Origin: Solibacteraceae bacterium
Lineage (GTDB): Bacteria > Acidobacteriota > Terriglobia > Bryobacterales > Bryobacteraceae
Direction: 5' to 3'
DNA: 64,000 bases
Assembly (NCBI GenBank): GCA_037440765.1
Contig: JBBITL010000018.1
Location: forward strand, 3,295 to 67,294
Program-made: the position numbers and the translations under genes
Part shown: piece after piece, positions 1-64,000 of the stretch
How positions within the stretch are numbered: position 1 is the first letter of the stretch
Layout: the number at the start of each line of letters is the position of its first letter
Notes under the pieces: model-generated
The model's database searches: none
Told to the model about the DNA's origin: nothing
What the model saw: the letters and a program-made list of their open reading frames with translations, nothing else

Positions 1-951
1 CGTCTGATGAACCAGTTGATGGACCCGGCCGCGCGCGAACAGGTGCTCCGGGCGCACCGGCCCGGCGCCGCCGAACCAGCGCCGGATACGGCCTCCGCAC
101 AGGTGGCTCCGGCCGCGCGGCGCTCGCCGAAGGTCCGCGCGGATCTGCCCGTTCCTGACGCGCCTTACCTTGACCGCAAGGTCCGCGATGTGCCGCAGTT
201 GGCCGAGGTCTGGGGATACGTCAACCCGCAGATGCTGTTCGGAAAGCACCTCGGCTTCCGCGGCAGCTTCGAGAAGCGCCTGGCAGAGCGCGACCAGAAA
301 GCGCTCGAGCTGTTCCACCAGATGGAGGAGGTCAAGCGCTGGGCGGCAGGGTTCATGAAAGTCCGCTGCGTATGGCAGTTCTTCGAGGCGGAAGGCGGAG
401 GGAATTCTATCCATTTGTTCATTCCGGGCGCGGCCGCGCCAGTGCATTCGTTTCATCTCGGCCGGCAGGCGAAGCAGGACGGCCTGTCCCTTGCCGACTA
501 TGTGCTGGACCCCGCCGGTGGCCGCCGCGACCACATCGCGGTGTTCGTGGTTACCGCGGGGGAGGGGATTCGGGAGCGCGCCGAAGCCGCCAGGTCCGCC
601 GGTGAATTCTTCCGCTCCCACGCTCTACAGGCCCTGGCGCTTGAGACGGCCGAGGGCGCGGCCGAGTGGCTGCACCGGCGCATCCGCGAAGACTGGGGCT
701 TTCCGGACCCGCCCTCGATGACCATGCATGACCGGTTCACCTCGCGCTACCGCGGCAAGCGCTACAGCTTCGGCTACGGCGCCTGTCCCAACCTGGAGGA
801 TCAGGCGGGTATCTGGAAGCTCCTGAATCCGGACGAAATAGGCGTCGCGCTCACCGACGGCTTCATGATGGACCCGGAGGCCAGCGTCAGCGCCCTGGTC
901 TTCCACCACCCCGACTGCGTGTACTTCACTGCTGGCGAGGCCCCCGGGTAG
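1..951 (+). CDS. metH: Cobalamin-dependent methionine synthase, C-terminal AdoMet-binding reactivation domain; 5' part lies outside the window
   Basis: ORF 7..951 is open to the left edge. The strings FGKHLGFRGSFEK, VRCVWQFFEAEG, YGACPNLEDQ and SVSALVFHHPD fit the MetH activation domain (Met_synt_B12). Stop TAG 949-951. Confidence 0.8.
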   Translation, partial: RLMNQLMDPAAREQVLRAHRPGAAEPAPDTASAQVAPAARRSPKVRADLPVPDAPYLDRKVRDVPQLAEVWGYVNPQMLFGKHLGFRGSFEKRLAERDQKALELFHQMEEVKRWAAGFMKVRCVWQFFEAEGGGNSIHLFIPGAAAPVHSFHLGRQAKQDGLSLADYVLDPAGGRRDHIAVFVVTAGEGIRERAEAARSAGEFFRSHALQALALETAEGAAEWLHRRIREDWGFPDPPSMTMHDRFTSRYRGKRYSFGYGACPNLEDQAGIWKLLNPDEIGVALTDGFMMDPEASVSALVFHHPDCVYFTAGEAPG

Positions 952-964
952 GTTCATCGCCCCC

Positions 965-3352
965 ATGCCCGTGCCGCTGCCCATTGATCCGCTGGTGCCG
1001 GAGATTCTGGCGGCGCTCGGGCGATCACGCAGCCTGGTTCTGGAGGCGCCGCCGGGGGCGGGGAAGACTACGCGCGTGCCGCCCGCGCTCCTTTCGCTGG
1101 GTTCTGACGACGTCTTGGTGCTGGAGCCGCGCCGGCTGGCGGCGCGCCTCGCGGCTCGCCGTGTCGCGTTTGAGATGGGCGAGGCGGCCGGCCGGACGGT
1201 GGGCTACCAGGTGCGCTTCGAGGAAGTCGCCGGCCCCGGGACCCGCCTGCGCTTTCTCACCGAAGGGGTACTCACCCGACGGCTCCTGACCGACTCTCAA
1301 CTCCAGGGCGCCGGCACCGTGGTTCTGGACGAGTTCCACGAGCGGCGCCTGGACGGCGACCTCGCCCTCGCTCTGCTCCGCCGCCTCCAGAACCACGCGC
1401 GGCCGGACCTGCGGCTGGTGGTGATGTCGGCCACCATGGACGGCGCGCGCGTGGCCCGCTTCCTCGGCGGCTCTCCGGTGCTGAAGTCCGAGGGGAAGCT
1501 GTACGACCTGGCGATCTCCTACACACCGTCGTCGCCCGAGCCGCTGGCCGGGCAGGTCGCACGGGCCCTGGACGGCCTCGTGCGGCAGGGTCTCGATGGA
1601 GACGTTCTGGTCTTCCTGCCGGGAGCGGTGGAGATACGCCAGGCGGCGCGGGCCTGCGCCGAAATCGCGCGCCGTGCGGACCTGCTGCTATTGCCGCTCT
1701 ACGGCGACCTCTCCGCGGAGGAGCAGGACCGGGCGGTCGCGCCGGCCGAACGCCGCAAGGTGATCCTCTCCACCAACGTGGCCGAAAGCTCGGTCACCAT
1801 CGAAGGCGTCTCGGCCGTGATCGACAGCGGCCTGGCCCGCGTGGCGGGTTTCTCCCGCTGGTCGGGACTGCCCACCCTGAACGTGCAGCGCGTGAGCAAG
1901 GCCTCCGCCATTCAGCGCGCGGGGCGGGCGGGCCGCGTGCGGCCCGGCCGGGTTATCAGGCTCTACCCGGCCGAGGATTTCCACCGGCGCCCTCCGCACG
2001 ACACGCCCGAGGTGGCGCGCAGGGAACTTTCCGAAGTCTGCCTGCAAACGGCGGCGATGGGGCTGAGTCTGGACGAGCTCGCGTGGCTCGATCCGCCACC
2101 TGAATCCGCAGCCGCCGCGGCCCGCCAGCTTCTCCGCGAGTTGGATGCGATCGACGACGCGGGCCGTCCGACCGGTCGCGGACGGCGCATGGCGGCGTAC
2201 CCGCTGCACCCGCGCCTGGCGCGGCTGGTGGTCGAGGCCGCCGGCCGCGGCGCGGGCGAAGATGCCTGCGCGCTGGCCGCGATGCTCAGCAGCGGCTCTC
2301 ATAAGGCAGGGCCGTCGGAGTTGCTGCATCTGCTCGACGGCGAGATGGACCCGGCCACGCGCCGTGTCTTTCGGCAGATCCTCCGAGTCAGGCGCCCGCG
2401 CGCCGTCCGCGCCGAAAACCGCGACGAGGCGCTTCGGATCTCGACGCTGGTGGCCTTCCCCGACCGCGTGGCCAGGCGGCGCACCGGCGACGAGTTGCTG
2501 ATGGCCTCCGGAGGCTCCGCCGTGCTCGCCCGAGAAGGAAGCAGCGACTGGCTGGTCGCGGTGGATATCGAGGAGCGGCGCGAGCGCGGCCTTCCCCTGG
2601 TTCGACTGGCGAGCGCGATCCGGCCCGAGTGGCTGCTCGACCTGTTCCCGGACCGGGTAACCACGCGCTCCACCGTCGAATGGAACCGCAAGGCGGAGAG
2701 GGTCGAGGCCGCCGAGGCGCTGGTCTACTTCGGACTCGTGCTGGAGGAGCATCGCAACGCCAGGCCCGATCCAGTAAGCGCGGCGGAGCTGCTTTCAGCC
2801 AAGGCGCTGGAGGCCGGGCTGGCCCGGTTCACCGATCCGGAGGAACTGGAGGAATTCCAGGCGCGGGTGGCGTTCGCCGCCGGCCACAGCTCACTCGCCC
2901 CGCTCGCCGAGGATGACCTGCGGGCGGCGCTGGAGAGCCTGTGCCGGGGCAGGCGCAGCTTTGCCGAGTTGCAGGAGGCGGCGGCGCAGGGCGGTTTCCT
3001 GCGCGCCCTGGCCGGCCGCCTGCCGCCGGGCGCCGAGCGCGTGCTAAGGGAAGTCGCCCCGGAGAGGCTGCGCCTGGCAGGGGGACGCCAGGTCCGAGTG
3101 CGCTATGCCCGCAACCAGCCGCCCTGGGTGGCATCCAGGCTCCAGGATTTCTTCGGCATGCGCGAGACGCCGCGCGTGGCGCGTGGCGCCGTACCCCTGG
3201 TGGTGCATCTGCTGGCGCCCAGCCAGAGGCCGGTGCAGACCACAACGGATCTTGCCGGTTTCTGGGAACGCCTCTATCCCCAGGTGCGCCGGGAGCTGTG
3301 TCGGCGCTACCCCAGGCACGCCTGGCCGGAGGACCCTTTCCGGGGTCAGTAG
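965..3352 (+). CDS. hrpB: ATP-dependent DEAH-box RNA helicase HrpB
   Basis: 795 aa. Walker A PPGAGKTTRVP, DEFHERRLDGD (DEAH-type box), SATMD, TNVAESSVTIEGV, QRAGRAGR. Length and C-terminal region are typical of HrpB. Confidence 0.85.
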   Translation: MPVPLPIDPLVPEILAALGRSRSLVLEAPPGAGKTTRVPPALLSLGSDDVLVLEPRRLAARLAARRVAFEMGEAAGRTVGYQVRFEEVAGPGTRLRFLTEGVLTRRLLTDSQLQGAGTVVLDEFHERRLDGDLALALLRRLQNHARPDLRLVVMSATMDGARVARFLGGSPVLKSEGKLYDLAISYTPSSPEPLAGQVARALDGLVRQGLDGDVLVFLPGAVEIRQAARACAEIARRADLLLLPLYGDLSAEEQDRAVAPAERRKVILSTNVAESSVTIEGVSAVIDSGLARVAGFSRWSGLPTLNVQRVSKASAIQRAGRAGRVRPGRVIRLYPAEDFHRRPPHDTPEVARRELSEVCLQTAAMGLSLDELAWLDPPPESAAAAARQLLRELDAIDDAGRPTGRGRRMAAYPLHPRLARLVVEAAGRGAGEDACALAAMLSSGSHKAGPSELLHLLDGEMDPATRRVFRQILRVRRPRAVRAENRDEALRISTLVAFPDRVARRRTGDELLMASGGSAVLAREGSSDWLVAVDIEERRERGLPLVRLASAIRPEWLLDLFPDRVTTRSTVEWNRKAERVEAAEALVYFGLVLEEHRNARPDPVSAAELLSAKALEAGLARFTDPEELEEFQARVAFAAGHSSLAPLAEDDLRAALESLCRGRRSFAELQEAAAQGGFLRALAGRLPPGAERVLREVAPERLRLAGGRQVRVRYARNQPPWVASRLQDFFGMRETPRVARGAVPLVVHLLAPSQRPVQTTTDLAGFWERLYPQVRRELCRRYPRHAWPEDPFRGQ

Positions 3353-4002
3353 ATGACGTAGGCCCGCACGGGGAAACTCGCGCCGCCCTTCCAGGCGATG
3401 GGGACCGCGTGCAAGGCCCCGCCCGAGGGCTCGAGCGACTCCAGGTTGGTCATGTGCTCGCAGACCGGCACGCCCGCCCCAAGCAGGAGCGTGTGCGCCG
3501 GCCGGGTCAGGTCAGCCACGTCGTCCACGTTCAGCGAGTCGATCCCGACGAACGCGGCGCGCCCGCCCACCAGGCCTTTGGCGCAATCCTCTCTCAGGAA
3601 CGGGTTCGGTTCGAAGTACCGCTCGGTCTTCCAGCGCCTCGACCAGCCGGTGAGGAACAGGACCGCCTTGCCGGCCAGCTTGCGCCCCCGCAGGACCTCG
3701 TGGCCCACCCCGCGGGACGTGCTGCCCCGCACGTCCACGACCTCCACCGGCAGATTCGCCAGCCTCTCCAGCGGCAGGCCCGCCAGGTCGGACTTGTCGG
3801 GGTAGCGGTGCCGGGGGGCGTCCACGTAGGTGCCGGTGTTCCCGCACAGGTGAAGGCTGGCGATGAAGAACTCCGCCCCGCCGGCGTACCGCAGCCGGGA
3901 GGACTGGTAGTCCAGCAGCACCTCGACCCAAGGCTCCGGCAGCCCGGGGTAGGTGCGCATCCCGGGCTCGATCGCGTGACTGACCTCAACGAAACGCGGC
4001 AT
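3346..4002 (-). CDS. Cyclase family protein (kynurenine formamidase-like)
   Basis: 218 aa. GNTGTYVDAPRH metal-site-like motif of putative cyclases. Overlaps the upstream transporter gene by 17 nt on the same strand. Confidence 0.6.
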   Translation of the reverse strand: MPRFVEVSHAIEPGMRTYPGLPEPWVEVLLDYQSSRLRYAGGAEFFIASLHLCGNTGTYVDAPRHRYPDKSDLAGLPLERLANLPVEVVDVRGSTSRGVGHEVLRGRKLAGKAVLFLTGWSRRWKTERYFEPNPFLREDCAKGLVGGRAAFVGIDSLNVDDVADLTRPAHTLLLGAGVPVCEHMTNLESLEPSGGALHAVPIAWKGGASFPVRAYVIY

Positions 4003-5353
4003 GGCCCTTGTCCATCCTCTTCTCCAGTTCTTCGAGAGTCACGCCCTTGGTTTCCGGATAGACGAACAGCACGACGAAGAACTGCACCACCGTCATGGCG
4101 GTGAAGAAGGCGAATGGAGTGCCTCCCGACCTCGCCGCCATCAATGGAAACACTCCGCTGATCAAGGCATTCATGAACCAGTGCGTGAAGCTGCCCAGGC
4201 TCTGGCCCTTGGCGCGCACCAGGTTGGGGAACACCTCGCTAAGGTACACCCAGATGACCGAACCCTGGGAGAAGGCGAAGAAGGCGATGAACAGAACCAG
4301 CAGCCAAAGCAGCATGCCCTGGTAAAGGCCGGTGAAGAAGACGAAAGAGACCCCCGCCAGGCAGGCCGCTGTTCCCACCGCCCCCACCAGCAGCAGCTTC
4401 TTCCGTCCAAGCCGGTCGATCAGGCTCATGGCGATGAGGGTGAAGACCAGGTTGGTGAAGCCGATGGCCACGGCCTGGAGGTCGCTGGAGACCTTATCGA
4501 ACCCGGCTCGCGCGAAGATGTCGTTCAGGTAGTAGAGAATCGCGTTGATCCCGGTGAGCTGGTTGAACATCCCGATGGTGACGGCCAGCAGGATCGGCAG
4601 GCTGTACCTGCGCTGGAATAGCGGGACGCTGCGTCCTGACTTCTCTCCTGAGACCGTGGCCACGATGTCCTGGATTTCGCGGTCCACATCCTGCTCGCCG
4701 ACCCGCACCAGCACCTCGCGCGCCTCCTGCTGGCGGCCGCGGCGGACCAGCCAGCGCGGGCTCTGAGGGATGCCGAACAGCGCGAAGAAGAACAGGATGG
4801 CGGGAGCCGCCGCCACGCCCAGCTTCCAGCGCCACTCGACATCACCCAGGCCCATCAGCCCCACGAGGTAATTCGAGAAGTACGCCAGCAGGATTCCGAA
4901 CACGATATTGAACTGGAACAGCGCCACCAGCCGGCCGCGGCGGGCGGCGGGGGCGATTTCGGCGATGTACATCGGTCCGATCACCGACGAGCCTCCGATC
5001 GCCAGGCCTCCGATCACGCGGGCGGCCACCAGCGAGTACCAGTCCCAGGCGAAGGCGCATCCGAAGGCCGAGACCACGTAGAACACCGCCAGGCCGCGCA
5101 GCGCCGTGCGCCGCCCGTAGCGGTCGCTGGGGTATACCGCGAACAGGCTGCCGAGCACGGTGCCCCACAGCGCGCTCGCAACCGTGAAGCCGAGCAATCC
5201 CGGCGAAAGCTGGTACTCGTCGGTCAAGGCCCTGGTAGCCCCCGAAATCACGGCCGTGTCGAAACCGAACAGCAGCCCGCCCAGCGCCGCGACCAGCGTA
5301 CTGCGCAGCAGATATCGATTCACTCTTACCGCTTGTGCCATCTCCGTAACCAC
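3986..5353 (-). CDS. MFS sugar porter (sugar:H+ symporter family)
   Basis: 455 aa, about 12 hydrophobic segments. Sugar-porter signatures GFDTAVISGA, DRYGRR, PQSPRWL, GRKKLLL, PETKG. Confidence 0.85.
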   Translation of the reverse strand: MVTEMAQAVRVNRYLLRSTLVAALGGLLFGFDTAVISGATRALTDEYQLSPGLLGFTVASALWGTVLGSLFAVYPSDRYGRRTALRGLAVFYVVSAFGCAFAWDWYSLVAARVIGGLAIGGSSVIGPMYIAEIAPAARRGRLVALFQFNIVFGILLAYFSNYLVGLMGLGDVEWRWKLGVAAAPAILFFFALFGIPQSPRWLVRRGRQQEAREVLVRVGEQDVDREIQDIVATVSGEKSGRSVPLFQRRYSLPILLAVTIGMFNQLTGINAILYYLNDIFARAGFDKVSSDLQAVAIGFTNLVFTLIAMSLIDRLGRKKLLLVGAVGTAACLAGVSFVFFTGLYQGMLLWLLVLFIAFFAFSQGSVIWVYLSEVFPNLVRAKGQSLGSFTHWFMNALISGVFPLMAARSGGTPFAFFTAMTVVQFFVVLFVYPETKGVTLEELEKRMDKGHAAFR

Positions 5354-5569
5354 GATGCCTTTCCCCTATACCTTGAACCGGCTGAGATCCAACCCGGCGG
5401 GCCTCAAGGGCCAGGCGCGAAGGGACTCCAGCCGCGCGGACGCACCGCGCGTTCCGCCGGCGCGGGCGAACACGGCGAAGCCCTGAGCCGGTTTGCCCTG
5501 CGCCGAACGCCGCACCTCGAAGCCGAACTCCCCGGCGCCCGGGCCGCTGAACTCAGCCTCCACCTCTCT

Positions 5570-6562
5570 TCAACCCCCGATGGATGGCGCCTCATCCATC
5601 CGCCACTCGGGGGCTCCGCCCGGCCGGCTGGCGACGAGCGCGCCGATGCGATTCCCGAACGCGGCGATCTCCCCGGGCGGCCAGCCCATCGACAGACCGT
5701 GAACGAATGCGGCAGTGAATGCGTCACCCGCGCCCACCGTGTCGGCCACCTCCACCGGTATGCCCCCCGCGCTGGAGAAGTCGCCGTCGATCCAGACGGC
5801 GCAGCCGTGCTGGCCGAAGGTCACCGCTGCTGCCTCCCATCCAAACCGGAGAGCACCGGCGCGGCAGAAGGCCTCAACGCCCACGGGCAAATCGGCGAGC
5901 CGGGCAACAACCTTCATCTCGGATTCGCTGAACTTCACGGCACGGGCCTGCCCCAGCAGCCCGATCACCAGCTCGGGCGAGTAGCATTCGGGTCTCAAGT
6001 TCAGATCGTACACGGTGGCCGCCCCGGGCAGCGCGGCCACCAGCCGGCGCAGCGTCCGTCGTCCCTGGTCCGTCGTCATGAACAGAGTGCCATAGTACAG
6101 CCACCGCGGCGCCCATTGCGCCACGGCAGCGAATTGCGGGTCTGACAGCCGAACCGCGTCGTAAGCGGCGGGCCGCTGGATTCGAAAGCGGGTTTGGCCG
6201 TCCTGGCAAAGCTGAACCGAGGCAGTGCCAGTGGCGTGCCGGCCGGTGGTCTGGATGAAGCGGGCATTGATGCCCAGTCCTTGGATCTCCGTGAGCGCCG
6301 ACGCCCCGAGTTGGTCGTCTCCAACCGCGCTGATCAGGGCAGCCTCGTGGCCCATCCGGCCAATGTGAGCCGCGAAGTTCAGCGCCGCGCCCCCCAACCT
6401 TCTGGACTGGTCGAACACGTCCCACAAAACCTCGCCGAGAGCCAGGACGCGCCCGGGGCCGGCGGCTTTGAAACGTGCCCGCTGCACGGCCTGTTCGGTC
6501 AGATCAGATCTCCCGGCGTTGTTCATCTGCTGATTCCTGGTGCGGCATGTCTCACGGGTCAA
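5570..6562 (-). CDS. PfkB-family carbohydrate kinase (fructokinase-like)
   Basis: 330 aa. GGAALNFA and the DTVGAGDAFTAAF PfkB signature. 4-nt overlap with the upstream regulator gene. Confidence 0.8.
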   Translation of the reverse strand: MTRETCRTRNQQMNNAGRSDLTEQAVQRARFKAAGPGRVLALGEVLWDVFDQSRRLGGAALNFAAHIGRMGHEAALISAVGDDQLGASALTEIQGLGINARFIQTTGRHATGTASVQLCQDGQTRFRIQRPAAYDAVRLSDPQFAAVAQWAPRWLYYGTLFMTTDQGRRTLRRLVAALPGAATVYDLNLRPECYSPELVIGLLGQARAVKFSESEMKVVARLADLPVGVEAFCRAGALRFGWEAAAVTFGQHGCAVWIDGDFSSAGGIPVEVADTVGAGDAFTAAFVHGLSMGWPPGEIAAFGNRIGALVASRPGGAPEWRMDEAPSIGG

Positions 6563-7683
6563 CGGCCCGATCTCGCTGTCTTTGAATCCCTTGAGCCGCA
6601 GGACTCACGGACAACCACACGGAAGTCCAACAGTATGTCACGGGCCGGAAGAGAGGGCCGCGCCAGGCGGTCCAGCATGTGAGCGACCGCCGTCGCTCCA
6701 ATCGCGGCACAAGGCTGGTGGAGCGTCGTAAGGGGCACGGGCAGCAAGCTGGCGTATTTCACATCGTCCATTCCGGTCAGTCTGATCTGGCTCGGGACAT
6801 CCACTCCCAGTTCCTGAAGGGTCTTCATCAGTTGTCCGGCAGTGAAGTCATTGGCGCAGACGATGCCGTCCGGATGCGTCCGGCCCAGAAGCGCCTTGAC
6901 GCCCTCCTTGTCCCACGGCTCGATCCGGCTGAGGCTGCCGGGGTTGAACTCCAACCCTGCGTCGAGAACGGCTTCCCGGAATCCGGCCAGGCGGGCATCC
7001 ACCGTCGGGGCCGATCGAGGGCGGCCCAGGAAGGCCAGCCGTGTGCAGCCTGCCCGCAGCAGATGCCTGGCCATGACATAACCCGCGCGCCGGTTGTCAA
7101 TGCCCACCAGGTCGTAGCGGCTCCGCTCCGGATATGCCACCAGGTCCCGGTCCAACAGCACGATGGGAGTGCCCGCGTCGTCGAAGACCTTGGCGATGCG
7201 CCGGTTGGTGGTGTCCTTCCCCGGCGTGAGCTCCAGCGGCGCAAAGAACACGCCGGCCACCTTCTTATCCAGCAGTTGCAGGCAGTGTTCCTTGGCTTCG
7301 GACTCCCTCGCTTCCGAGTCGGACAGAGGCCGGCACCAGAGCAGGGCGTGCCGCTCCATCTGCGGCGCCTGAACCATCCCCTGACAGATCGGCTCGAAAA
7401 TCTCGGTCTGGCCCAACTCCGGTATCAAGAGTCCGAAAGTGAGGCAGTCCCCCGTCTCCTCTCTGACGTAGCTGCCCGACCCGGCGCGTCTTTCGATCAG
7501 GCCGGCGACCTGGAGTTCGCGAAGAGCCCGGTTCACCGTGATCCTCGACGTCGCGAACTTCCGCACCAATTCGGCTTCGCTGGGGAGTCGTTTACCCGGA
7601 GAATACTGCCTGGACCGGATCGCATCCCTAAGTTCTTCAATTATCTGCTGGTATTTCGGCAGCGCCTGCACAGGAAGTGGCAC
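6559..7683 (-). CDS. AraR-like regulator: GntR winged-helix N-terminus fused to a LacI/PBP type I sugar-binding domain
   Basis: 374 aa. LPSEAELVRKFATSRITVNRALRELQVAGLIERRAGSGSYV (GntR HTH). C-terminal part has LAFLG and GIVCANDFTAGQ, typical of LacI-type effector domains. GTG start. Confidence 0.8.
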   Translation of the reverse strand: MPLPVQALPKYQQIIEELRDAIRSRQYSPGKRLPSEAELVRKFATSRITVNRALRELQVAGLIERRAGSGSYVREETGDCLTFGLLIPELGQTEIFEPICQGMVQAPQMERHALLWCRPLSDSEARESEAKEHCLQLLDKKVAGVFFAPLELTPGKDTTNRRIAKVFDDAGTPIVLLDRDLVAYPERSRYDLVGIDNRRAGYVMARHLLRAGCTRLAFLGRPRSAPTVDARLAGFREAVLDAGLEFNPGSLSRIEPWDKEGVKALLGRTHPDGIVCANDFTAGQLMKTLQELGVDVPSQIRLTGMDDVKYASLLPVPLTTLHQPCAAIGATAVAHMLDRLARPSLPARDILLDFRVVVRESCGSRDSKTARSGR

Positions 7684-7689
7684 AATCTG

Positions 7690-7718
7690 ATATTACAGCA
7701 TTTCGGCGAGTTTGGCAA
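7690..7718 (-). promoter_or_regulatory. Candidate sigma70-type promoter of the regulator gene (TTGCCA-17-TAATAT); implies a leaderless GTG start
   Basis: Reverse complement reads TTGCCA (7718-7713), 17-nt spacer, TAATAT (7695-7690). The GTG start codon lies 6 nt downstream of the -10 box. Confidence 0.4.
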
Positions 7719-7742
7719 CTACCTTGATTCAAGGATTTTTTC

Positions 7743-7771
7743 TTGACATGCTCCCGTGCGAGACGTAGCAT
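7743..7771 (+). promoter_or_regulatory. Candidate sigma70-type promoter for the TBDR-1 operon (TTGACA-17-TAGCAT)
   Basis: TTGACA 7743-7748, 17-nt spacer, TAGCAT 7766-7771, in a locally AT-richer intergenic region. Confidence 0.4.
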
Positions 7772-7792
7772 ATTGTAAGGCCTGCTTGAGTA

Positions 7793-7810
7793 AATCTGAC
7801 ATATCAGATT
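7793..7810. promoter_or_regulatory. Perfect palindrome AATCTGA-cata-TCAGATT; candidate operator of the AraR-like regulator
   Basis: 7-4-7 perfect inverted repeat read directly. A third half-site, AATCTGA, lies at 7684-7690 next to the regulator start codon. Confidence 0.4.
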
Positions 7811-7893
7811 AGGACATACGCCCGGTCGAGCAGGTGAGCCGAGGGGGCGTCAGCGCAAGGCCCTAGACTCCCCTCGGGGAAAGGTGGAGAGAG

Positions 7894-10800
7894 ATGAGAC
7901 AAGCATGGTACGCGGCCGTGCTGGCCGCGATGTTGAGTGGCGCCCTTTTCGGCCAGGCACTCAGTGGAACGGTTGCCGGCACCGTCACCGACCAAGCCGG
8001 TGCGGTAATTCCTGGCGCCAGGGTCACCCTAACGAACGAAGGAACCCAGTTTACGCGGGCGGTGGTGACGAACCAAAGCGGCCAATACGTCGCCTCCTCG
8101 TTCCCGCCAGGCAGGATCCGGCTGATGGTGGAGCTGCCGGGATTCCAGAGACTGGTGCGCGAGGGAGTCGAGCTTACGGCGGCCGACACCCTCACGGTCA
8201 ACCTGCAACTCCAGGTGGGCAACGTCCAGCAGACCATCGAGGTGACCGGCGCGGCTCCGCTGCTGCAAACCCAAACCGCCACCGTGTCGTCTTTGGTGAC
8301 GAACCAGCAGATTATGGAAATCCCGCTGAACGGCCGGTCTTTCACGCAGTTGCTCCAGCTCACGCCTGGCGTAGCCGCCGCGACGCCGGAACTGACCGCG
8401 AGCGGATTCGGCTATCGGGCTCGCGCCAACCAGGCTGTCAGCATCGGCGGCTCGCAGACCGGCAACAACAGCTACCTGGTCGACGGGATGTACAACAAGG
8501 AACTCTGGCTGAACGGCCTGGTCATCGTCCCCACGATCGACTCCATCCAGGAAGTGCGCGTCATGGCGAGCAATTTCTCGGCGGAGTACGGTGACGCCGC
8601 AGGGGCGGTGACTGTGGTTCAGACCAAGTCCGGCACAAACCAGTTTCACGGCAGCCTGTACGAGTTCTTGCGGAACGACAAGCTCGACGCCAACAGCTTC
8701 TTCAACAACCGGCAGGGGGTGCCCAAGACCGCGTTCCGGCGCAACGAATTTGGCGGGACGATCGGCGGCCCGGTTCAGAGAGACAAGACCTTCTTCTTCG
8801 GCGACTACCAGGGGATCCGGCGCCGCCAGCCCACTTCGAGCATCTCCACGATTCCGACGGTGGCCCGAATGGACATGATCCGGACCGGCGATTTCAGCGG
8901 CTTGGGGCAGCAGATCTACGATCCCGTCACCCTGGCGCCCGGACCGAACAACACCCAGGTTCGAGCGCCGTTCGCCGGAAACCGGATTCCGTCCAATCGC
9001 ATCGACCCGGTTGCCGTGAAGCTGATCAACCTGTTGCCTGAGCCGCAGATTGCGGCGACGACTCGCAACTATACACACGTCGACAGGACCACCCAACGGA
9101 CCGACCAGTTCGGCGTTCGTCTCGACCGCAACATCGGCGCCGCCGACCGGCTGTTCTTCAAGTACAACTACGACAATACCTACACGCGTTCTCCGGGCAG
9201 CATCCCCGCTCCGGCGGGCGCCGGAATCCCGATAGGCCCATACGTGACCGGGGGATCGGGCACGACGCTTAAGAACTGGTCGGTCGGCCTGAACTTCACC
9301 AAGGTCATCGGCACGAACGTCGTCAATGAGACGCGGCTTGGCGCCGTGCGCTGGAATTTCGGTCTGCTGCCCGCCGGCACGCCGTTCCCCACGGCCGCCG
9401 CCCTCGGCATGCCCGGCATTAACATCAGCGACAACTCAGGGGGACTGCCCGGCTTCACCATTTCCGGCGGATTCGCCACTATTGGCGATGCCAGCACGTT
9501 CCCCGAGTTCAGCCGGACCGTCAGCTACCAATACGAGAACATCACCACCGTCGCCAGGAGCTCCCACACCGTGAAGTTCGGCGTGCGTTACCTGCGGCAC
9601 GTGTTCAATGGCTACTCCGCGTTCCCAACGCGGGGAACGTACACATTCAACGGCCAATTCACCCGGCAGATGGGGACGAGCACAGCCGCGACGGCGCTCT
9701 CCGACTTCGCTCTCGGCGCGCCCGATACGGTCAACCGCGGCTACTTCCCCGGGGTCTTCGGCATACGCTTTCCCGCTTTCGCAGGCTTCGTGGAGGATAC
9801 CTGGCGGGTCAACAACAGGCTGACGCTGAACCTGGGACTGAGGTATGAGCTCCAAGGTTCCCCGTACGAGGTCCACGACCGCTGGTCCAACTTCAACATC
9901 GTCACCGGCAAGCTGATGATCGCCAACCTGGAGGGCAACAGCCGCACCGTGCGGAACCATGACACCAACAACTTCGGCCCTCGGGTCGGCATCACCTATC
10001 AGTTGGATTCGAAGACCGTCATCCGGACAGGAGCAGGTGTCTCTTATACGGAGCAGTTTGACGGAGGGACGCAACTGTACAAGAACCTCCCGTACATGGT
10101 GACCCAGAGGATCGCGACGGACCAGAACGGCTCGCCGGCGCGTTACATCCGGGACGGCCTGCCGCTGCCGGTAGCCTTGTCGCCCGCCGATCCAGCCGTC
10201 AACGGCGGCAGCCCCATGGCGTACCCGATCGACTTCAGGACTCCCAAGATGTTCCAGTGGAGCTTCGGCCTTCAGCGTGAGATCCTGCCGGACCTGATGC
10301 TGGAGACATCCTACGTCGGCTCGCGCGGCATCAACCTGATGGCGAAGGTCAACACCAATCAGCCCTACCCCGGTCCGGGCGCCCGGGACCCGCGACGCCC
10401 CCTCTATCCGGTGAATCAGATCGTGGGCGACAACATCTACCACGACAACTGGGGAGCCTCGAAGTACCATTCCCTGCAAGCCCGCGTCCAGACCAGGGCG
10501 CGCCATGGCCTCACGACCGGCCTCTCCTACACGTGGGCCAAGAACATGATCAACACGGGGGAGAACCAGGGCGCCAACACGGCGCAGGACGCGCGCAACT
10601 TGCAGGTGGAGTGGGGCAACGCCGCCGTGAATCGCCGCCACGTGGTCGTGATCAACCACGTGTACCAGTTGCCGTTCGGTAAGGGAAGGTCACACCTGGC
10701 AGAGGGCCTGCTGGGCCACATTGTGGGGAATTGGAACGTCTCAGGCGTCTGGAGCATGATGACGGGAACCTGGTTCACTCCCCGCAACCCCACCGAAGTC

Positions 10801-11181
10801 TCCAACGCCAGAGACAGCTGCAACGGTTGCCCCGCCGAACGGCCCAACCGCATCGGCAACGGGAACCTGCCGAATGACCAGCGAACGATCGACCGATGGT
10901 TTGACACAACCGCCTTTCAGGTTCAGCCCCAGTTCACGTTCGGGAACGCCGGCAACAACATCCTGGAGGGGCCCGGGTACTTCAATCTGAACGCCGGGAT
11001 TCACCGCGACTTCTCCATCAACGAGCGCTGGAAAGCCGCCTTCCGCTGGGAGATGTTCAACGCCCTTAACCGTGCGAACTTCAATAACCCCAGTTCCACG
11101 ATCAACTCTGCGACTACCGGACAGATCAGCGGAACGCAGCCCGCCCGGAGCATGCAGTTGGGGTTGAAGATCTCGTTCTGA
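7894..11181 (+). CDS. TonB-dependent receptor with N-terminal carboxypeptidase-regulatory-like domain (TBDR-1)
   Basis: 1095 aa. Signal peptide MRQAWYAAVLAAMLSGALFGQA, GTVTDQAGAVIPGARVTLTNEGT...NQSGQY (CarboxypepD_reg), plug/barrel strings, C-terminal LGLKISF. Confidence 0.9.
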   Translation: MRQAWYAAVLAAMLSGALFGQALSGTVAGTVTDQAGAVIPGARVTLTNEGTQFTRAVVTNQSGQYVASSFPPGRIRLMVELPGFQRLVREGVELTAADTLTVNLQLQVGNVQQTIEVTGAAPLLQTQTATVSSLVTNQQIMEIPLNGRSFTQLLQLTPGVAAATPELTASGFGYRARANQAVSIGGSQTGNNSYLVDGMYNKELWLNGLVIVPTIDSIQEVRVMASNFSAEYGDAAGAVTVVQTKSGTNQFHGSLYEFLRNDKLDANSFFNNRQGVPKTAFRRNEFGGTIGGPVQRDKTFFFGDYQGIRRRQPTSSISTIPTVARMDMIRTGDFSGLGQQIYDPVTLAPGPNNTQVRAPFAGNRIPSNRIDPVAVKLINLLPEPQIAATTRNYTHVDRTTQRTDQFGVRLDRNIGAADRLFFKYNYDNTYTRSPGSIPAPAGAGIPIGPYVTGGSGTTLKNWSVGLNFTKVIGTNVVNETRLGAVRWNFGLLPAGTPFPTAAALGMPGINISDNSGGLPGFTISGGFATIGDASTFPEFSRTVSYQYENITTVARSSHTVKFGVRYLRHVFNGYSAFPTRGTYTFNGQFTRQMGTSTAATALSDFALGAPDTVNRGYFPGVFGIRFPAFAGFVEDTWRVNNRLTLNLGLRYELQGSPYEVHDRWSNFNIVTGKLMIANLEGNSRTVRNHDTNNFGPRVGITYQLDSKTVIRTGAGVSYTEQFDGGTQLYKNLPYMVTQRIATDQNGSPARYIRDGLPLPVALSPADPAVNGGSPMAYPIDFRTPKMFQWSFGLQREILPDLMLETSYVGSRGINLMAKVNTNQPYPGPGARDPRRPLYPVNQIVGDNIYHDNWGASKYHSLQARVQTRARHGLTTGLSYTWAKNMINTGENQGANTAQDARNLQVEWGNAAVNRRHVVVINHVYQLPFGKGRSHLAEGLLGHIVGNWNVSGVWSMMTGTWFTPRNPTEVSNARDSCNGCPAERPNRIGNGNLPNDQRTIDRWFDTTAFQVQPQFTFGNAGNNILEGPGYFNLNAGIHRDFSINERWKAAFRWEMFNALNRANFNNPSSTINSATTGQISGTQPARSMQLGLKISF

Positions 11182-11197
11182 TGCTCAGCGAGGCGAA

Positions 11198-12001
11198 ATG
11201 AAGAGAACACTGCTTCTGACAGCGGCGCTGTGGGTGCTGGCGCCTGGGGCCTTACCCCAGGCGCCTCCCGGCGCCACGGAGGGGCCGGCACGGCGGGGCG
11301 GGATGCCTCCACGCGACATCGCGGCTGAGATGAGGAGTCCGCAGCCTCGCGCCGTCACGCCGGGCAAGACGCCGGGGGACCCTCCTTCCGACGCGGTGAT
11401 CCTGTTTGACGGCAAGGACATGTCCCAGTGGTCTCTCCGGGACGGTTCTCCGGCCAAGTGCGAGGTTCACAACGGCGAGATGCGCTGCACGACCGGTGTG
11501 GGCAATATCTTCAGCAAGCCCACTTTCCGGAGTGCTCAGATCCACATCGAGTTCGCTCCGCCGGACATGCCCGCGGTCCGGGCGAATGGCCAGGTGGATC
11601 CCCAGGTCAAGGGAAACAGCGGCGTCTACCTTCACGGCCGCTACGAGATTCAAATCCTGGATTCGTATAACAACCCAACCTACGCCAACGGCTCAAACGG
11701 AGCTCTCTACGGCGTAGCGGCGCCGCTGGTGAACGCGTCGCGCCCGCCGGACCAGTGGCAGACATTTGATATCATCTTCCGCGCCCCCAAGTGCGAGGGG
11801 GAAAAGCTGGTGTCGCCGGGCAGCGTGACGGCACTACACAACGGCGTGCTGATCATAGAGAACGCGTCGCCTCGCATCCGCCAGACCTGCGCTCAGGGGA
11901 TCGGGGAACCCGGCCCCTTAATGCTCCAGGACCACGAGCCGAACGGCCCCAAGACCGTGATGCGTTTTCGCAACATATGGTACCGTCCGTTAGAAGAGTA
12001 A
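11198..12001 (+). CDS. Secreted DUF1080 (PF06439, 3-keto-disaccharide hydrolase-like) protein
   Basis: 267 aa, signal peptide. ILFDGKDMSQW, NSGVYLHGRYEIQILDS, MLQDHEP..FRNIWYRPL. 16 nt after TBDR-1. Confidence 0.8.
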   Translation: MKRTLLLTAALWVLAPGALPQAPPGATEGPARRGGMPPRDIAAEMRSPQPRAVTPGKTPGDPPSDAVILFDGKDMSQWSLRDGSPAKCEVHNGEMRCTTGVGNIFSKPTFRSAQIHIEFAPPDMPAVRANGQVDPQVKGNSGVYLHGRYEIQILDSYNNPTYANGSNGALYGVAAPLVNASRPPDQWQTFDIIFRAPKCEGEKLVSPGSVTALHNGVLIIENASPRIRQTCAQGIGEPGPLMLQDHEPNGPKTVMRFRNIWYRPLEE

Positions 12002-12007
12002 GTGGCC

Positions 12008-13104
12008 ATGATCACGACAAACCCTTCGCGCCGTGTCTTTCTTTGGGCTGGCGGGAGCGGGGACGTCCCTGCCGGGCAGGCTCGCGTTCTCCCAGAGCCG
12101 GGCCGCTGGCCGCATTGACGAGGCCTGGTTTCGGGAGCGGCTCGCGCAGCAGACCGAGCGAAGCCTCAATACGCTGGTGACGCCGACCGGTTTTCTCGGA
12201 GGGGCGGGACAAGCAGCACGGGGGCCTCTACGCGGCGGTCGATCCCAGCGGCAAGGTGCTCGATGACCGGAAGGAGAGCCGCGGGACAGCCCACGCCATA
12301 CTCGGCCTCTCGCTCGCCGGCCGGGCCACCGGCCGGAAGGCCTACGGCGACGAAGCGCTGGGAATCCGGTCCGAGATGAAAAAGGGTCTCCAGGACCAGT
12401 ACGGCCTGTTCAAGCGCGAGACCTCGCGGGACTTCAAGGTTGAGGGGCCCGTGAAGAAGACGCAGAACCCCGTTATGCATCTGTTCGAGGCCTTGCTGTC
12501 GCTGCACGATACCACCCGGTCCAAGACCGTCTGCCAGGACATCGAGCGCCTGGCGGACACCGTGCTCTCACGGCTATATCGCGAACCTGGCTACATTCCG
12601 GAGCTGTACGACCGCGACTGGAAGCCCGTACCGGCGGGGCCGCCCGGCCAGACTGAGCCCGACGGCAGCCCGCTCGACGTTTACAACGCCTGCGCGCCCG
12701 CCGCCCAGACGGGCCACATCGAGATCGGGCACCTCATCGAATGGGCGTTCTTGTTCAGCCGCGCAGCGGAGAAGGGTTTCCCGCGCAAGTGCCTGGGCTC
12801 CGGCGGGCGCCTGTTGAACTACGCCCTGAAGTCCGGGTACGACCACCAGAGCGGCGGCGTTTTCGGATACACGGACTACGAGGGGAAACCTACCGCTGAC
12901 AGCAGCACGCGAGGGTGGCAGATCGCCGGGCTTCTGAAGACGCTCGTGCACTGGGCTGTGCTGCGGAACCGGGAGGACCTCTGGGAGCCGTTTGACTAGT
13001 CCCTGGCCGCGGTCAAGTCCTCCGGATCTCTGCCCGGCGGATACCACGGCTGCGGCATGTACGCCGAGGTGCTGCGGCTGGCGGCGATGGGGACCCGCGC
13101 CTGA
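12008..13104 (+). pseudogene. N-acylglucosamine 2-epimerase (AGE) superfamily gene with Tat-type leader, disrupted by two frameshifts and an in-frame TAG
   Basis: ATG 12008 gives MITTNPSRRVFL. This continues in the +1 frame as GLAGAGTSLPGRLAFSQS (shift in T-run 12036-12047). A second shift in T-run 12189-12196 joins ..LNTLVTPTGF to SEGRDKQHGGLYAAVDPSGKV. TAG at 12997-12999 is followed in frame by 34 codons (..GGYHGCGMYAEVLRL..) ending at TGA 13102-13104. Confidence 0.6.
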
Positions 13105-13133
13105 AAGCCGGCGGCAGCGAGCAACGCGCGTTG

Positions 13134-14162
13134 TTACGCCTGCCCCGCCAGGGCCACCACGATGATGGCGACGATCAGCACCAGGATGCCTGACCAGCAC
13201 AGACAGCGTGCCGTCCCGCTCGTGCCGGCCCACTCGCCCGTGAGCATGCCCAGCACGTTGGCCACGATGATGTTCATCGACATGAAGACCGGCCAGCCCA
13301 GCACCGCGCCGAGCGGCCCCATCATGCCTGCGCCCACCCCGTACAGGCTGATGCCGCCATACCAGAGCAGGCCCATAAGCGACGCTCCCAGGAAGTAGAG
13401 GATCGAAACGCCGGAGCCGCCGTATCGCGACCAGGTCTTCTTCTTGCACAGCAGGTAGACCGGGTAGAGGGCGTTGGGCAGAAATCCGGCGGCCAGCGCC
13501 GGCGCCCAGATGGCGCTTGAGGCGAAATCCGGCAGCGCGCCGAAAGTGACGGCGGCGTCCTGTAGCGGCTTGCCGAAGACGAAGCTGAAGTTCAGCGACG
13601 GCGACAGTACCCCCGAGGCCAGGCAGATGATCAGGCCCGTTTTGAAGAGGTTCGGGTCGGATAGCCCCGTGCGGCCCGCGCGCTCCCGGTCGCGCCGCGC
13701 CCCGGCGTTGGCCAGCAGGATGATCCCCGCGATGACCAGCACCAGCGAGCCCAGCAGCATAAGGCCGCGCCGCGTGTACAAGTCCGTCGGGCTCAGCACC
13801 AGCAGCGGCAGCAGCGTTCCGAAGGAACTGGTGATGCCCAGGATGATGGCGAAGGCGAGCGCCATCCCCACGCGGCTGACTCCCAGGCCAAAAAGCGTCG
13901 AGCCCAGCCCCCAGCCGAAACCGAACAGCGCCACCAGGGCGATGGAGGACGCCGGAGCCGTGCTGTAGACATCTGAGAGCGCAGGGATGGTGTACCAGGC
14001 CAGCGCGCATGGAAGGACGACAAGGCCGGCGACGGAATACACCAGCCAGGTGTTCTCCCACTGCCACCGGCGTTCCATGCGCTTCATGGGAAGGGCGAAA
14101 CTGCCCTGGAACAGGCCGCCCAGTGCGGCGAGAAGCACTCCGAGGTTCACTTGACTGTGCAT
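13134..14162 (-). CDS. RhaT-like sugar:H+ symporter (L-rhamnose-proton symport family)
   Basis: 342 aa polytopic membrane protein. The N-terminus GVLLAALGGLFQGSFALPMKRM..WENTWL resembles RhaT-family transporters. Confidence 0.6.
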   Translation of the reverse strand: MHSQVNLGVLLAALGGLFQGSFALPMKRMERRWQWENTWLVYSVAGLVVLPCALAWYTIPALSDVYSTAPASSIALVALFGFGWGLGSTLFGLGVSRVGMALAFAIILGITSSFGTLLPLLVLSPTDLYTRRGLMLLGSLVLVIAGIILLANAGARRDRERAGRTGLSDPNLFKTGLIICLASGVLSPSLNFSFVFGKPLQDAAVTFGALPDFASSAIWAPALAAGFLPNALYPVYLLCKKKTWSRYGGSGVSILYFLGASLMGLLWYGGISLYGVGAGMMGPLGAVLGWPVFMSMNIIVANVLGMLTGEWAGTSGTARCLCWSGILVLIVAIIVVALAGQA

Positions 14163-14218
14163 GAGGACGTCTCTTGGGGATTCGCTGTCCCCGAAATACT
14201 ACCATAGGCAATAGGGGC

Positions 14219-15463
14219 ATGCGGTTCTTCATCCACAACTTCGGCTGCCGCGCCACGCAGGCCGACGGCGCTGCGCTGGCCTCCGCGCTGGTGAGCGGAG
14301 GTTGCCGGCCCGCGGCCGACAGCGCCGGGGCCGACCTGGTGATCCTCAACACCTGCACCATCACCGCCTCGGCCGACGCCGACGTGCGCAAGGAAGCGAG
14401 ACGGATCCTCCGCCGGAACCCGGCCGCGCGCATCCTGGTCACCGGCTGCTTCGCCGAGCGCGCCCCCGGGGAGGCCGCCGCCCTGCCCGGAGTCTCGTAG
14501 GTGGTCGGCAACACGGACCGGATGAAGATCCCTGAGACCCTCGGCCTGCGGACGGAAAACTCGCCGCAGCCCGCCGCCGTGTGCCGGGACAGGACGCGCC
14601 CGAACCTCAAGATTCAGGATGGCTGCAATTCCCATTGCAGCTACTGCATCATTCCCGCCGTGCGCGGGACGAGCCGCAGTACGCCGCCGGACCGCGTGGT
14701 GGCAGAAGTGCGCGAACTGGCCGGGAGCCACCGTGAGGTGGTCCTGAGCGGCGTGAACCTGGGGCGCTGGGGCCGCGAGCCGGCCATCCGGCTGCGGCTG
14801 GCGGACCTGCTGCGCCGGCTTCTGGCGGAGACCGGCGTCGAGCGCCTGCGCCTCAGCTCCGTGGAGCCCATGGGCCTGACCGGCGACCTGCTGGATCTGA
14901 TGGCCTCGACGGCGCGCATCGCCCGGCACATCCACGCGCCGCTGCAATCGGGCTCGGACAGCGTGCTGCGGCGCATGCGGCGCTGGTACCGGGCCCGGCA
15001 CTACGCAGACCGCATCCTGAAGGCCCACAGCCGGATGCCGGACGCCGCCATCGGGGCGGACGTCATGGTGGGTTTTCCGGGAGAGTCAGAAGCCGAGTTC
15101 GACGAGACCCGCGCCTTGATTGAGAGCCTGCCCCTGACGTACCTGCACGTGTTCACCTACTCGGAACGCCCGGGAACGCCGGCCGCCTCCATGCCCGGAC
15201 GGGTGCCCGTGCCGGAGCGCAAGCGCCGCAACCGAGTGCTGAGGAAACTGTCAGAAGCGAAGAACCTGGAGTTCCGCCGGCGCATGGCCGGCCGGCGGCT
15301 CTCGGCGGTGACCATCGGCGACGGCTCCTCCGCGCTTACGAGCAACTACCTGGAGGTTCAACTGGCGCGGCGGAGGGAGCCAAACCGGATCATCGAAGTC
15401 CAGCTATCCGAGGGCCTGGTCGAGATCGGCCAGCACGTCCTCCACGTCCTCGATTCCCGCTGA
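14219..15463 (+). pseudogene. mtaB: MiaB/MtaB-family tRNA methylthiotransferase interrupted by one in-frame TAG (14498-14500)
   Basis: ORFs 14174..14500 and 14501..15463 are in the same frame. MRFFIHNFGCRATQADG, NTCTITASAD, then ..ALPGVS-TAG-VVGNTDR.., radical-SAM CNSHCSYC, and a TRAM-like C-terminus. Probable start ATG 14219. Confidence 0.65.
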
Positions 15464-16582
15464 CAGGCGCACCAGGTTCCCGGCGATCCCCAAACGTTCC
15501 CGCTCCTGGGGCGGCATCTCGCGATGGGAGCTGATCACCGGGTACAGGATCATGGTGTGCACGTCGCCGAGCGAGGTGGCGCGCACCACCAGCTTCAGCC
15601 GGTCCAGGAAGGCGAAGATGTGCTCACGGTCCGCGCCCCTGACGGCGAAGCTGACCATGGCGCCGCGAAGGCCGGGGGGGAACAGGCGCTCGATTGTGGC
15701 GTAGTCCGGGTGTCCGGCCTCGCCCGTGTAGGCGACGCGCTCGATGCGCGGGTCCCGGCGCAGCCAGGCCGCGATGCGCGCAGCGTTGTCGCACTGCCGC
15801 TCCATGCGCAGCGGGAACGTCTTGATGCCCCGCATCGCCAGGTAAGCCTCAAACGCGCCGAGCAGCGGGCCGTAGGTCCGGGCCAGCGTGCGCAGGCTCT
15901 CGTAGTGTTCCTGATCGGAGACGATGATGCCCCCGAGCACGTCGCCGTGTCCGGCCAGATACTTGGTCAGGCTGTGGACCACCATGCTGGCCCCCAGCTC
16001 CAGCGGGCGCAGCAGGAGGGGCGTGGAGAAAGTGCTGTCCACCACCAGCGCCGCGCCCGCCGCCCTGGCGAGCGCCGCGATCCGGTCCACAGCCCCCACT
16101 CGCAGCATGGGGTTTGAGATCGCTTCCATCAGCACGCAACCGGGCCCGTGCTCCTCGATGGCCTTCTCAAGCGCAGCCAGGTCGCACACGTCCACGTAGC
16201 GGACTTGGACGCCGAGCGGCTCGAAAACGCGCGCGAACAGGTTGATGGTGGCTCCGTAAAGGGCGTCGGCGGCGAGCACGGACTTGGGCCGGCCCGCCAG
16301 CGCCGCGAGCACCGCGATCTCCAGCGCGGCCATGCCCGAGGCGCAGGCCAGCGCGCCGTGGCCGCTTTCGAGCGATGTCACCAGCTCTTCGAGCGCCGCC
16401 GTGGTGGGATTGCCGTAGCGCGCATAGCTGTAGCCTTCCAGTTCGTGCGCGAAGATCCGGTCCAGTTGCTCGGTCTTCTCGCTGATGTAACTGGCGGCGC
16501 CGTAGATGGGAGTAGTTACCGGTATCTCGGCTGGCGCCTTTTTCCGGTCGCCGGCGTGAACTGCCCTGGTCTGTATCTTCAC
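15404..16582 (-). CDS. PLP-dependent Cys/Met metabolism enzyme (cystathionine gamma-synthase / methionine gamma-lyase family)
   Basis: 392 aa. SLTKYLAGHGDVLGG (PLP-lysine motif). 1 nt downstream of the cysS stop. Confidence 0.85.
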   Translation of the reverse strand: MKIQTRAVHAGDRKKAPAEIPVTTPIYGAASYISEKTEQLDRIFAHELEGYSYARYGNPTTAALEELVTSLESGHGALACASGMAALEIAVLAALAGRPKSVLAADALYGATINLFARVFEPLGVQVRYVDVCDLAALEKAIEEHGPGCVLMEAISNPMLRVGAVDRIAALARAAGAALVVDSTFSTPLLLRPLELGASMVVHSLTKYLAGHGDVLGGIIVSDQEHYESLRTLARTYGPLLGAFEAYLAMRGIKTFPLRMERQCDNAARIAAWLRRDPRIERVAYTGEAGHPDYATIERLFPPGLRGAMVSFAVRGADREHIFAFLDRLKLVVRATSLGDVHTMILYPVISSHREMPPQERERLGIAGNLVRLSAGIEDVEDVLADLDQALG

Positions 16583-16583
16583 G

Positions 16584-17984
16584 TTACTTTCTCTTCCAGC
16601 GGAGGCCGTCCTTGGTGTCCTCGAGGATCACGCCCTTGTCCAGGAGTTGCCGGCGGATGCCGTCGGCGCGCGCGAAGTCACGCGCCTTACGGGCCGCCAC
16701 GCGCTCCCCGATGAGGGCCTCGACCTCGGCATCGGTGATCGAGGGCTCGCCGGCCGCGGGGCGGATGACGTCGAAAACGCCGTCAAAACGGGCGACAAGA
16801 TCCAGTGCGGCGGGGGCGTTGCCTCTGGGGAACCTGCCCGAATCCATGGCCGTGTTGGTGTCGCGCACGTACTCGAACACGGCGGCCAAGGCTTCGGCCG
16901 TGTTGAGGTCGCCGTCCAGGGCTTCCTCAAACTGGCGGAGCGCCTGCGTGGTGCGCCCGGCGAGTGTGGCGTCCTCGCCCTCCGGCAGTCTCTCGGTTTC
17001 CAGGCGCAGCTTGTAGTTGCGCAGGCGCTCTATTGCGGTAGAGGCGCTCTTCAAACCCTCCAGCGTGAAGTTGAGCTGCTTGCGGTAAGGAACCGAGGCC
17101 AGCAGGTAGCGGACTGCTTCCGGCGGACACTGCTGAGCCAGCAGGTCCCGCAGCGTGTAGTAGTTGCCGAGCGACTTGGACATGGTCTGCGCGTCGATCA
17201 TGAGGTGCTCGGAGTGAAGCCAGTAGCGGGCGAACGGCCTGCCGGTGGCGGCTTCCGACTGGGCGATCTCGTTCTCATGGTGCGGGAAAATAAGATCCAC
17301 TCCGCCAGCGTGTATGTCGAGCGTGTCGCCGAGATACTTCATCGACATGGCGGAGCATTCAATGTGCCAGCCGGGCCGGCCCGGCCCCAGCGGCGTGTCC
17401 CAGAAGTGCTCGCCCTCCTTGCGCGCCTTCCACAACACGAAATCGCGGGCGTTCTCCTTGTCGTACTTATCTGTGTCTATGCGCGCCCCGTCCAGGATTC
17501 CCTTGAAGTCGGCGTGCGAGAGCTTCCCGTACTCAGGGAACGTGGCGACCCGGAAGTAGACCGAGCCGTCGCTCACGTAGGTGTGGCCGCCGGCCGCCAG
17601 GCGCTGGATCAGGTCAACCATGTCGCCGATGTGATCGGTGGCCCTGATCAGGCGCTCGGGACGTTCCAGGCGCAGCGCCGCGGAGTCCTCCAGGAAGGCC
17701 TGAGCGTACTGGTCGGTATACTCGCCGATGGACTTGCCGGCGGCGGCGGCCTGCTGGATTATGCGGTCGTCCACGTCGGTAAGGTTCATGACGTGATCCA
17801 GGGCGTAACCCCTATAGCGCAGCCATCGCCGGAGAACGTCCTGAAACACGAAGGTGCGGAAGTTGCCGACATGGGCGAAGTTCCAGACGGTGGGCCCGCA
17901 TGTATACATGCGCACAGTGCCGGCGGCGGCGGGCTCGAAGGCCTCGACCCGTTGAGTCAGCGTGTTGAAGAAGCGTAGAGCCAT
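16584..17984 (-). CDS. cysS: Cysteine--tRNA ligase
   Basis: 466 aa. HVGNFRT (HIGH-like), HIECSAM, TMSKSLGN (KMSKS). Confidence 0.95.
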   Translation of the reverse strand: MALRFFNTLTQRVEAFEPAAAGTVRMYTCGPTVWNFAHVGNFRTFVFQDVLRRWLRYRGYALDHVMNLTDVDDRIIQQAAAAGKSIGEYTDQYAQAFLEDSAALRLERPERLIRATDHIGDMVDLIQRLAAGGHTYVSDGSVYFRVATFPEYGKLSHADFKGILDGARIDTDKYDKENARDFVLWKARKEGEHFWDTPLGPGRPGWHIECSAMSMKYLGDTLDIHAGGVDLIFPHHENEIAQSEAATGRPFARYWLHSEHLMIDAQTMSKSLGNYYTLRDLLAQQCPPEAVRYLLASVPYRKQLNFTLEGLKSASTAIERLRNYKLRLETERLPEGEDATLAGRTTQALRQFEEALDGDLNTAEALAAVFEYVRDTNTAMDSGRFPRGNAPAALDLVARFDGVFDVIRPAAGEPSITDAEVEALIGERVAARKARDFARADGIRRQLLDKGVILEDTKDGLRWKRK

Positions 17985-18081
17985 AGGCGTTGGGCGGACA
18001 GCTACTGAACCATCCTAGCAGGCTCCCGGCCGCGGCTCCTTACTGCGCCGCAACCTCGTAGGTTACTCTTATGGGAAGGCG

Positions 18082-19632
18082 ATGACACGACCTCTTGACC
18101 TGAAAGCGCAGAATGCACTGTGCCGGACCCTGCTCGAGGCCGCCAATGACGCCATCTGGGTGATAGACCTGGCCGCCGGCCGCGGCGTCTACATCAACCC
18201 TTCGGGTGAGCGGCTGACCGGCTACACGAGTGATGAGATTCTGTCGTGCGACTGGCGGCTGCCGCTCACGCCTGAATCCGGGGCACGGATTGCCGCCGGC
18301 CTCTCGGAGCGGATCGCCGCGTTCGAGTCGGGAAACGAGTCCGCCCGGGTCCGGACAGACCAGATTGAAGTGCTTCGAAAGGACGGTGCTGTCGTTCCGG
18401 TCGAGGTGGTCACCACGCTTGTCGGTGACGAGTCGGGCCGCGCCTGTCAGGTCGTCGGGGTGACGCGGGACATGACCGAACGCAAGCGGGCCGACGCGGA
18501 AAGAGAGGCGCTGCAACTACAGTTGCTTCATGCGCAGAAAATGGAGTCGGTCGGACGCCTGGCGGGCGGGGTAGCTCACGACTTCAACAACCTGCTCACG
18601 GTGATCAGCGGCTACGGCGCAATGGCTATGAGCATGCTGCCGGACTCCGATCCGGCCCGGCCGGCCATAGAGGAGATCCTGAAGGCAGGCGAGCGAGCGG
18701 GGGCGTTGGTCCGCCAACTGCTCGTGTTCAGCCGGGAGCAGGCGCTGGCGCCAGAAGCGCTGGACCTGAACGCCGTGGTAGGGGAGGTGGAGCTTATGGC
18801 GAACAGACTGGCGGGAGCGGAGTCGCGCGTAGTCGCCAGGCTCGATCCTTCTCTGCCGGCCGTGCTCGCGAACCGGGATCAGATCGGCCGGGTGATCATG
18901 AACCTGGTGGCGAACGCCCGCGACGCGACGCCGCGCGGCGGCCAGATCACCATTGAAACCAGGCTGCGTGATCTGGGCGAAGCCTGTCCTGTGTGCCTCG
19001 GCGCGACGCGGCCAGGATTCTACGTGGAGCTTGCCGTTCACGACGAGGGAACGGGGATGGACGAGCAGGTCCGCCAGCGCCTTTTCGAACCTTTCTTCAC
19101 AACGAAAGAAGCAGGCACAGGCGCCGGCCTGGGCCTGGCGGTTGTGCACGGAATCGTCTCGCAGTGTGGCGGCCACATAGACGTTGAGAGCGTGAAGGGA
19201 AAAGGGGCGTCGTTTCGCATCTGCCTGCCGGTAGCCGCGGCGGCGCGGGAGCCACAAGGGCCGCCGGCGGCCCGCATCCTCGTCATTGACGACGAGAAGG
19301 GGGTCCGGCGCTTCCTTCGGGCGGTTCTCGAGGGGGCGGGCTATGGAGTCCTGGAAGCCGATGGTGGCGAGCAGGCCCTCCGGGCGCTCCGGGAGTCGCC
19401 GGTGGAACTGGTGATAACGGACCTCGTGATGCCTGGATGGCGGGGCGTGGAGATAGTCCATACACTGAGGCGGGAGGCCCCCTCGGCGGGGGTCATCGTG
19501 CTCAGCGGCACCATAGAAGCGTCCCACCTGCGTGAGGCCGGGGCGCTTGGCGCCCTGGCGGCCCTGGCGAAACCCGTGTCCCCCGGGGTCCTGCTGGCGG
19601 AGGTCAGAACGGCGCTCCAGCCTCGCGCCTGA
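18082..19632 (+). CDS. PAS-domain hybrid sensor histidine kinase with C-terminal receiver domain
   Basis: 516 aa. PAS region, H-box HDFNNLLTVISGY, G-boxes GTGMDE and GAGLGLAVV, receiver ILVIDDE...LVITDLVMPG. Confidence 0.85.
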   Translation: MTRPLDLKAQNALCRTLLEAANDAIWVIDLAAGRGVYINPSGERLTGYTSDEILSCDWRLPLTPESGARIAAGLSERIAAFESGNESARVRTDQIEVLRKDGAVVPVEVVTTLVGDESGRACQVVGVTRDMTERKRADAEREALQLQLLHAQKMESVGRLAGGVAHDFNNLLTVISGYGAMAMSMLPDSDPARPAIEEILKAGERAGALVRQLLVFSREQALAPEALDLNAVVGEVELMANRLAGAESRVVARLDPSLPAVLANRDQIGRVIMNLVANARDATPRGGQITIETRLRDLGEACPVCLGATRPGFYVELAVHDEGTGMDEQVRQRLFEPFFTTKEAGTGAGLGLAVVHGIVSQCGGHIDVESVKGKGASFRICLPVAAAAREPQGPPAARILVIDDEKGVRRFLRAVLEGAGYGVLEADGGEQALRALRESPVELVITDLVMPGWRGVEIVHTLRREAPSAGVIVLSGTIEASHLREAGALGALAALAKPVSPGVLLAEVRTALQPRA

Positions 19633-19654
19633 AGGCGGAGGCCGGTTGTCCCGC

Positions 19655-20776
19655 TCAGACCAGGTCCTGGATGTCGGCCCGGAACCGGCCCGCCGTGTAC
19701 TGCGCCCACTGCTCCAGCGCCTGAACGGCGAACACGGTCGAGACGGGATTGACGAAGGGCATGGTCTCGCCCTGCCTGCGTCCGAATCCGAAGCCTCCCC
19801 GCGAACGCCGGTCGGCGCCGAGGTACTGGAACTCCGGAAGGACGGTCGCTTCGAGAGCGGCTCGTTCACGGTCAAGAGGGACCGCTCCCAGAGCCGCGGC
19901 GTACAGCCTGAGCCGCAGCAGTTGAGCCCAGACGTCGGAACGCTCACAGACGGGGGCAAGCTTTGTGAGCAGGCTCTCCACGCGCCCGATCCCCTCGCCA
20001 ACTACCCGGGCGCAATCGGGCCGGCTCGCCAGGGCGAGCAAGCCTTCCAGGAAATAGCAGTAGGCATGCAGGCGGTCCATGAGCCTTTCCGGTTCGGGTT
20101 CCGCCTCCAGGAAGGTTTGGTGTGTGGCCAGACAAGCCGACACCGCCTCTTCGTACAGCTTCCAGTACTCATCCCCTGCGCCGGCGGCGGCGAGCTCGCG
20201 CCACCCCAGAGCGGCCTTCAACTGGAAGCACCCCGGATTACGGCTCCAGCGGCCGTCTCCCGCGACGGGTTGCTTGCCCGGGAGCGCGAGGACAGGGTGA
20301 TACCCCGAGGGGCCGCGAAAATCGGTCGCCATCGACCTGGCGCAGCCTACGGCGGCCGCGAGAAACTCATCTTCGCCGGTGGCCCGCCACAGCGCCACCA
20401 GGGCGCGCGCCGCTATGCCCAGATCGAAGAAGTAGGCCAGTTCGTCATGTCCCTGGCACTCAAAGGGCATAGTGGACAGCGCCGGATTCCAGGCGGTGCG
20501 CGTGAGGTACCGGCCCGCCCGGAGCGCCGCCCCCAGGCAGTCCTCGCGGCCGGTCACACTGTGGAGGAAGAGCAGGGCGGAAGCGGCGTAGGCGGTGATC
20601 TCGTTGGACACAGGGCGATATTCCCAGGTGTCGGTGCGGCAGAATCGCGCGACTCCGCCCGACGGTTGCTGAATGCCGGAATTGAGCAACCAGCTCGCGC
20701 CGTGCTGCGTCACACTCCCTGGCATAACCGTGACCGGGAGCGGGGGATTATCCGCATCGAGGAAGGAATTTCGCAT
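19655..20776 (-). CDS. Hypothetical protein, possibly alpha/alpha-toroid (terpenoid-cyclase/six-hairpin glycosidase-like) fold
   Basis: I trimmed the 480-aa ORF to ATG 20776 (MRNSFLDAD) because the longer version overlaps the divergent gene start. Repeated helical A/L/Y/W-rich segments. Weak call. Confidence 0.4.
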   Translation of the reverse strand: MRNSFLDADNPPLPVTVMPGSVTQHGASWLLNSGIQQPSGGVARFCRTDTWEYRPVSNEITAYAASALLFLHSVTGREDCLGAALRAGRYLTRTAWNPALSTMPFECQGHDELAYFFDLGIAARALVALWRATGEDEFLAAAVGCARSMATDFRGPSGYHPVLALPGKQPVAGDGRWSRNPGCFQLKAALGWRELAAAGAGDEYWKLYEEAVSACLATHQTFLEAEPEPERLMDRLHAYCYFLEGLLALASRPDCARVVGEGIGRVESLLTKLAPVCERSDVWAQLLRLRLYAAALGAVPLDRERAALEATVLPEFQYLGADRRSRGGFGFGRRQGETMPFVNPVSTVFAVQALEQWAQYTAGRFRADIQDLV

Positions 20777-20842
20777 TCTGCCAAGAGTTGCCCATTGTAG
20801 CACCGGACGGCGCCGGACCAGCCCGGCAGCGCCCGGCGGAAT

Positions 20843-20851
20843 TGCTATACT
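20843..20851 (+). promoter_or_regulatory. Extended -10 element TGcTATACT upstream of the NHL gene
   Basis: TGCTATACT read directly, 29 nt upstream of ATG 20880. Confidence 0.3.
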
Positions 20852-20879
20852 GAGAACTCCGAAGTCTCCAAATTCGATC

Positions 20880-23771
20880 ATGAAGTTCCTTGCGGTCTTC
20901 TTCTTAGCCGCCAGCGCGTGTTTTGCGGGCAAATTTACGACGGGGCAAGCCGCGCGACTGGTCATCGGGCAATCGACCTTCACCGAGCAGTGGCAGGGGG
21001 CAGGCGAATCCGTGGTGGGCGGTGTGGGCGGCATCGCGTTCGCCCAGGATTCGCTCTTTGTGACCGACGCCAACCGGGTGGCCGCCGATCCCGTCAACCA
21101 CCGGGTACTGATCTTCCGGGAGCTCTCCAGGATGTTGCCGGCGCCGACCGCCGAGATCGACTACACGCGCCGGTGTCCGGTCTGTGGAGGCACGGCGTCG
21201 GTGGTGCTCGGCCAGCCCGACTTCGAGGAGACCGCATACTCGACTCCTCCGACCAGATCCAGCGTGCGGACCCCCACCGCGGTCGCCTCCGACGGCGTGC
21301 GGCTGGCGGTGGCCGACTCCGACAACAACCGGGTGCTGATCTGGAATTCGATCCCCCTCACCAACAACACTCCGGCCGACGTGGTGGTGGGCCAGACCAG
21401 CTTCACGAGCGCCGCGGCGGTGCTGCCTCCGAACGCCGGTTCGCTTCGCGGACCTCAGGGGGTCTGGATCCAGGGCGGAAGGCTGTTTGTCGCCGACACC
21501 TTCAACAACCGCGTCCTCATCTGGAACTCCATTCCAACCACCAATGGCAAGGCGGCGGACGTGGTCATCGGCCAGGCCGGGTTCAACGTCACCGTGCAGA
21601 CGGACCTGATCCAGGCCAGGCTGGATCCCAATCCCCGCAACCTGGTCAGCCCGGTTTCGGTGACCTCCGACGGACAGCGGATGTACGTCTCGGACCTGGG
21701 ACACAACCGCGTGTTGATCTGGAACTCGATCCCCAGCCAGAACAATCAACCTGCCGACGTGGTCGTGGGCCAGCCGGACATGACCAGCGCGGTGGCCAAC
21801 AACACGACGAAACTCTGCAAGGCCATCGGTGAGGGCCGCTCCATCACGGCCGCGACGAACGCGTTTCCGGTGGTCTTCACCTCAAAGGGCCACGCCCTGC
21901 GCTCGGGCGAGGTAGTCGGGATCTCCGGTGCCACCGGCAAGTGGGCCGTTGTGAACGCGGGCTTCCAGGTGGAGGTGCTCAGTGAGGATACCTTCTCCAT
22001 TGCAGTCGACTCCAGGGAATTCGGACCGCTCAGCGGCGCGCTGGCGGTGAACGTCTACCCCGGGTTGTGCGGCGCCACTGTGGACTTTCCGCGCTTCGCG
22101 CTTTCCGACGGCACCCGCCTGTTCATAGCCGACGGCGGCAACGACCGGGTCCTGGTCTACGACCGCGTGCCGACCTCCAACGGCCAGGCCGCCGACGCCG
22201 TCCTGGGCCAGCCCAGCGACACCATGAACCTGGCCTCGGATTCGGCCTATGAGTGGCGCAGGTCCAGCGCGGACTCCCTGCGAACCCCCCTGGCGCTGGC
22301 CTGGGACGGAACGAACCTCTACGTCACGGACCCGTTTAACCGGCGGATCATGGTGTTCACCCTCGCTGACCCTTCGATCCCCTATACCGGCGTCCGCAAC
22401 AGCGCCAGCCGCGCCATTTACGCCATTGGCGCGGTCAACTTCGCCGGTCAGTTGAGGAAGGATGACGAGATCACCATCAAGATCGGCGGGACCGAATACA
22501 AGTACAAGCTCACCGAGGACGACAGCCTGGATTCGATCGTCACCAACTTCGCCGGCCTGATCAACGCGGGCTCCGGCGATCCGCTGGTGCTGGCCACGCC
22601 GAATCTCCCGATGGCGACCCTGGTTCTGGTGGCCAGGACCGAGGGCAGTGCCGGCGACGAAATCACGTTGTCGGCCTCTGCCTCGGAGGGCGCCACCATA
22701 GTGGCGACCGTCTCCGGCGCCACGCTGCGCGGGGGCAAGGACGCCGCCAAGATCGCTCCCGGCTCCCTGGTTATTATTCACGGGGACAACCTGGCCGAGT
22801 CGACCGCGGCGGCCGCCCCGGACGCGAGCCCGCTGCCCACGACCCTGGGCGGCGTCCAGGTATATTTCGACGGCATCCGGGCGCCGCTGCTGTACGTCTC
22901 GCCGAAGCAGATTAACGCGCAGGTGCCCTTCGACGTACACGACTCGACCAGCATCAACGCCTACGTCCGCATCCGCCGCAGCGACGGCCGCGTGACGATT
23001 ACAAACCCCGTGGCTATCCCCATCGTCCCCCAAAACCCCGGCATCTTCGCCTTCGAGGGACAGGACCCCAGGCCCGGCGTGGCCTTGCATTACAGCAGCC
23101 ACGCCACCGCAACCGTCTCAATCGACGGCGCGGGCGTGGCCGGGGAAACCCTCGGCATCTCCATCGAAGACCGGAACTACACCTACACGGTCCAGGAGGG
23201 CGACACGCTGAACTCGATCCGGGACGCCTTCGTGAGAATGATCAACGCCGACCCGCTGGTGGAGGCGTACCCTTCAAGCATCTGGACCAGGATCCGCCTG
23301 CGCGCGCGGATTCCCGGTCCTCAGGCGAACGGCGTGCGGATCTCCGTCAGCAGCCCCGAGGGAACTTCGGTGATCGTGACGCCGTTCAACGAGGCCCTGT
23401 GCTGCGCCAATGAGGCCGGCAGCCTGGTCACCGAGGACAACCCGGCCCTGCCGGGAGGGACCATCGTGGTTTACGCCACGGGGCTCGGGCTGATCAGACC
23501 GGACGAGGCCCAGCAACTGGTCCGGACCGGTGTGAAATACACGGGCCCGGCGTTCAACGAGCCGGTGGAGTTCGTCTCCTCGCTGGCGGGCGGCAAGACG
23601 GCCAACGTGCTTGCCACCGGGCTCAAACCGGGGTCGATCGGGATCTACGAGGTGCACCTGGAGCTGAACTCCGGCCAGGAAACCAACCCCTTCACCCAGT
23701 TGACCATCGCCCAGAGCGACTACATAAGCAACGTGGTGACGATCCCGGTCTTCAATCCCGCGATCCCGTAG
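20880..23771 (+). CDS. Secreted NHL-repeat beta-propeller protein with TIGR03437-like (Solibacter C-terminal) domain
   Basis: Start trimmed to MKFLAVFFLAASACFA. Five to six repeats of NNRVLIWNSIP..N..ADVV(V/I)GQ. C-terminus has APGSLVIIHGDNL...LGGVQVYFDGIRAPLLYVSPKQINAQVPFDV and GIYEVHLELNS. Confidence 0.8.
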   Translation: MKFLAVFFLAASACFAGKFTTGQAARLVIGQSTFTEQWQGAGESVVGGVGGIAFAQDSLFVTDANRVAADPVNHRVLIFRELSRMLPAPTAEIDYTRRCPVCGGTASVVLGQPDFEETAYSTPPTRSSVRTPTAVASDGVRLAVADSDNNRVLIWNSIPLTNNTPADVVVGQTSFTSAAAVLPPNAGSLRGPQGVWIQGGRLFVADTFNNRVLIWNSIPTTNGKAADVVIGQAGFNVTVQTDLIQARLDPNPRNLVSPVSVTSDGQRMYVSDLGHNRVLIWNSIPSQNNQPADVVVGQPDMTSAVANNTTKLCKAIGEGRSITAATNAFPVVFTSKGHALRSGEVVGISGATGKWAVVNAGFQVEVLSEDTFSIAVDSREFGPLSGALAVNVYPGLCGATVDFPRFALSDGTRLFIADGGNDRVLVYDRVPTSNGQAADAVLGQPSDTMNLASDSAYEWRRSSADSLRTPLALAWDGTNLYVTDPFNRRIMVFTLADPSIPYTGVRNSASRAIYAIGAVNFAGQLRKDDEITIKIGGTEYKYKLTEDDSLDSIVTNFAGLINAGSGDPLVLATPNLPMATLVLVARTEGSAGDEITLSASASEGATIVATVSGATLRGGKDAAKIAPGSLVIIHGDNLAESTAAAAPDASPLPTTLGGVQVYFDGIRAPLLYVSPKQINAQVPFDVHDSTSINAYVRIRRSDGRVTITNPVAIPIVPQNPGIFAFEGQDPRPGVALHYSSHATATVSIDGAGVAGETLGISIEDRNYTYTVQEGDTLNSIRDAFVRMINADPLVEAYPSSIWTRIRLRARIPGPQANGVRISVSSPEGTSVIVTPFNEALCCANEAGSLVTEDNPALPGGTIVVYATGLGLIRPDEAQQLVRTGVKYTGPAFNEPVEFVSSLAGGKTANVLATGLKPGSIGIYEVHLELNSGQETNPFTQLTIAQSDYISNVVTIPVFNPAIP

Positions 23772-24039
23772 CCGCCTGCTCCGGCGGGCTGTGGGGCCGG
23801 TAGCCCGCGGTTTGCATTGTCTGGCGGGCCTGCGCCGACGCTTCGGCAAGCACGTAGAAGAACGCTCCGTGCCGCACCCGCCGGAACAGGAAACCGCCCA
23901 GGTACTGGTCGACTTCCACGGCGTAGTCCACCCCGGCCGAGGTGAGCAGAGACTCCAGCGCCTTCGCCTCCGACAGCCGCTTGGCTATATAGACCAGTTC
24001 GACATCCCGCTCGCCGAAATGCTCCGCGTCGCGGCGCAT
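23752..24039 (-). CDS. Small hypothetical protein (95 aa), DUF2007-like alpha/beta pattern
   Basis: ORF starts 1 nt after the stop of the upstream 146-aa gene. The pattern VELVYIA..SEAKALESLLTSAGVDYAVEVD..FYVLAE..AQARQ resembles small DUF2007-type proteins. Weak call. Confidence 0.4.
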   Translation of the reverse strand: MRRDAEHFGERDVELVYIAKRLSEAKALESLLTSAGVDYAVEVDQYLGGFLFRRVRHGAFFYVLAEASAQARQTMQTAGYRPHSPPEQAATGSRD

Positions 24040-24040
24040 C

Positions 24041-24478
24041 CTAGCCGCCCCTGACGCGCGCCGAGAAAGCCTCGTATGCGCCCGGCGAGTTCCTGTTCAT
24101 CCACTGGATGAAGGCCTTGGCCACCGTCTCCAGGTTCCTGTACGCGTTCCGGTTCTTGTGTTGCTCGCGCACCTCCGGCAGCACGGCGCGGAACTTCTCC
24201 CAGACGTAGAGCAGCTCGCCGCCGCTCTGAAAGAACAGCTCCTGGTTCAGCACTCCGCCGGTGATGAACGACGCCACCATCTCCCAGTAGCTCAGCACCA
24301 TTCGCGCGTAGGCGCTCTGCTCGGAGCCTGGCGGACAGAGGGCGTTCAGTTCCTCCAGGGTATCGGCCTTGAAGTCGCGGGAGAACCAGTCGCGCGCGGT
24401 CCGCATCTTCGCCTCGCGCCGGAGTTCGTACAGGCGCAGCATCAGGTTCACGTCGTCGTAGGTGGCTTGGGCTTCCAT
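24041..24478 (-). CDS. Conserved-looking hypothetical protein (146 aa)
   Basis: Trimmed to ATG 24478 (MEAQATYDDVNLMLRLYELRREAKMRTARDWF...). Non-low-complexity composition. No family recognised with confidence. Confidence 0.5.
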   Translation of the reverse strand: MEAQATYDDVNLMLRLYELRREAKMRTARDWFSRDFKADTLEELNALCPPGSEQSAYARMVLSYWEMVASFITGGVLNQELFFQSGGELLYVWEKFRAVLPEVREQHKNRNAYRNLETVAKAFIQWMNRNSPGAYEAFSARVRGG

Positions 24479-24531
24479 GCAGTCAGCGTAGCAAAGAGGC
24501 CGCAAAAACGTACCCGCTACTGCCTTCCAGG

Positions 24532-26049
24532 TTGCGGACGGCGCTCGGCTCGTGCTACACAGTACGTGAGGCTGAGAAGCCCGTGAACACACCGACAACT
24601 AATTCAGGCAGGAAACTGGTTACGCTCATCCCCGGAGACGGAGTGGGACCCGAGTGCGTGCGAGCAGCGCAGCGAATCGTCGAGGCCACGGGCGCGGCTG
24701 TCGACTGGGAAGAGCGCCATGCTGGCGCGAGCCTCTTCCGGCAGGGTGTCGCCTCGGGCGTGCCTCAGGATACCATTGATTCGATCCGCAAGACCCGCGT
24801 CGCGCTGAAAGGCCCCCTGGAGACGCCGGTCGGTTTCGGCGAGAAAAGCGCTAACGTCACCCTCCGCAAGCTGTTCGAAACCTACGGCAACATACGGCCT
24901 GTGCGCGAGTTCCCGGGCGTTACGACTCCTTACAGCGGCCGCGGCATCGACCTGGTGGTGGTCCGTGAGAACGTCGAGGACCTCTACGCCGGCATTGAGC
25001 ACATGCAGACCCCCGGGGTCGCACAGTGCCTCAAGCTCATCTCCAACAAAGGCTGCGAGAAGGTGATCCGCCTCGGCTTTGAGCTCGCGGTAGCCGAGGG
25101 GCGCAAGCGCGTGCACTGCGCGACCAAGTCCAACATCATGAAGCTGACCGAGGGGGCGTTCAAGCGCACCTTCGAGAAGGTCAGCGCGGAATACCCGGAC
25201 ATCGAGGCGCAGCACCTCATCATCGACAACTGCGCCCATCAGCTCGTCAAGAAGCCAGAGCAATTCGACGTCATCGTCACCACCAACATGAACGGGGACA
25301 TCATCAGCGACCTGACGTCGGCGCTGGTGGGCGGACTGGGCTTCGCCCCCTCCGCCAACATCGGCAACGAGGCCGCCATCTTCGAGGCGGTGCACGGGTC
25401 AGCTCCGAAGTACGCTGGCAAGAACGTTATCAACCCGACGGCGGTCGTTCTGTCGGCGGCCCTTATGCTGCGCCACCTTGGGGAACTGGAAGCAGCCTCG
25501 GAGATCGAGCACGCCATCCTCGTGACGATCGAGGAGGGCAAGCACCGGACCGGCGATATCGTCGGCTACGACAAGGGCGCCTCAACCAGCGCCTTCACCG
25601 ACGCGGTCATTGCGAACCTGGGCAGGGTCTCGGAGCGCTCGCAGGTCCGGGCCTACAAGCCGATCAGGCTGCCCAGGGTGGACCCGGCCGCCGATTTTAT
25701 CCGGGCCAAAGAGCGGCGCGTGGTGGGCGTCGACGTATTCGTGGAGTCCGCGCTTTCGTCCGAGGAACTCGGCGCCAGCGTCGAGCAACTCGCCGCCGGG
25801 ACGCCCGTGAAGCTGAAGATGGTCTCCAACCGGGGGACCAAGGTCTATCCGGCCATGGGCGCCATCACCGACTGCGTCGACCACTGGCGCTGCCGTTTCA
25901 TTGTCCGGGAGGCGTCCTCCGATCTGAGCGACGCCGCCATCCTCGACCTGGTCAGCCGCATCGCCGGGCGCCACCGCTGGATGCACATCGAGAAGTTGCA
26001 GGAGTTCGACAAGGCCAATGGCTTCACCATGGCGCAGGGCGAGGATTAA
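24532..26049 (+). CDS. icd: Isocitrate dehydrogenase (isocitrate/isopropylmalate dehydrogenase family) with ~150-aa C-terminal extension; true start probably GTG 24583
   Basis: LIPGDGVGPE, EDLYAGIEH, NMNGDIISD, GSAPKYAGK. An extra C-terminal domain follows ..ANLGRVSE. Confidence 0.85.
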   Translation: MRTALGSCYTVREAEKPVNTPTTNSGRKLVTLIPGDGVGPECVRAAQRIVEATGAAVDWEERHAGASLFRQGVASGVPQDTIDSIRKTRVALKGPLETPVGFGEKSANVTLRKLFETYGNIRPVREFPGVTTPYSGRGIDLVVVRENVEDLYAGIEHMQTPGVAQCLKLISNKGCEKVIRLGFELAVAEGRKRVHCATKSNIMKLTEGAFKRTFEKVSAEYPDIEAQHLIIDNCAHQLVKKPEQFDVIVTTNMNGDIISDLTSALVGGLGFAPSANIGNEAAIFEAVHGSAPKYAGKNVINPTAVVLSAALMLRHLGELEAASEIEHAILVTIEEGKHRTGDIVGYDKGASTSAFTDAVIANLGRVSERSQVRAYKPIRLPRVDPAADFIRAKERRVVGVDVFVESALSSEELGASVEQLAAGTPVKLKMVSNRGTKVYPAMGAITDCVDHWRCRFIVREASSDLSDAAILDLVSRIAGRHRWMHIEKLQEFDKANGFTMAQGED

Positions 26050-26063
26050 CAGGTGATGAGCGG

Positions 26064-26082
26064 GCCGCCGGCGAGGGGCGGC
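26064..26082. terminator. GC hairpin (GCCGCC-7-GGCGGC) between convergent icd and lysA
   Basis: Inverted repeat read directly in the 33-nt convergent gap. No U-tract. Confidence 0.3.
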
Positions 26083-27342
26083 TCAGACTGATTCGCCGCG
26101 GATGAGGTCGTCGAGGGTTTCGCGGGCGCGCACGACGCGCCAGTGGCCGCCCTCCACCAGGATCTCCGGCGGGCGGACGCGGGTGTTGTAATTGGACGCC
26201 AGCGCGAAACCGTAGGCGCCGGCCGTGCATACCGCCAGAAGATCGCCGGGAAGCGCGTTAGGCATCTCGCGGTCGAGCGCCAGAAAATCCCCTGATTCGC
26301 AGACCGGACCGACGACATCGGCCAAGACCGTCCCCCGCTCCATGCGCCTTACCGGCAGGATCTCGTGGTGGGACTGGTATAGCGACGGCCGGATCAGGTC
26401 CGTCATGGCGGCGTCCACCACGATGAACTCCCGCGAGAGCGTGCGCTTGCGGTACAGGACCCGCGTGAGGAGCACTCCGGCCTCGCCGACTATTGAGCGG
26501 CCGGGCTCGAGCATCAGGAGCAGACCCTTGCCTTCCACCTTCGCGCGGACCCGTGAGGCGAACTCCCCGACGTCGGGCGTGCGGTCCCCCGGCTTGTAGG
26601 CTACCCCCAGGCCGCCGCCCAGGTCCAGGTGCCGGATGGGCAGTCCCATGCCGCGCAGACGGCCCACAAGGTCCAGCATCCGGTCCAGCGCCTCCAGTAT
26701 GCGGCCGGCATCCAGGATCTGGCTGCCGACGTGACAACTCACTCCTTCGGCGGCCACGTTCCGGCAAATCTGCGCGCGGCGGTAGATTTCCTCCACTTCC
26801 GAGATGTCTATGCCGAACTTGTGCTGCCGCAGGCCGGTGGAGATGTACGGGTGGGCTCCGGCTTCCACGTCGGGGTTGACGCGCAGAGCGATCCGCGCCT
26901 TCACGCCCTGGCGCGCCGCCAGGGAGTCGATGAGCGCAATCTCCGCGCCGGATTCGCAGTTGAAGCTGTGGATCCCGTGACGCAGCGCGTATTCAACCTC
27001 ATCGGCCGTCTTGCCAACCCCGGAGAAGGTCACGCGCGCCGGATCGCCGCCAGCCCGGACTACCCGGAACAGTTCGCCCCCCGAAACCACGTCGAAGCCT
27101 GCGCCGGCTCTTGCCAGCAGCGCCAGCACAGCCAGGCTGGAGTTGGCTTTCACCGCGTAGCAGATCATGTGCGGCAGCCCGTCGAGGCCCGCGTCGTAGG
27201 CCCGGAACCGGTCCAGCACGGCGCCGGCCGAGTACACGTAGCATGGGGTGCCCTCGCGCGCGGCGATGTCTGCCAGGGCCACATCCCCGCAACACAGCGA
27301 CCCGTTCCTGTAGGTAAAAGCGCCGGAGGAGCCTGGGTTCAT
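26083..27342 (-). CDS. lysA: Diaminopimelate decarboxylase
   Basis: 419 aa. CYAVKANS (PLP lysine), GGGLGV, CESGD. Confidence 0.9.
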   Translation of the reverse strand: MNPGSSGAFTYRNGSLCCGDVALADIAAREGTPCYVYSAGAVLDRFRAYDAGLDGLPHMICYAVKANSSLAVLALLARAGAGFDVVSGGELFRVVRAGGDPARVTFSGVGKTADEVEYALRHGIHSFNCESGAEIALIDSLAARQGVKARIALRVNPDVEAGAHPYISTGLRQHKFGIDISEVEEIYRRAQICRNVAAEGVSCHVGSQILDAGRILEALDRMLDLVGRLRGMGLPIRHLDLGGGLGVAYKPGDRTPDVGEFASRVRAKVEGKGLLLMLEPGRSIVGEAGVLLTRVLYRKRTLSREFIVVDAAMTDLIRPSLYQSHHEILPVRRMERGTVLADVVGPVCESGDFLALDREMPNALPGDLLAVCTAGAYGFALASNYNTRVRPPEILVEGGHWRVVRARETLDDLIRGESV

Positions 27343-29093
27343 TTCACTTTCATCACTATCAGGGTCTGGTCATCCGATGTGCCGGCCCCGTCGGCGAAGC
27401 GGTCGATGTCCGCGAAGACGGCGTCCACCAGGGCTTGCGGGGAAGCCTGCCCGTGGCGCTCGATGAGAAGTCTCAGCCTCTTCCTGCCGTAGTGCTCGGC
27501 GGCGGGGTTGTGCTGGTCCTCGATCCCGTCCGAGTAGAGCACGATCAGATCCCCCGGCTGCGCGGCGAAGGAGAGTTCATCGTACTCCCGCTCCTCCAGC
27601 AGGCCGAGCGGCACGCCTTCCACGCGGGGCGAATGCAGCTCGCCGCCGCGCGAGATCAGGGGGGGCATGGAGCCCGCGTTGGCCATACGGAGCTTCCTGG
27701 TCCGGTGCTGCCACTCCACCACCAGCAGGGTTACGAAACGCGCGTCGGCCTTGCGCTCCAGCAAAGCTGTGTTCAGGGACTTCATCAGTTCGGAAGGCCT
27801 GGCGCGGGCCGGCGCCATGGTTCTGAGCAGGCCGCTCACCAGGGCGGCGTAGAGAGCCGCCGCCGCGCCCTTTCCGCTTACGTCTCCCATGGCGATCACG
27901 GTGCGCTCGCGGCCCTGCTGGAAGAAATCGTAAAGGTCTCCGCTGATTTCGCGCGCCGGACGCACGCCCGTGGCTATCTCCAGGCCGGGGATCTCGGGCG
28001 CCTGACGCGGGAGCAGGATCGACTGGAGCTCCCGGGCGGCCTGCAAGTCCGTCTCCATGCGCTGCTTGCCGGCCGCGACTTCCTGGTAGAGTCGCGCGTT
28101 CTCGATCGAGATGGCAATCTGGGGGGCCAGCAGCGAGAGCGTCCTGACGTGGTCCTCGGTGAAGAACCCGATACTCTCGCTTTCAAGGTCCATCACGCCG
28201 ATCACGTTGTCCCGGACCACCAGGGGCACGGCTACCTCGCTCCGGATATCCGGGTGCAGCGGGATGTAGCGGGGATCGGCGACGGTATCCTCCACGCGGA
28301 TCACCTCCCGCAATTGCGCGGCGGCGCCGGTGATGCCCTTTCCGAGCGGGATGTTGTCGGCCGGGACACGCTCGTCGTAGCGCGAGCTGAAGCGGTGCCG
28401 CAGCAGGCTGCGCTGCTCGTCGACCAGCATGACGCTGAACGAGTCGAACAGGATCAGGGACCGGACCGCGGCGGCGATCTTGGTGAGCAGCGTATCCAGG
28501 TCCAGGATCGAGGAGAATTCCTGCGACAGGCGGCTCAGCGTGCGGAGTGTCCGGTTCTGACGCTCCACCCGGCGGTAAAGGCGCGCGTTGTCGATCGCCG
28601 CCGCCACGCGGGAGGCGATGAGCTGGAGCGTGGACTGCTCGAAGTCGCCGTACGCGTTGGGCGTGGTGGACTGCATGTCGATGACGCCCACCAGCTTCCC
28701 GCCCCGGCCGAGCATCGGCACGGCCAGTTCCGTCCGCACCGCGTCCACCACGCTCAGGTATCTGGGGTCGCTCAACACATCGCCAGACAGGACCGGACGG
28801 CGCTCCATCGCGGCCAAGCCGGTAAGGCCCTCGCCCAGGGCGACCTGCATCTTCTCGACCACCTCCCGGCGATGCCCGATGGCGTAGTGGATCCTCAGCT
28901 GCCGCGTTCGCTCGCTGTAGAGCAGGATGGCGAACAGCTCGCAGGGAATCACCCGGGTGATCACGCCGGCCACGCTGGCCAGCAGGCGGTCCAGGTCCAG
29001 GGTCTCGCTGGCGACGGCGGCGATCTCCAGGAAAAAATCGAGCAGTTCCTCGCGTTCGCGGAAACGGGCCGAGGAGCGGGGTGTCGTCGGCAT
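27339..29093 (-). CDS. GAF-GAF-PP2C (SpoIIE/RsbU-type) serine phosphatase
   Basis: 584 aa. Two GAF-like regions, then SGDLYDF, GDVSGKG, YSDGIED, DDQTLIVMK. The stop overlaps the lysA start (ATGA). Confidence 0.85.
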   Translation of the reverse strand: MPTTPRSSARFREREELLDFFLEIAAVASETLDLDRLLASVAGVITRVIPCELFAILLYSERTRQLRIHYAIGHRREVVEKMQVALGEGLTGLAAMERRPVLSGDVLSDPRYLSVVDAVRTELAVPMLGRGGKLVGVIDMQSTTPNAYGDFEQSTLQLIASRVAAAIDNARLYRRVERQNRTLRTLSRLSQEFSSILDLDTLLTKIAAAVRSLILFDSFSVMLVDEQRSLLRHRFSSRYDERVPADNIPLGKGITGAAAQLREVIRVEDTVADPRYIPLHPDIRSEVAVPLVVRDNVIGVMDLESESIGFFTEDHVRTLSLLAPQIAISIENARLYQEVAAGKQRMETDLQAARELQSILLPRQAPEIPGLEIATGVRPAREISGDLYDFFQQGRERTVIAMGDVSGKGAAAALYAALVSGLLRTMAPARARPSELMKSLNTALLERKADARFVTLLVVEWQHRTRKLRMANAGSMPPLISRGGELHSPRVEGVPLGLLEEREYDELSFAAQPGDLIVLYSDGIEDQHNPAAEHYGRKRLRLLIERHGQASPQALVDAVFADIDRFADGAGTSDDQTLIVMKVK

Positions 29094-29101
29094 GCGGGCG
29101 C

Positions 29102-29938
29102 CTAGGCCGCCTCGACGATCTTGACGCTGGCGCTGGCGCCGATGCGCGTTGCGCCGGCGTCCACCATGCGCCGGAAGTCCTCGATGGTGCGAATGCCGCC
29201 CGCCGCCTTCACGCCGACCCTGGGGCCCACCACCTGGCGCATGAGGGCCACGTCCTCGGCGGTCGCCCCGCCGGAGGCGAAACCGGTCGAGGTCTTCACG
29301 TAATCAGCTCCGGCCAGCTTGGCGATGGCGGAGGCGATGGCCTTCTGCCGGTCATCGAGCAGCGCGTTCTCGAGGATGGTCTTGACGATGGCTCCGGCGC
29401 GGTGGCAGGCTTCCGCCACGGCGCGGATCTCCCGATCCACAACGTCGTAGTCCCCCGAGCGGAGCGCGCCCACGTTGATGACCATGTCGATTTCCTGAGC
29501 GCCGTCACAGAGGGCGGCCTCCGCCTCCGCGCACTTGATGGCGGCGGTGGAGGCGCCGAGTGGAAACCCGGCCACGGTGCAAACCTTGACGCACGAGCCG
29601 GCCAGCGCGGAGGCCGCCAGCGGCACCCAGTACGGGTTGACGCAGACGCTGGCGAAGCGGTGCTCGCGGGCCTCGCGGCACAAGCGCAGGATGTCATCGC
29701 GGGTGGCTTCGGGCTTCAGAAGAGTGTGATCGATCAGGCTCGCCACACGCAGGATCGAGCCGGCCAGGCCGGGGCAGCAGGACAACCGGTCCGCTCCGGC
29801 CGCGATGACGGCTTCCGCCTGCCGGGAACGCGCTTCCGGGCTTGACTGCCGGCATCCGGCGCACTCATACCCGCACGGATAGTGGCCGTCCTCCGGTCGA
29901 GAAGGGCAGAACATAACGTGGAGTCGGGAGTCTACCAA
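29102..29938 (-). CDS. deoC: Deoxyribose-phosphate aldolase with Cys-rich N-terminal extension
   Basis: IDHTLLKP, VCVNP, VAGFPLG, EIDMVINVG, VKTSTGF (Schiff-base lysine), VKAAGGIR. TTG 29938 or ATG about 29914 as start. Confidence 0.85.
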   Translation of the reverse strand: MVDSRLHVMFCPSRPEDGHYPCGYECAGCRQSSPEARSRQAEAVIAAGADRLSCCPGLAGSILRVASLIDHTLLKPEATRDDILRLCREAREHRFASVCVNPYWVPLAASALAGSCVKVCTVAGFPLGASTAAIKCAEAEAALCDGAQEIDMVINVGALRSGDYDVVDREIRAVAEACHRAGAIVKTILENALLDDRQKAIASAIAKLAGADYVKTSTGFASGGATAEDVALMRQVVGPRVGVKAAGGIRTIEDFRRMVDAGATRIGASASVKIVEAA

Positions 29939-30260
29939 GTCGTTCGTGGAAGCCTATAATAACACAGGGCTGGGAGCCGGACCGGCCATGACGCCGGCCA
30001 CGACGCGCTGCGCCAGGAAACAAGAAAGAAGAACCGCACCGGGAGGCTGCGGAAGCAAGCATCGCCTCTCTCCCGATGCGGTCCGCCCTGCTGGGCTGGG
30101 ATCCGGCGCCGGTGCACCTGGTGTGATCAACACCCGCTAGTCAGTTCCATCCCTGGTGAGGCCCGCGTCGATTCTTCTTCCTGCACCACGAATGCCAGAT
30201 GGCGACCGAAACCTGTGGTCCCCGGTGAGACTTCACAAAACCGTATAAGAACGAAAAAAA

Positions 30261-30383
30261 GTCCCTCTGTTGCAACCGTAGGCCGGTTGGATGAGAGGAA
30301 TGAATCCAAAACATCGTCTCCCGCGAGCACGCCGTCTGGTTAAGCCTCTCATCCCCTTCCTGCCAGTTGCAGCAGAGGGCAGG
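30261..30383 (+). ncRNA. Candidate structured RNA or cis-regulatory element (nested long-range helices); identity unknown
   Basis: CCCTCTGTTGCAAC (30263-30276) pairs with GTTGCAGCAGAGGG (30366-30379): 14 bp with one G-U on the plus strand. GGATGAGAGG (30289-30298) pairs with CCTCTCATCC (30345-30354). A competing local hairpin is CCTGCC (30359-30364)/GGCAGG (30378-30383). Confidence 0.25.
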
Positions 30384-30520
30384 TTCAAAGAACTACTTCA
30401 TCAATTCGTTCCAACTCTCTGCAACCGAAGCGCCACCGGCGGAGGTCCATAAGGCATTGAAACCAAAGGGCCGCAAGCGCAGCCGGTGCCGTGTTTCTCT
30501 GGAACTTCACTGCACCGGGT

Positions 30521-30535
30521 GTGTCAGTGTGACAC
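30521..30535. promoter_or_regulatory. Palindrome GTGTCA-gtg-TGACAC 12 nt upstream of ATG 30547
   Basis: Perfect 6-3-6 inverted repeat read directly. Confidence 0.25.
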
Positions 30536-30546
30536 AATCGAGGCTC

Positions 30547-31878
30547 ATGGGCATGGGCACGTTCATGCTGCTGGCAGCACTGCTGAGCGCCCCGGCGTGG
30601 AGCCAGGAGCAGGACTTCCGGGTCTACGGCGAGACTCCCCGTCTCTTCCTTCAGCCGCGCCGCCTGCTTCTGCTCGAGAGGGAGAGGGACCGGCAATCCA
30701 TGCGCTGGCAGCAGTTCCGCCAACTCGTGGAGGGCAAAGCGCAGTGGCCGGAACCCGGCCTGGCCATGGCCCTGTACGGCCGCATATCAGGCGAAGAGGC
30801 TGCCTGCCGGGAGGCCGTCCGCTGGGCCCGAACACCGGGAGCCGGCCTTCGCCAGACAGCCGTCGTATTTGACTGGTGCCGGGCCGTGCTTACCCAAGAG
30901 GACTCCGCGGCGCTGGTCTCCGCTCTGGAGCGCGGCATAGCGGCGCCCAGGCAGACTGCGGTATCGGAGGTGCGCGACCGTGTCCTGGCCGCCGTGGCCA
31001 TAGCGGATCACAAGCCGGATGCCGCCGAGCGCGAGCTGCGGTTCACTGTGCGGGACTGGTGGAGGGGCCGTATCGTGCCCGCCATGGAACGTGGAGAGGA
31101 TGCTCTTCCAGCAGACGAGGCGCTGGCTCTGTTCGAGATCCTGCACGTCATCCGCGACAACCTGCACCTGGACCTGCGTTCGCCGCTCGAGGACTTTTTT
31201 CTGGGCTTGCCGCGCTCCAGACTGCTGGGCTACTATCCGGAACCCTACCGGGCGGCCGAGAACGCGTACTACCTTCCGGCGCCCGGCCCCGTTGACCGGC
31301 CGGACCTGCGGCGCGCGGCGCTGGCCCGCGCGGCCGATTTGTGCCAGGTCGCCTTCGATGCCGGCTCGCTGGGGAGCCAGTTCTTGCAGGGATGGCTCAT
31401 CCGCGATACCCTCCTGATGCGAAGCCCGCTGGGTATTGTCTACGAGCTGCTCTGGGCCAATCCGTACCTTCCCGGCCTGAGCCATCACCACTCTCCGCCT
31501 TTCTTCCACGATCAGCGGCTGGGCCGGCTCTTCGTGCGCTCAAGCTGGGAAGAGGACGCCGTCTGGCTGTCTTTCGCAGACGGCCGGCTCCGGGTGTTCG
31601 AGCAAGGCGGATTGCGCGGCGCCGTGCTGCCGGCGGCGCCGAAGCCGCTCCGTCTGGGAGACGTGGCCGTGGTGGCGGCGCAGACCGCCGGAGGCGAAAT
31701 CACCATCCCTGGCCTGGGAGCCCGGCAGGTCTTTCTGATCGGCCTGCGCCCCGGGCGGAGCTACGAGGTGAAGGCAGACGAGGATAAGCCGGCGCGCAAA
31801 ACGGCGGACCCTGCCGGCATCCTCGGCGTGGCGCTCAAGCAGGCGGGCGCAGTCAAAATCAGGGAGATCCGCCAGTAG
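30547..31878 (+). CDS. Secreted hypothetical protein (possibly heparinase II/III-like alpha-toroid plus beta-sandwich)
   Basis: Trimmed to MGMGTFMLLAALLSAPAWSQ (signal peptide). 443 aa, non-repetitive. Family call is weak. Confidence 0.5.
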   Translation: MGMGTFMLLAALLSAPAWSQEQDFRVYGETPRLFLQPRRLLLLERERDRQSMRWQQFRQLVEGKAQWPEPGLAMALYGRISGEEAACREAVRWARTPGAGLRQTAVVFDWCRAVLTQEDSAALVSALERGIAAPRQTAVSEVRDRVLAAVAIADHKPDAAERELRFTVRDWWRGRIVPAMERGEDALPADEALALFEILHVIRDNLHLDLRSPLEDFFLGLPRSRLLGYYPEPYRAAENAYYLPAPGPVDRPDLRRAALARAADLCQVAFDAGSLGSQFLQGWLIRDTLLMRSPLGIVYELLWANPYLPGLSHHHSPPFFHDQRLGRLFVRSSWEEDAVWLSFADGRLRVFEQGGLRGAVLPAAPKPLRLGDVAVVAAQTAGGEITIPGLGARQVFLIGLRPGRSYEVKADEDKPARKTADPAGILGVALKQAGAVKIREIRQ

Positions 31879-31914
31879 CCCGGTATCGCCCGCGGCGTGG
31901 CCCGCCGCCGTCCC

Positions 31915-32661
31915 TTACAGTTTGTTGATCAGGCTGGCGACGTACCCGCCGCCGAAACCGTTGTCGATGTTTACCACCGTGATGTTGCTCGAACAACTGT
32001 TGAGCATGGTGAGCAGGGCCGACAGCCCGCCGAAACTGGCGCCGTAGCCGATGCTGGTGGGCACGGCGATCACCGGGCCGCCCACCAGCCCTCCCACCAC
32101 GCTCGGCAGCGCGCCCTCCATGCCGGCCACCACCACCACCACGCGGGCGCTGACCAGCCGCTCACGGTTGCTCATCAGCCGGTGTATGCCCGCCACGCCG
32201 ATGTCGTGAATGGCATCCACTTCGTTGCCCATGACCTCGGCCGTGACCTGGGCCTCTTCGGCGACGGGGATGTCGCTGGTCCCGGCGCACACAACTGCGA
32301 TCTTTCCCTTGCCCCGGATCGTGCGGTCGCCCCACACTCGGATCGCGCCGCTGAGCGGGAAGTACTCAGCGTTGCGGATCTTCGCGGTAACCAGCGCGGC
32401 CGCTTTTTCCTCCGCCCGCGTGATGAGCACGTTCTTGACGTTCTGGAGAAGGCGTGTGGCTATGCCCAGCACTTGCTCGGGAGTCTTGCCTTTGCCGAAA
32501 ATCACCTCGGGCATGCCGTGTCGCAAGGCCCTGTGGTGGTCCACTTTGGCGAAGCCCAGATCCTCGAAGGGCAGGTGCCGCACCCGCTCTACTGCCGCGT
32601 CCACGGATAGTTTCCTGGTTCTTACGAGAGACAGCACCTCGCGCAGTTGTTCGGTAGTCAT
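31915..32661 (-). CDS. larB: LarB (AIR-carboxylase-like nickel-pincer cofactor biosynthesis protein)
   Basis: Trimmed to [10 protein letters not shown] (248 aa). [46 protein letters not shown]. Confidence 0.8.
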
Positions 32662-32678
32662 GATTACTACCAAGGATA

Positions 32679-33122
32679 TCAGAAGCGGATTGTGTCGCCC
32701 TCTTTCAGGCCGTGCCTGGCGGCCATGCCCCCGGCCAGTTCCAGCACGTAAACGGCGTCGTGGTTGCCTCCGTAGCTGGGGCAGGTCCGTGCTTCTCCCT
32801 TGCACGGCGGCGTGTCGGCGGAGATCTCGACAATGCGCCTGGCGGCGTCGAGCCATATGATGTCCAGCGGGATGAGGCACTGGAACATCCAGTAGGAGTA
32901 GCGCCCGGGCTCGGTGTGGACGAAGAGCATGCCGCGGTCGGGCGCGAGCGAATCCCGGAACATCATCCCCCGCATGAGGTCTTCGGGCCGCGTCATCACC
33001 TCGGCGCGGATTTCCTGGCCGCCGGGAAGGGTGATGGTCAGCAGACCGTCGCCGGTCGCGCTGTTGCGTGAACACCCCGCGCACAGCCCGAGCGCCGCCG
33101 CCAGCACAAGTACGCGCCACAT
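32679..33122 (-). CDS. DUF192 domain lipoprotein
   Basis: Trimmed to [18 protein letters not shown] (lipobox). [28 protein letters not shown]. Confidence 0.75.
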
Positions 33123-33176
33123 GGTCAGAGGCCAGCCTAGCACAGCTAGAATGGGGACAGGCTGCCCAGCTTCCGA

Positions 33177-34070
33177 ATGCCGAGAGCGTTTCTCAGGAAA
33201 GTCCGGCTCACGCTGGAGATGATCCGGTTTGAGCACTCGATCTTCGCCCTGCCGTTCGCCCTGACGGGCGCCTTGCTGGCGGTGCGCGAGGAGGGGTTCG
33301 CCACGGGAAGCCTCGGGTGGAAGTTCCTGTGGATTGTGGTGGCGATGGTGGGGGCGCGGTCGGCCGCCATGGCGTTCAACCGGCTGCTGGACCAGGATCT
33401 GGACGCCCGGAATCCGCGGACCAGAGGTCGGCACCTGCCCGCGGGTCTGCTTTCACGGAGTTTCGCATGGGGTTTCACGGCCGCATCGTCGCTCGTGTTT
33501 CTGCTTGCCGCCCGCGCCCTGAACGACTTGTGTTTCCGCCTTGCCCCGCTGGCGCTCGGGGTCGTGTTCTTCTACTCCTTCACCAAGCGCTTCACGGCGG
33601 TGTCGCATCTGGTGCTGGGCTTCTCGCTGGGTATCGCCCCGGCGGCGGCCTGGATCGCCATACGGGGCTCGCTGGACCCGCGCATCCTGTGGCTGACACT
33701 GGCGGTGACACTGTGGACGGCGGGCTTCGACGTGATCTACGCCTGTCCGGACCACGAGTTCGACAGGCAGGAGGGGTTGTTCAGCCTGCCGCGCCGGTTC
33801 GGCATCGCCGGGGCGCTCTGGATTTCGCGCCTGTTCCACGTGGGGATGGTCGCGGCCCTGGCCGCCCTGGCGCACAGCTTCAGCCTGGGCGCGCTGAGCC
33901 TGGCCGGGGTGGTGGTGGTGGCCCTGCTGTTGTTTTACGAGCAGAGCCTGGTCAAGCCCCACGACCTGTCGCGGGTGAATGCCGCCTTCTTCACCATGAA
34001 CGGCTACGTCAGCGTGCTGTTCTTTTTGTTCTGGGCCGCTGATATTCTTTTCCTTCGTTCCGGGGCATAG
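33177..34070 (+). CDS. UbiA-family polyprenyltransferase (MqnP-like, futalosine pathway context)
   Basis: 297 aa polytopic. [15 protein letters not shown] (NxxxDxxxD) and [12 protein letters not shown]. 2 nt upstream of a Mqn radical-SAM gene. Confidence 0.8.
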
Positions 34071-34072
34071 AG

Positions 34073-35191
34073 ATGCATCCTCTCATCGAGGACCGGAGAC
34101 TGGCGGCCATCCTGGACAAAGTCACCTCCGGCGTCCGCCTGGACTTCGACGACGGAGTGGCGCTGTACCGCAGCCGCGACCTGCTGGCGCTGGGCTACAT
34201 GGCCAACCTGGTCCGGGAGAAGCTGCACGGGAATGTCACCTTCTACAACGTAAACCGCCACATCAACCCGACCAACGTCTGCGTGGCCGGCTGCCGGCTC
34301 TGCGCTTACGGAAAGAAGCCCGGCGACCCCGGGGCGTACACCATGACGCTCGAGCAGGCCTGGGAAGCGGCGGCAAGCGGCTGGTCGGAAGCTGTCACCG
34401 AGTTCCACGTCGTGGGCGGCCTGCACCCTGCACTGACCGTGGACTGGTACTGTGAGCTGTTCCGCGGACTCAAGCAGCGCTTTCCCGGGGTGCACCTGAA
34501 GGCGCTCACCATGGTGGAGATCGGCCACCTGGCCAGGCGCACCGGCATCACGACGCTGGAGACGCTCGAGAGGATCAAAGCGTCTGGCGTGGATTCGCTG
34601 CCCGGGGGGGGCGCGGAGATCTTCGCCGGGCGCGTGCGGCGCGTCATCTGCGATCACAAGATCGACGGCGGCGAGTGGCTGCGCATCGCGCGCGAGGCCC
34701 ACGGCCTGGGCCTGCACTCCAACTGCACCATGCTCTACGGCCACGTCGAGACGGACGAGGACCGGGTGGACCACCTCCTTCAACTGCGCGCCTTGCAGGA
34801 TGAGACGGGCGGCTTCATGGCCTTCATCCCGCTGGCGTTCCATCCCGGAGGCACGGCGCTGGCGCACATCCTGCCGGCGACCGCGTTCACCGATCTTGCC
34901 AACATCGCTGCGGCCCGCCTGCTGCTCGACAACATTCCGCACATAAAGGCGTACTGGGTGGCGCTGACGCCGCGCATCGCGCAGGTGGCGCAGCGTTTCG
35001 GAGCGGACGACCTTGACGGCACGCTGGCCGAGGAGAAGATCTACCACGATGCCGGCGCCGCCACCGGCCGCTCTCTGAGCCGCGAGGAGATGCTGCGACT
35101 GATCCGCGAAGCCGGCCGGGAGCCGGTGGAGCGCGACACGCTCTACCGGCCCGTGGTCCGGAAAACCGCGACGCCGGGGGCGCCGGCCTGA
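34073..35191 (+). CDS. Radical-SAM menaquinone (futalosine pathway) enzyme, MqnE/MqnC family
   Basis: 372 aa. NVNRHINPTNVCVAGCRLCAYG (CxxxCxxC) and the overall pattern of aminofutalosine synthase / cyclic dehypoxanthinyl futalosine synthase. Confidence 0.8.
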   Translation: MHPLIEDRRLAAILDKVTSGVRLDFDDGVALYRSRDLLALGYMANLVREKLHGNVTFYNVNRHINPTNVCVAGCRLCAYGKKPGDPGAYTMTLEQAWEAAASGWSEAVTEFHVVGGLHPALTVDWYCELFRGLKQRFPGVHLKALTMVEIGHLARRTGITTLETLERIKASGVDSLPGGGAEIFAGRVRRVICDHKIDGGEWLRIAREAHGLGLHSNCTMLYGHVETDEDRVDHLLQLRALQDETGGFMAFIPLAFHPGGTALAHILPATAFTDLANIAAARLLLDNIPHIKAYWVALTPRIAQVAQRFGADDLDGTLAEEKIYHDAGAATGRSLSREEMLRLIREAGREPVERDTLYRPVVRKTATPGAPA

Positions 35192-35304
35192 ATTTCCTGG
35201 CCATGCGCCAGCCGGGCATCCGGACCGCGTTCTGCCTTGACAGTCACTTCCGGGAACAGGGTTTCCAGATCCTGCCGTGAGGAACAGCCGGGGGGCGTTT
35301 TCAC

Positions 35305-35325
35305 GCGCCGGGCTGTGCCCGGCGC
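35305..35325 (+). terminator. 9-bp GC hairpin (GCGCCGGGC-tgt-GCCCGGCGC) 114 nt after the mqn stop
   Basis: Perfect inverted repeat read directly. No U-tract. Confidence 0.3.
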
Positions 35326-35374
35326 AGCGCGGTCAGGGGGTGGCGTCCGTGCGAGGCCCTGCACGGAACCCCGG

Positions 35375-35397
35375 CCGTAAGGGTCCGTGAAAAAATC
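35375..35397. repeat. Left terminal inverted repeat CCGTAAGGGTCCGTGAAAAAATC
   Basis: Matches the reverse complement of 36216-36238 at 20/23 positions. Confidence 0.65.
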
Positions 35398-35519
35398 CCG
35401 CTCCGGCGCACTGGGGCCGGCGGGAAGTGGCCGCGCGCTCGGTTTCGTGCCGGGAGCCGGGAGGTTTGGTCCGCCGGGCGCCCCGGCTTGGCCCCGCCTC
35501 GCGGGGCGGGGGCCCGCTT

Positions 35520-36177
35520 TTAGCAGGCCGCCGGGGCGATTCGTTCCGGCGGACTGGCTAGTTTCTTCCACCCCAGCCGGATCCATTGCAGCACGTTGTA
35601 GGCCAGCGCCCAAAGCTTCCCTTCCTGTTTCACTTTCTTCAAGCCCCGCACGTGAAACCGTCTCAGCCTCAGCACCCCTTTTATCTGCAGTTGCGCAAAT
35701 TCCCCATAGCGGCTCCGCTGCTTGTACACCTGCTGGCCTTCTTCGCCCGCCATCCGCGCCAGATACGCCTGCATCGCCGCGCTCTCCTGCACCCGGTCCA
35801 CCCGCCGCCCCCGCCCTGGCCCCGTCTTCCCACAGCACGGCTCCCGGCGCGCACAGCCAGCGCAGACCCGCCTCGTGCGTCTGCATCCGCTCCAGCGCCC
35901 GCGCCGACCCAACCCCGAGACTGTAGCCGTAGATCCACAACGCGGCCAGCAGCCGCGGCGGCGCCGCGCTGCGACCGGCCTGGCCCTCGCGGCTGAGGAT
36001 CAGGTCCTCGTAGCGGGAGAAGTCGAGCGACTCGATCAGATCCCAGACGGCGCGCGCCGGATGAGAAGCAGGGACCAGGGCTTCGAGATCGACGGGGCCG
36101 GGATAGACCCGGGCGCGGTTGCGGTACTCGAACTTGGGCTTGGGCTGCGGTGTGGACACGCCGATTGGATGCAGCAA
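35520..36177 (-). pseudogene. Transposase remnant: DUF772-type N-terminus plus IS1182-type C-terminus; DDE core missing
   Basis: N-fragment: LVPASHPARAVWDLIESLDFS...PPRLLAALWIYGYSLGVGSARALERMQTHEAGLRWLC. C-fragment in another frame: VYKQRSRYGEFAQLQIKGVLRLRRFHVRGLKKVKQEGKLWALAYNVLQ. Together about 220 codons, versus about 450-500 aa for intact IS1182 transposases. Confidence 0.7.
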
Positions 36178-36215
36178 AAAACAAAACGACCCGATTATGA
36201 TTTATTGCAGTCGGA

Positions 36216-36238
36216 GATTTTTTCACAGACCCGTAAGG
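36216..36238. repeat. Right terminal inverted repeat GATTTTTTCACAGACCCGTAAGG
   Basis: Its reverse complement CCTTACGGGTCTGTGAAAAAATC matches 35375-35397 at 20/23 positions. Confidence 0.65.
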
Positions 36239-36280
36239 GAGGGGCCAGGGCCGGCGAGGACGCCTGTCCCACGGAGCCTG

Positions 36281-37690
36281 CTAGTTCTTCGGGACCGGTC
36301 TTGCCGGCTGGTGAGGCCCGTGCGGCAACAGGTCGGGAACAACGCGCACACCCGTCGTGAATTTCAGGGGATACTTGCCGGGACCCGCGAAGGTCAACTC
36401 GACGAAGTAAGCTGTCCAGCCCTCCTGCGGCGGCGCCACCCGAGCGACATAGGTGGATCCCTTGGCGGGCTGGAGGTCCGAACTGCGCCAGGCAGCGCCA
36501 ATGGTCTCCAGCCGGAAGTCGCGCGCCCTCGGGTTGGTGGCCTGCCACAACCGGACCGCCAGCGGCTGGTCCTCGACGCTCACCTGAATGCCGCCATCCT
36601 TGTCGAGCCCCCACGAGTAGCGCGGGCGGGGTTTCGCCTCCACGATCGAGCGATAGAACGCGGCCAGCGATTCCTGAGCGTCGGACTTGGACAGGCCGTG
36701 GTCCGTGTTCGGGACATAGCGCAGGTGTTTCTCCCCCTTCAACTGGCCGAAGTAGAACTGCGAGGAGTCGGGCAGGAAGAACTGATCGCCGCTCGAGTTC
36801 ACCAGGAACTTGGGCAGCGTCAACCGGTCGAGGTAGCTGTACGGATCCTCAATCTGGAGCAGCGCGCGGATCTGCGGGGTGCCGAACCAGTCCATGATGT
36901 GCATGGCCTGGTAGTCCCCGACCGACGGGGAAAAGAAGCCGTAGGCCCGGTAGTGGTGCTCGAAGCTCTCTTCGAGGTTCAGCGCGTCGATCACCAGGGG
37001 GGCAATCGCAACCACGCGCCGGTCCACTGCGGCGGTGGTCCAGGCGGTCCACCCTCGCTTCGACGCCCCCGCCACCACGAAACGATCCACTTTCACGCCG
37101 CCCCCCTGCTCTGAGGCGCAGAATCCACTTACGGCGTCCATGGCGCGGACCGCGGCCTTCGTCATGGGCAACCGCGCCGGCCAGGAGTCATCGCCACCCC
37201 TCAGGTGCTTGTCCCAGGTGTAAGCGATGAGCGCGTCTTCGCTCCTGGGACCCTGCCCATCTCCGGCAAAGACCAGCGGCTGGTTCGGGATCATCCGCAC
37301 CGCCGCCACCACGGTCCGGGTCTCGGCTGCCATAGCGGCCAGGAAAGAGTCCGGAGCCTGCGGCGGCTTGCTCCCATTGGACCCGCCGGCGATTAACAGA
37401 AAGCCGGTTGAGCTGTCGACCTCGTCCGGTCTCAGGATGGTGAGCCAGTGCCGCCACTCGGTGCGGTTGACTTCCTTCAGGTCGCGCCACGTCTGCGAGA
37501 CCATGTCCAGAACGTACATGGTGGCGCCCGGGAGCCGTCTCTCCGAGACAAGCTCGTACCGGAAGCTTGCGTCCGGCGCGGCTACGTAGCGGTCCAGCGC
37601 CGTGCCGGTCTGCGCGAAGGCCGTGCCGGCCGCCGAGAGCAGGGACGCCAGCGCCAGGCATTTCAAACGGGATTCAGATCGCGGGTTCAT
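36281..37690 (-). CDS. PhoPQ-activated pathogenicity-related protein family (PqaA-type, alpha/beta-hydrolase-like), secreted
   Basis: Trimmed to MNPRSESRLKCLALASLLSAAGTAFAQ. TWRDLKEVNRTEWRHWLTILRPDEV, FLLIAGGSNG, VVAGASKRGWTAW fit the PhoPQ_related family. Confidence 0.65.
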   Translation of the reverse strand: MNPRSESRLKCLALASLLSAAGTAFAQTGTALDRYVAAPDASFRYELVSERRLPGATMYVLDMVSQTWRDLKEVNRTEWRHWLTILRPDEVDSSTGFLLIAGGSNGSKPPQAPDSFLAAMAAETRTVVAAVRMIPNQPLVFAGDGQGPRSEDALIAYTWDKHLRGGDDSWPARLPMTKAAVRAMDAVSGFCASEQGGGVKVDRFVVAGASKRGWTAWTTAAVDRRVVAIAPLVIDALNLEESFEHHYRAYGFFSPSVGDYQAMHIMDWFGTPQIRALLQIEDPYSYLDRLTLPKFLVNSSGDQFFLPDSSQFYFGQLKGEKHLRYVPNTDHGLSKSDAQESLAAFYRSIVEAKPRPRYSWGLDKDGGIQVSVEDQPLAVRLWQATNPRARDFRLETIGAAWRSSDLQPAKGSTYVARVAPPQEGWTAYFVELTFAGPGKYPLKFTTGVRVVPDLLPHGPHQPARPVPKN

Positions 37691-37807
37691 GGCCGGCACC
37701 AATTGTACATCGATATAATCTCTCTGGGAGCAAATCGTCCGGTTGGAGGGTGATAGCGTGACGCCCAACCCATTGCGTCGCTTTCTTCTTCAGGCGGGTG
37801 CACTGCC

Positions 37808-40189
37808 ATGACCCGCCCAAGCCGTCGGACAGTGCTGGGGGCCGTGGCGGGGGCTGCCGTGTGCCGCGGCGCGCTCGGCGCGCAGAACGCCCCGCTCAAC
37901 GTCAGGGCCGGAGTGGACCGGGTGGTGGTGCTGCCCGGCGTGACGTACCTCCGAGGCTGGGCGGGCTACGGCGATCCGCCCAGACCGGCGAGAGGGCCCG
38001 GCGCCCCGCCGCCGCCCCCTTCGCAACCCGCGCCTGCGCCTGCCACCACCTGGAGCAAGGAATCCGGCCCGGGAAGAGTCGCCTTCAAGAATCCGAAGAG
38101 TCCGGTCACCACCGCCTCGTTCTCATCCCCAGGGGAGTACGTGCTGCGGCTCACGGCGGAAGACGGGCGATCGAAGGCTTCCTCCACGCTGAGCGTCAGG
38201 GTTGAGACTCCGCCGCCCGCCAGGCCGCTGGAACCGGTCCACACCAGGAACTACCGGGTCAGCAGCCCGCTGTGGAGCGCCCGGGTCAAGGCGCTGGTGG
38301 TGAACTGGATCCCGCACTGCATCGACCAGATCAACCGGACGGATCTGACGCTGGGTCCGGGCGGAATCGACAACTTCGTCGAGGCAGGCAAGGCGCTGCG
38401 CGGCGAGCCGCACGGAAGCCACAAGGGATTCGTGTTCTCCAATGCCTGGGTCCACCAGACGGTGGAGGCCATGAGCATCGCGCTGATGATCGACGCCCAG
38501 GGCGACGGGGAGATCCTCAGGGCGCACCAGAAGATGCGGGCGACCCTGGACGACTGGATCCCCAAGATCCTGGCGGCACAGGAGCCGGACGGGTATCTGC
38601 AAACCGCCTTCACGATTCCCTCCAGGGTGGGAGGGCGAGGCAACATCACGCCAGGCCCCTTCCCGCGCTGGCAACGCCGCGGCGACCACGAGGGGTACGT
38701 GGCCGGCTACTTTCTGGAAGCCGCCATCAACCACTACCTCATGACCGGCGGGAAGGACACAAGGCTGTATGATGCCGCCAGGAGACTGGCCGACTGCTGG
38801 CACAACAACCTGGGTCCGCCGCCCAAAAGAGCCTGGTACGACGGCCACCAGGGAATGGAACAGGCCCTGGTGCGGTTCGGCCGCTTCGTGAACGAGGTGG
38901 AGGGCGGCGCACAGGGACGCAAGTACATCGAACTGGCCAGGTTCCTTCTGGATTGCCGCTATCACGCCGCGGCCGGCGACAGGGAGAGACAGGAGTACGA
39001 CCAGGGCCATCTGCCCGTCATCGAGCAGTACGAAGCGGTCGGGCACGCCGTGCGCGCCGTGTACAGCTACACGGGCATGGCGGATATCGCCCTGGAGACC
39101 GGTGACGCCGGCTACCGGAGCGCCGTCAGGTCGCTGTGGGACAACATCGTCAACAGGAAGTACTACGTCACGGGCGGCGTGGGCAGCGGCGAAACCGCCG
39201 AGGGCTTCGGCCCGAACTACTCTTTGCGGAACCGCGCCTACTGCGAATCCTGCTCCAGTTGCGGCCTGATCTTCTTTCAATGGAAGCTCAACCTGGCGTA
39301 CCACGACGCCAGGCATGCTGATCTCTACGAAGAAACACTGTACAACGCGCTGCTGGGATCGGTCGACCTGGAGGGCAGGAACTTCTACTACACCAACGCG
39401 CTGGAGGAGAACACTCCACGCGCGCCCTGGCACAACTGCCCCTGCTGCGTGGGTAACATCGCCAGGACCCTGCTGATGCTGCCGACCTGGATGTACGTCA
39501 CGGGCGACGGCGGCGTTTGGGTGAACCTGTTCATCGGAAGCACCGTCACGCTGGAGAACGTGGGCGGAACGGATGTCGAGATGATCCAGCAGACCGACTA
39601 CCCGTGGAGCGGGAAGGTCTCCATCATCGTCAACCCCAAGATCCGGCGGCGCTTCAGCGTGAGAGTGCGCGTGCCGGACCGCGGCGTGAGCAGCCTGTAC
39701 AGGAGCCTGCCGGATGCCAACGGTGTCGCCTCAATCGCCGTCAACGGGGCGGCGGTGAAGCCCCCCATGGACAAGGGCTATGCCGTGATTACCCGCTCCT
39801 GGAGCGCGGGAGACAGAATCGAACTGGTTCTCCCGATGCGGGTGCAGCGCGTGAGGGCCAGCGACCGGATCGAGGCGAACCGGAACAGGGTGGCTCTGAG
39901 GTACGGTCCGCTGGTCTACAACATCGAGCAGGTCGATCAGGACATCGCCAAGGTGCTCAGCCCGGATTCCGTTTTGACCCCCGAGTGGAGAGGCGATCTT
40001 CTCGGCGGGGTGACGGTCATCAAGGGCGCCTTCACAGACGGCAGTCCAATGACGGCGATCCCCAACTACGCCCGCATGAATCGCGGACTCGCTTCCCTTA
40101 CCGCCGCGGCTCCCGAGACCGGGGCTGACGGAGCGGTTCGTCCCGCCCCCGGTCCTCCGGTTTCGATCGTCTGGATCCGGGAGCGGTGA
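37808..40189 (+). CDS. Glycoside hydrolase family 127-like (beta-L-arabinofuranosidase, DUF1680) with Tat signal and N-terminal extension
   Basis: 793 aa. Tat motif SRRTVLGAVAG. HLPVIEQYEAVGHAVRAVY, AYCESCSSCG and NCPCCVGN (Glu/Cys zinc-site pattern of GH127). Confidence 0.75.
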   Translation: MTRPSRRTVLGAVAGAAVCRGALGAQNAPLNVRAGVDRVVVLPGVTYLRGWAGYGDPPRPARGPGAPPPPPSQPAPAPATTWSKESGPGRVAFKNPKSPVTTASFSSPGEYVLRLTAEDGRSKASSTLSVRVETPPPARPLEPVHTRNYRVSSPLWSARVKALVVNWIPHCIDQINRTDLTLGPGGIDNFVEAGKALRGEPHGSHKGFVFSNAWVHQTVEAMSIALMIDAQGDGEILRAHQKMRATLDDWIPKILAAQEPDGYLQTAFTIPSRVGGRGNITPGPFPRWQRRGDHEGYVAGYFLEAAINHYLMTGGKDTRLYDAARRLADCWHNNLGPPPKRAWYDGHQGMEQALVRFGRFVNEVEGGAQGRKYIELARFLLDCRYHAAAGDRERQEYDQGHLPVIEQYEAVGHAVRAVYSYTGMADIALETGDAGYRSAVRSLWDNIVNRKYYVTGGVGSGETAEGFGPNYSLRNRAYCESCSSCGLIFFQWKLNLAYHDARHADLYEETLYNALLGSVDLEGRNFYYTNALEENTPRAPWHNCPCCVGNIARTLLMLPTWMYVTGDGGVWVNLFIGSTVTLENVGGTDVEMIQQTDYPWSGKVSIIVNPKIRRRFSVRVRVPDRGVSSLYRSLPDANGVASIAVNGAAVKPPMDKGYAVITRSWSAGDRIELVLPMRVQRVRASDRIEANRNRVALRYGPLVYNIEQVDQDIAKVLSPDSVLTPEWRGDLLGGVTVIKGAFTDGSPMTAIPNYARMNRGLASLTAAAPETGADGAVRPAPGPPVSIVWIRER

Positions 40190-40211
40190 TGCGTCCACTG
40201 CAGCTGTAGTC

Positions 40212-40241
40212 TTCACGGTCACAGCACCGGCAGGTTAATAT
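40212..40241 (+). promoter_or_regulatory. Candidate promoter TTCACG-18-TAATAT upstream of the 353-aa gene
   Basis: Hexamers read directly in the 145-nt gap after GH127. Confidence 0.25.
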
Positions 40242-40334
40242 CTCCATTTCCACCAAGGGCTCCCGGCGCGGGCGCGGGCGGCGTGCCGGGGTCCCGCTGC
40301 TACGCTCGGGGGCGCCACCAACAGGCGCCCGTCG

Positions 40335-41396
40335 ATGAACGAATCCATACGTATTCACATCCAGTGCGGCGGGGCCGCGCTCCGGCTGGACAGCCTCTCC
40401 AGTCAGGGAATCGTCGTGGGCGGCGAGTCTTCCGCGGCGCCGCGCGGGCTGACTATCAGCCTTCAGCCCGCGGATCACGTCACCGAACTCCGCCTCCGCC
40501 GCGTGCGCGTTATCCAGGGTTGGGCGCCGGGCGTGTTCCGCTTCACGGCGGCTCTCAACAACGGCGCCATCGTCTGCCGGGGCGTCGACGCGTTTTCGCT
40601 GCCCTTCGGCCGGCACCTGCTCCGTGTCATGATCTCCGGCCTGCGGCCGCCAGGGCAGCCCATCAATGTCGAGGTTCCGGAAAGCGGCGTCGCGGACGTG
40701 GTGGCGGGCTTCAGGGCGGACTCCCGCCGGTTGGAGCTGGTCACTCCTGTGGAGGAGTTCGACGATCGCATCAAGGCGGTAGTGCTCGACGCCGGATCGA
40801 GTCTGGACGGAGAGACCATTCCCCGGTGGCTGGACGGTCCGGCGCGGCCGCGGCGCAAGGCCTGCCTGTTGAACATCCTGGCCAAGGCGCGAGCCGCCGG
40901 AGGTCCGGCGCCGGGCAGCAGCCTGATCGAGGGGATCCGCGGCGTGTTCTTCGCCGACGAGGATCGCATCTACGCTGCCTGCGACGCGAGCTTCCCGTCG
41001 AATCTCCGCGCCCTGGCGGCCGATGCCGCCAGACCCGTCTATTACGAGGGCGCGCCCGTGGCGGCGGCGCACAGGCGGCTCCTGGATGCGATAAGGTCAC
41101 TTCAGGAAGGCCGTGAAAGCGATGCGGCGGGATACCGGCTGCGGAGCTTTCGCCTGGAGGGCGCGCCGAGCCTCCAGGCGGTGGTGGCCATCCCGCCCGG
41201 CGGAGATCCCGGCCGCCCGCACTACGCTGGACTCGACCTGGACCTGGGCAACCCGCTCCAGGACCTGGTGGGCATGCTGGTGCACTTCGGCGAGGTGTTA
41301 CACCCGGGCCAGACCGATCACCTGAAGCTGGCCGGCAGACTCGCCCGGGGCGCTACCAGGGACTTCCACTACTACCGCGTCGTCGAGTCGAAGTGA
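40335..41396 (+). CDS. Hypothetical protein, 353 aa, no recognisable domain
   Basis: Long ORF with non-repetitive composition. No TM segment or signal peptide. 37 nt upstream of a histidine kinase gene on the same strand. Confidence 0.5.
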   Translation: MNESIRIHIQCGGAALRLDSLSSQGIVVGGESSAAPRGLTISLQPADHVTELRLRRVRVIQGWAPGVFRFTAALNNGAIVCRGVDAFSLPFGRHLLRVMISGLRPPGQPINVEVPESGVADVVAGFRADSRRLELVTPVEEFDDRIKAVVLDAGSSLDGETIPRWLDGPARPRRKACLLNILAKARAAGGPAPGSSLIEGIRGVFFADEDRIYAACDASFPSNLRALAADAARPVYYEGAPVAAAHRRLLDAIRSLQEGRESDAAGYRLRSFRLEGAPSLQAVVAIPPGGDPGRPHYAGLDLDLGNPLQDLVGMLVHFGEVLHPGQTDHLKLAGRLARGATRDFHYYRVVESK

Positions 41397-41433
41397 TCCG
41401 CTCCCGATCGTGAGATGATGGCGGAGGTAGTAT

Positions 41434-43230
41434 ATGAACTCACCCGAGAGTGGGGACCGGACTGAGCGGATCGAGATATCCGGAATCCAACTAGCCTGGG
41501 ACCTCCAGCGCGGCGTCTGCACGTTCAATGGAATGCCTGTGGCCATGATGTGGCTGGACAGCACGCTGCGCGCCGCCGTCCAGGCCCTGCAGGCCATGGT
41601 AGGGACTCCGCGTCTTCTGCTGGCGCTCCAGGGCGAAGGCCGCCTGAGCGTGGACGACAGCTGGAAAGTGATTTCTCAGTACCCCGATTTCCGCCAGGGC
41701 TTCATGGCCGTCGCCAACCTAGCGGCTGTGGCCGGGTGGGGGCGCTGGGAACTGGTCCGGTACGATCCCGGGAACCGTGAATGCCGGTTCCGCGCCACTG
41801 ATACATGGGAGGGGCTATCCCAGCGGTCGATGGGAGCGTGCTGGGGGAGCGCCCTGCTGGCGGGGATGCTCGCAGGTTACTGCTCGAAGCACTTCGGAGT
41901 CAAATGCTGGGCGGACCAGACCGCCTTCATCGCTGACGGCGCCGAGTACGACGAGTTCCTGGTGCGGCCGTCTTCGCCGGAGATCGAGACGGAACTGGAG
42001 AACGTGATGGCGGCCCATGACGCCGCTCACGCGGACATGGCCGTGGCGCTCGCCCGTCTTCGCAAGGAGTTCGCCGAGCGCCAGAGGACGGAGGAAGCGC
42101 TGCGCCAGGCTAATCAGCAGCTTCAACTGCTGGCGGCCAACCTGCACGAGGCTGTGCTGGCCTACGACATGGACCGGCGGCTCGTTTTCGCGAATTCCGC
42201 GGTCGAGAAACTCACCGGCTACTCCATCGAGGACCTGCGCCGGGAGCACTTCATCTGTTGGATCAGCCCGGTGGACCAGGAACGGATGCTGGCCTACTGG
42301 GACAAGCTGTTTCAGGGCGAGTCCTACGCCGAGGTCGAGTACAGGCTCGTCACGCGCCAGGGGGAGAAGAAGTGGGTCGCCGCCTCCTGGGGTCCGCTGC
42401 TGGATGGGTCGGGGCGGCAGGTCGGCGTGCAGGGCAGCGAGCGCGACATCACCGACCGCAAGCGTGTGGAAGCCGAACGGGCCCGGCTTTTGGAGCGGCT
42501 GCGGCAGAGCCAGAAGCTGGAAAGCCTGGGCAGGCTCGCCGGGGGCGTCGCCCACGATTTCAATAACTGGCTGACGGTAATCAACGGGTTCAGCCGGATG
42601 CTGCTGGACCAGGTCGGCCAGAACGATCCGCTCAGGGACAAGCTCGAGCAGATACACACGTCGGGCGAGAGGGCGGCGGAACTGACCCGCCAACTCCTCG
42701 CATTCAGCAGCAGACAGGTAGTCGAGCCGAAGCCCGTGAGCCTCAACCGGCTGATCGACGAGTCTCGGGGTATGCTCGGGCAGCTTGCCGGGGGGGCGAT
42801 AGAGATTGGCGCCGAGTTGAGCGCGGCGCCGGATGAGGTAATGGCGGACCCGGGACGACTGCATCAGGTCCTGATGAATCTTGTGGCCAACGCCAGGGAC
42901 GCGATGCCCGCCGGAGGGAGGCTGGAGATCTCCACGGCGACGGCCGAACTCGACGCGGAGGCCGCCTCCGTCGCCCGGGTCTCCCCCGGTCCATTCGTCG
43001 TGCTCACGGTCTCCGACTCTGGAGCCGGAATGAGCGAAGAGGTTCGGGCCAGGATCTTCGAGCCGTTCTTCACCACCAAGGGCCAGGGGAAAGGCACCGG
43101 ACTGGGCCTTGCCACCGTCTACGGGATTGTCCGGCAGGCCGGGGGCTGGGTGGAAGTCAGGAGCGCGCCAGGAGCCGGCACGACTTTCAGAATCGGGCTC
43201 CCGCCGAGGGTGGCGCCGGGACCTTGCTGA
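41434..43230 (+). CDS. Soluble sensor histidine kinase: V4R/XylR-N-like domain, coiled coil, PAS, HisKA, HATPase
   Basis: 598 aa. N-terminal ~180 aa has [10 protein letters not shown]......[20 protein letters not shown] (V4R-like). PAS region, [22 protein letters not shown]. No receiver domain and no TM segment. Confidence 0.75.
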
Positions 43231-43268
43231 GGGGCTTGCGGACGGCGGCGCGCTTCGCAGCGAACTGC

Positions 43269-44717
43269 TTATCCGGCGCCATCCGGATGCCTGAGCGTGT
43301 CCAGCACCAGCACCTTGGTGCTGCACGGGACGCCTATGGGGTGCGCCGCCACGACAACCACGCGGTCCCCATCGGCGGCCATCCCGGCCATCCGGCACTC
43401 GGCGAGGCACAACGTCACGGCTTCGGTCAGGTTGGCTGGCTCCGGCGTCCGGCGGGACACCACACCGTAATAGAGAGCGCAACGGCGAACCGTTACCGGG
43501 TCGTGCGAGAGGGCCAGGACCGGGCTGTTGAGCCGGCTCTTGGACAGCATGCGGGCGCCGAAGCCGGACGCCGTGTACACAATCACGGCCTTGATGTCCT
43601 GCATCTCCTCCATGCGCCGGACCGAGGCGGCCAGTGCGGCCGCCGGCGCCGGGTCGGCTGCGGGCGGCTGCGCCGAGCCCCCGTACTCGTGCATGTACTC
43701 CTCCGAGGCCCGGACGATGCGCACCATCGCCGCCACGGCCTCCACGGGGTGACGGCCGACGGCGGACTCCCCGGATAGCATCACCGCGTCGGCCCGGTCG
43801 AAGACGGCGTTGGCGACGTCGGAGACCTCGGCCCGCGTCGGGCGGGGGCTCTGGATCATGCTCTCGAGCATCTCGGTGGCGATGATGCAGCACTTGCCCG
43901 CCGCCTCGCACTTCCGTGCGATCAGCTTCTGCGCCAGGGGGACCCTGGCGTAGTCCAGCTCAACGCCCAGATCCCCGCGCGCCACCATGGCGGCGTCGGA
44001 GGCGTCGATGATGGCGTCGATGGCGTCGAGCGCTTCGGGCTTCTCGATCTTGCTGATGATGTGGGCGCTCGATCCGCGTTCGGCCAGCAGGGCCCGCAGT
44101 CCGGCAACGTCGGCCGCTGAGCGCACGAAGGAGAGGGCCACGTAGTCGAAGCTCCGCCGGGCAATCCAGTCGATGTCCTGCCGGTCCTTCTCGGTGAGCG
44201 CGGGGATCGACAGCGCGGTCTGGGGCAGATTGACTCCGGCCCCGCTTGCCAGCCGCCCGCCCACCAGCACCCGGCAGGTGAAGCTCTCCGGCGCCCGGCT
44301 GCTGAGGACTTCTAGGACCAGGCGGCCGTCGCCTATCAGGATCCGCTGCCCCGGGCGCGCGGAATCCACCAGTTCGGGCAGCGTCGTGGAGATTTGCCCG
44401 GCGTCGCCATCGGCGGGCTGCCGCAGGATGCTGATCTCCCGGTCCGGCTCCAGGTCTACGCTCCCGCCGCGGATCAGGCCTACGCGGATTTTCGGGCCGC
44501 AAAGGTCCGCGCACACCGCGACCGGCCTGCCAGCCTTCCGCTCCTCTTCTCTGACCTCGTCGAGGTAGGCGTCCCACTGCCGCCGGTCGCCGTGAGAGAG
44601 GTTGATGCGGAACACGTCCACGCCCGCCGCCAGTAGTCCGGCGACGCAAGGCGCGCTGGCCGGGCCCAGCGTGGCGATGATCTTGGTGCTCTTGCGCAAG
44701 CGCCTCTCCCCGATCAT
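43269..44717 (-). CDS. pyk: Pyruvate kinase
   Basis: 482 aa. KIIATLGPAS, RINLSHG, MVARGDLGVE, ATEMLESM. Confidence 0.9.
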   Translation of the reverse strand: MIGERRLRKSTKIIATLGPASAPCVAGLLAAGVDVFRINLSHGDRRQWDAYLDEVREEERKAGRPVAVCADLCGPKIRVGLIRGGSVDLEPDREISILRQPADGDAGQISTTLPELVDSARPGQRILIGDGRLVLEVLSSRAPESFTCRVLVGGRLASGAGVNLPQTALSIPALTEKDRQDIDWIARRSFDYVALSFVRSAADVAGLRALLAERGSSAHIISKIEKPEALDAIDAIIDASDAAMVARGDLGVELDYARVPLAQKLIARKCEAAGKCCIIATEMLESMIQSPRPTRAEVSDVANAVFDRADAVMLSGESAVGRHPVEAVAAMVRIVRASEEYMHEYGGSAQPPAADPAPAAALAASVRRMEEMQDIKAVIVYTASGFGARMLSKSRLNSPVLALSHDPVTVRRCALYYGVVSRRTPEPANLTEAVTLCLAECRMAGMAADGDRVVVVAAHPIGVPCSTKVLVLDTLRHPDGAG

Positions 44718-44792
44718 GATACCGCGGCAGATGCGGCGCAGAGCCGCGCGGCAGCCCGCCCGTGAGGAGCTGGGCGGGGGCGGAGACGGACG

Positions 44793-45560
44793 CTACTTTT
44801 TCGCCGGCGGCGCCGAACGAGTCCGGCGCAAGGAGATCTCAGCCGCGATCACTGAGTGCATGGCGGCCAGCCGCACGGCCTTGGGCGTGTCCGGCCGGCT
44901 CAGGATGTCGTAGAGCGCCATGGCCCTGGCCCGCTCCCCGGCGGCCAGCAGTCCCTCGGCGCAGTTCAGGCAGGCGTCGGCGACCGCAGGCCTCAATTCG
45001 CCTTTGGCCCTGGCCAGCGCATCCTGAAGCGGCTTGGCCGCCGCGGTGCTCCCGATCCGGCCCAGCGCCGCGGCGGCGGCCTTGGCCACCGCCGCGTCCG
45101 CCCCCGACATCAGCTTCGCGAGTTGGTCGACCGCCTTGGCGTCCTTGCGTTCCCCGATCGAGTTGATCACGCCCACCAGTGTCTTGCCCTTCGTCTTGAC
45201 GAGCGCGCCGCGCAGAGCCTCGTCCGCCGAGGCGTCCGGCATAGGCTCCAGCGCGAAGCGGGCGTAGTGCGAGAATTGCTCGTTGGCGAGCAATGCGGCC
45301 AGGGCCGGGACCGCTTCCCTGGAGCCCACCTGCGCCAGCTTCTTGCAGGCGACACTGATCTGGAAAGGGGTTGACTTCGGGTCCTTCAGGATCTGAACGA
45401 GTCGCGCCTCTGATAGTGGGAAAACCTTGTCCGCGTCAAGCTCCGGCGGGATTGGAGGCCGTTGCATGCCGCCAAACCCGCCGCCGCGTCCTCCACGGCC
45501 GGGTTCCGGGGGCGCGCCAGGCGGCTGTACGGGGGGCTTCATCTGTCCGGGTTCTTGCAT
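44793..45560 (-). CDS. HEAT-repeat protein with Gly/Pro/Arg-rich N-terminus (paralog of 62365..63195)
   Basis: Trimmed to MQEPGQMKPP.. (255 aa). PGRGGRGGGFGG, then HEAT/PBS-lyase-like helices (REAVPALAALL, DAKAVDQLAKLM). 20 nt after the oxidoreductase stop. Confidence 0.7.
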   Translation of the reverse strand: MQEPGQMKPPVQPPGAPPEPGRGGRGGGFGGMQRPPIPPELDADKVFPLSEARLVQILKDPKSTPFQISVACKKLAQVGSREAVPALAALLANEQFSHYARFALEPMPDASADEALRGALVKTKGKTLVGVINSIGERKDAKAVDQLAKLMSGADAAVAKAAAAALGRIGSTAAAKPLQDALARAKGELRPAVADACLNCAEGLLAAGERARAMALYDILSRPDTPKAVRLAAMHSVIAAEISLRRTRSAPPAKK

Positions 45561-45580
45561 CGTCGTCGTCTCCTCTCCTC

Positions 45581-46834
45581 TTATATCCGCCACGGCTCCC
45601 GCATGGCGCGCGTGCGCATGCGGTTGGCCTCTGCGTCGCCCACGAACTCCTCGCTGGCCGGGTCCCACGCCAGCTTCCGCCCGAGCTGGGCGGAGATCTG
45701 CGCCGCGTGGCATGTGATGTGCGTGTTGCATGTGGCAACGTGATTGGCGCTGGTCATCGACCTGGATTTCACGCAGTCCAGGAACTCCTGAAGGTGGTAA
45801 GCCAGCGCGAGGTTCGCCGGCCGGAAGGGGTGCAGCTCGCCCTTCAGGTTGTCGGACACCTCCACCTTCCCGCTGTCGCCCGTCTCGACCCATCCGTCGG
45901 ACCCCTCGAACCGCACGCTGCATGAGCCCAGGCCCATCCACGGTCTGGTGCCATGGTCGCCTCCCTGGTTGCGGATGACGAGCCTGACGCCGCTGGCATA
46001 CTGGCACAGGACGTAGTGGGGCTCGGCGGGGCTGTCCTTGCAGTAAGGAACGTATTCGACGGCCTGGGTGTGGTCCGCCCTGGCGGCCCACTGGCACAGG
46101 TCCACGGTGCGGGTGCCCCACTCCAGGATCGCGCCGCCGTGGAAGTCGAAGTAGGTGGCCCAGGAGGCGCCCCCGCGCGTGTAGTTGGAGTTGTAGGGCC
46201 GCATCGGACAGGGCCCCAGCCAGCGGTCCCAGTCCAGGACCTGCCGGTCCGGTTCAGGCTCGGCGGGCAGCCAGCTATGGGTGGTGATGGCAGACTGGCC
46301 GGCGATGGTCTGGGCGTGCATGGTCTGCAACCTGCCCAGCTTGCCGCTGCGGGCCAGTTCCACTGCGAACATGAAGTTCTGGCCGTTGCGACGCTGGCAG
46401 CCTGCCTGGTAGATGCGGCCGTAGCGCGCGAAAGTGTCGCGCAGCGCCTGGTCCTGCGCGATGGTGGAGCCACAGGGCTTCTCGCAGTAGACATCCATTC
46501 CCGCCTTGGCGGCGTAGATCGAGAGCAGGGCGTGCCAGCGCTCCCCGGCCGCGATCAGCAGCGCGTCAATGTCGTCCCGGGCCAGCAGTTCCTCGTACTC
46601 GCGGTACATCCTGGCGTCCTGGTTGCCGTACCGCTTGTCGATCATGCTCTTGACCACCTCGCGGCGGTCGTTTCTGACGTCGCACACGGCCACCATCTGC
46701 ACCTCGGGATAGCTGAGCAGGGCCTGCATGTCGCCCCCGCCGCGCCCGCCAATGCCGAGGCCCGCCATCACGATCTTGTCGCTGGGCGCGACCGCTCCCA
46801 CCCGCTGGCCCAGCACGCGGCTGGGCACTATCAT
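45581..46834 (-). CDS. Gfo/Idh/MocA-family oxidoreductase; Tat leader truncated (paralog of 60928..62334)
   Basis: 417 aa. GLGIGGRG Rossmann motif, CEKP motif, DWDRWLGPC, GLGSCSVRFEGSDGWVETGDSG, WDPASEEFVGDAEANRMRTRAMREPWR. The in-frame upstream codons ..LRQFPLCSPAAAP resemble the h-region of the paralog's Tat signal. Confidence 0.8.
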   Translation of the reverse strand: MIVPSRVLGQRVGAVAPSDKIVMAGLGIGGRGGGDMQALLSYPEVQMVAVCDVRNDRREVVKSMIDKRYGNQDARMYREYEELLARDDIDALLIAAGERWHALLSIYAAKAGMDVYCEKPCGSTIAQDQALRDTFARYGRIYQAGCQRRNGQNFMFAVELARSGKLGRLQTMHAQTIAGQSAITTHSWLPAEPEPDRQVLDWDRWLGPCPMRPYNSNYTRGGASWATYFDFHGGAILEWGTRTVDLCQWAARADHTQAVEYVPYCKDSPAEPHYVLCQYASGVRLVIRNQGGDHGTRPWMGLGSCSVRFEGSDGWVETGDSGKVEVSDNLKGELHPFRPANLALAYHLQEFLDCVKSRSMTSANHVATCNTHITCHAAQISAQLGRKLAWDPASEEFVGDAEANRMRTRAMREPWRI

Positions 46835-49573
46835 GGGGGCCGCCGCCGGGGAACATAGGGGAAATTGTCGTAGTTCATGGCCTTGGACCAGGTCCAGTTG
46901 CCGCCGATCTGGAGGCCGCCCCGCACCCGGCGGTTCAATTGCAGCTGCATGGAGTGGTAGTTGGTGCTCCCGTCAAAGCTCTGGTAGACAACGGCCTGGT
47001 AGCCGCGGAGCGGCCGGAGGAAGTTGTCCTGCATCAGCGTGCAGGGAGCCGCCAGGGGTAGCGGGCTGGCCGGCAGCGCCGTGGTCGGATCGCAGGAGGA
47101 AAGCTGGCGCTTGGTTCCGTAAGGCGCGGTGTTGACATCGATTGTCCGGCGCTGGTGACGGCCCCCGGTGCCGACGCAGGCAAGGTCCAGGAAGACGCCG
47201 AAACCCAGGTTCCGCTGGATGCCCAGGCTCCAGTTGTAGGTCGAGGGCAGAACCGGCGTCCGCTGGGTGGATACCGTGACGGTCGGCCCCAGGACTGCGG
47301 CCAGAGAGCCGGAAAACAGGGTGGTCACGCTGCTGTTGTAATAGAAGAGGTTGTTCTGCAAGGGTGAGATCTGGGCCGTGTTGAGGATGACGTCATCTCC
47401 GCCGCTGCGGTCGAACGTCATGCCGAAGCCTCCGCGTACGGCTGTGGTGCCGTTGCCGAAAACGTCGTAGGCGAAGCCGAACCGTGGTCCCACTCCGACG
47501 GGCGGCCTGTTCAGCAAGTGCTGCTCATAGACCTCAGTGGCCTGGTAGAACGTGCCGCTGCCCGGCCTCCCAGGTCCAGCGTCACCCGCCGGTTGACCCT
47601 CCAGTTGTCCTGGGCGAACCATTCCAACTGGCGATAACGGCCGAAGCTCCGGATGCGGTTGTCCGATTCCTGACAGCTCTGGAAGATCCCCATCAGAGCG
47701 TTGGAGAAGCCGTAGTTGCTGTCCAGAGGGTTGGTGGTCTGCGCCACGGGAGTGAAGTTGAAGGCGCCCGAGAACACCGACTCGCGTGGCGCGTTGCGAA
47801 TAGCGAATTCGCCGTACAGGCCGAACTTCAGGTTGTGCGTGCTCCGCACCCATGACAGGTTGTTGGTGAAGTTGTAGATGATGTTGCGCGCCCGGAATGG
47901 AAACCGCTGGTCGGCATTGAAGGTGGGGCTCGCCCCGGGCACGCCGTAGGTGACGGCGGGGACGTAGTTCTCAGGATTTATCCGCGGGTTGATCTGCGGC
48001 AGATTCAGCCCCAGCTTCACGCGGTCGTTCCTGTCCAGTTCCCGCTGCTCCAGATAAAGGTATTGCCGGGTGGAGTTGAACCCGAAGGTTGACTCATTGA
48101 CCAGCGACGGCGCGAACGTGTGAATCACCGTCGCCATGCTTCCGATAGCCTGGATCGCGTATTCCGCCCCGGTCTGGGGCCAGGTGTTGCTGGCCGAGAC
48201 GGACCCGGTGCCCCGCACGCTGCGGGCGCTTTGAAAGCTGCGGCTGAACCGGGCGTAGGCGATGGTCCGCGGCTCCACGTTCCAGTCCAGCCGCAAAGTG
48301 TCGGTATCCCTCGGGCTCTGGTCTTTGAAAGTTTCCGACCAGTTGTAGCGGAATTGGGAATCGAGCGCCCCCGCCTCGCATTCGGCCTGACTCGGATAGT
48401 TGCAGCGCGGCAGCATCTGCAACATCTTGCGCATGGCCGGGTCGAACAGCGACTGCGGCACCTGGTTGCCGGGGAAGGGGACGTTCGTCCCGGCACGGTG
48501 GTCGTTAATCGTGATAGCCCGGTTATTGGTGTCGCGTATCCTGCTGAAGTCGCCGTTCAACTCCGCTTGTGTCGGGACTTTCAGTTGAGCCGTAGCGGCG
48601 GGCGGGATCTGTTTCAGCCATTCCTGGGCCCAGAAGAAGAAGAGCCTCTCGCGGCTTCGATTGAAGCCGGTTCCGGGAATGAACAGAGGACCGCCGATGG
48701 TGTATCCGGGATTGTGAAAGCGATAGACGGCGCGCCTGGCCGTGCCATCCGGCTTGAGCCTGGTCCGCAGGGCGTTGTCGAACCAAGGGTTGGCATTGAA
48801 CCACTCATTGCGCTCGTACAGATAGGCAGTGCCGCTCAATTTCCTGGTGCCGGCCCGGGTGACCACGCTTACCATTCCGCCGGCCCGGGCGCCGTACTCG
48901 GCCTGGTAAGTGGCCAGCGCGACCTTGACTTCCCCTATGGTGTCCATGTTCGGCGAAAGAGCCCCCTGGTTGCCGCCCGTGCCTTGCGAGCCTGTGTCCG
49001 CGTTGGTGACGCAGTCCAGGGTGACAATGAGCTGTCCTCCTACGCCGCCGCTGATGGTCGTGCCCACCACTCCCGGCAGCACCCGCAGGGCGCTCAGGAA
49101 GGCGTTGCTTCCCGTGCGGTCCGCCGTGAGCGGGAGATCCGCGATCTGAGACTGGCTGACCGTCGCGATGCGCTCGCTGCTGTGTGTTTGCAGGCGCACC
49201 ATCTCCGCCTCCACGGAGACGCGGGTGCTAAGGTCGCCCAGTTCCAGCCGGATCTGGCCCAAGGCCGGACGCTCGTTGGAGCTAAGCCGGATGTCTTTCA
49301 GCTCGTATGTCTTGAAGCCCTGGCTTGCCACGTTTAGCTCATAAGTGCCGGCCACCAGCTCCGTGAAAACGAACCACCCCGACGTGTCGGTGGAGACCTG
49401 TCGCGTCTGTCCGGTCAGCGCATTGCGGACCTGGACCGGCGCTCCCACGATGATGGCCCGCCCGGATCCGCGACGTATCCGGACAGCTGGCCCGTCAAGC
49501 CCTGGCTGAACGCCGTTGGAACACCGGCCATCAAGAAGGCGAGAACCCCCGCCACCACTCTTGAGCTCCCCAT
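46831..49573 (-). pseudogene. TonB-dependent receptor (TBDR-2) with two frameshifts and a C-terminal truncation
   Basis: ATG 49573 gives MGSSRVVAGVLAFLMAGVPTAFSQGLTGQLSGYVADPGG. Frame is lost in the G/C run 49455-49465, then resumes as AIIVGAPVQVRNALTGQ.. (ORF 47511..49448). A second shift near 47560-47578 leads into ORF 46831..47853. The sequence ends at ..NWTWSKAMNYDNF, roughly 190 aa short of the other two receptors. Confidence 0.75.
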
Positions 49574-49609
49574 CTCATTCCTTCGTCCCTCTGCTGCCGT
49601 CCGGCAGCG

Positions 49610-50521
49610 CTACAGCCGCTTCAGCCAGATGTCTCTGAAGGAGACCTTCAGGCTGGCGCCCTCGATTTGCAGGCCGATCAGCCCTTTGTCATGACGCTTG
49701 CTGTTGTCGTCGTCGATGGTGACGCTGATCAGCCGGCCGTTCAGAATGTGCAGGTACGTCCTGCCGCGAACCACGATGTGATACTGATTCCAGTCGCCCG
49801 GCTTGAAGCTCGCCTTCAGTTCGTCCGCGGTGGCGATGGTCGCGGCCAGAACGTTGGGTTGCCCCTCCCTCAGGACCACGACTTGGCCCGGGCGGGTCGT
49901 GATCCCGCGCTCGCCGGGCTGCCTGCCGCCCTCGAACAACTGGCCGGCCATGCTGCCGGCCATGTCGAAATCGGCCTGCGGCCCGAACAGATTCCACTTG
50001 CTGTAGGTGGCGACCGGCATGGGTCCGCCGCCCGGTCCGCGGCCCCCGGCAGGCTGTGCGGGGGAGCCGCCTCCGCCGGGCGCCCCCGCCGCCGGGCCAC
50101 CCCGCCCGGCGCCGAAGCTCGCGCTCGGCAGGACGTTGCGGCTGCGGTATTGAACACCGCTGTTGCCGCCCTGCCCCTCGATCTTGATCTCCAGCTTCAG
50201 CTCGAAGTCGGCCGGCACTCCGCCACGCCAGATGAGAAAGGTCGTGCCAGCCGGGTTCTCGGGGGTTGACTCCGCCACAATGACGCCATTCTCCACCCGC
50301 CAAATCTCCCTGGCGCCGTCCCAGCCTTCGAGCGATTTGCCGTCGAAGATCTGCTCGAACCCGGTGCGGTCGGCGAAATTCAACGTCAGCGGTGCACCGC
50401 CGGGACCGCCCCGTCCCATCCCACCCGTGGCCGGCGCCGGCGGCTGCTGGCCTGCCGCAACCTGCATGGCAGCCGCCAGCACGGCCGCCTTCATCAGGAA
50501 ACAGAGGTTATGTTTGCGCAT
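49610..50521 (-). CDS. Secreted DUF1080 (PF06439) protein
   Basis: 303 aa, signal peptide. IFDGKSLEGWDG, NSGVQYRS, GLIGLQIEG..VSFRDIWLKRL. Confidence 0.8.
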   Translation of the reverse strand: MRKHNLCFLMKAAVLAAAMQVAAGQQPPAPATGGMGRGGPGGAPLTLNFADRTGFEQIFDGKSLEGWDGAREIWRVENGVIVAESTPENPAGTTFLIWRGGVPADFELKLEIKIEGQGGNSGVQYRSRNVLPSASFGAGRGGPAAGAPGGGGSPAQPAGGRGPGGGPMPVATYSKWNLFGPQADFDMAGSMAGQLFEGGRQPGERGITTRPGQVVVLREGQPNVLAATIATADELKASFKPGDWNQYHIVVRGRTYLHILNGRLISVTIDDDNSKRHDKGLIGLQIEGASLKVSFRDIWLKRL

Positions 50522-50683
50522 AGTGCTGTATGCGCCATGGTAAGCAGAAGCGCCCCCGGCTACAATAGCCGTACGGTAGCCCGGGCGCCGGCCGGCACAA
50601 CCTGAAGCGCGCCAACACGATGAAGGCCCCGGAGCGGTGAGTTGGCCGGAGGTGTCGCTACGGTATCGGGCAGGAGCGGCGTT

Positions 50684-51973
50684 CTACCAGAAGTGGGCGG
50701 CGACCAGCCGGGGCGGTCCGGAGCTCGCCCCCACCTGCCGCGTTGCGATGACGATCTGAATGTTCTTCCGGTCCCAGTCACTGGGAGCTGCCCGGGCCAG
50801 CTCCCGCATGTGCAGGTCGCTCGCCAGAAACTGGCCCGCGGCGCTGGTTGCATAAGTGGACAGGCCGGCTATGCTTACCAACGACTGCCCGGTGGTCTCA
50901 TTCCGCACCCGCGTTAGGAGCGCATACGCCTCGACCGGGCCGGTGACCAGCGAACTCACGGGCATCGACCAGAGCCTCTGGCCCGGCTTGTCCCGGTCGC
51001 TGATCCATGTGACGGTGACGGCCTCGTCCCTGTCCACTGTGAAGCGCCAGTCGCTGGTGACCAGGTTGAGCCACCGGACGGCAGGGCCGATGAATACCAC
51101 GGGCCCGGCCTTGAGGTCGTCGAATTGCAGCGAACCGGTGAAACGCGTCTGGAAGGCCTTTCCCCTGGCCCTCAAGGCCGAGGCGATGTCAACCAGCGCC
51201 GTAACGTCACCGATCGGCACCGACAGCGCTCTTCCGGCCACGGCCGCTCCCGGCTTCCCGGCCGACCTCTGGATTTCGGCAAGGGTTGAAGAGGAGACCG
51301 GGGCCGAATCCGCCGGCGCTGAAACCTCGGCCCCGACAGCCGGCGAAAGGCCGAACAGCACTGGACCCGGAGCCTGCAACACCGGCCGCCAGAACCGGTC
51401 GAACGCGCTTGGCGAGGCCCACGGCCGGTGCCAGGCCAGCGCCGCGATCAGCACCACGACAGCCACGACGGCCGGCCGCCACGTGACTCGCGGCCGTGCG
51501 GCGGGGCGGCGGGCGTCAGCGGGAACCGGAACGGGCGGCGCCCCGGAGGCCGCGTGGAACTCCGGCACGTATGAGCCCGGCGGGAGGTCAATCCGAAGCT
51601 CAGTCTCGCGGCCCGGCTCCCGGTAGTACTGGACAAGCCGCTTGCGGACCTCGACCGCCGAGGTTCGAACCACCGGGTCCTGGCTTGTGTCGTAATCCGC
51701 GTCTCTGGCGAAGACCTCAACCCCGATAACGCGCTCCTTCAGGCGGTCCAGGCGCCCTTCCAGAGCCTGCTGGACGGCGAACCGCAGAAGGCCCGTGTAT
51801 CGCCGGCTGTTGCGGAAATGGGCGCTGGCCAGCACCCGCTCCAGTTGGTCGCGGATGGCGATGCGCTCCGCCGGCGAACGCCTCGCCCCGGCGGGATGCT
51901 CCTGCCCCGGTTTCGGGCCGTTAAGGCCGCTCAGTGGCTCCTCCAACGTTCCACTCCTGGCGGCGACACCCAC
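50684..51973 (-). CDS. Membrane-anchored one-component regulator candidate: winged-helix-like N-domain, one TM segment, ~230-aa extracytoplasmic domain
   Basis: SAHFRNSRRYTGLLRFAVQQALEGRLDRLKERVIGVEVFARDADYDTSQDPVVRTSAVEVRKRLVQYY, TM segment AVVAVVVLIAALAW, C-terminal domain of unknown family. Confidence 0.5.
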   Translation of the reverse strand: MGVAARSGTLEEPLSGLNGPKPGQEHPAGARRSPAERIAIRDQLERVLASAHFRNSRRYTGLLRFAVQQALEGRLDRLKERVIGVEVFARDADYDTSQDPVVRTSAVEVRKRLVQYYREPGRETELRIDLPPGSYVPEFHAASGAPPVPVPADARRPAARPRVTWRPAVVAVVVLIAALAWHRPWASPSAFDRFWRPVLQAPGPVLFGLSPAVGAEVSAPADSAPVSSSTLAEIQRSAGKPGAAVAGRALSVPIGDVTALVDIASALRARGKAFQTRFTGSLQFDDLKAGPVVFIGPAVRWLNLVTSDWRFTVDRDEAVTVTWISDRDKPGQRLWSMPVSSLVTGPVEAYALLTRVRNETTGQSLVSIAGLSTYATSAAGQFLASDLHMRELARAAPSDWDRKNIQIVIATRQVGASSGPPRLVAAHFW

Positions 51974-52044
51974 TGTACTTGCCGCCGTGCCGGAAGGAGG
52001 TCCCCACAGGCCGGCAGGCCTGTCGCGCCCGGACCGCGCCTGCC

Positions 52045-53084
<1,040 letters not shown>

Positions 53085-53088
<4 letters not shown>

Positions 53089-54248
53089 TCGGCCACCTCC
53101 ATCCAGCGTCCGCTGCGGGCGCTTTCGAGCACGGCGTCGCAAACCTTCTGCGTCTGAAGTCCGTTGCGGAAGTCGGGCTGCGCCGGCGTCCCGCTCTCGA
53201 TCCCTTCCACAAAATCCGCGAGCTGGTTCAGGAATGTGTGCTCGTAGCCGATGCAGGTGCCCGGAACCCAGTAGCGGCCCATGTAAGGGTGTTCCGAGTT
53301 AGTAACATGGATCTTGCGCCAGCCCGTCAAATGCGACTCAGTTTTCTTGCCGGATTGTAACTGCTTGTATTCGAAAAACTGAAGATACTCCGGCTCTTCG
53401 AGGTCGAAGTAAACGCTGCCGTCGGCGCCGTTCAGCTCGAAGGTGTTGAAGTTCTTCCGGCCGCGGGCGTAACGGGTGGACTCGAAGGTGCCCATCGAGC
53501 CGTTGGCGAACTCGGCCAGGAACATGCAGGCGTCGTCGATCCCCACCGGCTCCACCTTGCCGGAGACCACGTGCTTGCGCTCCTTTACGAAGGTCTCGGT
53601 CTTGGCCACCACGCGCCGGATGGGGCCGTTGAGCCACATGGCGGTGTCGATGGAGTGCGCCAGCAGGTCGCCGGTGACGCCGCTGCCGGCGACCTTGACG
53701 TCCAGCCGCCACAGCGCGTCGCCGCCCTGGGGCACGTCGGATGAGATGGTCCAGTCCTGCAAGTAAGTGGCGCGGTAATGGAAGGGCCGGCCGATGCGTC
53801 CTTCGTCTATGATCTGCCTGGCCAGCGAGATGGAAGGCACGCGCCGGTAGTTAAACGAGATCATGTTGGGCACTTTGGCGGCTTCGACGGCGCGCACCAT
53901 TTCCTCGCCTTCGGCCGCGTTCATGGCCAGCGGCTTCTCGCACAGCACCATCTTGCCGGCCTGGGCCGCCGCCACGGCTATCTCCTTGTGCGCGAAGTTC
54001 GGCACGCAGATATCGATCAGGTCGATGTCGTTGGAGTCCATCAGCTTGCGCCAGTCCGTCTCGGCGCGCTGGTACCCCCAGACGTCCACGAACTTCCTGG
54101 CCTTACCCTCGTCGACGTCGCAGATGGCGCGCAGCACGGGCCGGTGCTGGACGGGGAAGAAGTTGTTCAGGCGCAGGTAGGCGTTCGAGTGCGTGCGGCC
54201 CATAAAGCCGCACCCTATAAGTCCGACTCCCAGAGTCTTGGCTGCCAT
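53085..54248 (-). CDS. Cytoplasmic Gfo/Idh/MocA-family oxidoreductase
   Basis: 387 aa. [19 protein letters not shown], no signal peptide. Confidence 0.85.
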
Positions 54249-54259
54249 GTGGTCTCCTC

Positions 54260-55474
54260 TCAGTTTGCGACAAGTGGCGCGGCGTCCGGGTTTCCCGGGC
54301 CGAAGTGCTTGAGCATGACCAGGTTCTCCTGGTCGCTGGTGTTGATGATGGTGACGCCTGCGGCGGCGGCGGCGGCCGAGACGAACACCTCGTCCTTGGT
54401 CATCTCGCCGAAGCGGATCAAGCTCGGGGTTTCGACCTCGAGTTTGCCCAGCCTGCCGCGGCCCTGGGTCAGGATCACGCCGTAGGCGGCCGCGTCTTTA
54501 AGTTCCACAGAGCGGCCCGGGAACACGGTGAGCTCCTTGGCCGAGTACCAGGATCTCCCGTAGGTCACCCATACCTCGCTGTAGCCGGCCTCCGCCATGG
54601 CTGCCGGTTGTTTCACCGGCTTCGGCCAGACTTTGTTGTGCTTGCCGAATTCAGGATCGACGTTCTTGTCCCAGTCCAGCATGCCGATGATGTAGTCCAG
54701 GTCCTGGCGGTGCTCGGGCGGCACGTCCTTCACCAGCAGGCTCCATGGCACGGGCCGGTTCTCCACCATGGACTGGAACATGCCGAAGACGTCCGAGTTG
54801 ACCTGCGGCTCGTAGGTGACCAGCGAGCCGGGCGCGTGCAGGATGCCGGCGTCGATCTGCCAGCCTGAGCCGGGTATGAGCCGGTACGCCTTGGCGTGAT
54901 CGAGGATGCCGTTGTCGCCCTGGTTCCAGCGCTCCAGGCACGCGCGGACGTCGTCCTTGGTGGTGCCCGGCTCCAGTCCCATGTAAGTGTGCGGGAAGTT
55001 GTTGCCGGTGAAGTTGTACTGGGGCGGGAAATAGTAGGCCTCCGGCTTGCCCTTCTGGCCCACGCGGGCGGCGTGCTCGTCCATCTGGTGCATGTGGTGC
55101 GGGATGGGGCCCAGGTTGTCGAAGAACTTGCACAGCAGGTTCCAGCCCCCCTGCTTCGCCATGACTTCCGCGCCGAGGAACTGGTCGCCCAGCGTCTCGA
55201 TCGCCTCCTTGAACAGAACGCGCTTGCCATCGAAGGCAATGTAGCTGAGCCCCTCGTCGGGCGGCGTGCCGGGACCGTTGTCGGCGTTCGTGGTGGAGGC
55301 GAACCACCGCTCGTCGATGCCTCCGCGGTGGGCGCCCAGCGCATACAGGTCCCTGGTGTCCAGCTTGAGGCGCCCGCCCGGCATCAGAAACGACCGGGGG
55401 ACCCAGCAGGGCGCCAGGCGGACCAGACCGTCGCCGGCGCCGAGCGCGTCCTTGATGATTGAAACGTTGCTCAT
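54260..55474 (-). CDS. Cupin protein resembling class I phosphomannose isomerase
   Basis: 404 aa. [10 protein letters not shown] and [20 protein letters not shown] resemble the metal-binding and HA..G...E....SD strings of type I PMI. Moderate/weak call. Confidence 0.45.
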
Positions 55475-55504
55475 GTTCCTCCTCCCATGCAGATCAAGCC
55501 GAAG

Positions 55505-55530
55505 TTACTTATTATTATTTTATTATTAAA
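55505..55530 (-). promoter_or_regulatory. 26-nt almost pure A/T island 30 nt upstream of the cupin start codon (promoter, UP element or AU-rich translation enhancer)
   Basis: TTACTTATTATTATTTTATTATTAAA stands out in an otherwise GC-rich context. RBS GGGAGGAGG follows on the minus strand. Confidence 0.3.
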
Positions 55531-55626
55531 GCCGCCGCGAATCGTTCAGTTAAGACCGCACCGAGACGTCCGGCCCCACAGAGGTTCTCATGACGAAATT
55601 ATACGCAGCCTGTCAAGAGCGGCCCA

Positions 55627-56766
55627 TCAGGCGGGCGCCGCGATCTGCATAAGCTCGTCGTTGGGGTAGACATGGTTCACGGTCTCCGGCGTCAGCAGTT
55701 TGTGCTTGACGAAGACCGCGGGCGGGACGGCCTGCCGGTGAAGGATGTCCAGCGCCAGCCGCACGATTCCCTCACCGTATCTCTCCGGAAAATAGGCCAC
55801 CGAGCCGATGAGCCGCGTGCCGGGCGTGCGCAGCTCCACCCGCCCCTCCGGCGAGGCGTTCTGCCCGATGGCCGCGACATCCTGAGTGCGCCCCGCCTCC
55901 TGGAAGGCCCGCAGCGCGCCCAGGGCGCTCGGATCGTTGATGGCGCCAACCAGAAAGCGGCGGCCGCGGCTGGTCCGCAGGTGCCTGCGCATGGCCTCAA
56001 AACTGCTGCCGAGCTGGCCGTCGCCGTCCAGGAATGTCACCGGGCAGCTCTCCAGTTGTGGCCACGCCTCCCGGAGGCCTACCAGCGTTCCGGTCAGCCG
56101 CATCCTGGGCACGCTGCCGGCGCGGGTCAGTTCCATCAGCACGATCTCGTCCACCCCCGTGCTCCAGTGTTGCCTGGCCCACCGGCCGAGGTGCCGTCCG
56201 CCGATGAGCCCGGCCTCATAGTTATTGGCCCCGAAATAGGTGGCGCCGGGGTGAGGAATCTCCAGCGCGATCATGGGAATATTCGCCGCCCGGTACTTGG
56301 CAGCGACGATCGGCGCCACGCTCTCGTCGGTCTGGAACTCGATCACCAGATCGACCTTCTCCCGGACCAGCACGTCGGCGTTCCTCTGGGCGACCTTGGG
56401 GTTGTAACGGTTGTCCAGGGCGAGCAACTCGATGCCTTCAGCCGCCGCCGCGCGCTGCAAGCTGAGCGAAACCTCCTTGGAGAACTGATAATCCGTGCCT
56501 TGGGCGGCGTAGCCCAGGCGGCAGGATTTTGGGGTGAACGGGCGCAGGTTCGACCGGTACAGGTTCTCCGCGACCTTCTCCACCATGCCGCAGCTCTGCA
56601 AGGTGTACAAAATGCGGAAGGACATGCTCTTGGGCAAGCCGCTGCGCGATGCGATCTCACGCAAAGCCAGCGCTTCGCCTGGGGAGCGGAACGCCGCCAG
56701 AAGCCTGGAGCAATGCACCACGGACTTGACCAGATATGGGTTTCGTCCCGAAGCCCCAGCGCTCAT
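55627..56766 (-). CDS. Chimeric regulator: IclR-type winged-helix HTH fused to a periplasmic-binding-protein type I sugar-binding domain
   Basis: Trimmed to MSAGASGRNPYLVKS (379 aa). SVVHCSRLLAAFRSPGEALALREIASRSGLPKSMSFRILYTLQSCGMVEK (IclR-like HTH), then LGYAAQGTDYQFSKEV...DLVIEFQTDESVAPIVAAKYRAANIPMIALE (PBP-like). Confidence 0.65.
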   Translation of the reverse strand: MSAGASGRNPYLVKSVVHCSRLLAAFRSPGEALALREIASRSGLPKSMSFRILYTLQSCGMVEKVAENLYRSNLRPFTPKSCRLGYAAQGTDYQFSKEVSLSLQRAAAAEGIELLALDNRYNPKVAQRNADVLVREKVDLVIEFQTDESVAPIVAAKYRAANIPMIALEIPHPGATYFGANNYEAGLIGGRHLGRWARQHWSTGVDEIVLMELTRAGSVPRMRLTGTLVGLREAWPQLESCPVTFLDGDGQLGSSFEAMRRHLRTSRGRRFLVGAINDPSALGALRAFQEAGRTQDVAAIGQNASPEGRVELRTPGTRLIGSVAYFPERYGEGIVRLALDILHRQAVPPAVFVKHKLLTPETVNHVYPNDELMQIAAPA

Positions 56767-56849
56767 AGCGGCCTCTCGCTGCTGTCCCCGAAGGGAGTCT
56801 ATCACGAAACGGTGCACACTCCAACATATGTTTCGCATTTCGAACCGTA

Positions 56850-56861
56850 TTGACCGGTCAA
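56850..56861. promoter_or_regulatory. Perfect 12-bp palindrome TTGACCGGTCAA; candidate auto-operator
   Basis: Read directly. Lies 18-29 nt downstream (minus strand) of a consensus TATAAT. Confidence 0.3.
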
Positions 56862-56878
56862 CAGGGGCCACCGAGAAC

Positions 56879-56906
56879 ATTATAGAGCGTTAATATTTTA
56901 TATAAA
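56879..56906 (-). promoter_or_regulatory. Candidate promoter of the regulator gene (TTTATA-16-TATAAT)
   Basis: Reverse complement reads TTTATA (56906-56901), 16-nt spacer, TATAAT (56884-56879), in an AT-rich patch. Confidence 0.35.
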
Positions 56907-57239
56907 GCCTATACTGTCAATAGATTCCGCAGGCATGGAGCATCCCGGCTGTGTTCCGCAATGCAAAATGGACTTTGCCCGCGCGGTTTTCCTTGCAGGC
57001 GCTTCTGTCCCGTGCCAGCATGCTGATAGATCGGTGGGAGTGGGCAGGGTCAGGAATTGCGGAGGGAGATGGCGAGCGAAGGGCACGTCGCCTACCGGCA
57101 TCACGGGGCCCCCTCGGAGGGGGAAGCAATCTTGGAAGTCTGTTTTCATACTGGCATATGGCCGCGCTTCAAAGTGGAGGGTTGTGCAGGATCTTCGGCC
57201 AAATGGCGACAACGTAACGGAAGGGAAGGGGTCAATGCG

Positions 57240-60200
57240 ATGAAGTCAATGAAAGCAGTGGTGTCTCTGCTTATCTTAATCTCGCTGCTGGCCGTGTTGC
57301 CGGCAGCCAACGCCCAGAGCATCACCGGGCAGGTCTCCGGACGGGTGGTCGATCCGGGCCGCGCCATCGTTGTCGGCGCCACCGTCCAGTTGACGGCGGA
57401 TCTCACGCAGCAGGTCCGCGAGTTTACCACGGATGCCCAGGGCACGTTCGTGTTCACCGGGCTGATACCTGGCAACTACAACCTGCGCGTCACGCACGCA
57501 GGTTTTCGGGCCTATGACCTGAAGGCCATTGCCGTCACCGCCCAGCAGAGGGTGAATCTTCCGGATGTCATCCTCACCGTGGGCGACGTGGCGACGTCGG
57601 TGGAGGTACAGGCCGCCGCGGTCTACGTGGCCACCGACAGCTCGGACCGCAGCGTGAGCATCGGTCTCACCCAGATTGCGGACACCCCGTTGCGGGGCCG
57701 GAACCCGCTGTCGCTCATCCTCACGCTGCCGGGGGTCCAGACGCTAGCCTCCAGCGACAACCGCGGCTGGGGCGGAGGGGGCATTCCGGCCGTCAACGGC
57801 GGGCAGACCGGCCAGGTGATCCTCAACATCGACGGCGTAGCCAGCCAGGACTCCGGCAATCTGAACCCCGGATACCTGTCGCCGAGCATCGACGCCATCG
57901 GCGAAGTGCGCCTGCTGGTATCCAACTACTCGGCCGAATATGGAGGGCGCACCGGCGGGCAGTACAACCTGACCATCAGGAGCGGCGGCGCAGACTATCG
58001 CGGGACCGCGTACTACTACTGGCGGCATGAGCAGTTCAACGCCAACGAGTGGTTCAACAACAAACTGCTGCGCCCCAAGCCGAGGTACCGGTTCCAGAAT
58101 TTCGGCGGCTCCATCGGGGGACCGCTGCTGATCCCCGGCACCGGGTTCAACCAGAGCCGGACCAAGGTGTTCTTCTTCTTCCTCGTGGATCACACGCGAA
58201 ACCGGGAGACCATCGACAACTCCTTCACCATGCCCTCGGCGATGGAGCGGGCCGGGGACTTCTCGGACACCAGGACTACGACCGGAGCCCTGATACCGAT
58301 CACCGATCCGACCACCAAGCTGCCCTACGCCGGAAACAGGATTCCCGCCAGCATGATCAGCCCCGCCGGGCAGGCTATGCTGAATCTGTTCCCGATGCCG
58401 GACCCGCTGGGATTCGCCCTCGATACATCCGGCGCGCGCAGGTTCAACTACCGGGCGTTGCTCGGCAGATCGCGCCCGAACGAGAACAAGATCCTGCGCG
58501 TGGACTACAACATCGGGCCGAAGACGACCTCCTTTGTGCGCCTGATGCAGGACTACCAGGCCGTTGACGGGTACGCCGGCACGGTTGGTCCTCAGGGCGG
58601 CAACTGGGGACAATTCCCTCACAGCTACAACGTCCGGGCCGCCGGGGCCGTGGGCACGCTGGTTCACACCTTCACTCCGACCCTGGTCAACGAATCCACC
58701 TGGGGAGTCAATCGCGGCAGGCAAGGGGTTAATCCTCTGGATGAGGTGACCAGCACCGCGACCGGCGGCGCCAAGACATACGAGGACAGCCTGCTGCCGC
58801 TCAAGGACGCAACAGGCAAGACCATTGCGCTGCCGCGCATCTTCCCCGGCAGCAACACCATGGGTCTGAAGCCCGGCGTGCACTTCGGCTTCCCCACCGG
58901 TTTCAGCGCGCAGTCGGCCGGCCAGACCATCTCAAGCGTCCCGGTGTTCCGCCACGATCCCCGCTGGCCGTTCGTGGGCACCGACACGGTGCAGACCATC
59001 TCCAACAAGACCACCTGGATCAGCGGCGCTCACAACCTGAAGGTGGGAGTCTACATTGAGCGGATGGCCCGCAACGTAAGCGTCTACTCGATCCACAACA
59101 CCGCCGGGACCTACTACTTCGGCTCGGACCGCGCTGCCCCCCTTGACACCGGGTTCCCGTACTCCAATGCGCTGATCGGCAGCATTTTCGCTTACGGCGA
59201 CGACAACATCAAGCAGATCAACCGCGCGCGCTACACGCAGATCGAGTGGTACGTGCAGGATACCTGGAAAGTCGTTCCCAGGCTCACGCTGGATCTCGGG
59301 TTGCGTTTCCACCGGGTGGGCGACCTGTATTCCAAGGGCGCCAAACTCGGCTTCTTCCGCGAAGCGGATTATGACCGCAGCAAGAGCGGGCAACTGCTGT
59401 TCCCGGCCTGCGCCGTCCCGACCGCCGGCACCTGCGCCACCGCCAACCGGATCGCCATCAACCCGGTGACCGGGGCGAGGTTCCCCTTCGTCCGGCAGGG
59501 CACCTTCGACAAGGCCACATACCCTGTCAACGGCATGCCATATTCGGGCATCCGCCTGTATGACAGCCGTTTCTTCAACATCGGCCCCATCAAGTTGGCC
59601 CCGCGCCTGGGCTTTGCCTACGACGTGTTCGGCAACGGGAAGACGGCTGTTCGCGGCGGCTTCGGCTCCATCGTGGGCCGCAACTGGACGGTGGACAGTA
59701 TCGGAGCGGGGGCTGACGGCATGGGCCCCATAAACGCGCCGCCCACGTTCCTTGCGCCGATTGTCCTGTACACCGACTTCAACAGCCTGGCGACGGCTGA
59801 CAACTACCTGACGCCCCAGACGGTGTTCGGCGGGCCGCAGGATGAGAAACCCATCACCACCTACAACTGGAGCTTCGGCATCCAGCATGAGGTCGGCCGC
59901 GGTATGATCGCAGACGTGTCCTACGTGGGCAACACCGTCCGGCATGGCTACGGCCAGGCGATCGACTTCAACGCCGTGCCGCCGTACACCACCTGGAACC
60001 CGACCGACGGCCAGATCCAGCGGTTCCGCGACCCCACCGGCGCCGGCTTCTACTCCACCGACCTGATCCGGTCGATGGTGGGCTTTAACGGTCTCAGCAG
60101 CATTCCCATATGGACGTTCCTCCGGAACGCGAACTATCACTCTCTCCAGACGCAGTTGAACCGCCGGACTGGCAACCTGCAATGGAATCTGAACTACACC

Positions 60201-60890
60201 TTCGCCAAGCAGATCACCTACAACAACACCACCGGCTTCCAGTGGGTGGACCGCAAGCTCAGCAAGTCGATCAGCGGCCGCAAGCACGCCGTTAATTTCA
60301 ACTTCGGATACGGGCTTCCGGCCGGCAGCAGTCTGCTTGGACGGCACGTGATCGCCCGGCACGCGCTTGACGGCTGGAGAATCAACGGCAACGGCGCCAT
60401 CTTCAGCGGCACGCCCTTCAGCTTCGGTTGCGGCGCCACGGCAGCCCCGGCCGGCCAGTGGACCGGCACGCCCACCGGCGGCATCCCGTTCCGCTGCCAG
60501 ATGGGAGACAGCATTTTCCTCCCGGCGGGGCAGTTCCCGTCGGCCACCGAGGACACCAGGTTGCAGTACGCGTTCAACGCGGACAACTTCCAGTTGCCGC
60601 CGCCGGCGTCGCTGGGCATCGGCAACACCCCGCCGGACTTGCTCTGGGGGCCAGGGGCGTTCAACCTTGATCTTTCCGTGGGCAAGCAGTTTCCGGTCGC
60701 GGAGGGCAGGTCGCTCGAGATCAGGGCCGAGTCCTTCAACACGCTGAACCATTTCAACCCCGGCAACCCGAACACCACAATCACCCGGCACTTCACGACC
60801 GGGGCTCAGACCAATGCCAGCTTTGGCATTATCAGCGGCGCGCAGGTGGGCTCCCGCCGGGTGATTCTATCGGCAAGATTCAGATTCTGA
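57240..60890 (+). CDS. TonB-dependent receptor with CarboxypepD_reg N-domain (TBDR-3)
   Basis: Trimmed to MKSMKAVVSLLILISLLAVLPAANAQ (RBS GGAAGGGAAGGGG upstream). GRVVDPGRAIVVGATVQLT, plug/barrel strings, C-terminal SARFRF. Confidence 0.9.
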   Translation: MKSMKAVVSLLILISLLAVLPAANAQSITGQVSGRVVDPGRAIVVGATVQLTADLTQQVREFTTDAQGTFVFTGLIPGNYNLRVTHAGFRAYDLKAIAVTAQQRVNLPDVILTVGDVATSVEVQAAAVYVATDSSDRSVSIGLTQIADTPLRGRNPLSLILTLPGVQTLASSDNRGWGGGGIPAVNGGQTGQVILNIDGVASQDSGNLNPGYLSPSIDAIGEVRLLVSNYSAEYGGRTGGQYNLTIRSGGADYRGTAYYYWRHEQFNANEWFNNKLLRPKPRYRFQNFGGSIGGPLLIPGTGFNQSRTKVFFFFLVDHTRNRETIDNSFTMPSAMERAGDFSDTRTTTGALIPITDPTTKLPYAGNRIPASMISPAGQAMLNLFPMPDPLGFALDTSGARRFNYRALLGRSRPNENKILRVDYNIGPKTTSFVRLMQDYQAVDGYAGTVGPQGGNWGQFPHSYNVRAAGAVGTLVHTFTPTLVNESTWGVNRGRQGVNPLDEVTSTATGGAKTYEDSLLPLKDATGKTIALPRIFPGSNTMGLKPGVHFGFPTGFSAQSAGQTISSVPVFRHDPRWPFVGTDTVQTISNKTTWISGAHNLKVGVYIERMARNVSVYSIHNTAGTYYFGSDRAAPLDTGFPYSNALIGSIFAYGDDNIKQINRARYTQIEWYVQDTWKVVPRLTLDLGLRFHRVGDLYSKGAKLGFFREADYDRSKSGQLLFPACAVPTAGTCATANRIAINPVTGARFPFVRQGTFDKATYPVNGMPYSGIRLYDSRFFNIGPIKLAPRLGFAYDVFGNGKTAVRGGFGSIVGRNWTVDSIGAGADGMGPINAPPTFLAPIVLYTDFNSLATADNYLTPQTVFGGPQDEKPITTYNWSFGIQHEVGRGMIADVSYVGNTVRHGYGQAIDFNAVPPYTTWNPTDGQIQRFRDPTGAGFYSTDLIRSMVGFNGLSSIPIWTFLRNANYHSLQTQLNRRTGNLQWNLNYTFAKQITYNNTTGFQWVDRKLSKSISGRKHAVNFNFGYGLPAGSSLLGRHVIARHALDGWRINGNGAIFSGTPFSFGCGATAAPAGQWTGTPTGGIPFRCQMGDSIFLPAGQFPSATEDTRLQYAFNADNFQLPPPASLGIGNTPPDLLWGPGAFNLDLSVGKQFPVAEGRSLEIRAESFNTLNHFNPGNPNTTITRHFTTGAQTNASFGIISGAQVGSRRVILSARFRF

Positions 60891-60895
60891 GGATG

Positions 60896-60915
60896 GGCAG
60901 GTCGTCGGACCTGCC
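60896..60915 (+). other. 8-bp GC hairpin (GGCAGGTC-gtcg-GACCTGCC) between TBDR-3 and the oxidoreductase gene
   Basis: Perfect inverted repeat read directly, 6 nt after the TGA and 13 nt before the ATG. No U-tract. Confidence 0.3.
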
Positions 60916-60927
60916 AGGGACAACTCG

Positions 60928-62334
60928 ATGAAAGAGAAAAAGAACAAGAGGGTTTCACGAAGGAGCTTTGTGACTGCTACGGGCGCCGCTGCTGCGGCGC
61001 CCCTTCTTTTGCCGGGGACCGTCCTCGGGCAAGCCGGAGGCGCGCCTCCGGGCCAGGCGCCCGGCCCGCCGGGTGGACAGGGCGCCGGGCCAGCGGTGGT
61101 CGCCCGGGCCGGTCTGCTCGACAGGATCGTTTTCGCCGGCATAGGTATCCGCGGACGCGGCATGAACGTCCTGCGGCAGATGATCACCGACGACCGGGTG
61201 CATTTCACGGCCATCGCCGACGTGCAGGAGAGTTCCCGCGAGGCCGTGAAGAGCTTCGTGGACGGATACTACGGCAACAACGAGTGCCGGATGTACCGCG
61301 ATCCGGCGGAGATTATGGCGCGCCAGGACGTGGACGCCCTGCTGATCGCCACCAGCGACCGCTGGCACGGCCCCATGGGGATCTGGGCCGCCCAGGCCGG
61401 CAAGGACATGTTCTGCGAGAAGCCGGCAGCCATGTCCATAGCGGAGAGCTACGCCCTGGCGGACAATGTGCGCCGCTATGGCGTCGTATACCAGTCCGGC
61501 GCGCAGCGCAAGAATCAGTTCGCCTTCGAGTTTGCGGTGGGGCTGGCCCGCAGCGGCATGCTCGGCAGGCTGCTGGCCGTGCACGCCGATACCGCCATCG
61601 GCCTGGGGACGGTCGACGAGGGCGGACACGGATGGTGGCCGGAAGAGAAGCCGGAGCCGGACCCGCTGGTGATCGATTGGGACAAGTGGCTTGGGCCGTG
61701 CCTGTGGCGGCCCTGGAATTCCCGCTACCCCACCCAGGGCCGCGGCCAGTTCTGGGATTTCCACGCGGGCCTGCTGGAGTGGTCCTCTCACACCGTCGCC
61801 ATGGCGCAATGGGCGGCCGACATGGAGCACACCGAGCCCGTCGAGTACGTGCCCGAGGGCGGCGATTTCAGAGGAGACGGCCTGATCAACCGGTACACGA
61901 TCTACTGCAAGTACGCCAACGGGGTCCAACTGATCCTGCGCAATCATAGCTGGAGAGGCCTTGGTTCATGCAGCAACCTGTTCGAGGGCACCGATGGGTG
62001 GGTCGAAACGGGCGACAGCGGCAGGATCGAGGTGTCGCCGAACCTGAAGTCGCTGGTGCCCACCAGGACGGGGGTCAGGCTAGACCCCACCGGCGAGCAC
62101 ATAAGGGAGTTCATCCACAGCATCCGTTCGCGGATACCGCCGCGGGCGAATGCCGAAGTGACCGCCCACACCCACGTGGCCTCCCACGCGGCCTGGATCG
62201 CGGCGCAGTTGAACCGCAAGGTTGTGTGGGATCCGGCCAAGCGCGCGTTCATAGGCGACGAGGAGGCCAACCGCATGCGCAGCCGGGCCTACCGGGAGCC
62301 GTGGCGTGTGGAATCGCTGGCTACCACGATGTAG
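60928..62334 (+). CDS. Tat-exported Gfo/Idh/MocA-family oxidoreductase (possibly GH109-like NAD-dependent glycosidase)
   Basis: 468 aa. Twin-arginine leader KRVSRRSFVTATGAAAAAPLLL, Gly/Pro linker, GIGIRGRG, CEKP, DWDKWLGPC, GLGSCSNLFEGTDGWVETGDSG. Confidence 0.85.
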   Translation: MKEKKNKRVSRRSFVTATGAAAAAPLLLPGTVLGQAGGAPPGQAPGPPGGQGAGPAVVARAGLLDRIVFAGIGIRGRGMNVLRQMITDDRVHFTAIADVQESSREAVKSFVDGYYGNNECRMYRDPAEIMARQDVDALLIATSDRWHGPMGIWAAQAGKDMFCEKPAAMSIAESYALADNVRRYGVVYQSGAQRKNQFAFEFAVGLARSGMLGRLLAVHADTAIGLGTVDEGGHGWWPEEKPEPDPLVIDWDKWLGPCLWRPWNSRYPTQGRGQFWDFHAGLLEWSSHTVAMAQWAADMEHTEPVEYVPEGGDFRGDGLINRYTIYCKYANGVQLILRNHSWRGLGSCSNLFEGTDGWVETGDSGRIEVSPNLKSLVPTRTGVRLDPTGEHIREFIHSIRSRIPPRANAEVTAHTHVASHAAWIAAQLNRKVVWDPAKRAFIGDEEANRMRSRAYREPWRVESLATTM

Positions 62335-62364
62335 GCGGGAGCATAGGATAAGGAGAGAACGAAA

Positions 62365-63195
62365 ATGCAAGCACCTGGACAGACGCAACAAGTACCGGGA
62401 GCGCCGGGACGCGGAGAACCCGGGCGCGGGGCCGCAGGGCAGGACCAGGCGCCCGCGCGAGGAGCAGGACGCGGGCCGGCGCCCAAGGTTCCTCCGGAAT
62501 TCGATGCCCTTCCCATCTGGACCTCGGATGCGCCGAAACTTGTCGCCATGGTGAAGGACCCCAATTCGACCCTTTTTCAGAAGGCGATCGCGTGCAAGAA
62601 GTTGTCCATCTCCGGAGGAAGGGAGGCGATAGCGCCCATGGCGGCGCTGCTGAATCATCCTCAACTGGCGTGTTACGCCCGCTTCGGGATGGAGCCGAAC
62701 CCGGATCCGTCCGTGGACGACGCATTCCGCGCCGCTCTTCCCACGCTGAAGGGCAAGCTTCAGGTGGGCGTGATTCATTCGATCGGCTTCCGCAAGGACG
62801 CCAAGGCGCTGGACGCCCTCGGCAAGCTGATCGGCGACAAAGACCCCGAGGTCGCCGGGGCCGCCGCGGCCTCGGTGGGAATGATCGGCGGGCCACAGGC
62901 CGCCAAGATCTTGCAGGCGGCTCTGAAGACCACCAAGGCGCCCGTGTTTCCAGTGGTGGCCCGTGCCTGCCTGATGTGCACAGAGGGGTTGATGGCGAGC
63001 AACCGCGCCCGGGCGCTGGAGCTGTACACCGAGCTCAGCGCAACCTCGATGCCCAAGCCGGTGCGCCTGGCGGCGCTGCGCGTGCTGAACGCCGCGGGGC
63101 CCGCGCCTCCCGGCGCCAGGAAGTGGCCGGCGCCGACCGGCGCCGCCGCCGATGCCGACACCAGCGGCTTCCTGGGCCGCGGGCGGCAGAACTAG
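62365..63195 (+). CDS. HEAT-repeat protein with Gly/Pro/Arg-rich N-terminus
   Basis: 276 aa. RBS AAGGAGAG. PGRGEPGRGAAGQ..ARGAGRGP, then HEAT-like helices (REAIAPMAALL, DAKALDALGKLI). No hydrophobic signal peptide. Confidence 0.7.
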   Translation: MQAPGQTQQVPGAPGRGEPGRGAAGQDQAPARGAGRGPAPKVPPEFDALPIWTSDAPKLVAMVKDPNSTLFQKAIACKKLSISGGREAIAPMAALLNHPQLACYARFGMEPNPDPSVDDAFRAALPTLKGKLQVGVIHSIGFRKDAKALDALGKLIGDKDPEVAGAAAASVGMIGGPQAAKILQAALKTTKAPVFPVVARACLMCTEGLMASNRARALELYTELSATSMPKPVRLAALRVLNAAGPAPPGARKWPAPTGAAADADTSGFLGRGRQN

Positions 63196-63283
63196 TGCCC
63201 GGGTTGCCGGGATGAAGGGTGACGGCGCCAGCGGCCCTGTGCGGCCGCTGGCGCCCCAGCGATTCACGGGAGACGAGGCATTC

Positions 63284-64000
63284 ATGCGAAAAGCACAACT
63301 TCTTTTGGCGGTCGTGGTGGTGGTGGCGGTTGCGGTGGTGGCTCAGCAGCGGGGGGGCCGAGGCGTGGGTGCGCCTGACGACAGCGCTGGCTTCGAGGCG
63401 ATCTTTGACGGCAAGTCGCTGGCCAATTGGGACGGCGAGCCGGGCTTCTGGCGGGTCGCCGATGGCTGCATCGTCGGTGAAACCACGGCCGACAATGTGT
63501 TGAAGCAGAACACGTTTTTGGTCTGGCGTGGAGGATCGGTCCGGGATTTTGAGCTGAAGCTGGAGTACAGGCTCACCGAGGCCGCCAACAGCGGCGTCCA
63601 GTACAGGAGCGTGATGGTGCCCGAGGTTTCCAAGTGGGCCATGCGCGGCTACCAGGCGGACATGGACGGCGCCAACAACTACACCGGCATGGTCTTTGAA
63701 GAACGCGGGCGCGGGTTCCTGGCGCCCCGGGGCAGGTTCAACCGGCTGGCCGGGGACAAGACCATGAAGCAGGTGGCCATTCTCGGCGAGGCGGACACCC
63801 TCAAGGCGGCCATCAAGACCGGCGCGGAATGGAACCAGATGCACATTATCGCCAAGGAGAACATGCTGGTTCACGTCATCAACGGACATGTCACGGCGGT
63901 CTTCCTGGACGAGGAGCCGCAGGGCCGCGCCACGGAGGGACTGCTTGGCCTCCAGCTTCACGTCGGCAAGCCCATGAAGAACGAGTTCCGCAACATTCTG
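63284..64000 (+). CDS. Secreted DUF1080 (PF06439) protein, 3' end outside the window
   Basis: Not in the ORF track (no stop inside the window); I translated it by hand from ATG 63284: MRKAQLLLAVVVVVAVAVVAQQ..FEAIFDGKSLANWDGEPGFWRVADGCIVGE..FLVWRGG..FELKLEYRL..ANSGVQYRS...LLGLQLHVG. Confidence 0.8.
   Translation, partial: MRKAQLLLAVVVVVAVAVVAQQRGGRGVGAPDDSAGFEAIFDGKSLANWDGEPGFWRVADGCIVGETTADNVLKQNTFLVWRGGSVRDFELKLEYRLTEAANSGVQYRSVMVPEVSKWAMRGYQADMDGANNYTGMVFEERGRGFLAPRGRFNRLAGDKTMKQVAILGEADTLKAAIKTGAEWNQMHIIAKENMLVHVINGHVTAVFLDEEPQGRATEGLLGLQLHVGKPMKNEFRNIL

Follow-up and report, generated by a model that had tools for sequence, protein, structure and literature searches.

In a 64-kb window (the whole stretch of DNA analysed), two inverted arms each encode a TonB-dependent receptor (TBDR), a Gfo/Idh/MocA oxidoreductase of the PF19051 type, a small HEAT protein and an exported DUF1080 protein (Pfam). 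The arms are two anciently diverged copies of one gene set, of which one copy is partly broken, and the conserved unit within this set is the pair of Tat-oxidoreductase and HEAT protein. The cutting of sugar linkages via prior oxidation, known from gut bacteria, is probably also encoded in this soil acidobacterium. The new element is a previously undescribed HEAT-repeat partner, which lies almost always next to the exported oxidising enzyme.

Arm-to-arm protein identity was 33-51%. Pairwise alignment gave 49% identity for GFO-L and GFO-R (E 3e-136), 51% for HEAT-L and HEAT-R (E 4e-65), 37% for DUF1080-L and DUF1080-R and 33-36% for TBDR-2 and TBDR-3. At the DNA level the arms formed collinear inverted blocks (I1-I6) with 70-79% identity, far above chance, confirming the inverted paralogy described in a first-pass annotation of the sequence. 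Gene content and order of both arms were also as annotated there (Pfam), and all motifs quoted (CEKP, DWD.WLGPC, GLGSCS..FEG.DGWVETGDSG, KDP.ST.FQ...ACKKL and the rest) were seen in the pairwise alignments. As had been stated, no classical glycoside hydrolase was found between 44.8 and 64 kb; a Pfam search of this interval gave no glycoside-hydrolase family.

The right arm lies on the plus strand. TBDR-3 (57240..60890) is an intact receptor (PF25183, 453.6 bits, positions 1-836 of 838), consisting of a CarboxypepD_reg domain, a plug and the full 838-position barrel. It is followed by GFO-R (60928..62334; PF01408 and PF19051), with the twin-arginine leader RVSRRSFV, which is kept in the orthologues. 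HEAT-R (62365..63195), a 276-aa HEAT-repeat protein (PF13646, 49.6 bits), has no signal peptide and ends in the tail WPAPTGAAADAD.SGFLGR, conserved in the family alignment. DUF1080-R (63284..64000, continuing beyond the window end; PF06439, 121.4 bits) starts with the leader MRKAQLLLAVVVVVAVAVVA. The gaps of 37, 30 and 88 nt between the four genes correspond to operon-like spacing.

The left arm, on the minus strand, is by its sequence a decaying copy, with a receptor pseudogene and a dehydrogenase predicted to be no longer exportable. TBDR-2 (46831..49573), annotated at first as a receptor, proved to be a pseudogene split over three reading frames (three-frame translation; tblastn with four intact TBDRs). 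It contains a frameshift near 49460 and, near 47563, an out-of-frame internal deletion of about 65-72 codons, and its 3' end, with the last ~220 codons, is gone; the Pfam model OMP_b-brl_4 matched at positions 1-389 and 415-634 of 838 only. The 3' deletion extends into the adjoining GFO-L (45581..46834; PF01408 and PF19051) and has cost it the twin-arginine leader, the junction being near 46840-46850. Compared with the leaders of 52+19 relatives, just the end of the h-region (AAAPMIVPS) is left, and no start codon was found upstream of this remnant. The frame is otherwise intact and every family-invariant residue is kept. The earlier assignment of both arm oxidoreductases to the Tat pathway thus stands for GFO-R but not for GFO-L, and GFO-R is the only predicted Tat substrate of the two. 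HEAT-L (44793..45560; 255 aa; PF13646, 45.5 bits) has a Pro/Gly/Gln-rich N-terminus without signal peptide, and its orthologue pairs were found in loci L022, L023 and L025. DUF1080-L (49610..50521; PF06439, 114.8 bits) has a hydrophobic N-terminal leader and a Gly-rich insertion of ~40 aa. The source is a metagenome-assembled genome. Another assembly breaks inside TBDR-2, and a second assembly carries the same TBDR-2/GFO-L sequence with identical left-arm lesions.

In the loci compared, the Tat-oxidoreductase gene was followed directly by the HEAT gene in 24 of 25 genome loci, Planctomycetota included, and the two were adjacent in 52 of the 57 metagenome loci with enough upstream sequence. All paired oxidoreductases contain a canonical Tat motif. 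A hydrophobic N-terminal leader was present in 85 of 91 long-form HEAT homologues, indicating an ancestral function of the module outside the cytoplasm, and in none of 120 close relatives of HEAT-R (the Bryobacterales type). Since the HEAT protein has no signal peptide here, it may leave the cytoplasm together with the oxidoreductase: the Bryobacterales type would have lost its own signal peptide and would travel to the periplasm in a complex with GFO-R (Tat hitch-hiking). A cytoplasmic role fits the same data, namely that of a dedicated TorD/DmsD-like chaperone that proofreads the oxidoreductase for Tat export or loads its cofactor, rather than that of a co-exported subunit. The lack of a signal peptide in the 120 close relatives, the strict adjacency to a Tat substrate and the all-helical repeat structure are consistent with such a chaperone, to which we nevertheless assign only a minor chance in view of the export leaders of the long-form homologues and of the fusions of HEAT modules to exported DUF1080 and ThuA domains described below.

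The solved structures and NCBIfam models closest to the arm oxidoreductases were those of the AL3/BT2158 glycoside 3-dehydrogenases. AL3 (8tdf) was the best PDB match, with a profile E-value of 1.2e-26 (next best 4e-16), and the motif block WD.W/F.GP..RPYN...WDF is common to AL3 and the arm enzymes. BT_2158_fam was the best NCBIfam match (GFO-L 115 bits, GFO-R 88 bits; cut-off 750), and the sequence alignment with AL3/BT2158 covers the N-terminal half only. GFO-R is, as judged from these comparisons, a distant relative of the AL3/BT2158 enzymes, far below the family cut-off. Clustering with inositol or sugar dehydrogenases, which the first-pass annotation had named as an argument against its own reading, was not found (profile search, NCBIfam).

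Two other activities of the oxidoreductases were considered. The Tat-GFO/HEAT pair could be a periplasmic redox-neutral oxidoreductase of sugars or polyols, working on free monosaccharides instead of glycosides in the style of Zymomonas GFOR or inositol dehydrogenase, with DUF1080 and TBDR incidental. GFOR is the paradigm of a cofactor-loaded Gfo/Idh/MocA enzyme exported by Tat, and inositol 2-dehydrogenase was the second-best NCBIfam model. The AF2 model of GFO-R (pLDDT 78) moreover gave a generic Gfo fold in Foldseek, with AL3 at rank 2 in a flat ranking across the superfamily that did not separate it from inositol, GFOR or DgpA-type enzymes. Against this, the profile search placed AL3 ~10 orders of magnitude above inositol dehydrogenase or GFOR, and the shared motif block is specific. 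Alternatively, GFO-L and GFO-R could each be a complete NAD-dependent glycosidase, of the GH109 or GH4 type, performing oxidation, elimination, water addition and reduction in one active site, so that DUF1080 would be unneeded and HEAT a helper or specificity subunit. GH109 (6t2b) corresponds in fold, size (~450 aa) and Tat leader, but the profile E-value of this structure (1.2e-10) was far weaker than that of AL3.

The genes surrounding the pair bear on both alternatives. DUF1080 was its sole recurrent neighbour, with 8 of 69 neighbouring proteins, at 7 of 23 loci (about 30%); any other family occurred at most three times, and a TBDR neighbours the pair in about 10% of loci. In three cases (P0426, L089 and L102) DUF1080 is fused to a HEAT module, in both orientations, and a Tat-GFO gene stands immediately upstream of the L089 fusion. 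ThuA-HEAT fusions were also found (P0482, P0494 and P0425); ThuAB makes 3-keto-disaccharides (PMC8121099). DUF1080 (PF06439) enzymes have been shown experimentally to be 3-keto-alpha-glucoside lyases and 2-hydroxy-3-keto-glucal hydratases (PMC8121099; doi 10.1101/2024.03.25.586180), and the similarity of the arm DUF1080 proteins to BT2157 was remote (E 1e-3). However, neither DUF1080 nor a TIM-barrel lyase was found nearby at 16 of the 23 genome GFO-HEAT loci and at about 76 of 80 metagenome loci searched with an Acidobacteria-trained HMM, which a free-sugar oxidoreductase or a self-contained glycosidase would account for. The enrichment and fusions of DUF1080 speak against the former, as do the ThuA-HEAT fusions, which point to 3-keto chemistry too, and we consider it unlikely. 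The same DUF1080 association favours a multi-enzyme route over a GH109- or GH4-type glycosidase, which appears quite improbable.

With moderate confidence we propose that the right arm encodes a periplasmic oxidise-eliminate-hydrate-reduce route acting on glycosides, with HEAT as an accessory, next to a decaying left arm. TBDR-3 would import a glycoside or oligosaccharide. GFO-R would fold and load NAD(P) in the cytoplasm, exit by Tat and oxidise the sugar at C3. DUF1080-R would then eliminate the aglycone or leaving sugar and hydrate the resulting 2-hydroxy-3-keto-glycal, and the reduced cofactor of GFO-R would be recycled by reducing the 3-keto-sugar product. Both the substrate class and the oxidation at C3 are inferred. 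This route is known from Bacteroides BT2156-2160 and Alistipes AL1-5 (Liu 2021, PMC8121099; Nasseri 2024, doi 10.1101/2024.03.25.586180), a nearer precedent for the chemistry proposed here than GFOR, GH109 and DgpA/DgpBC, which had been put forward. The import, oxidation and cleavage suggested before is therefore a known mechanism, made plausible by the closeness to AL3/BT2158 and the DUF1080 neighbours and fusions. In AL3-type enzymes the cofactor is bound tightly and is regenerated on 3-keto sugars (doi 10.1101/2024.03.25.586180). Nasseri 2024 (doi 10.1101/2024.03.25.586180) found that obligate complexes are not how the AL/BT enzymes work, whereas the HEAT protein is proposed here as a periplasmic scaffold or accessory subunit linking the dehydrogenase with the DUF1080 enzyme. 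The locus encodes no exported TIM-barrel beta-lyase.

Between the arms, on the minus strand, lies an operon that had been described as cupin, Gfo/Idh/MocA and TIM barrel; the genes are as described, but the cupin call rests on a low-confidence model and an invariant pattern. The xylose-isomerase-like TIM barrel (52045..53088; PF01261, 39.3 bits) had no PDB sequence match and is translationally coupled to the upstream dehydrogenase gene (ATGA overlap). As the sole TIM barrel is leaderless and its gene belongs to a cytoplasmic operon of its own, a role as the lyase partner in the periplasm is excluded. The cytoplasmic dehydrogenase (53085..54248) is levoglucosan-dehydrogenase-like (NF052479, full-length match of 346 bits, cut-off 650; PDB matches 4h3v, 1e-94, and LGDH 6a3f, 2e-80). 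P404 (54260..55474) is a very widespread uncharacterised protein, with 8000 of 8000 scored candidates at E<=1e-5 and no match by sequence in Pfam, NCBIfam or PDB. Its HxH...E...H pattern is invariant (H126, H127, H129, Q130, E145 and H213) and its model (pLDDT only 60) matched Salmonella PMI and many cupins in Foldseek, so that P404 is probably a sugar isomerase, a double cupin resembling type-I phosphomannose isomerases.

Of the two regulators annotated here, both on the minus strand, one was confirmed: an IclR-HTH and sugar-binding (periplasmic-binding-protein fold) protein (55627..56880; PF09339, PF13407), upstream of the operon, with a likely true start near 56766. The other, a 429-aa protein (50684..51973) with the hydrophobic segment VVAVVVLIAALAW, is possibly a membrane-anchored regulator and had no family match in Pfam or NCBIfam. 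The IclR-type gene is divergent from TBDR-3, and the intergenic region (56767..57239) contains an AT-rich, promoter-like patch (56880-56930). Promoter matches in this region were no commoner than chance; their position alone is suggestive. The operon probably converts a keto-, anhydro- or unusual sugar after its import, following the same logic of oxidation at C3, and any link between centre and arms is inferred.

Co-conservation of the 19-kb super-locus proposed earlier was not recovered: only GFO and HEAT are obligate, and the central operon, which recurs in L032, was not found linked to the arms in other genomes. In a carbohydrate-rich region, modules independent of one another (two GFO-HEAT pairs, TBDR-DUF1080 pairs and the cytoplasmic sugar operon) could have come to lie side by side by chance, with no joint regulation or shared substrate. 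That no larger combination is conserved agrees with this, as do the many unrelated contexts of GFO-R/HEAT-R orthologues, the occurrence of P404 orthologues both with and without Gfo/TIM genes and the decay of the left arm. However, the four-gene right-arm set was found again in L012 and L018, where orthologues of TBDR-3 (51% and 66%, respectively) adjoin those of GFO-R; together with the sugar-binding regulator divergent from TBDR-3 and the three TBDR-DUF1080 pairs within 64 kb, this makes pure chance rather doubtful. The third of these pairs lies outside the two arms on the plus strand (7867..12001), with the TBDR at 7867-11181 (PF25183, 810.9 bits) directly followed by the DUF1080 gene at 11168-12001 (PF06439, 116.5 bits).

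The G + C content of the window was 66%, and the nearest relatives of its proteins were those of Bryobacterales/Bryobacteraceae MAGs (Acidobacteriota). Real reading frames were picked by their third-position G + C content in combination with Pfam. From position 56880 to 43269 all genes run on the minus strand. This run starts with an IclR-HTH/sugar-binding regulator (55627-56880, likely start near 56766) and continues with the central operon, which comprises P404, a cupin-like protein of 404 aa (54260-55474), a Gfo/Idh/MocA dehydrogenase (53085-54248) and a TIM barrel (52045-53088), whose gene has an ATGA overlap with that of the dehydrogenase. After a 429-aa protein without a family match (50684-51973), the left arm follows, with DUF1080-L (49610-50521, PF06439), the remnant of the TonB-dependent receptor TBDR-2 (46831-49573), the Gfo/Idh/MocA oxidoreductase GFO-L (45581-46834, PF01408 and PF19051) and its HEAT-repeat partner HEAT-L (44793-45560); beyond HEAT-L the run contains a pyruvate kinase gene. 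The right arm lies on the plus strand and consists of TBDR-3 (57240-60890), GFO-R (60928-62334, PF01408 and PF19051), HEAT-R (62365-63195) and DUF1080-R (63284 to beyond 64000, PF06439), with intergenic gaps of 37, 30 and 88 nt. A spacer of ~470 nt with an AT-rich patch separates the regulator from the divergent TBDR-3. Promoter and terminator scans gave matches at chance level.

The gene identities, the gene order and the motifs aligned by eye in the first-pass annotation proved correct in Pfam searches and pairwise alignments. Its statement that the 19 kb holds no classical glycoside hydrolase also stands, as Pfam found no glycoside hydrolase family there. Near the locus a single classical glycoside hydrolase was seen, a GH127 beta-L-arabinofuranosidase-like protein that carries a PKD domain (37757-40189, plus strand) and lies ~4.6 kb left of the arms. 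The receptors of the arms are of the CarboxypepD_reg/OMP_b-brl_4 type, and none of the proteins encoded between 44.8 and 64 kb had a SusD-family Pfam match.

Between the arms, protein identity was 49% for the oxidoreductases (E 3e-136), 51% for the HEAT proteins and 37% for the DUF1080 proteins; the receptors were 33-36% identical to each other. At the DNA level the arms share collinear inverted blocks of 70-79% identity. The L-type and R-type each have separate orthologues elsewhere: the R-type occurs across Bryobacterales with 66-89% identity, the L-type was found in one other locus (L022), and two Planctomycetota pairs (L023 and L025) are nearer to the L-type than to the R-type. The arms are anciently diverged paralogues and not a recent inverted duplication. 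In addition, DUF1080-L has a mid-domain insertion of ~40 Gly/Pro/Ala-rich residues (residues ~130-170) that is absent from DUF1080-R.

The left arm is damaged, which the first-pass annotation had missed. TBDR-2 is spread over three reading frames on the minus strand: the signal peptide and first ~40 codons (49546-49460), codons ~41-690 (49463-47562) and codons ~763-997 (47565-46864). It carries three lesions: the frame shifts near 49460, ~65-72 internal codons are deleted out of frame near 47563, and approximately the last 220 codons are missing. Only positions 1-389 and 415-634 of the 838 in the Pfam barrel model are covered. The truncated 3' end joins directly onto GFO-L, whose first possible start is the Met in AAAPMIVPSRVLGQ..GAVAPSDKIVMAGLGIG. 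In relatives the equivalent stretch reads ..P.IVPAS.LG.DG.V.PSERIVLGGIGIG, and it is preceded by a canonical (S/T)RRxFL(K/R) in 52 metagenomic relatives and in the Planctomycetota loci L023 and L025; in 19 GFO-R-type orthologues the leader reads (V/F)TRR(G/R)FGK. Because TBDR-2 runs into GFO-L while the relatives keep an RR leader before the same stretch, a deletion of ~0.75 kb probably took the 3' end of TBDR-2, the spacer and the n-region of the GFO-L Tat leader. GFO-L retains every family-invariant residue, so either the deletion is recent or GFO-L would now be cytoplasmic.

A second assembly (GCA_964426535.1) contains the same sequence with all lesions included. Two contigs of this assembly (L113 and L114) end exactly at window position 47926, inside TBDR-2, which suggests coverage or strain heterogeneity at that point. 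An apparent difference between the two assemblies at 45585-45639 was a masked run of N and not real. Of the two cassettes, the left one seems to be decaying, a warning that symmetric gene content need not mean function.

The HEAT protein was the best marker for comparison with other genomes, with 468 close homologues at E ≤ 1e-5; all of the 120 listed were ~230-295 aa long and 70-100% identical. A GFO gene with PF19051 was located immediately upstream of the HEAT gene, on the same strand, in 24 of 25 genome-derived loci. The right-arm set of four genes recurs, rearranged, in L012 and L018, with receptors 51% and 66% identical to TBDR-3. The 19-kb "super-locus" proposed in the first-pass annotation is not conserved as a whole: the neighbourhood comparison keeps only GFO followed by HEAT as a unit, and the central operon is unlinked to arm genes in other loci. 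Fusion of the pair by stop readthrough or frameshifting was considered and rejected, since two stops separate GFO-R and HEAT-R, which share a frame, and GFO-L and HEAT-L do not share one. A description of a HEAT protein paired with a Tat oxidoreductase was not found in the literature. New here is the obligate, widespread pair of a Tat dehydrogenase and a HEAT protein, present in this genome in a minimal form without a signal on the HEAT protein.

Searches by tblastn and jackhmmer with the DUF1080 proteins of the window missed divergent DUF1080 neighbours (e.g. in L003), and a Pfam census was used instead. Among the 69 proteins encoded within two genes on each side of 23 GFO-HEAT loci, PF06439 was found 8 times, in 7 loci; each other family occurred at most 3 times, and TBDR barrels twice. 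The three copies in the window scored 114.8, 121.4 and 116.5 bits against PF06439 (gathering cut-off 26.8). Both arm copies have N-terminal hydrophobic leaders, read directly from the sequence, which point to export. Their similarity to AL2/BT2157 is confined to residues 50-131 (8tda, E 1e-3), and no NCBIfam model matched them at E ≤ 1.

A HEAT profile gave 15,269 matches at E ≤ 1e-3, and 1,170 at E ≤ 1e-30, among 1.84 billion representatives. The dominant form is ~650 aa long, with the homologous module at residues ~30-230. A metagenome scan with this long form yielded 80 loci, 57 of which had enough upstream sequence; in 52 of these 57 a GFO-family gene ends just upstream of the HEAT gene, each time (52/52) with a canonical Tat leader. 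The neighbours of the long-form pair were heterogeneous (6 extra Gfo proteins, 3 TIM barrels and 2 ThuA proteins among 117). HEAT modules were also found fused to DUF1080, either downstream of it (P0426) or upstream (L102, and L089, which has a leader and directly follows a Tat-GFO gene), and to the C-terminal side of ThuA (P0482, P0494 and P0425). A candidate GFO-HEAT fusion, P0439 (Pfam GFO_C2 and HEAT), was rejected: two genes are joined in it through a wrong-frame Pro/Ser/Ala-rich linker, showing that frameshifted gene calls can imitate Rosetta-stone fusions. In the HEAT family alignment CxxC was not conserved and CxxCH did not occur. The Planctomycetota homologue in L023 (9704-12337, 811 aa) carries a C-terminal beta-rich domain of ~150 aa (GDYVTAWQVAGPY...) without a Pfam match.

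Among the relatives listed, a hydrophobic N-terminal leader was present in 85 of 91 long HEAT forms and in none of 120 Bryobacterales-type proteins, which start with MQxPGQTQ followed by a Pro/Gly/Gln-rich stretch. Such Gly/Pro/Gln-rich low-complexity linkers after the leader are typical of the exported proteins of this organism (window 60928-61120, 62365-62500, 50400-50521 and 63284-63400), and HEAT-L and HEAT-R retain the linker but have no leader in front of it, as would be expected if only the leader had disappeared. That the leaderless HEAT protein acts as a cytoplasmic chaperone is a live alternative. Co-export with its Tat substrate is nevertheless the most economical reading, because the presumed ancestral form has a leader of its own and the Bryobacterales form has none. 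It would resemble known Tat hitch-hikers, such as PaoABC (PMC4273604) and the FAD-glucose dehydrogenase with its signal-bearing small subunit (PMC6719666), where one subunit has the RR leader; here a leaderless HEAT protein is encoded beside an RR-leader GFO (24/25 loci). In contrast to these systems, the putative passenger is a HEAT-repeat protein and the putative carrier an NAD(P) enzyme.

PF01408 was found in both GFO-L and GFO-R; their YCEKP and FCEKP motifs align, and E164, K165 and P166 are invariant in the family alignment. GFO-R has the predicted Tat leader RVSRRSFV followed by an Ala-rich h-region, which is kept in its orthologues; in GFO-L the leader has been lost. By sequence, the best solved relatives of both proteins are 8tdf and 8tdh, annotated in Foldseek as the Alistipes glucoside-3-dehydrogenase AL3. 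With a family profile of 30 sequences, AL3 (8tdf) was matched at E 1.2e-26, in an alignment that takes in the block LDWDKWLGPC.WRPYNSRY......FWDFHAGLL, and the next match was a myo-inositol dehydrogenase at 4e-16; the profile is thus nearer to AL3/BT2158 than to the other characterised Gfo/Idh/MocA enzymes compared. The best NCBIfam model for both was BT_2158_fam 'glycoside 3-dehydrogenase' (NF058561), with 115 bits for GFO-L and 88 bits for GFO-R against a cut-off of 750, over profile positions ~17-263 of 487 (the N-terminal half). GFO-L and GFO-R are distant relatives of AL3/BT2158 and lie outside that equivalog family. An AF2 model of GFO-R (pLDDT 78) ranked AL3 second in Foldseek, where AL3 had the best query TM-score (0.59); this search recovered the generic Gfo/Idh/MocA fold only and did not discriminate between families.

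Two other enzymes of this fold are comparable. GH109 (Akkermansia 6t2b) is of similar size, has a Tat-type leader and also uses oxidation-assisted glycoside cleavage, as proposed for GFO, but it performs all steps in one enzyme, unlike the proposed GFO/DUF1080 route, and its match, judged on the PDB comparison only, was weaker than that of AL3 (E 1.2e-10 versus 1.2e-26). Zymomonas GFOR, which holds a tightly bound nicotinamide cofactor, is a Gfo/Idh/MocA enzyme exported by Tat, as predicted for GFO-R; its similarity to GFO is much weaker (E ~5e-11), its substrates are free sugars and it lacks partners of the HEAT and DUF1080 kinds.

In gut Bacteroidota, the stepwise cleavage of glycosides by oxidation (the 3-keto route) has only recently been established, for the BT2156-2160/AL1-5 systems (Liu et al. 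2021, PMC8121099; Nasseri et al. 2024 preprint, doi 10.1101/2024.03.25.586180; PDB 8tda, 8tdf, 8tdh). There, a Tat-exported Gfo/Idh/MocA enzyme, whose cofactor does not exchange, oxidises C3. Elimination is carried out by an exported TIM-barrel enzyme on beta-glycosides and by the DUF1080 protein on alpha-glycosides; the latter protein also hydrates the glycal. Reduction of the 3-keto-sugar regenerates the cofactor, a step that was rate-limiting in vitro; the in-vivo route was left open (PMC8121099; doi 10.1101/2024.03.25.586180). The earlier proposal that a glycoside is imported, oxidised and then cleaved is partly supported by our results, but it is essentially this known pathway, so that the mechanism itself is not new.

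Both systems have a Gfo/Idh/MocA enzyme with Tat export (predicted in the case of GFO-R), an exported DUF1080 protein and a second, cytoplasmic Gfo, and neither has a classical glycoside hydrolase. They differ in several respects. The GFO scores lie far below the equivalog cut-off of the BT2158/AL3 family. The exported TIM-barrel beta-lyase AL1/BT2156 is absent here, the only PF01261 protein (52045-53088) being leaderless and part of the cytoplasmic centre. The genes here are coupled to an acidobacterial TonB-dependent receptor and have an obligate HEAT partner, which is not described for the BT2156-2160/AL1-5 clusters. The regulator is IclR-type instead of SusR/DUF6377, and the cytoplasmic Gfo is LGDH-like and not BT2159-like (BT_2159_fam 29.7 bits, levoglucosan dehydrogenase 346 bits). 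A further parallel is ThuAB of Agrobacterium/Sinorhizobium, a dehydrogenase that forms 3-keto-disaccharides, as cited in PMC8121099. It also combines a Gfo/Idh/MocA-type dehydrogenase with a non-catalytic partner, and ThuA domains are fused to the HEAT module elsewhere; no ThuA gene is present in the window, however, where the partner is HEAT and the predicted location periplasmic via Tat.

Three independent lines connect GFO-HEAT with extracytoplasmic 3-keto-sugar chemistry: AL3/BT2158 are the nearest characterised relatives, DUF1080 alone is enriched among the neighbours and occurs in fusions with HEAT in either order, and ThuA-HEAT fusions exist. In the intact right arm, the substrate would be taken up in a TonB-dependent manner and oxidised at C3 by GFO-R; DUF1080-R would then perform elimination and hydration and GFO-R would reduce the keto-sugar, with HEAT as a putative accessory or scaffold subunit. 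As no exported TIM-barrel lyase is present, alpha-linked substrates may be preferred, or the DUF1080 protein may be of broader scope. As a tentative extension, which we regard as possible rather than probable, PF19051 Tat-GFO and HEAT may form a widespread, undescribed and obligate two-subunit periplasmic glycoside 3-dehydrogenase. In it, HEAT would keep a non-exchangeable NAD(P) turning over, either by positioning DUF1080 or ThuA at the dehydrogenase, which would then receive the labile 3-keto-sugar back directly, or by providing a docking site for an electron acceptor; the Bryobacterales HEAT protein, with ~190 structured residues and its own leader lost, would hitch-hike on the GFO Tat leader.

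The locus seems to represent the form that the gut 3-keto system takes in soil acidobacteria and in PVC bacteria; it differs from the gut system by TonB-dependent import, the missing TIM-barrel beta-lyase and the strictly co-conserved HEAT protein, elsewhere fused to DUF1080 or ThuA. If HEAT is a scaffold or co-exported subunit, this could explain a very large number of the HEAT and Gfo/Idh/MocA gene pairs in Acidobacteriota and Planctomycetota and improve predictions of CAZy-blind carbohydrate turnover in soil, and a concrete protein pair would be available for studies of cofactor recycling and Tat hitch-hiking.

The dehydrogenase of the central operon matched levoglucosan dehydrogenase (NF052479) over positions 2-386 of 386 with 346 bits, without reaching the cut-off of 650; its PDB matches were 4h3v (1e-94) and the LGDH 6a3f (2e-80). 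It is translationally coupled to the leaderless PF01261 TIM barrel, for which there was no PDB sequence match even at E ≤ 10 and no NCBIfam match; these searches gave no connection of the barrel to AL1, LgdB, OGE or DgpBC. An LGDH-like enzyme with a PF01261 partner recalls the oxidation-then-elimination logic of the levoglucosan pathway LgdA/LgdB1/LgdB2/LgdC (PMC7676230, PMC10066097), but here a single TIM barrel is present, a PMI-like cupin stands in place of LgdB2/LgdC and the LGDH score is below 650.

P404 belongs to a very abundant family, with at least 8000 significant homologues, many of them 77-92% identical, and without a Pfam, NCBIfam or PDB sequence match; it merits its own family definition. 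Approximately 190 of its 404 positions are invariant, including His, Gln and Glu residues. Its model reached a pLDDT of only 60 owing to the shallow alignment (all homologues being ~80% identical), and its weak similarity in structure to type-I phosphomannose isomerase and to cupins is only suggestive of a PMI/cupin-like protein. The order P404-Gfo-TIM recurs in one locus (L032) and P404-Gfo-MFS in two (L030 and L031), and P404 occurs alone in four (L026-L029). The centre resembles a cytoplasmic pathway that would process an unusual sugar by oxidation and elimination or by isomerisation; it is linked to the arms by position only. In another Bryobacteraceae MAG, a P404 paralogue of 31% identity (L018, 2003-3304) adjoins a TBDR-DUF1080/GFO-HEAT cluster; this is the sole hint that a P404-like protein may have a link to arm genes.

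Elsewhere in the window, three long plus-strand frames with high GC3 have little or no family assignment. No family match was found for those of 524 aa (30304-31878) and 385 aa (40239-41396), and the 1033-aa frame (20673-23771) had only weak NHL and TIG matches. A third sugar-utilisation cluster, at 3986-14198, contains no Tat-GFO or HEAT gene. It comprises an MFS sugar transporter (3986-5365), a PfkB kinase (5570-6604) and a GntR/LacI-type regulator (6559-7692) on the minus strand, followed on the plus strand by an intact TBDR (7867-11181), directly after it the third DUF1080 gene (11168-12001, PF06439), and a GlcNAc-2-epimerase-like gene (12181-12999), and ends with a RhaT-like permease on the minus strand (13134-14198).

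Follow-up and report, generated by a model that had tools for sequence, protein, structure and literature searches.

Two genes in the window (the whole 64,000-nucleotide stretch of DNA that was analysed) encode short HEAT-repeat proteins that lack a signal peptide and lie directly after Gfo/Idh/MocA oxidoreductase genes, which raises the question of whether such proteins stay in the cytoplasm or cross the membrane with the enzyme encoded next to them. The first, HEAT1 (62365–63195, + strand, 276 aa), a signal-less short-form HEAT protein characterised by Pfam HEAT_2, an AlphaFold2 model and alignments, follows OX1 (60928–62334, + strand), the second, HEAT2 (44793–45560, − strand, 255 aa), is of the same signal-less short form and follows OX2 (45581–46834, − strand), a paralogue of OX1 at 47% identity. 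Both open-reading frames, first picked out as HEAT-repeat genes from the sequence and its translations, were confirmed by matches to Pfam HEAT_2 (PF13646; HEAT1 49.6 bits, E-value 4.9e-13; HEAT2 45.5 bits, E-value 9.3e-12), above the gathering threshold of 27.7 bits, and the two proteins share 53% identity across 206 residues (E-value 4e-55). The first-pass annotation had placed their starts 20–30 nt past the oxidoreductase stop, each with its own Shine-Dalgarno sequence, and we find the same: the OX1–HEAT1 spacer (62335–62364, + strand) is 30 nt long and holds AAGGAGAG, whilst HEAT2 starts 20 nt past the OX2 stop, with GAGGAGAGGAG ahead of it. The OX1–HEAT1 spacer is in frame with both genes and has two TAG codons inside it; since stops sit in the spacers, an upstream in-frame extension of HEAT1 or HEAT2 is impossible.

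HEAT1 consists of a disordered P/G/Q/A/R tail (residues 1–40), the PPEF cap motif KVPPEFDALPIW (residues 41–52), a solenoid of 12–13 helices (residues 53–244) and a linker with a conserved tail WPAPTGAAADADTSGFLGR (residues 245–276), this last being an extra C-terminal motif that is kept in the alignment of HEAT1 orthologues. Modelled alone in AlphaFold2, as a control for the joint model described below, it formed an all-helical solenoid of 13 helices (pLDDT 83.8, pTM 0.72), with residues 1–30 disordered and residues 41–50 at pLDDT 85. The N-termini of HEAT1 (PGRGEPGRGAAGQ..ARGAGRGP) and HEAT2 (PGRGGRGGGFGG) contain no hydrophobic stretch, which bears out the earlier statement that neither protein has a hydrophobic leader, and in all 47 Bryobacterales-type HEAT orthologues no such stretch is found ahead of the PPEF motif. 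The same N-termini had been described as RGG/Pro-rich, and in HEAT1 and HEAT2 they are present as quoted, but the RGG repeats are not conserved among orthologues. The tail of the 47 orthologues is 12–56 residues long (median 34) and is composed of P (25%), A (21%), Q (15%) and G (12%) with only 5% R, and two related short forms are nearly tail-less. A functional domain of the RNA-binding type was rejected on this variation in composition and length and on the two short forms almost without a tail; judged from the alignments, the tail is a variable P/A/Q/G linker, not a conserved RGG domain.

Sequence and fold searches of the PDB with the HEAT protein returned protein-binding repeat scaffolds only, namely designed alphaRep and armadillo binders, and gave no functional lead. 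The alphaRep designs derive from the PBS-lyase-type HEAT repeat, and they, CpcE/CpcF and NblB have the repeat type (Pfam HEAT_2/HEAT_PBS) in common with HEAT1 and HEAT2, the best structural matches being the alphaRep binders; the bilin context of the phycobilin lyases and NblB is absent here, and the likeness lies in repeat architecture only. NCBIfam matches to adenylosuccinate lyase (29.8 bits vs. a cut-off of 310) and to NblB/CpcE (16–22 bits vs. cut-offs of 300–330) were rejected as chance or repeat-type matches. A disulphide between the invariant cysteines C77 and C205 was considered as a sign of periplasmic location; some family members have another residue in place of C77.

OX1 belongs to the PF19051 (C2) type of Gfo/Idh/MocA oxidoreductases (Pfam GFO_IDH_MocA, E-value 1.1e-13; GFO_IDH_MocA_C2, E-value 4.2e-19). 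Its leader (residues ~1–35) is of the twin-arginine type, KRVSRRSFVTATGAAAAAPLLL, with SRRSF ahead of a hydrophobic region and a P/G/Q/A linker after the leader, and there is a weak Pfam TAT_signal match, in agreement with the clear twin-arginine signal reported for the partner in the intact arm. TatC is present in the genome (208 bits), and the RR motif occurs in all 45 partner OX proteins with a placeable start, a count that is partly circular as that motif was used to place the starts. OX1 and OX2 match the model of the BT_2158-family glycoside 3-dehydrogenases (NCBIfam NF058561) over the N-terminal half only, at 88 and 115 bits, both far under the equivalog cut-off of 750 bits. The closest solved fold to OX1 is the Alistipes glucoside-3-dehydrogenase AL3 (8tdf; TM 0.63 on target), with which both OX1 and OX2 share ~20% identity. 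In OX2 a deletion has removed the RR region and fused the gene to a truncated TonB-dependent receptor gene, leaving ..AAAPMIVPSRVLGQ where intact relatives read MTTRRQILKSAVAPMIVPSVVLGQ and keep MPTRRSVLTASVAPLIVPSFVLGQ. This receptor gene of the left-hand cassette, TBDR-2 (46831–49573, − strand), is itself decayed, being frameshifted into overlapping fragments (46831–47853 and 47511–49448) and 3′-truncated at ..NFPYVPRRRPP followed by a stop, and the left arm (OX2/HEAT2) looks to be decaying. The right-hand cassette opens with TBDR-3 (57240–60890, + strand), a TonB-dependent receptor whose signal peptide is MKSMKAVVSLLILISLLAVLPANAQ and whose N-terminus is of the CarboxypepD_reg type. Downstream of HEAT1 is a DUF1080/3-keto-disaccharide-hydrolase-family protein (63284–64000, + strand, running past the window end; Pfam PF06439, E-value 6.1e-35) which has its own Sec signal peptide (MRKAQLLLAVVVVVAVAVVAQQ).

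Pairing of the HEAT gene with the oxidoreductase is strict. All 51 testable Bryobacterales and Pirellulaceae loci (those with enough DNA at the locus, from 52 searched, including three Pirellulaceae loci) have an OX gene directly before the HEAT gene and on its strand, and so do 12/12 further Pirellulaceae loci and 16/18 further Acidobacteriota loci. Two divergent short forms (P0278 and P0272) also have OX upstream, with gaps of 14–17 nt, and the rest of the neighbourhood differs from locus to locus. The position directly after an oxidoreductase, noted at first for the two copies in the window, is therefore a feature of the wider group, and co-conservation outside this genome, which the first-pass annotation had proposed as a check of its idea, is seen in both Acidobacteriota and Planctomycetota and leaves that idea standing. 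Pairwise-identity matrices of OX and HEAT correlate at r = 0.89, a value reached by 0 of 2000 Mantel permutations, and nearest neighbours agree between the two proteins in 17 of 21 pairs; such mirrored trees would arise from co-duplication of adjacent genes alone.

The short HEATs correspond to an N-terminal module of ~190 residues in HEAT proteins that are ~650–1100 residues long and form a very large family. A profile of the short form matched ~650-aa proteins at E-values of 1e-45 to 1e-65 over query positions 54–240 and recovered 5966 clusters at E ≤ 1e-10, and in most of the top matches, ~650 aa in length, the module comes directly after a hydrophobic signal peptide. A Sec-type signal peptide is present in nearly all the long relatives, some of which are fusions with DUF1080 or ThuA. 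For example, in one locus (L055) a Tat-type OX is followed by an 841-aa protein made up of a signal peptide, HEAT region and DUF1080, and natural fusions join DUF1080 to HEAT (P0196) or a signal peptide and ThuA to HEAT (P0268). Because the long forms carry Sec signals and DUF1080 or ThuA fusions, the module is placed outside the cytoplasm in these relatives. A 428-aa protein with GFO_IDH_MocA_C2 and HEAT_2 domains (P0209) was rejected as a natural OX–HEAT fusion, since its middle reads as an out-of-frame GC-rich translation, which we put down to a frameshift or an artefact of gene calling. HEAT1 and HEAT2 stop after the module, without a signal peptide of their own and without the ~450 or more further HEAT residues of the long form; HEAT2 and the Pirellulaceae module share 50–54% identity. 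Twelve of 13 signal-less short forms fall in one clade (SH-aLRT 93), HEAT1 and HEAT2 within it, nested among signal-bearing forms, and this clade, whose named members come only from Acidobacteriota, has since diverged to <50% identity. On this tree the signal-less short forms appear to have essentially a single origin. The pairs of Tat-type OX (PF19051) and long HEAT in Planctomycetota and Acidobacteriota thus resemble those of the window in dehydrogenase family, gene order and ~190-residue module, but the window HEATs are the module only, lacking signal peptide and enzyme domain alike, and have a disordered P/A/Q/G tail and PPEF cap instead.

The first-pass annotation had also suggested structure prediction of the pair. 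Joined as a single chain in AlphaFold2, OX1 and HEAT1 gave a confident predicted complex (pTM 0.76, with 496 of 755 residues, or 66%, at pLDDT ≥ 70), the docking being read from the pTM of an artificial chain modelled without a negative control and from a shallow paired alignment of 25 rows, mostly 70–90% identical. With this pTM and 66% of the residues ordered, the domains of OX1 and HEAT1 would share one rigid frame, which implies that the two dock in the predicted model, and the result points to an interaction and does not refute the idea. The Tat leader is undocked in the joint model, where OX1 residues 1–64 stay at pLDDT 26–31.

Our preferred reading is that the short HEAT is a dedicated OX subunit that is co-exported by Tat hitchhiking, a proposal to which we give about an even chance of being right. 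The original suggestion of a hitchhiker or accessory subunit gains from the pairing, the predicted complex and the exported relatives, but export of the signal-less form is something we infer. HEAT1 and HEAT2 would be minimal forms of a subunit that partners a periplasmic Gfo/Idh/MocA sugar dehydrogenase of PF19051 type. Across most bacteria with the pair, this partner is a HEAT solenoid of 650–1100 residues with its own Sec signal and often a fusion to DUF1080 (3-keto-glycoside lyase/hydratase family) or ThuA, and in one acidobacterial lineage it would have shrunk to the ~190-residue module and lost the signal peptide. The short HEAT would be translated just after the dehydrogenase from a common mRNA, would attach in the cytoplasm to the body of the enzyme, already folded and loaded with NAD(P), and not to the signal peptide, and would be carried across the membrane by the twin-arginine signal of the enzyme. 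Once in the periplasm it would stay attached to the enzyme, serving as a structural or adaptor subunit in a unit for glycoside cleavage of the oxidise-then-eliminate kind, which would also use the TonB-dependent receptor and the DUF1080 protein. HEAT1 and HEAT2 would most likely reach the periplasm in this way, bound to the enzyme; OX2 now lacks the RR motif, and therefore HEAT2 cannot hitchhike at present.

Hitchhiking of this kind is known for hydrogenase-2 (HybO/HybC) and DMSO reductase (DmsAB). Signal-less subunits are likewise co-exported in the FAD-glucose dehydrogenase gamma–alpha complex of Burkholderia cepacia (PMC6719666) and in PaoABC of E. coli (PMC4273604). In these complexes one subunit has the twin-arginine signal and a signal-less partner from an adjacent gene is exported with it as a pre-formed complex, an arrangement of genes that OX and HEAT share and a route of export that they may share; several are periplasmic sugar or aldehyde dehydrogenases, as is proposed for OX. 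The passengers known so far are catalytic or electron-transfer subunits that bear cofactors, however, whereas HEAT would be a cofactor-less solenoid, and to our knowledge no hitchhiking partner has been described for NAD(P)-type Gfo/Idh/MocA enzymes. On the broader and more tentative reading set out below, no cofactor-less solenoid would have been known as a Tat passenger before HEAT, nor any hitchhiking partner of an enzyme of this type, and the minimal module of 200 residues would mark out which part binds the dehydrogenase in the family as a whole.

A scaffold or chaperone role in the cytoplasm had been considered equally possible, and the comparative evidence now weakens it in favour of the hitchhiker, whilst it remains a rival. 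The short HEAT may be a holding or assembly chaperone that keeps new OX, for instance, until the enzyme has bound NAD(P) or dimerised, lets go of it at the Tat translocase or earlier and itself stays inside the cell throughout; as such it would be a co-opted copy of the docking module of the periplasmic partner. A lost signal peptide could just as well reflect a shift to such a cytoplasmic role, and the predicted complex with OX would fit equally. TorD, DmsD and NapD are Tat proofreading chaperones encoded next to their Tat substrates, and the TorD/DmsD/NarJ family and NapD resemble HEAT1 in being small, signal-less, adjacent to a Tat substrate and (in the TorD family) helical, an all-helical build being typical of such chaperones. 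The sequences are unrelated, however, with no similarity of HEAT to TorD, DmsD or NapD in Pfam or NCBIfam at E ≤ 0.01, and whereas those chaperones bind the signal peptide, HEAT1 is modelled on the enzyme body of OX1 with the leader left free. The hitchhiker is favoured because the same module is Sec-exported in nearly all relatives and in some is covalently fused to the periplasmic enzymes DUF1080 or ThuA, from which it follows that the ancestral partner surface was used in the periplasm; moreover, no long exported HEAT form was found in this genome to take over after export. We therefore consider the chaperone unlikely.

Another cytoplasmic role, as an inhibitor or regulator that silences a potentially harmful dehydrogenase before export, or one unrelated to export altogether, would also agree with the absent signal and the tight coupling, but nothing specific speaks in its favour, the relatives of the module are periplasmic and the 1:1 gene pairing seen throughout the family with exported long forms speaks for a constitutive subunit, which makes it improbable. 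That the pairing reflects operon inheritance only and the short HEATs are functionless truncated relics of the long form is suggested by the visible decay of the left arm (receptor frameshifted, OX2 leader deleted) and by their resemblance to 5′ fragments of long genes, but is very hard to credit given intact short-form frames in >50 species, which at <50% identity keep the start, frame, cap motif and adjacency, whose variable tails change in length always in frame, and whose extra C-terminal motif is conserved in HEAT1 orthologues.

Clusters for oxidative (3-keto) glycoside cleavage, BT2156–BT2160 in Bacteroides thetaiotaomicron and AL1–AL5 in Alistipes, encode a Tat-exported, periplasmic Gfo/Idh/MocA glycoside 3-dehydrogenase, which binds NAD tightly, and a DUF1080 lyase/hydratase that works with it (PMC8121099; bioRxiv 10.1101/2024.03.25.586180). 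The window has the Gfo/Idh/MocA and DUF1080 theme in common with them, AL3 (8tdf) being the closest fold to OX1, but those clusters are without a HEAT protein and the window cassette has one. This oxidise-then-eliminate cleavage is a recent discovery, in which the organisation and recycling of periplasmic NAD-bound dehydrogenases are at issue (bioRxiv 10.1101/2024.03.25.586180). The very large PF19051-type dehydrogenase family appears to come with an obligatory HEAT partner, a partnership of which we found no description, a literature search on HEAT with Gfo/Idh/MocA, DUF1080 or ThuA having returned nothing relevant. A broader proposal, that dehydrogenase and HEAT form an obligate heteromeric periplasmic enzyme in thousands of bacteria and that the short form records a switch from Sec export to riding on Tat, is put forward more tentatively, as a possibility that we rather doubt. 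The window holds the smallest version of the partner, with ~200 folded residues, and its two small genes make the partnership easy to test. If confirmed, it would add a new class of Tat passenger, imply that a subunit can switch its export route in evolution, and give a functional handle on unannotated genes labelled "HEAT repeat domain-containing", of which soil Acidobacteriota, Planctomycetota and other phyla have thousands.

On that broader proposal, the conserved C-terminal peptide WPAPTGAAADADTSGFLGR might bring in the DUF1080 enzyme or else the receptor. DUF1080 lies near the pair in about 9 of 52 Bryobacterales-type loci, and an HMM built for this analysis found the domain in at least 8 of 55 loci, a lower bound as it missed at least the copy in L003 shown by Pfam; with DUF1080 near few pairs, a role for HEAT in bridging OX and DUF1080 is therefore not general. 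Receptors 51–66% identical to TBDR-3 adjoin the pair in three loci (L017, L031 and L046).

Two gene pairs in the window each combine a PF19051-type Gfo/Idh/MocA oxidoreductase with a short HEAT-repeat protein. HEAT1 (62365-63195, plus strand, 276 aa) and HEAT2 (44793-45560, minus strand, 255 aa) both pass the Pfam HEAT_2 threshold and share 53% identity over 206 residues; their partners OX1 (60928-62334, plus strand) and OX2 (45581-46834, minus strand), each with the PF19051 C-terminal domain, share 47%. The HEAT start lies 30 nt past the oxidoreductase stop in the first pair and 20 nt past it in the second, a purine-rich Shine-Dalgarno sequence precedes each HEAT gene, and a longer HEAT open-reading frame is excluded because the spacer holds stops. 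Both genes are therefore as the first-pass annotation had them (coordinates, HEAT_2 match, 20-30 nt gap, own Shine-Dalgarno), as is the twin-arginine leader it reported on OX1. The right-hand cassette runs receptor, OX1, HEAT1 and a signal-peptide-bearing DUF1080 protein, in a host that the names of its relatives place in the Bryobacterales (Acidobacteriota). OX2 has lost its leader by a deletion that also truncated, at its 3' end, the frameshifted gene for a TonB-dependent receptor lying upstream: intact relatives carry MTTRRQILKSAVAPMIVPSVVLGQ, and at that place OX2 retains only ..AAAPMIVPSRVLGQ. The deletion, in the stretch 46780-46972 (minus strand), removed the RR part of the leader, and the left-hand cassette appears, in this metagenome-assembled genome, to be decaying, its receptor (46831-49573, minus strand) frameshifted and 3'-truncated; the OX2 and HEAT2 frames stay open within it.

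Close homologues are abundant: our first search returned 468 clusters, all HEAT_2-only and ~230-295 aa long. Across 52 loci from species-representative genomes, an oxidoreductase gene lay directly upstream on the same strand wherever upstream DNA was present, with the remaining neighbours changing between loci. The set includes three Pirellulaceae loci (Planctomycetota); each of their genomes holds 7-12 copies of the HEAT module, and the oxidoreductase was directly upstream in 12 of 12 fetched loci; in an even sample of Acidobacteriota the module occurred in 14 of 301 genomes, with the oxidoreductase upstream at 16 of 18 testable places. The pairing proposed in the first-pass annotation is thus kept outside this genome, in both phyla. 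Two divergent short forms (~45-47% identity to HEAT2) start 14-17 nt past a 425-aa PF19051 oxidoreductase carrying a compact Tat leader, one such pair being an isolated two-gene unit with unrelated genes on either side. Both of these divergent pairs, at L088:11857-12717 and L090:7593-12100, lie within a few kb of genes for PSCyt/PSD-domain proteins (planctomycete-type cytochrome-domain proteins), L090 with DUF1501 as well. The proximity may be chance, as such genomes often carry these families, but a cytochrome partner could bear on re-oxidation of bound NAD(P)H.

Over 21 pairs, including within-genome paralogues, the oxidoreductase and HEAT identity matrices were correlated (r = 0.89, with 0 of 2000 Mantel permutations as high) and nearest neighbours were concordant in 17, therefore each pair is duplicated and evolves as a unit; such a correlation could arise from adjacency alone, and it demonstrates stable pairing rather than contact. 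Tandem pairs in some Bryobacterales genomes indicate recent duplication of the whole pair: at L051:4454-8800 the two copies share 99% identity in the HEAT module and 88% in the oxidoreductase gene, and at L005:974-6825 a DUF1080 gene lies between two tandem pairs.

Searching a short-form profile against 1.84 billion cluster representatives yielded 15974 matches (E<=1e-3), of which 5966 reached E<=1e-10. Most top matches were ~650-aa HEAT proteins whose residues ~35-225 align with ~54-240 of the query, the module directly following a signal peptide of typical make-up (charged n-region, hydrophobic core). Re-classified representatives comprised 102 long forms with a signal peptide and 20 short forms without, a few more being ambiguous or truncated. 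Natural fusions also occur: in P0196 the module is linked to DUF1080, in P0268 and P0199 to a signal peptide plus ThuA. At L055, from Pirellulaceae, the Tat oxidoreductase gene is followed by one for an 841-aa protein that runs from a signal peptide through the module and further HEAT repeats to a DUF1080 domain at its C-terminus. Members of the DUF1080 family act in the periplasm as 3-keto-glycoside lyases/hydratases (bioRxiv 10.1101/2024.03.25.586180; PMC8121099), and ThuA appears in a citation within PMC8121099 as the partner of ThuB, the dehydrogenase producing 3-keto-trehalose. The module therefore belongs to exported machinery for 3-keto-sugar chemistry. An apparent oxidoreductase-HEAT fusion (P0209, a metagenome gene call in the public protein collection) was rejected as most likely a frameshifted call, its middle being out-of-frame GC-rich sequence.

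None of the 47 Bryobacterales-type proteins has a hydrophobic stretch before the PPEF cap motif, bearing out the missing leader. Their N-terminal tail opens with a conserved M-(P)-Q-x-P/T-G/A-Q-T-Q and varies, always in frame, between 12 and 56 residues in length (P 25%, A 21%, Q 15%, G 12%, R 5%), a composition shared by the partner's linker after its Tat signal; two short forms of another family are almost without a tail. The disordered G/P/R/Q-rich N-termini described earlier are thus present, but their RGG character is not conserved: we rejected an RGG domain on the low arginine content, variable length and near tail-less forms, and read the tail as a variable flexible linker. A quick maximum-likelihood tree built from 127 modules placed 12 of the 13 short forms without a signal in one clade (SH-aLRT 93). 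This clade is nested in a larger, well-supported one in which signal-bearing forms also occur, and the signal label changed twice versus 12.5 times when shuffled. The signal-less short forms are a coherent lineage, with named members in Acidobacteriota only; in the window's genome we found no long form, the two short copies being joined only by a distant third case.

Modelled alone, HEAT1 is a 13-helix solenoid (mean pLDDT 83.8) with residues 1-30 disordered, the PPEFDALPIW motif forming an N-terminal cap packed against the domain (pLDDT 85) and the conserved C-terminal peptide ill-defined (pLDDT 52-57). Its structural neighbours were solely designed alphaRep and armadillo binders, implying a generic protein-binding surface without enzyme-like features. 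In HEAT1 orthologues, residues 245-276 (63097-63192) form a Pro-rich linker and the nearly invariant WPAPTGxAAxxDxSGFLGR, which looks like a putative short docking motif; it is missing from HEAT2-type proteins, which end in ..ETSLSRPR.

OX1 and HEAT1 share a reading frame and were modelled as one chain of 755 residues (60928-63192 translated, two spacer TAG codons read as glycine), linked by the 11-residue spacer and HEAT1's own ~40-residue disordered tail, from a shallow alignment of 24 similarly paired rows plus unpaired rows. This artificial chain gave a pTM of 0.76, with 496 of 755 residues reaching pLDDT 70 and 192 below 50. Since pTM is scaled to the whole chain, a score exceeding the ordered share of 0.66 (we estimate about 0.45-0.5 for two undocked domains) would imply that dehydrogenase body and solenoid sit confidently in one rigid frame as a predicted complex, in line with the interaction suggested in the first-pass annotation. 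The Tat leader and linker of OX1 (residues 1-64) have pLDDT 26-31, suggesting a leader not bound by the solenoid. The closest solved structure to the dehydrogenase part is the Alistipes glucoside-3-dehydrogenase AL3 (8tdf). A Trp-rich, strongly conserved segment of OX1 (residues 225-280, 61600-61767; ..PLVIDWDKWLGPCLWRPWNSRYP..) has pLDDT <50 in the monomeric model and may need a second oxidoreductase subunit or substrate; in AL3, a loop of one monomer reportedly regulates the active site of the other.

A physical partnership between HEAT and the dehydrogenase is probable. The fuller proposal is the best-supported reading, with even odds: HEAT would be the dedicated partner subunit of this dehydrogenase family and, in this lineage, reach the periplasm enzyme-bound. 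It is favoured by the obligatory pairing, by relatives that are exported or fused to enzymes of the periplasm, by a short form without any signal beside a partner with an RR leader, by a genome that encodes TatC and by a predicted complex without leader involvement. HEAT would bind the oxidoreductase before export, be co-translocated by the enzyme's twin-arginine leader and keep a lasting periplasmic role as a structural or adaptor subunit, and the conserved peptide at the C-terminus of HEAT1 orthologues may bring in a further component. Size does not stand in the way: mature oxidoreductase (~46 kDa) and HEAT (~29 kDa) together fall in the size range covered by Tat cargo complexes such as DmsAB and FdnGH. 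Signal-less subunits have precedents in the FAD-glucose dehydrogenase gamma-alpha complex, a periplasmic sugar dehydrogenase (PMC6719666), and in the periplasmic aldehyde dehydrogenase PaoABC (PMC4273604). The hitchhiker or accessory-subunit idea of the first-pass annotation therefore gains from the pairing, relatives and predicted complex, with co-export itself an even prospect. A cytoplasmic holding chaperone would fit the missing signal and gene position, but is weakened in that Pfam and NCBIfam searches relate HEAT to no known Tat chaperone, the leader is predicted to be free, the same module is used periplasmically in nearly all relatives and the genome has no exported long form able to take over. 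An inhibitor or regulator of the oxidoreductase is a minor possibility and has no specific support, and a functionless relic is unlikely with orthologues intact, diverged and in frame in >50 species.

The cassette works like the oxidative glycoside-cleavage clusters BT2156-2160 / AL1-AL5, which, however, are without a HEAT protein, and OX1 and OX2 fall outside the BT_2158 equivalog dehydrogenase family, scoring 88-115 bits where the cut-off is 750. Our literature search found no paper tying HEAT proteins to these dehydrogenase, DUF1080 or ThuA enzymes. Tat hitchhiking is a known kind of phenomenon, and the enzyme-partner family is widespread and uncharacterised; the specific new point would be the minimal signal-less HEAT lineage, with a comparative argument for its continued action outside the cytoplasm. 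The third case in the same genome lies on another contig (C47:22156-26607), which encodes UxuA-like and xylose-isomerase-like TIM barrels and a PF19051 oxidoreductase (24352-25695), all with Tat signals, and 12 nt later a HEAT_2 protein of 299 aa without a signal (25708-26607). The latter is only distantly related to HEAT1 and HEAT2, matches the same long-form proteins weakly and is of a type rare in the phylum sample (4 of 301 genomes).
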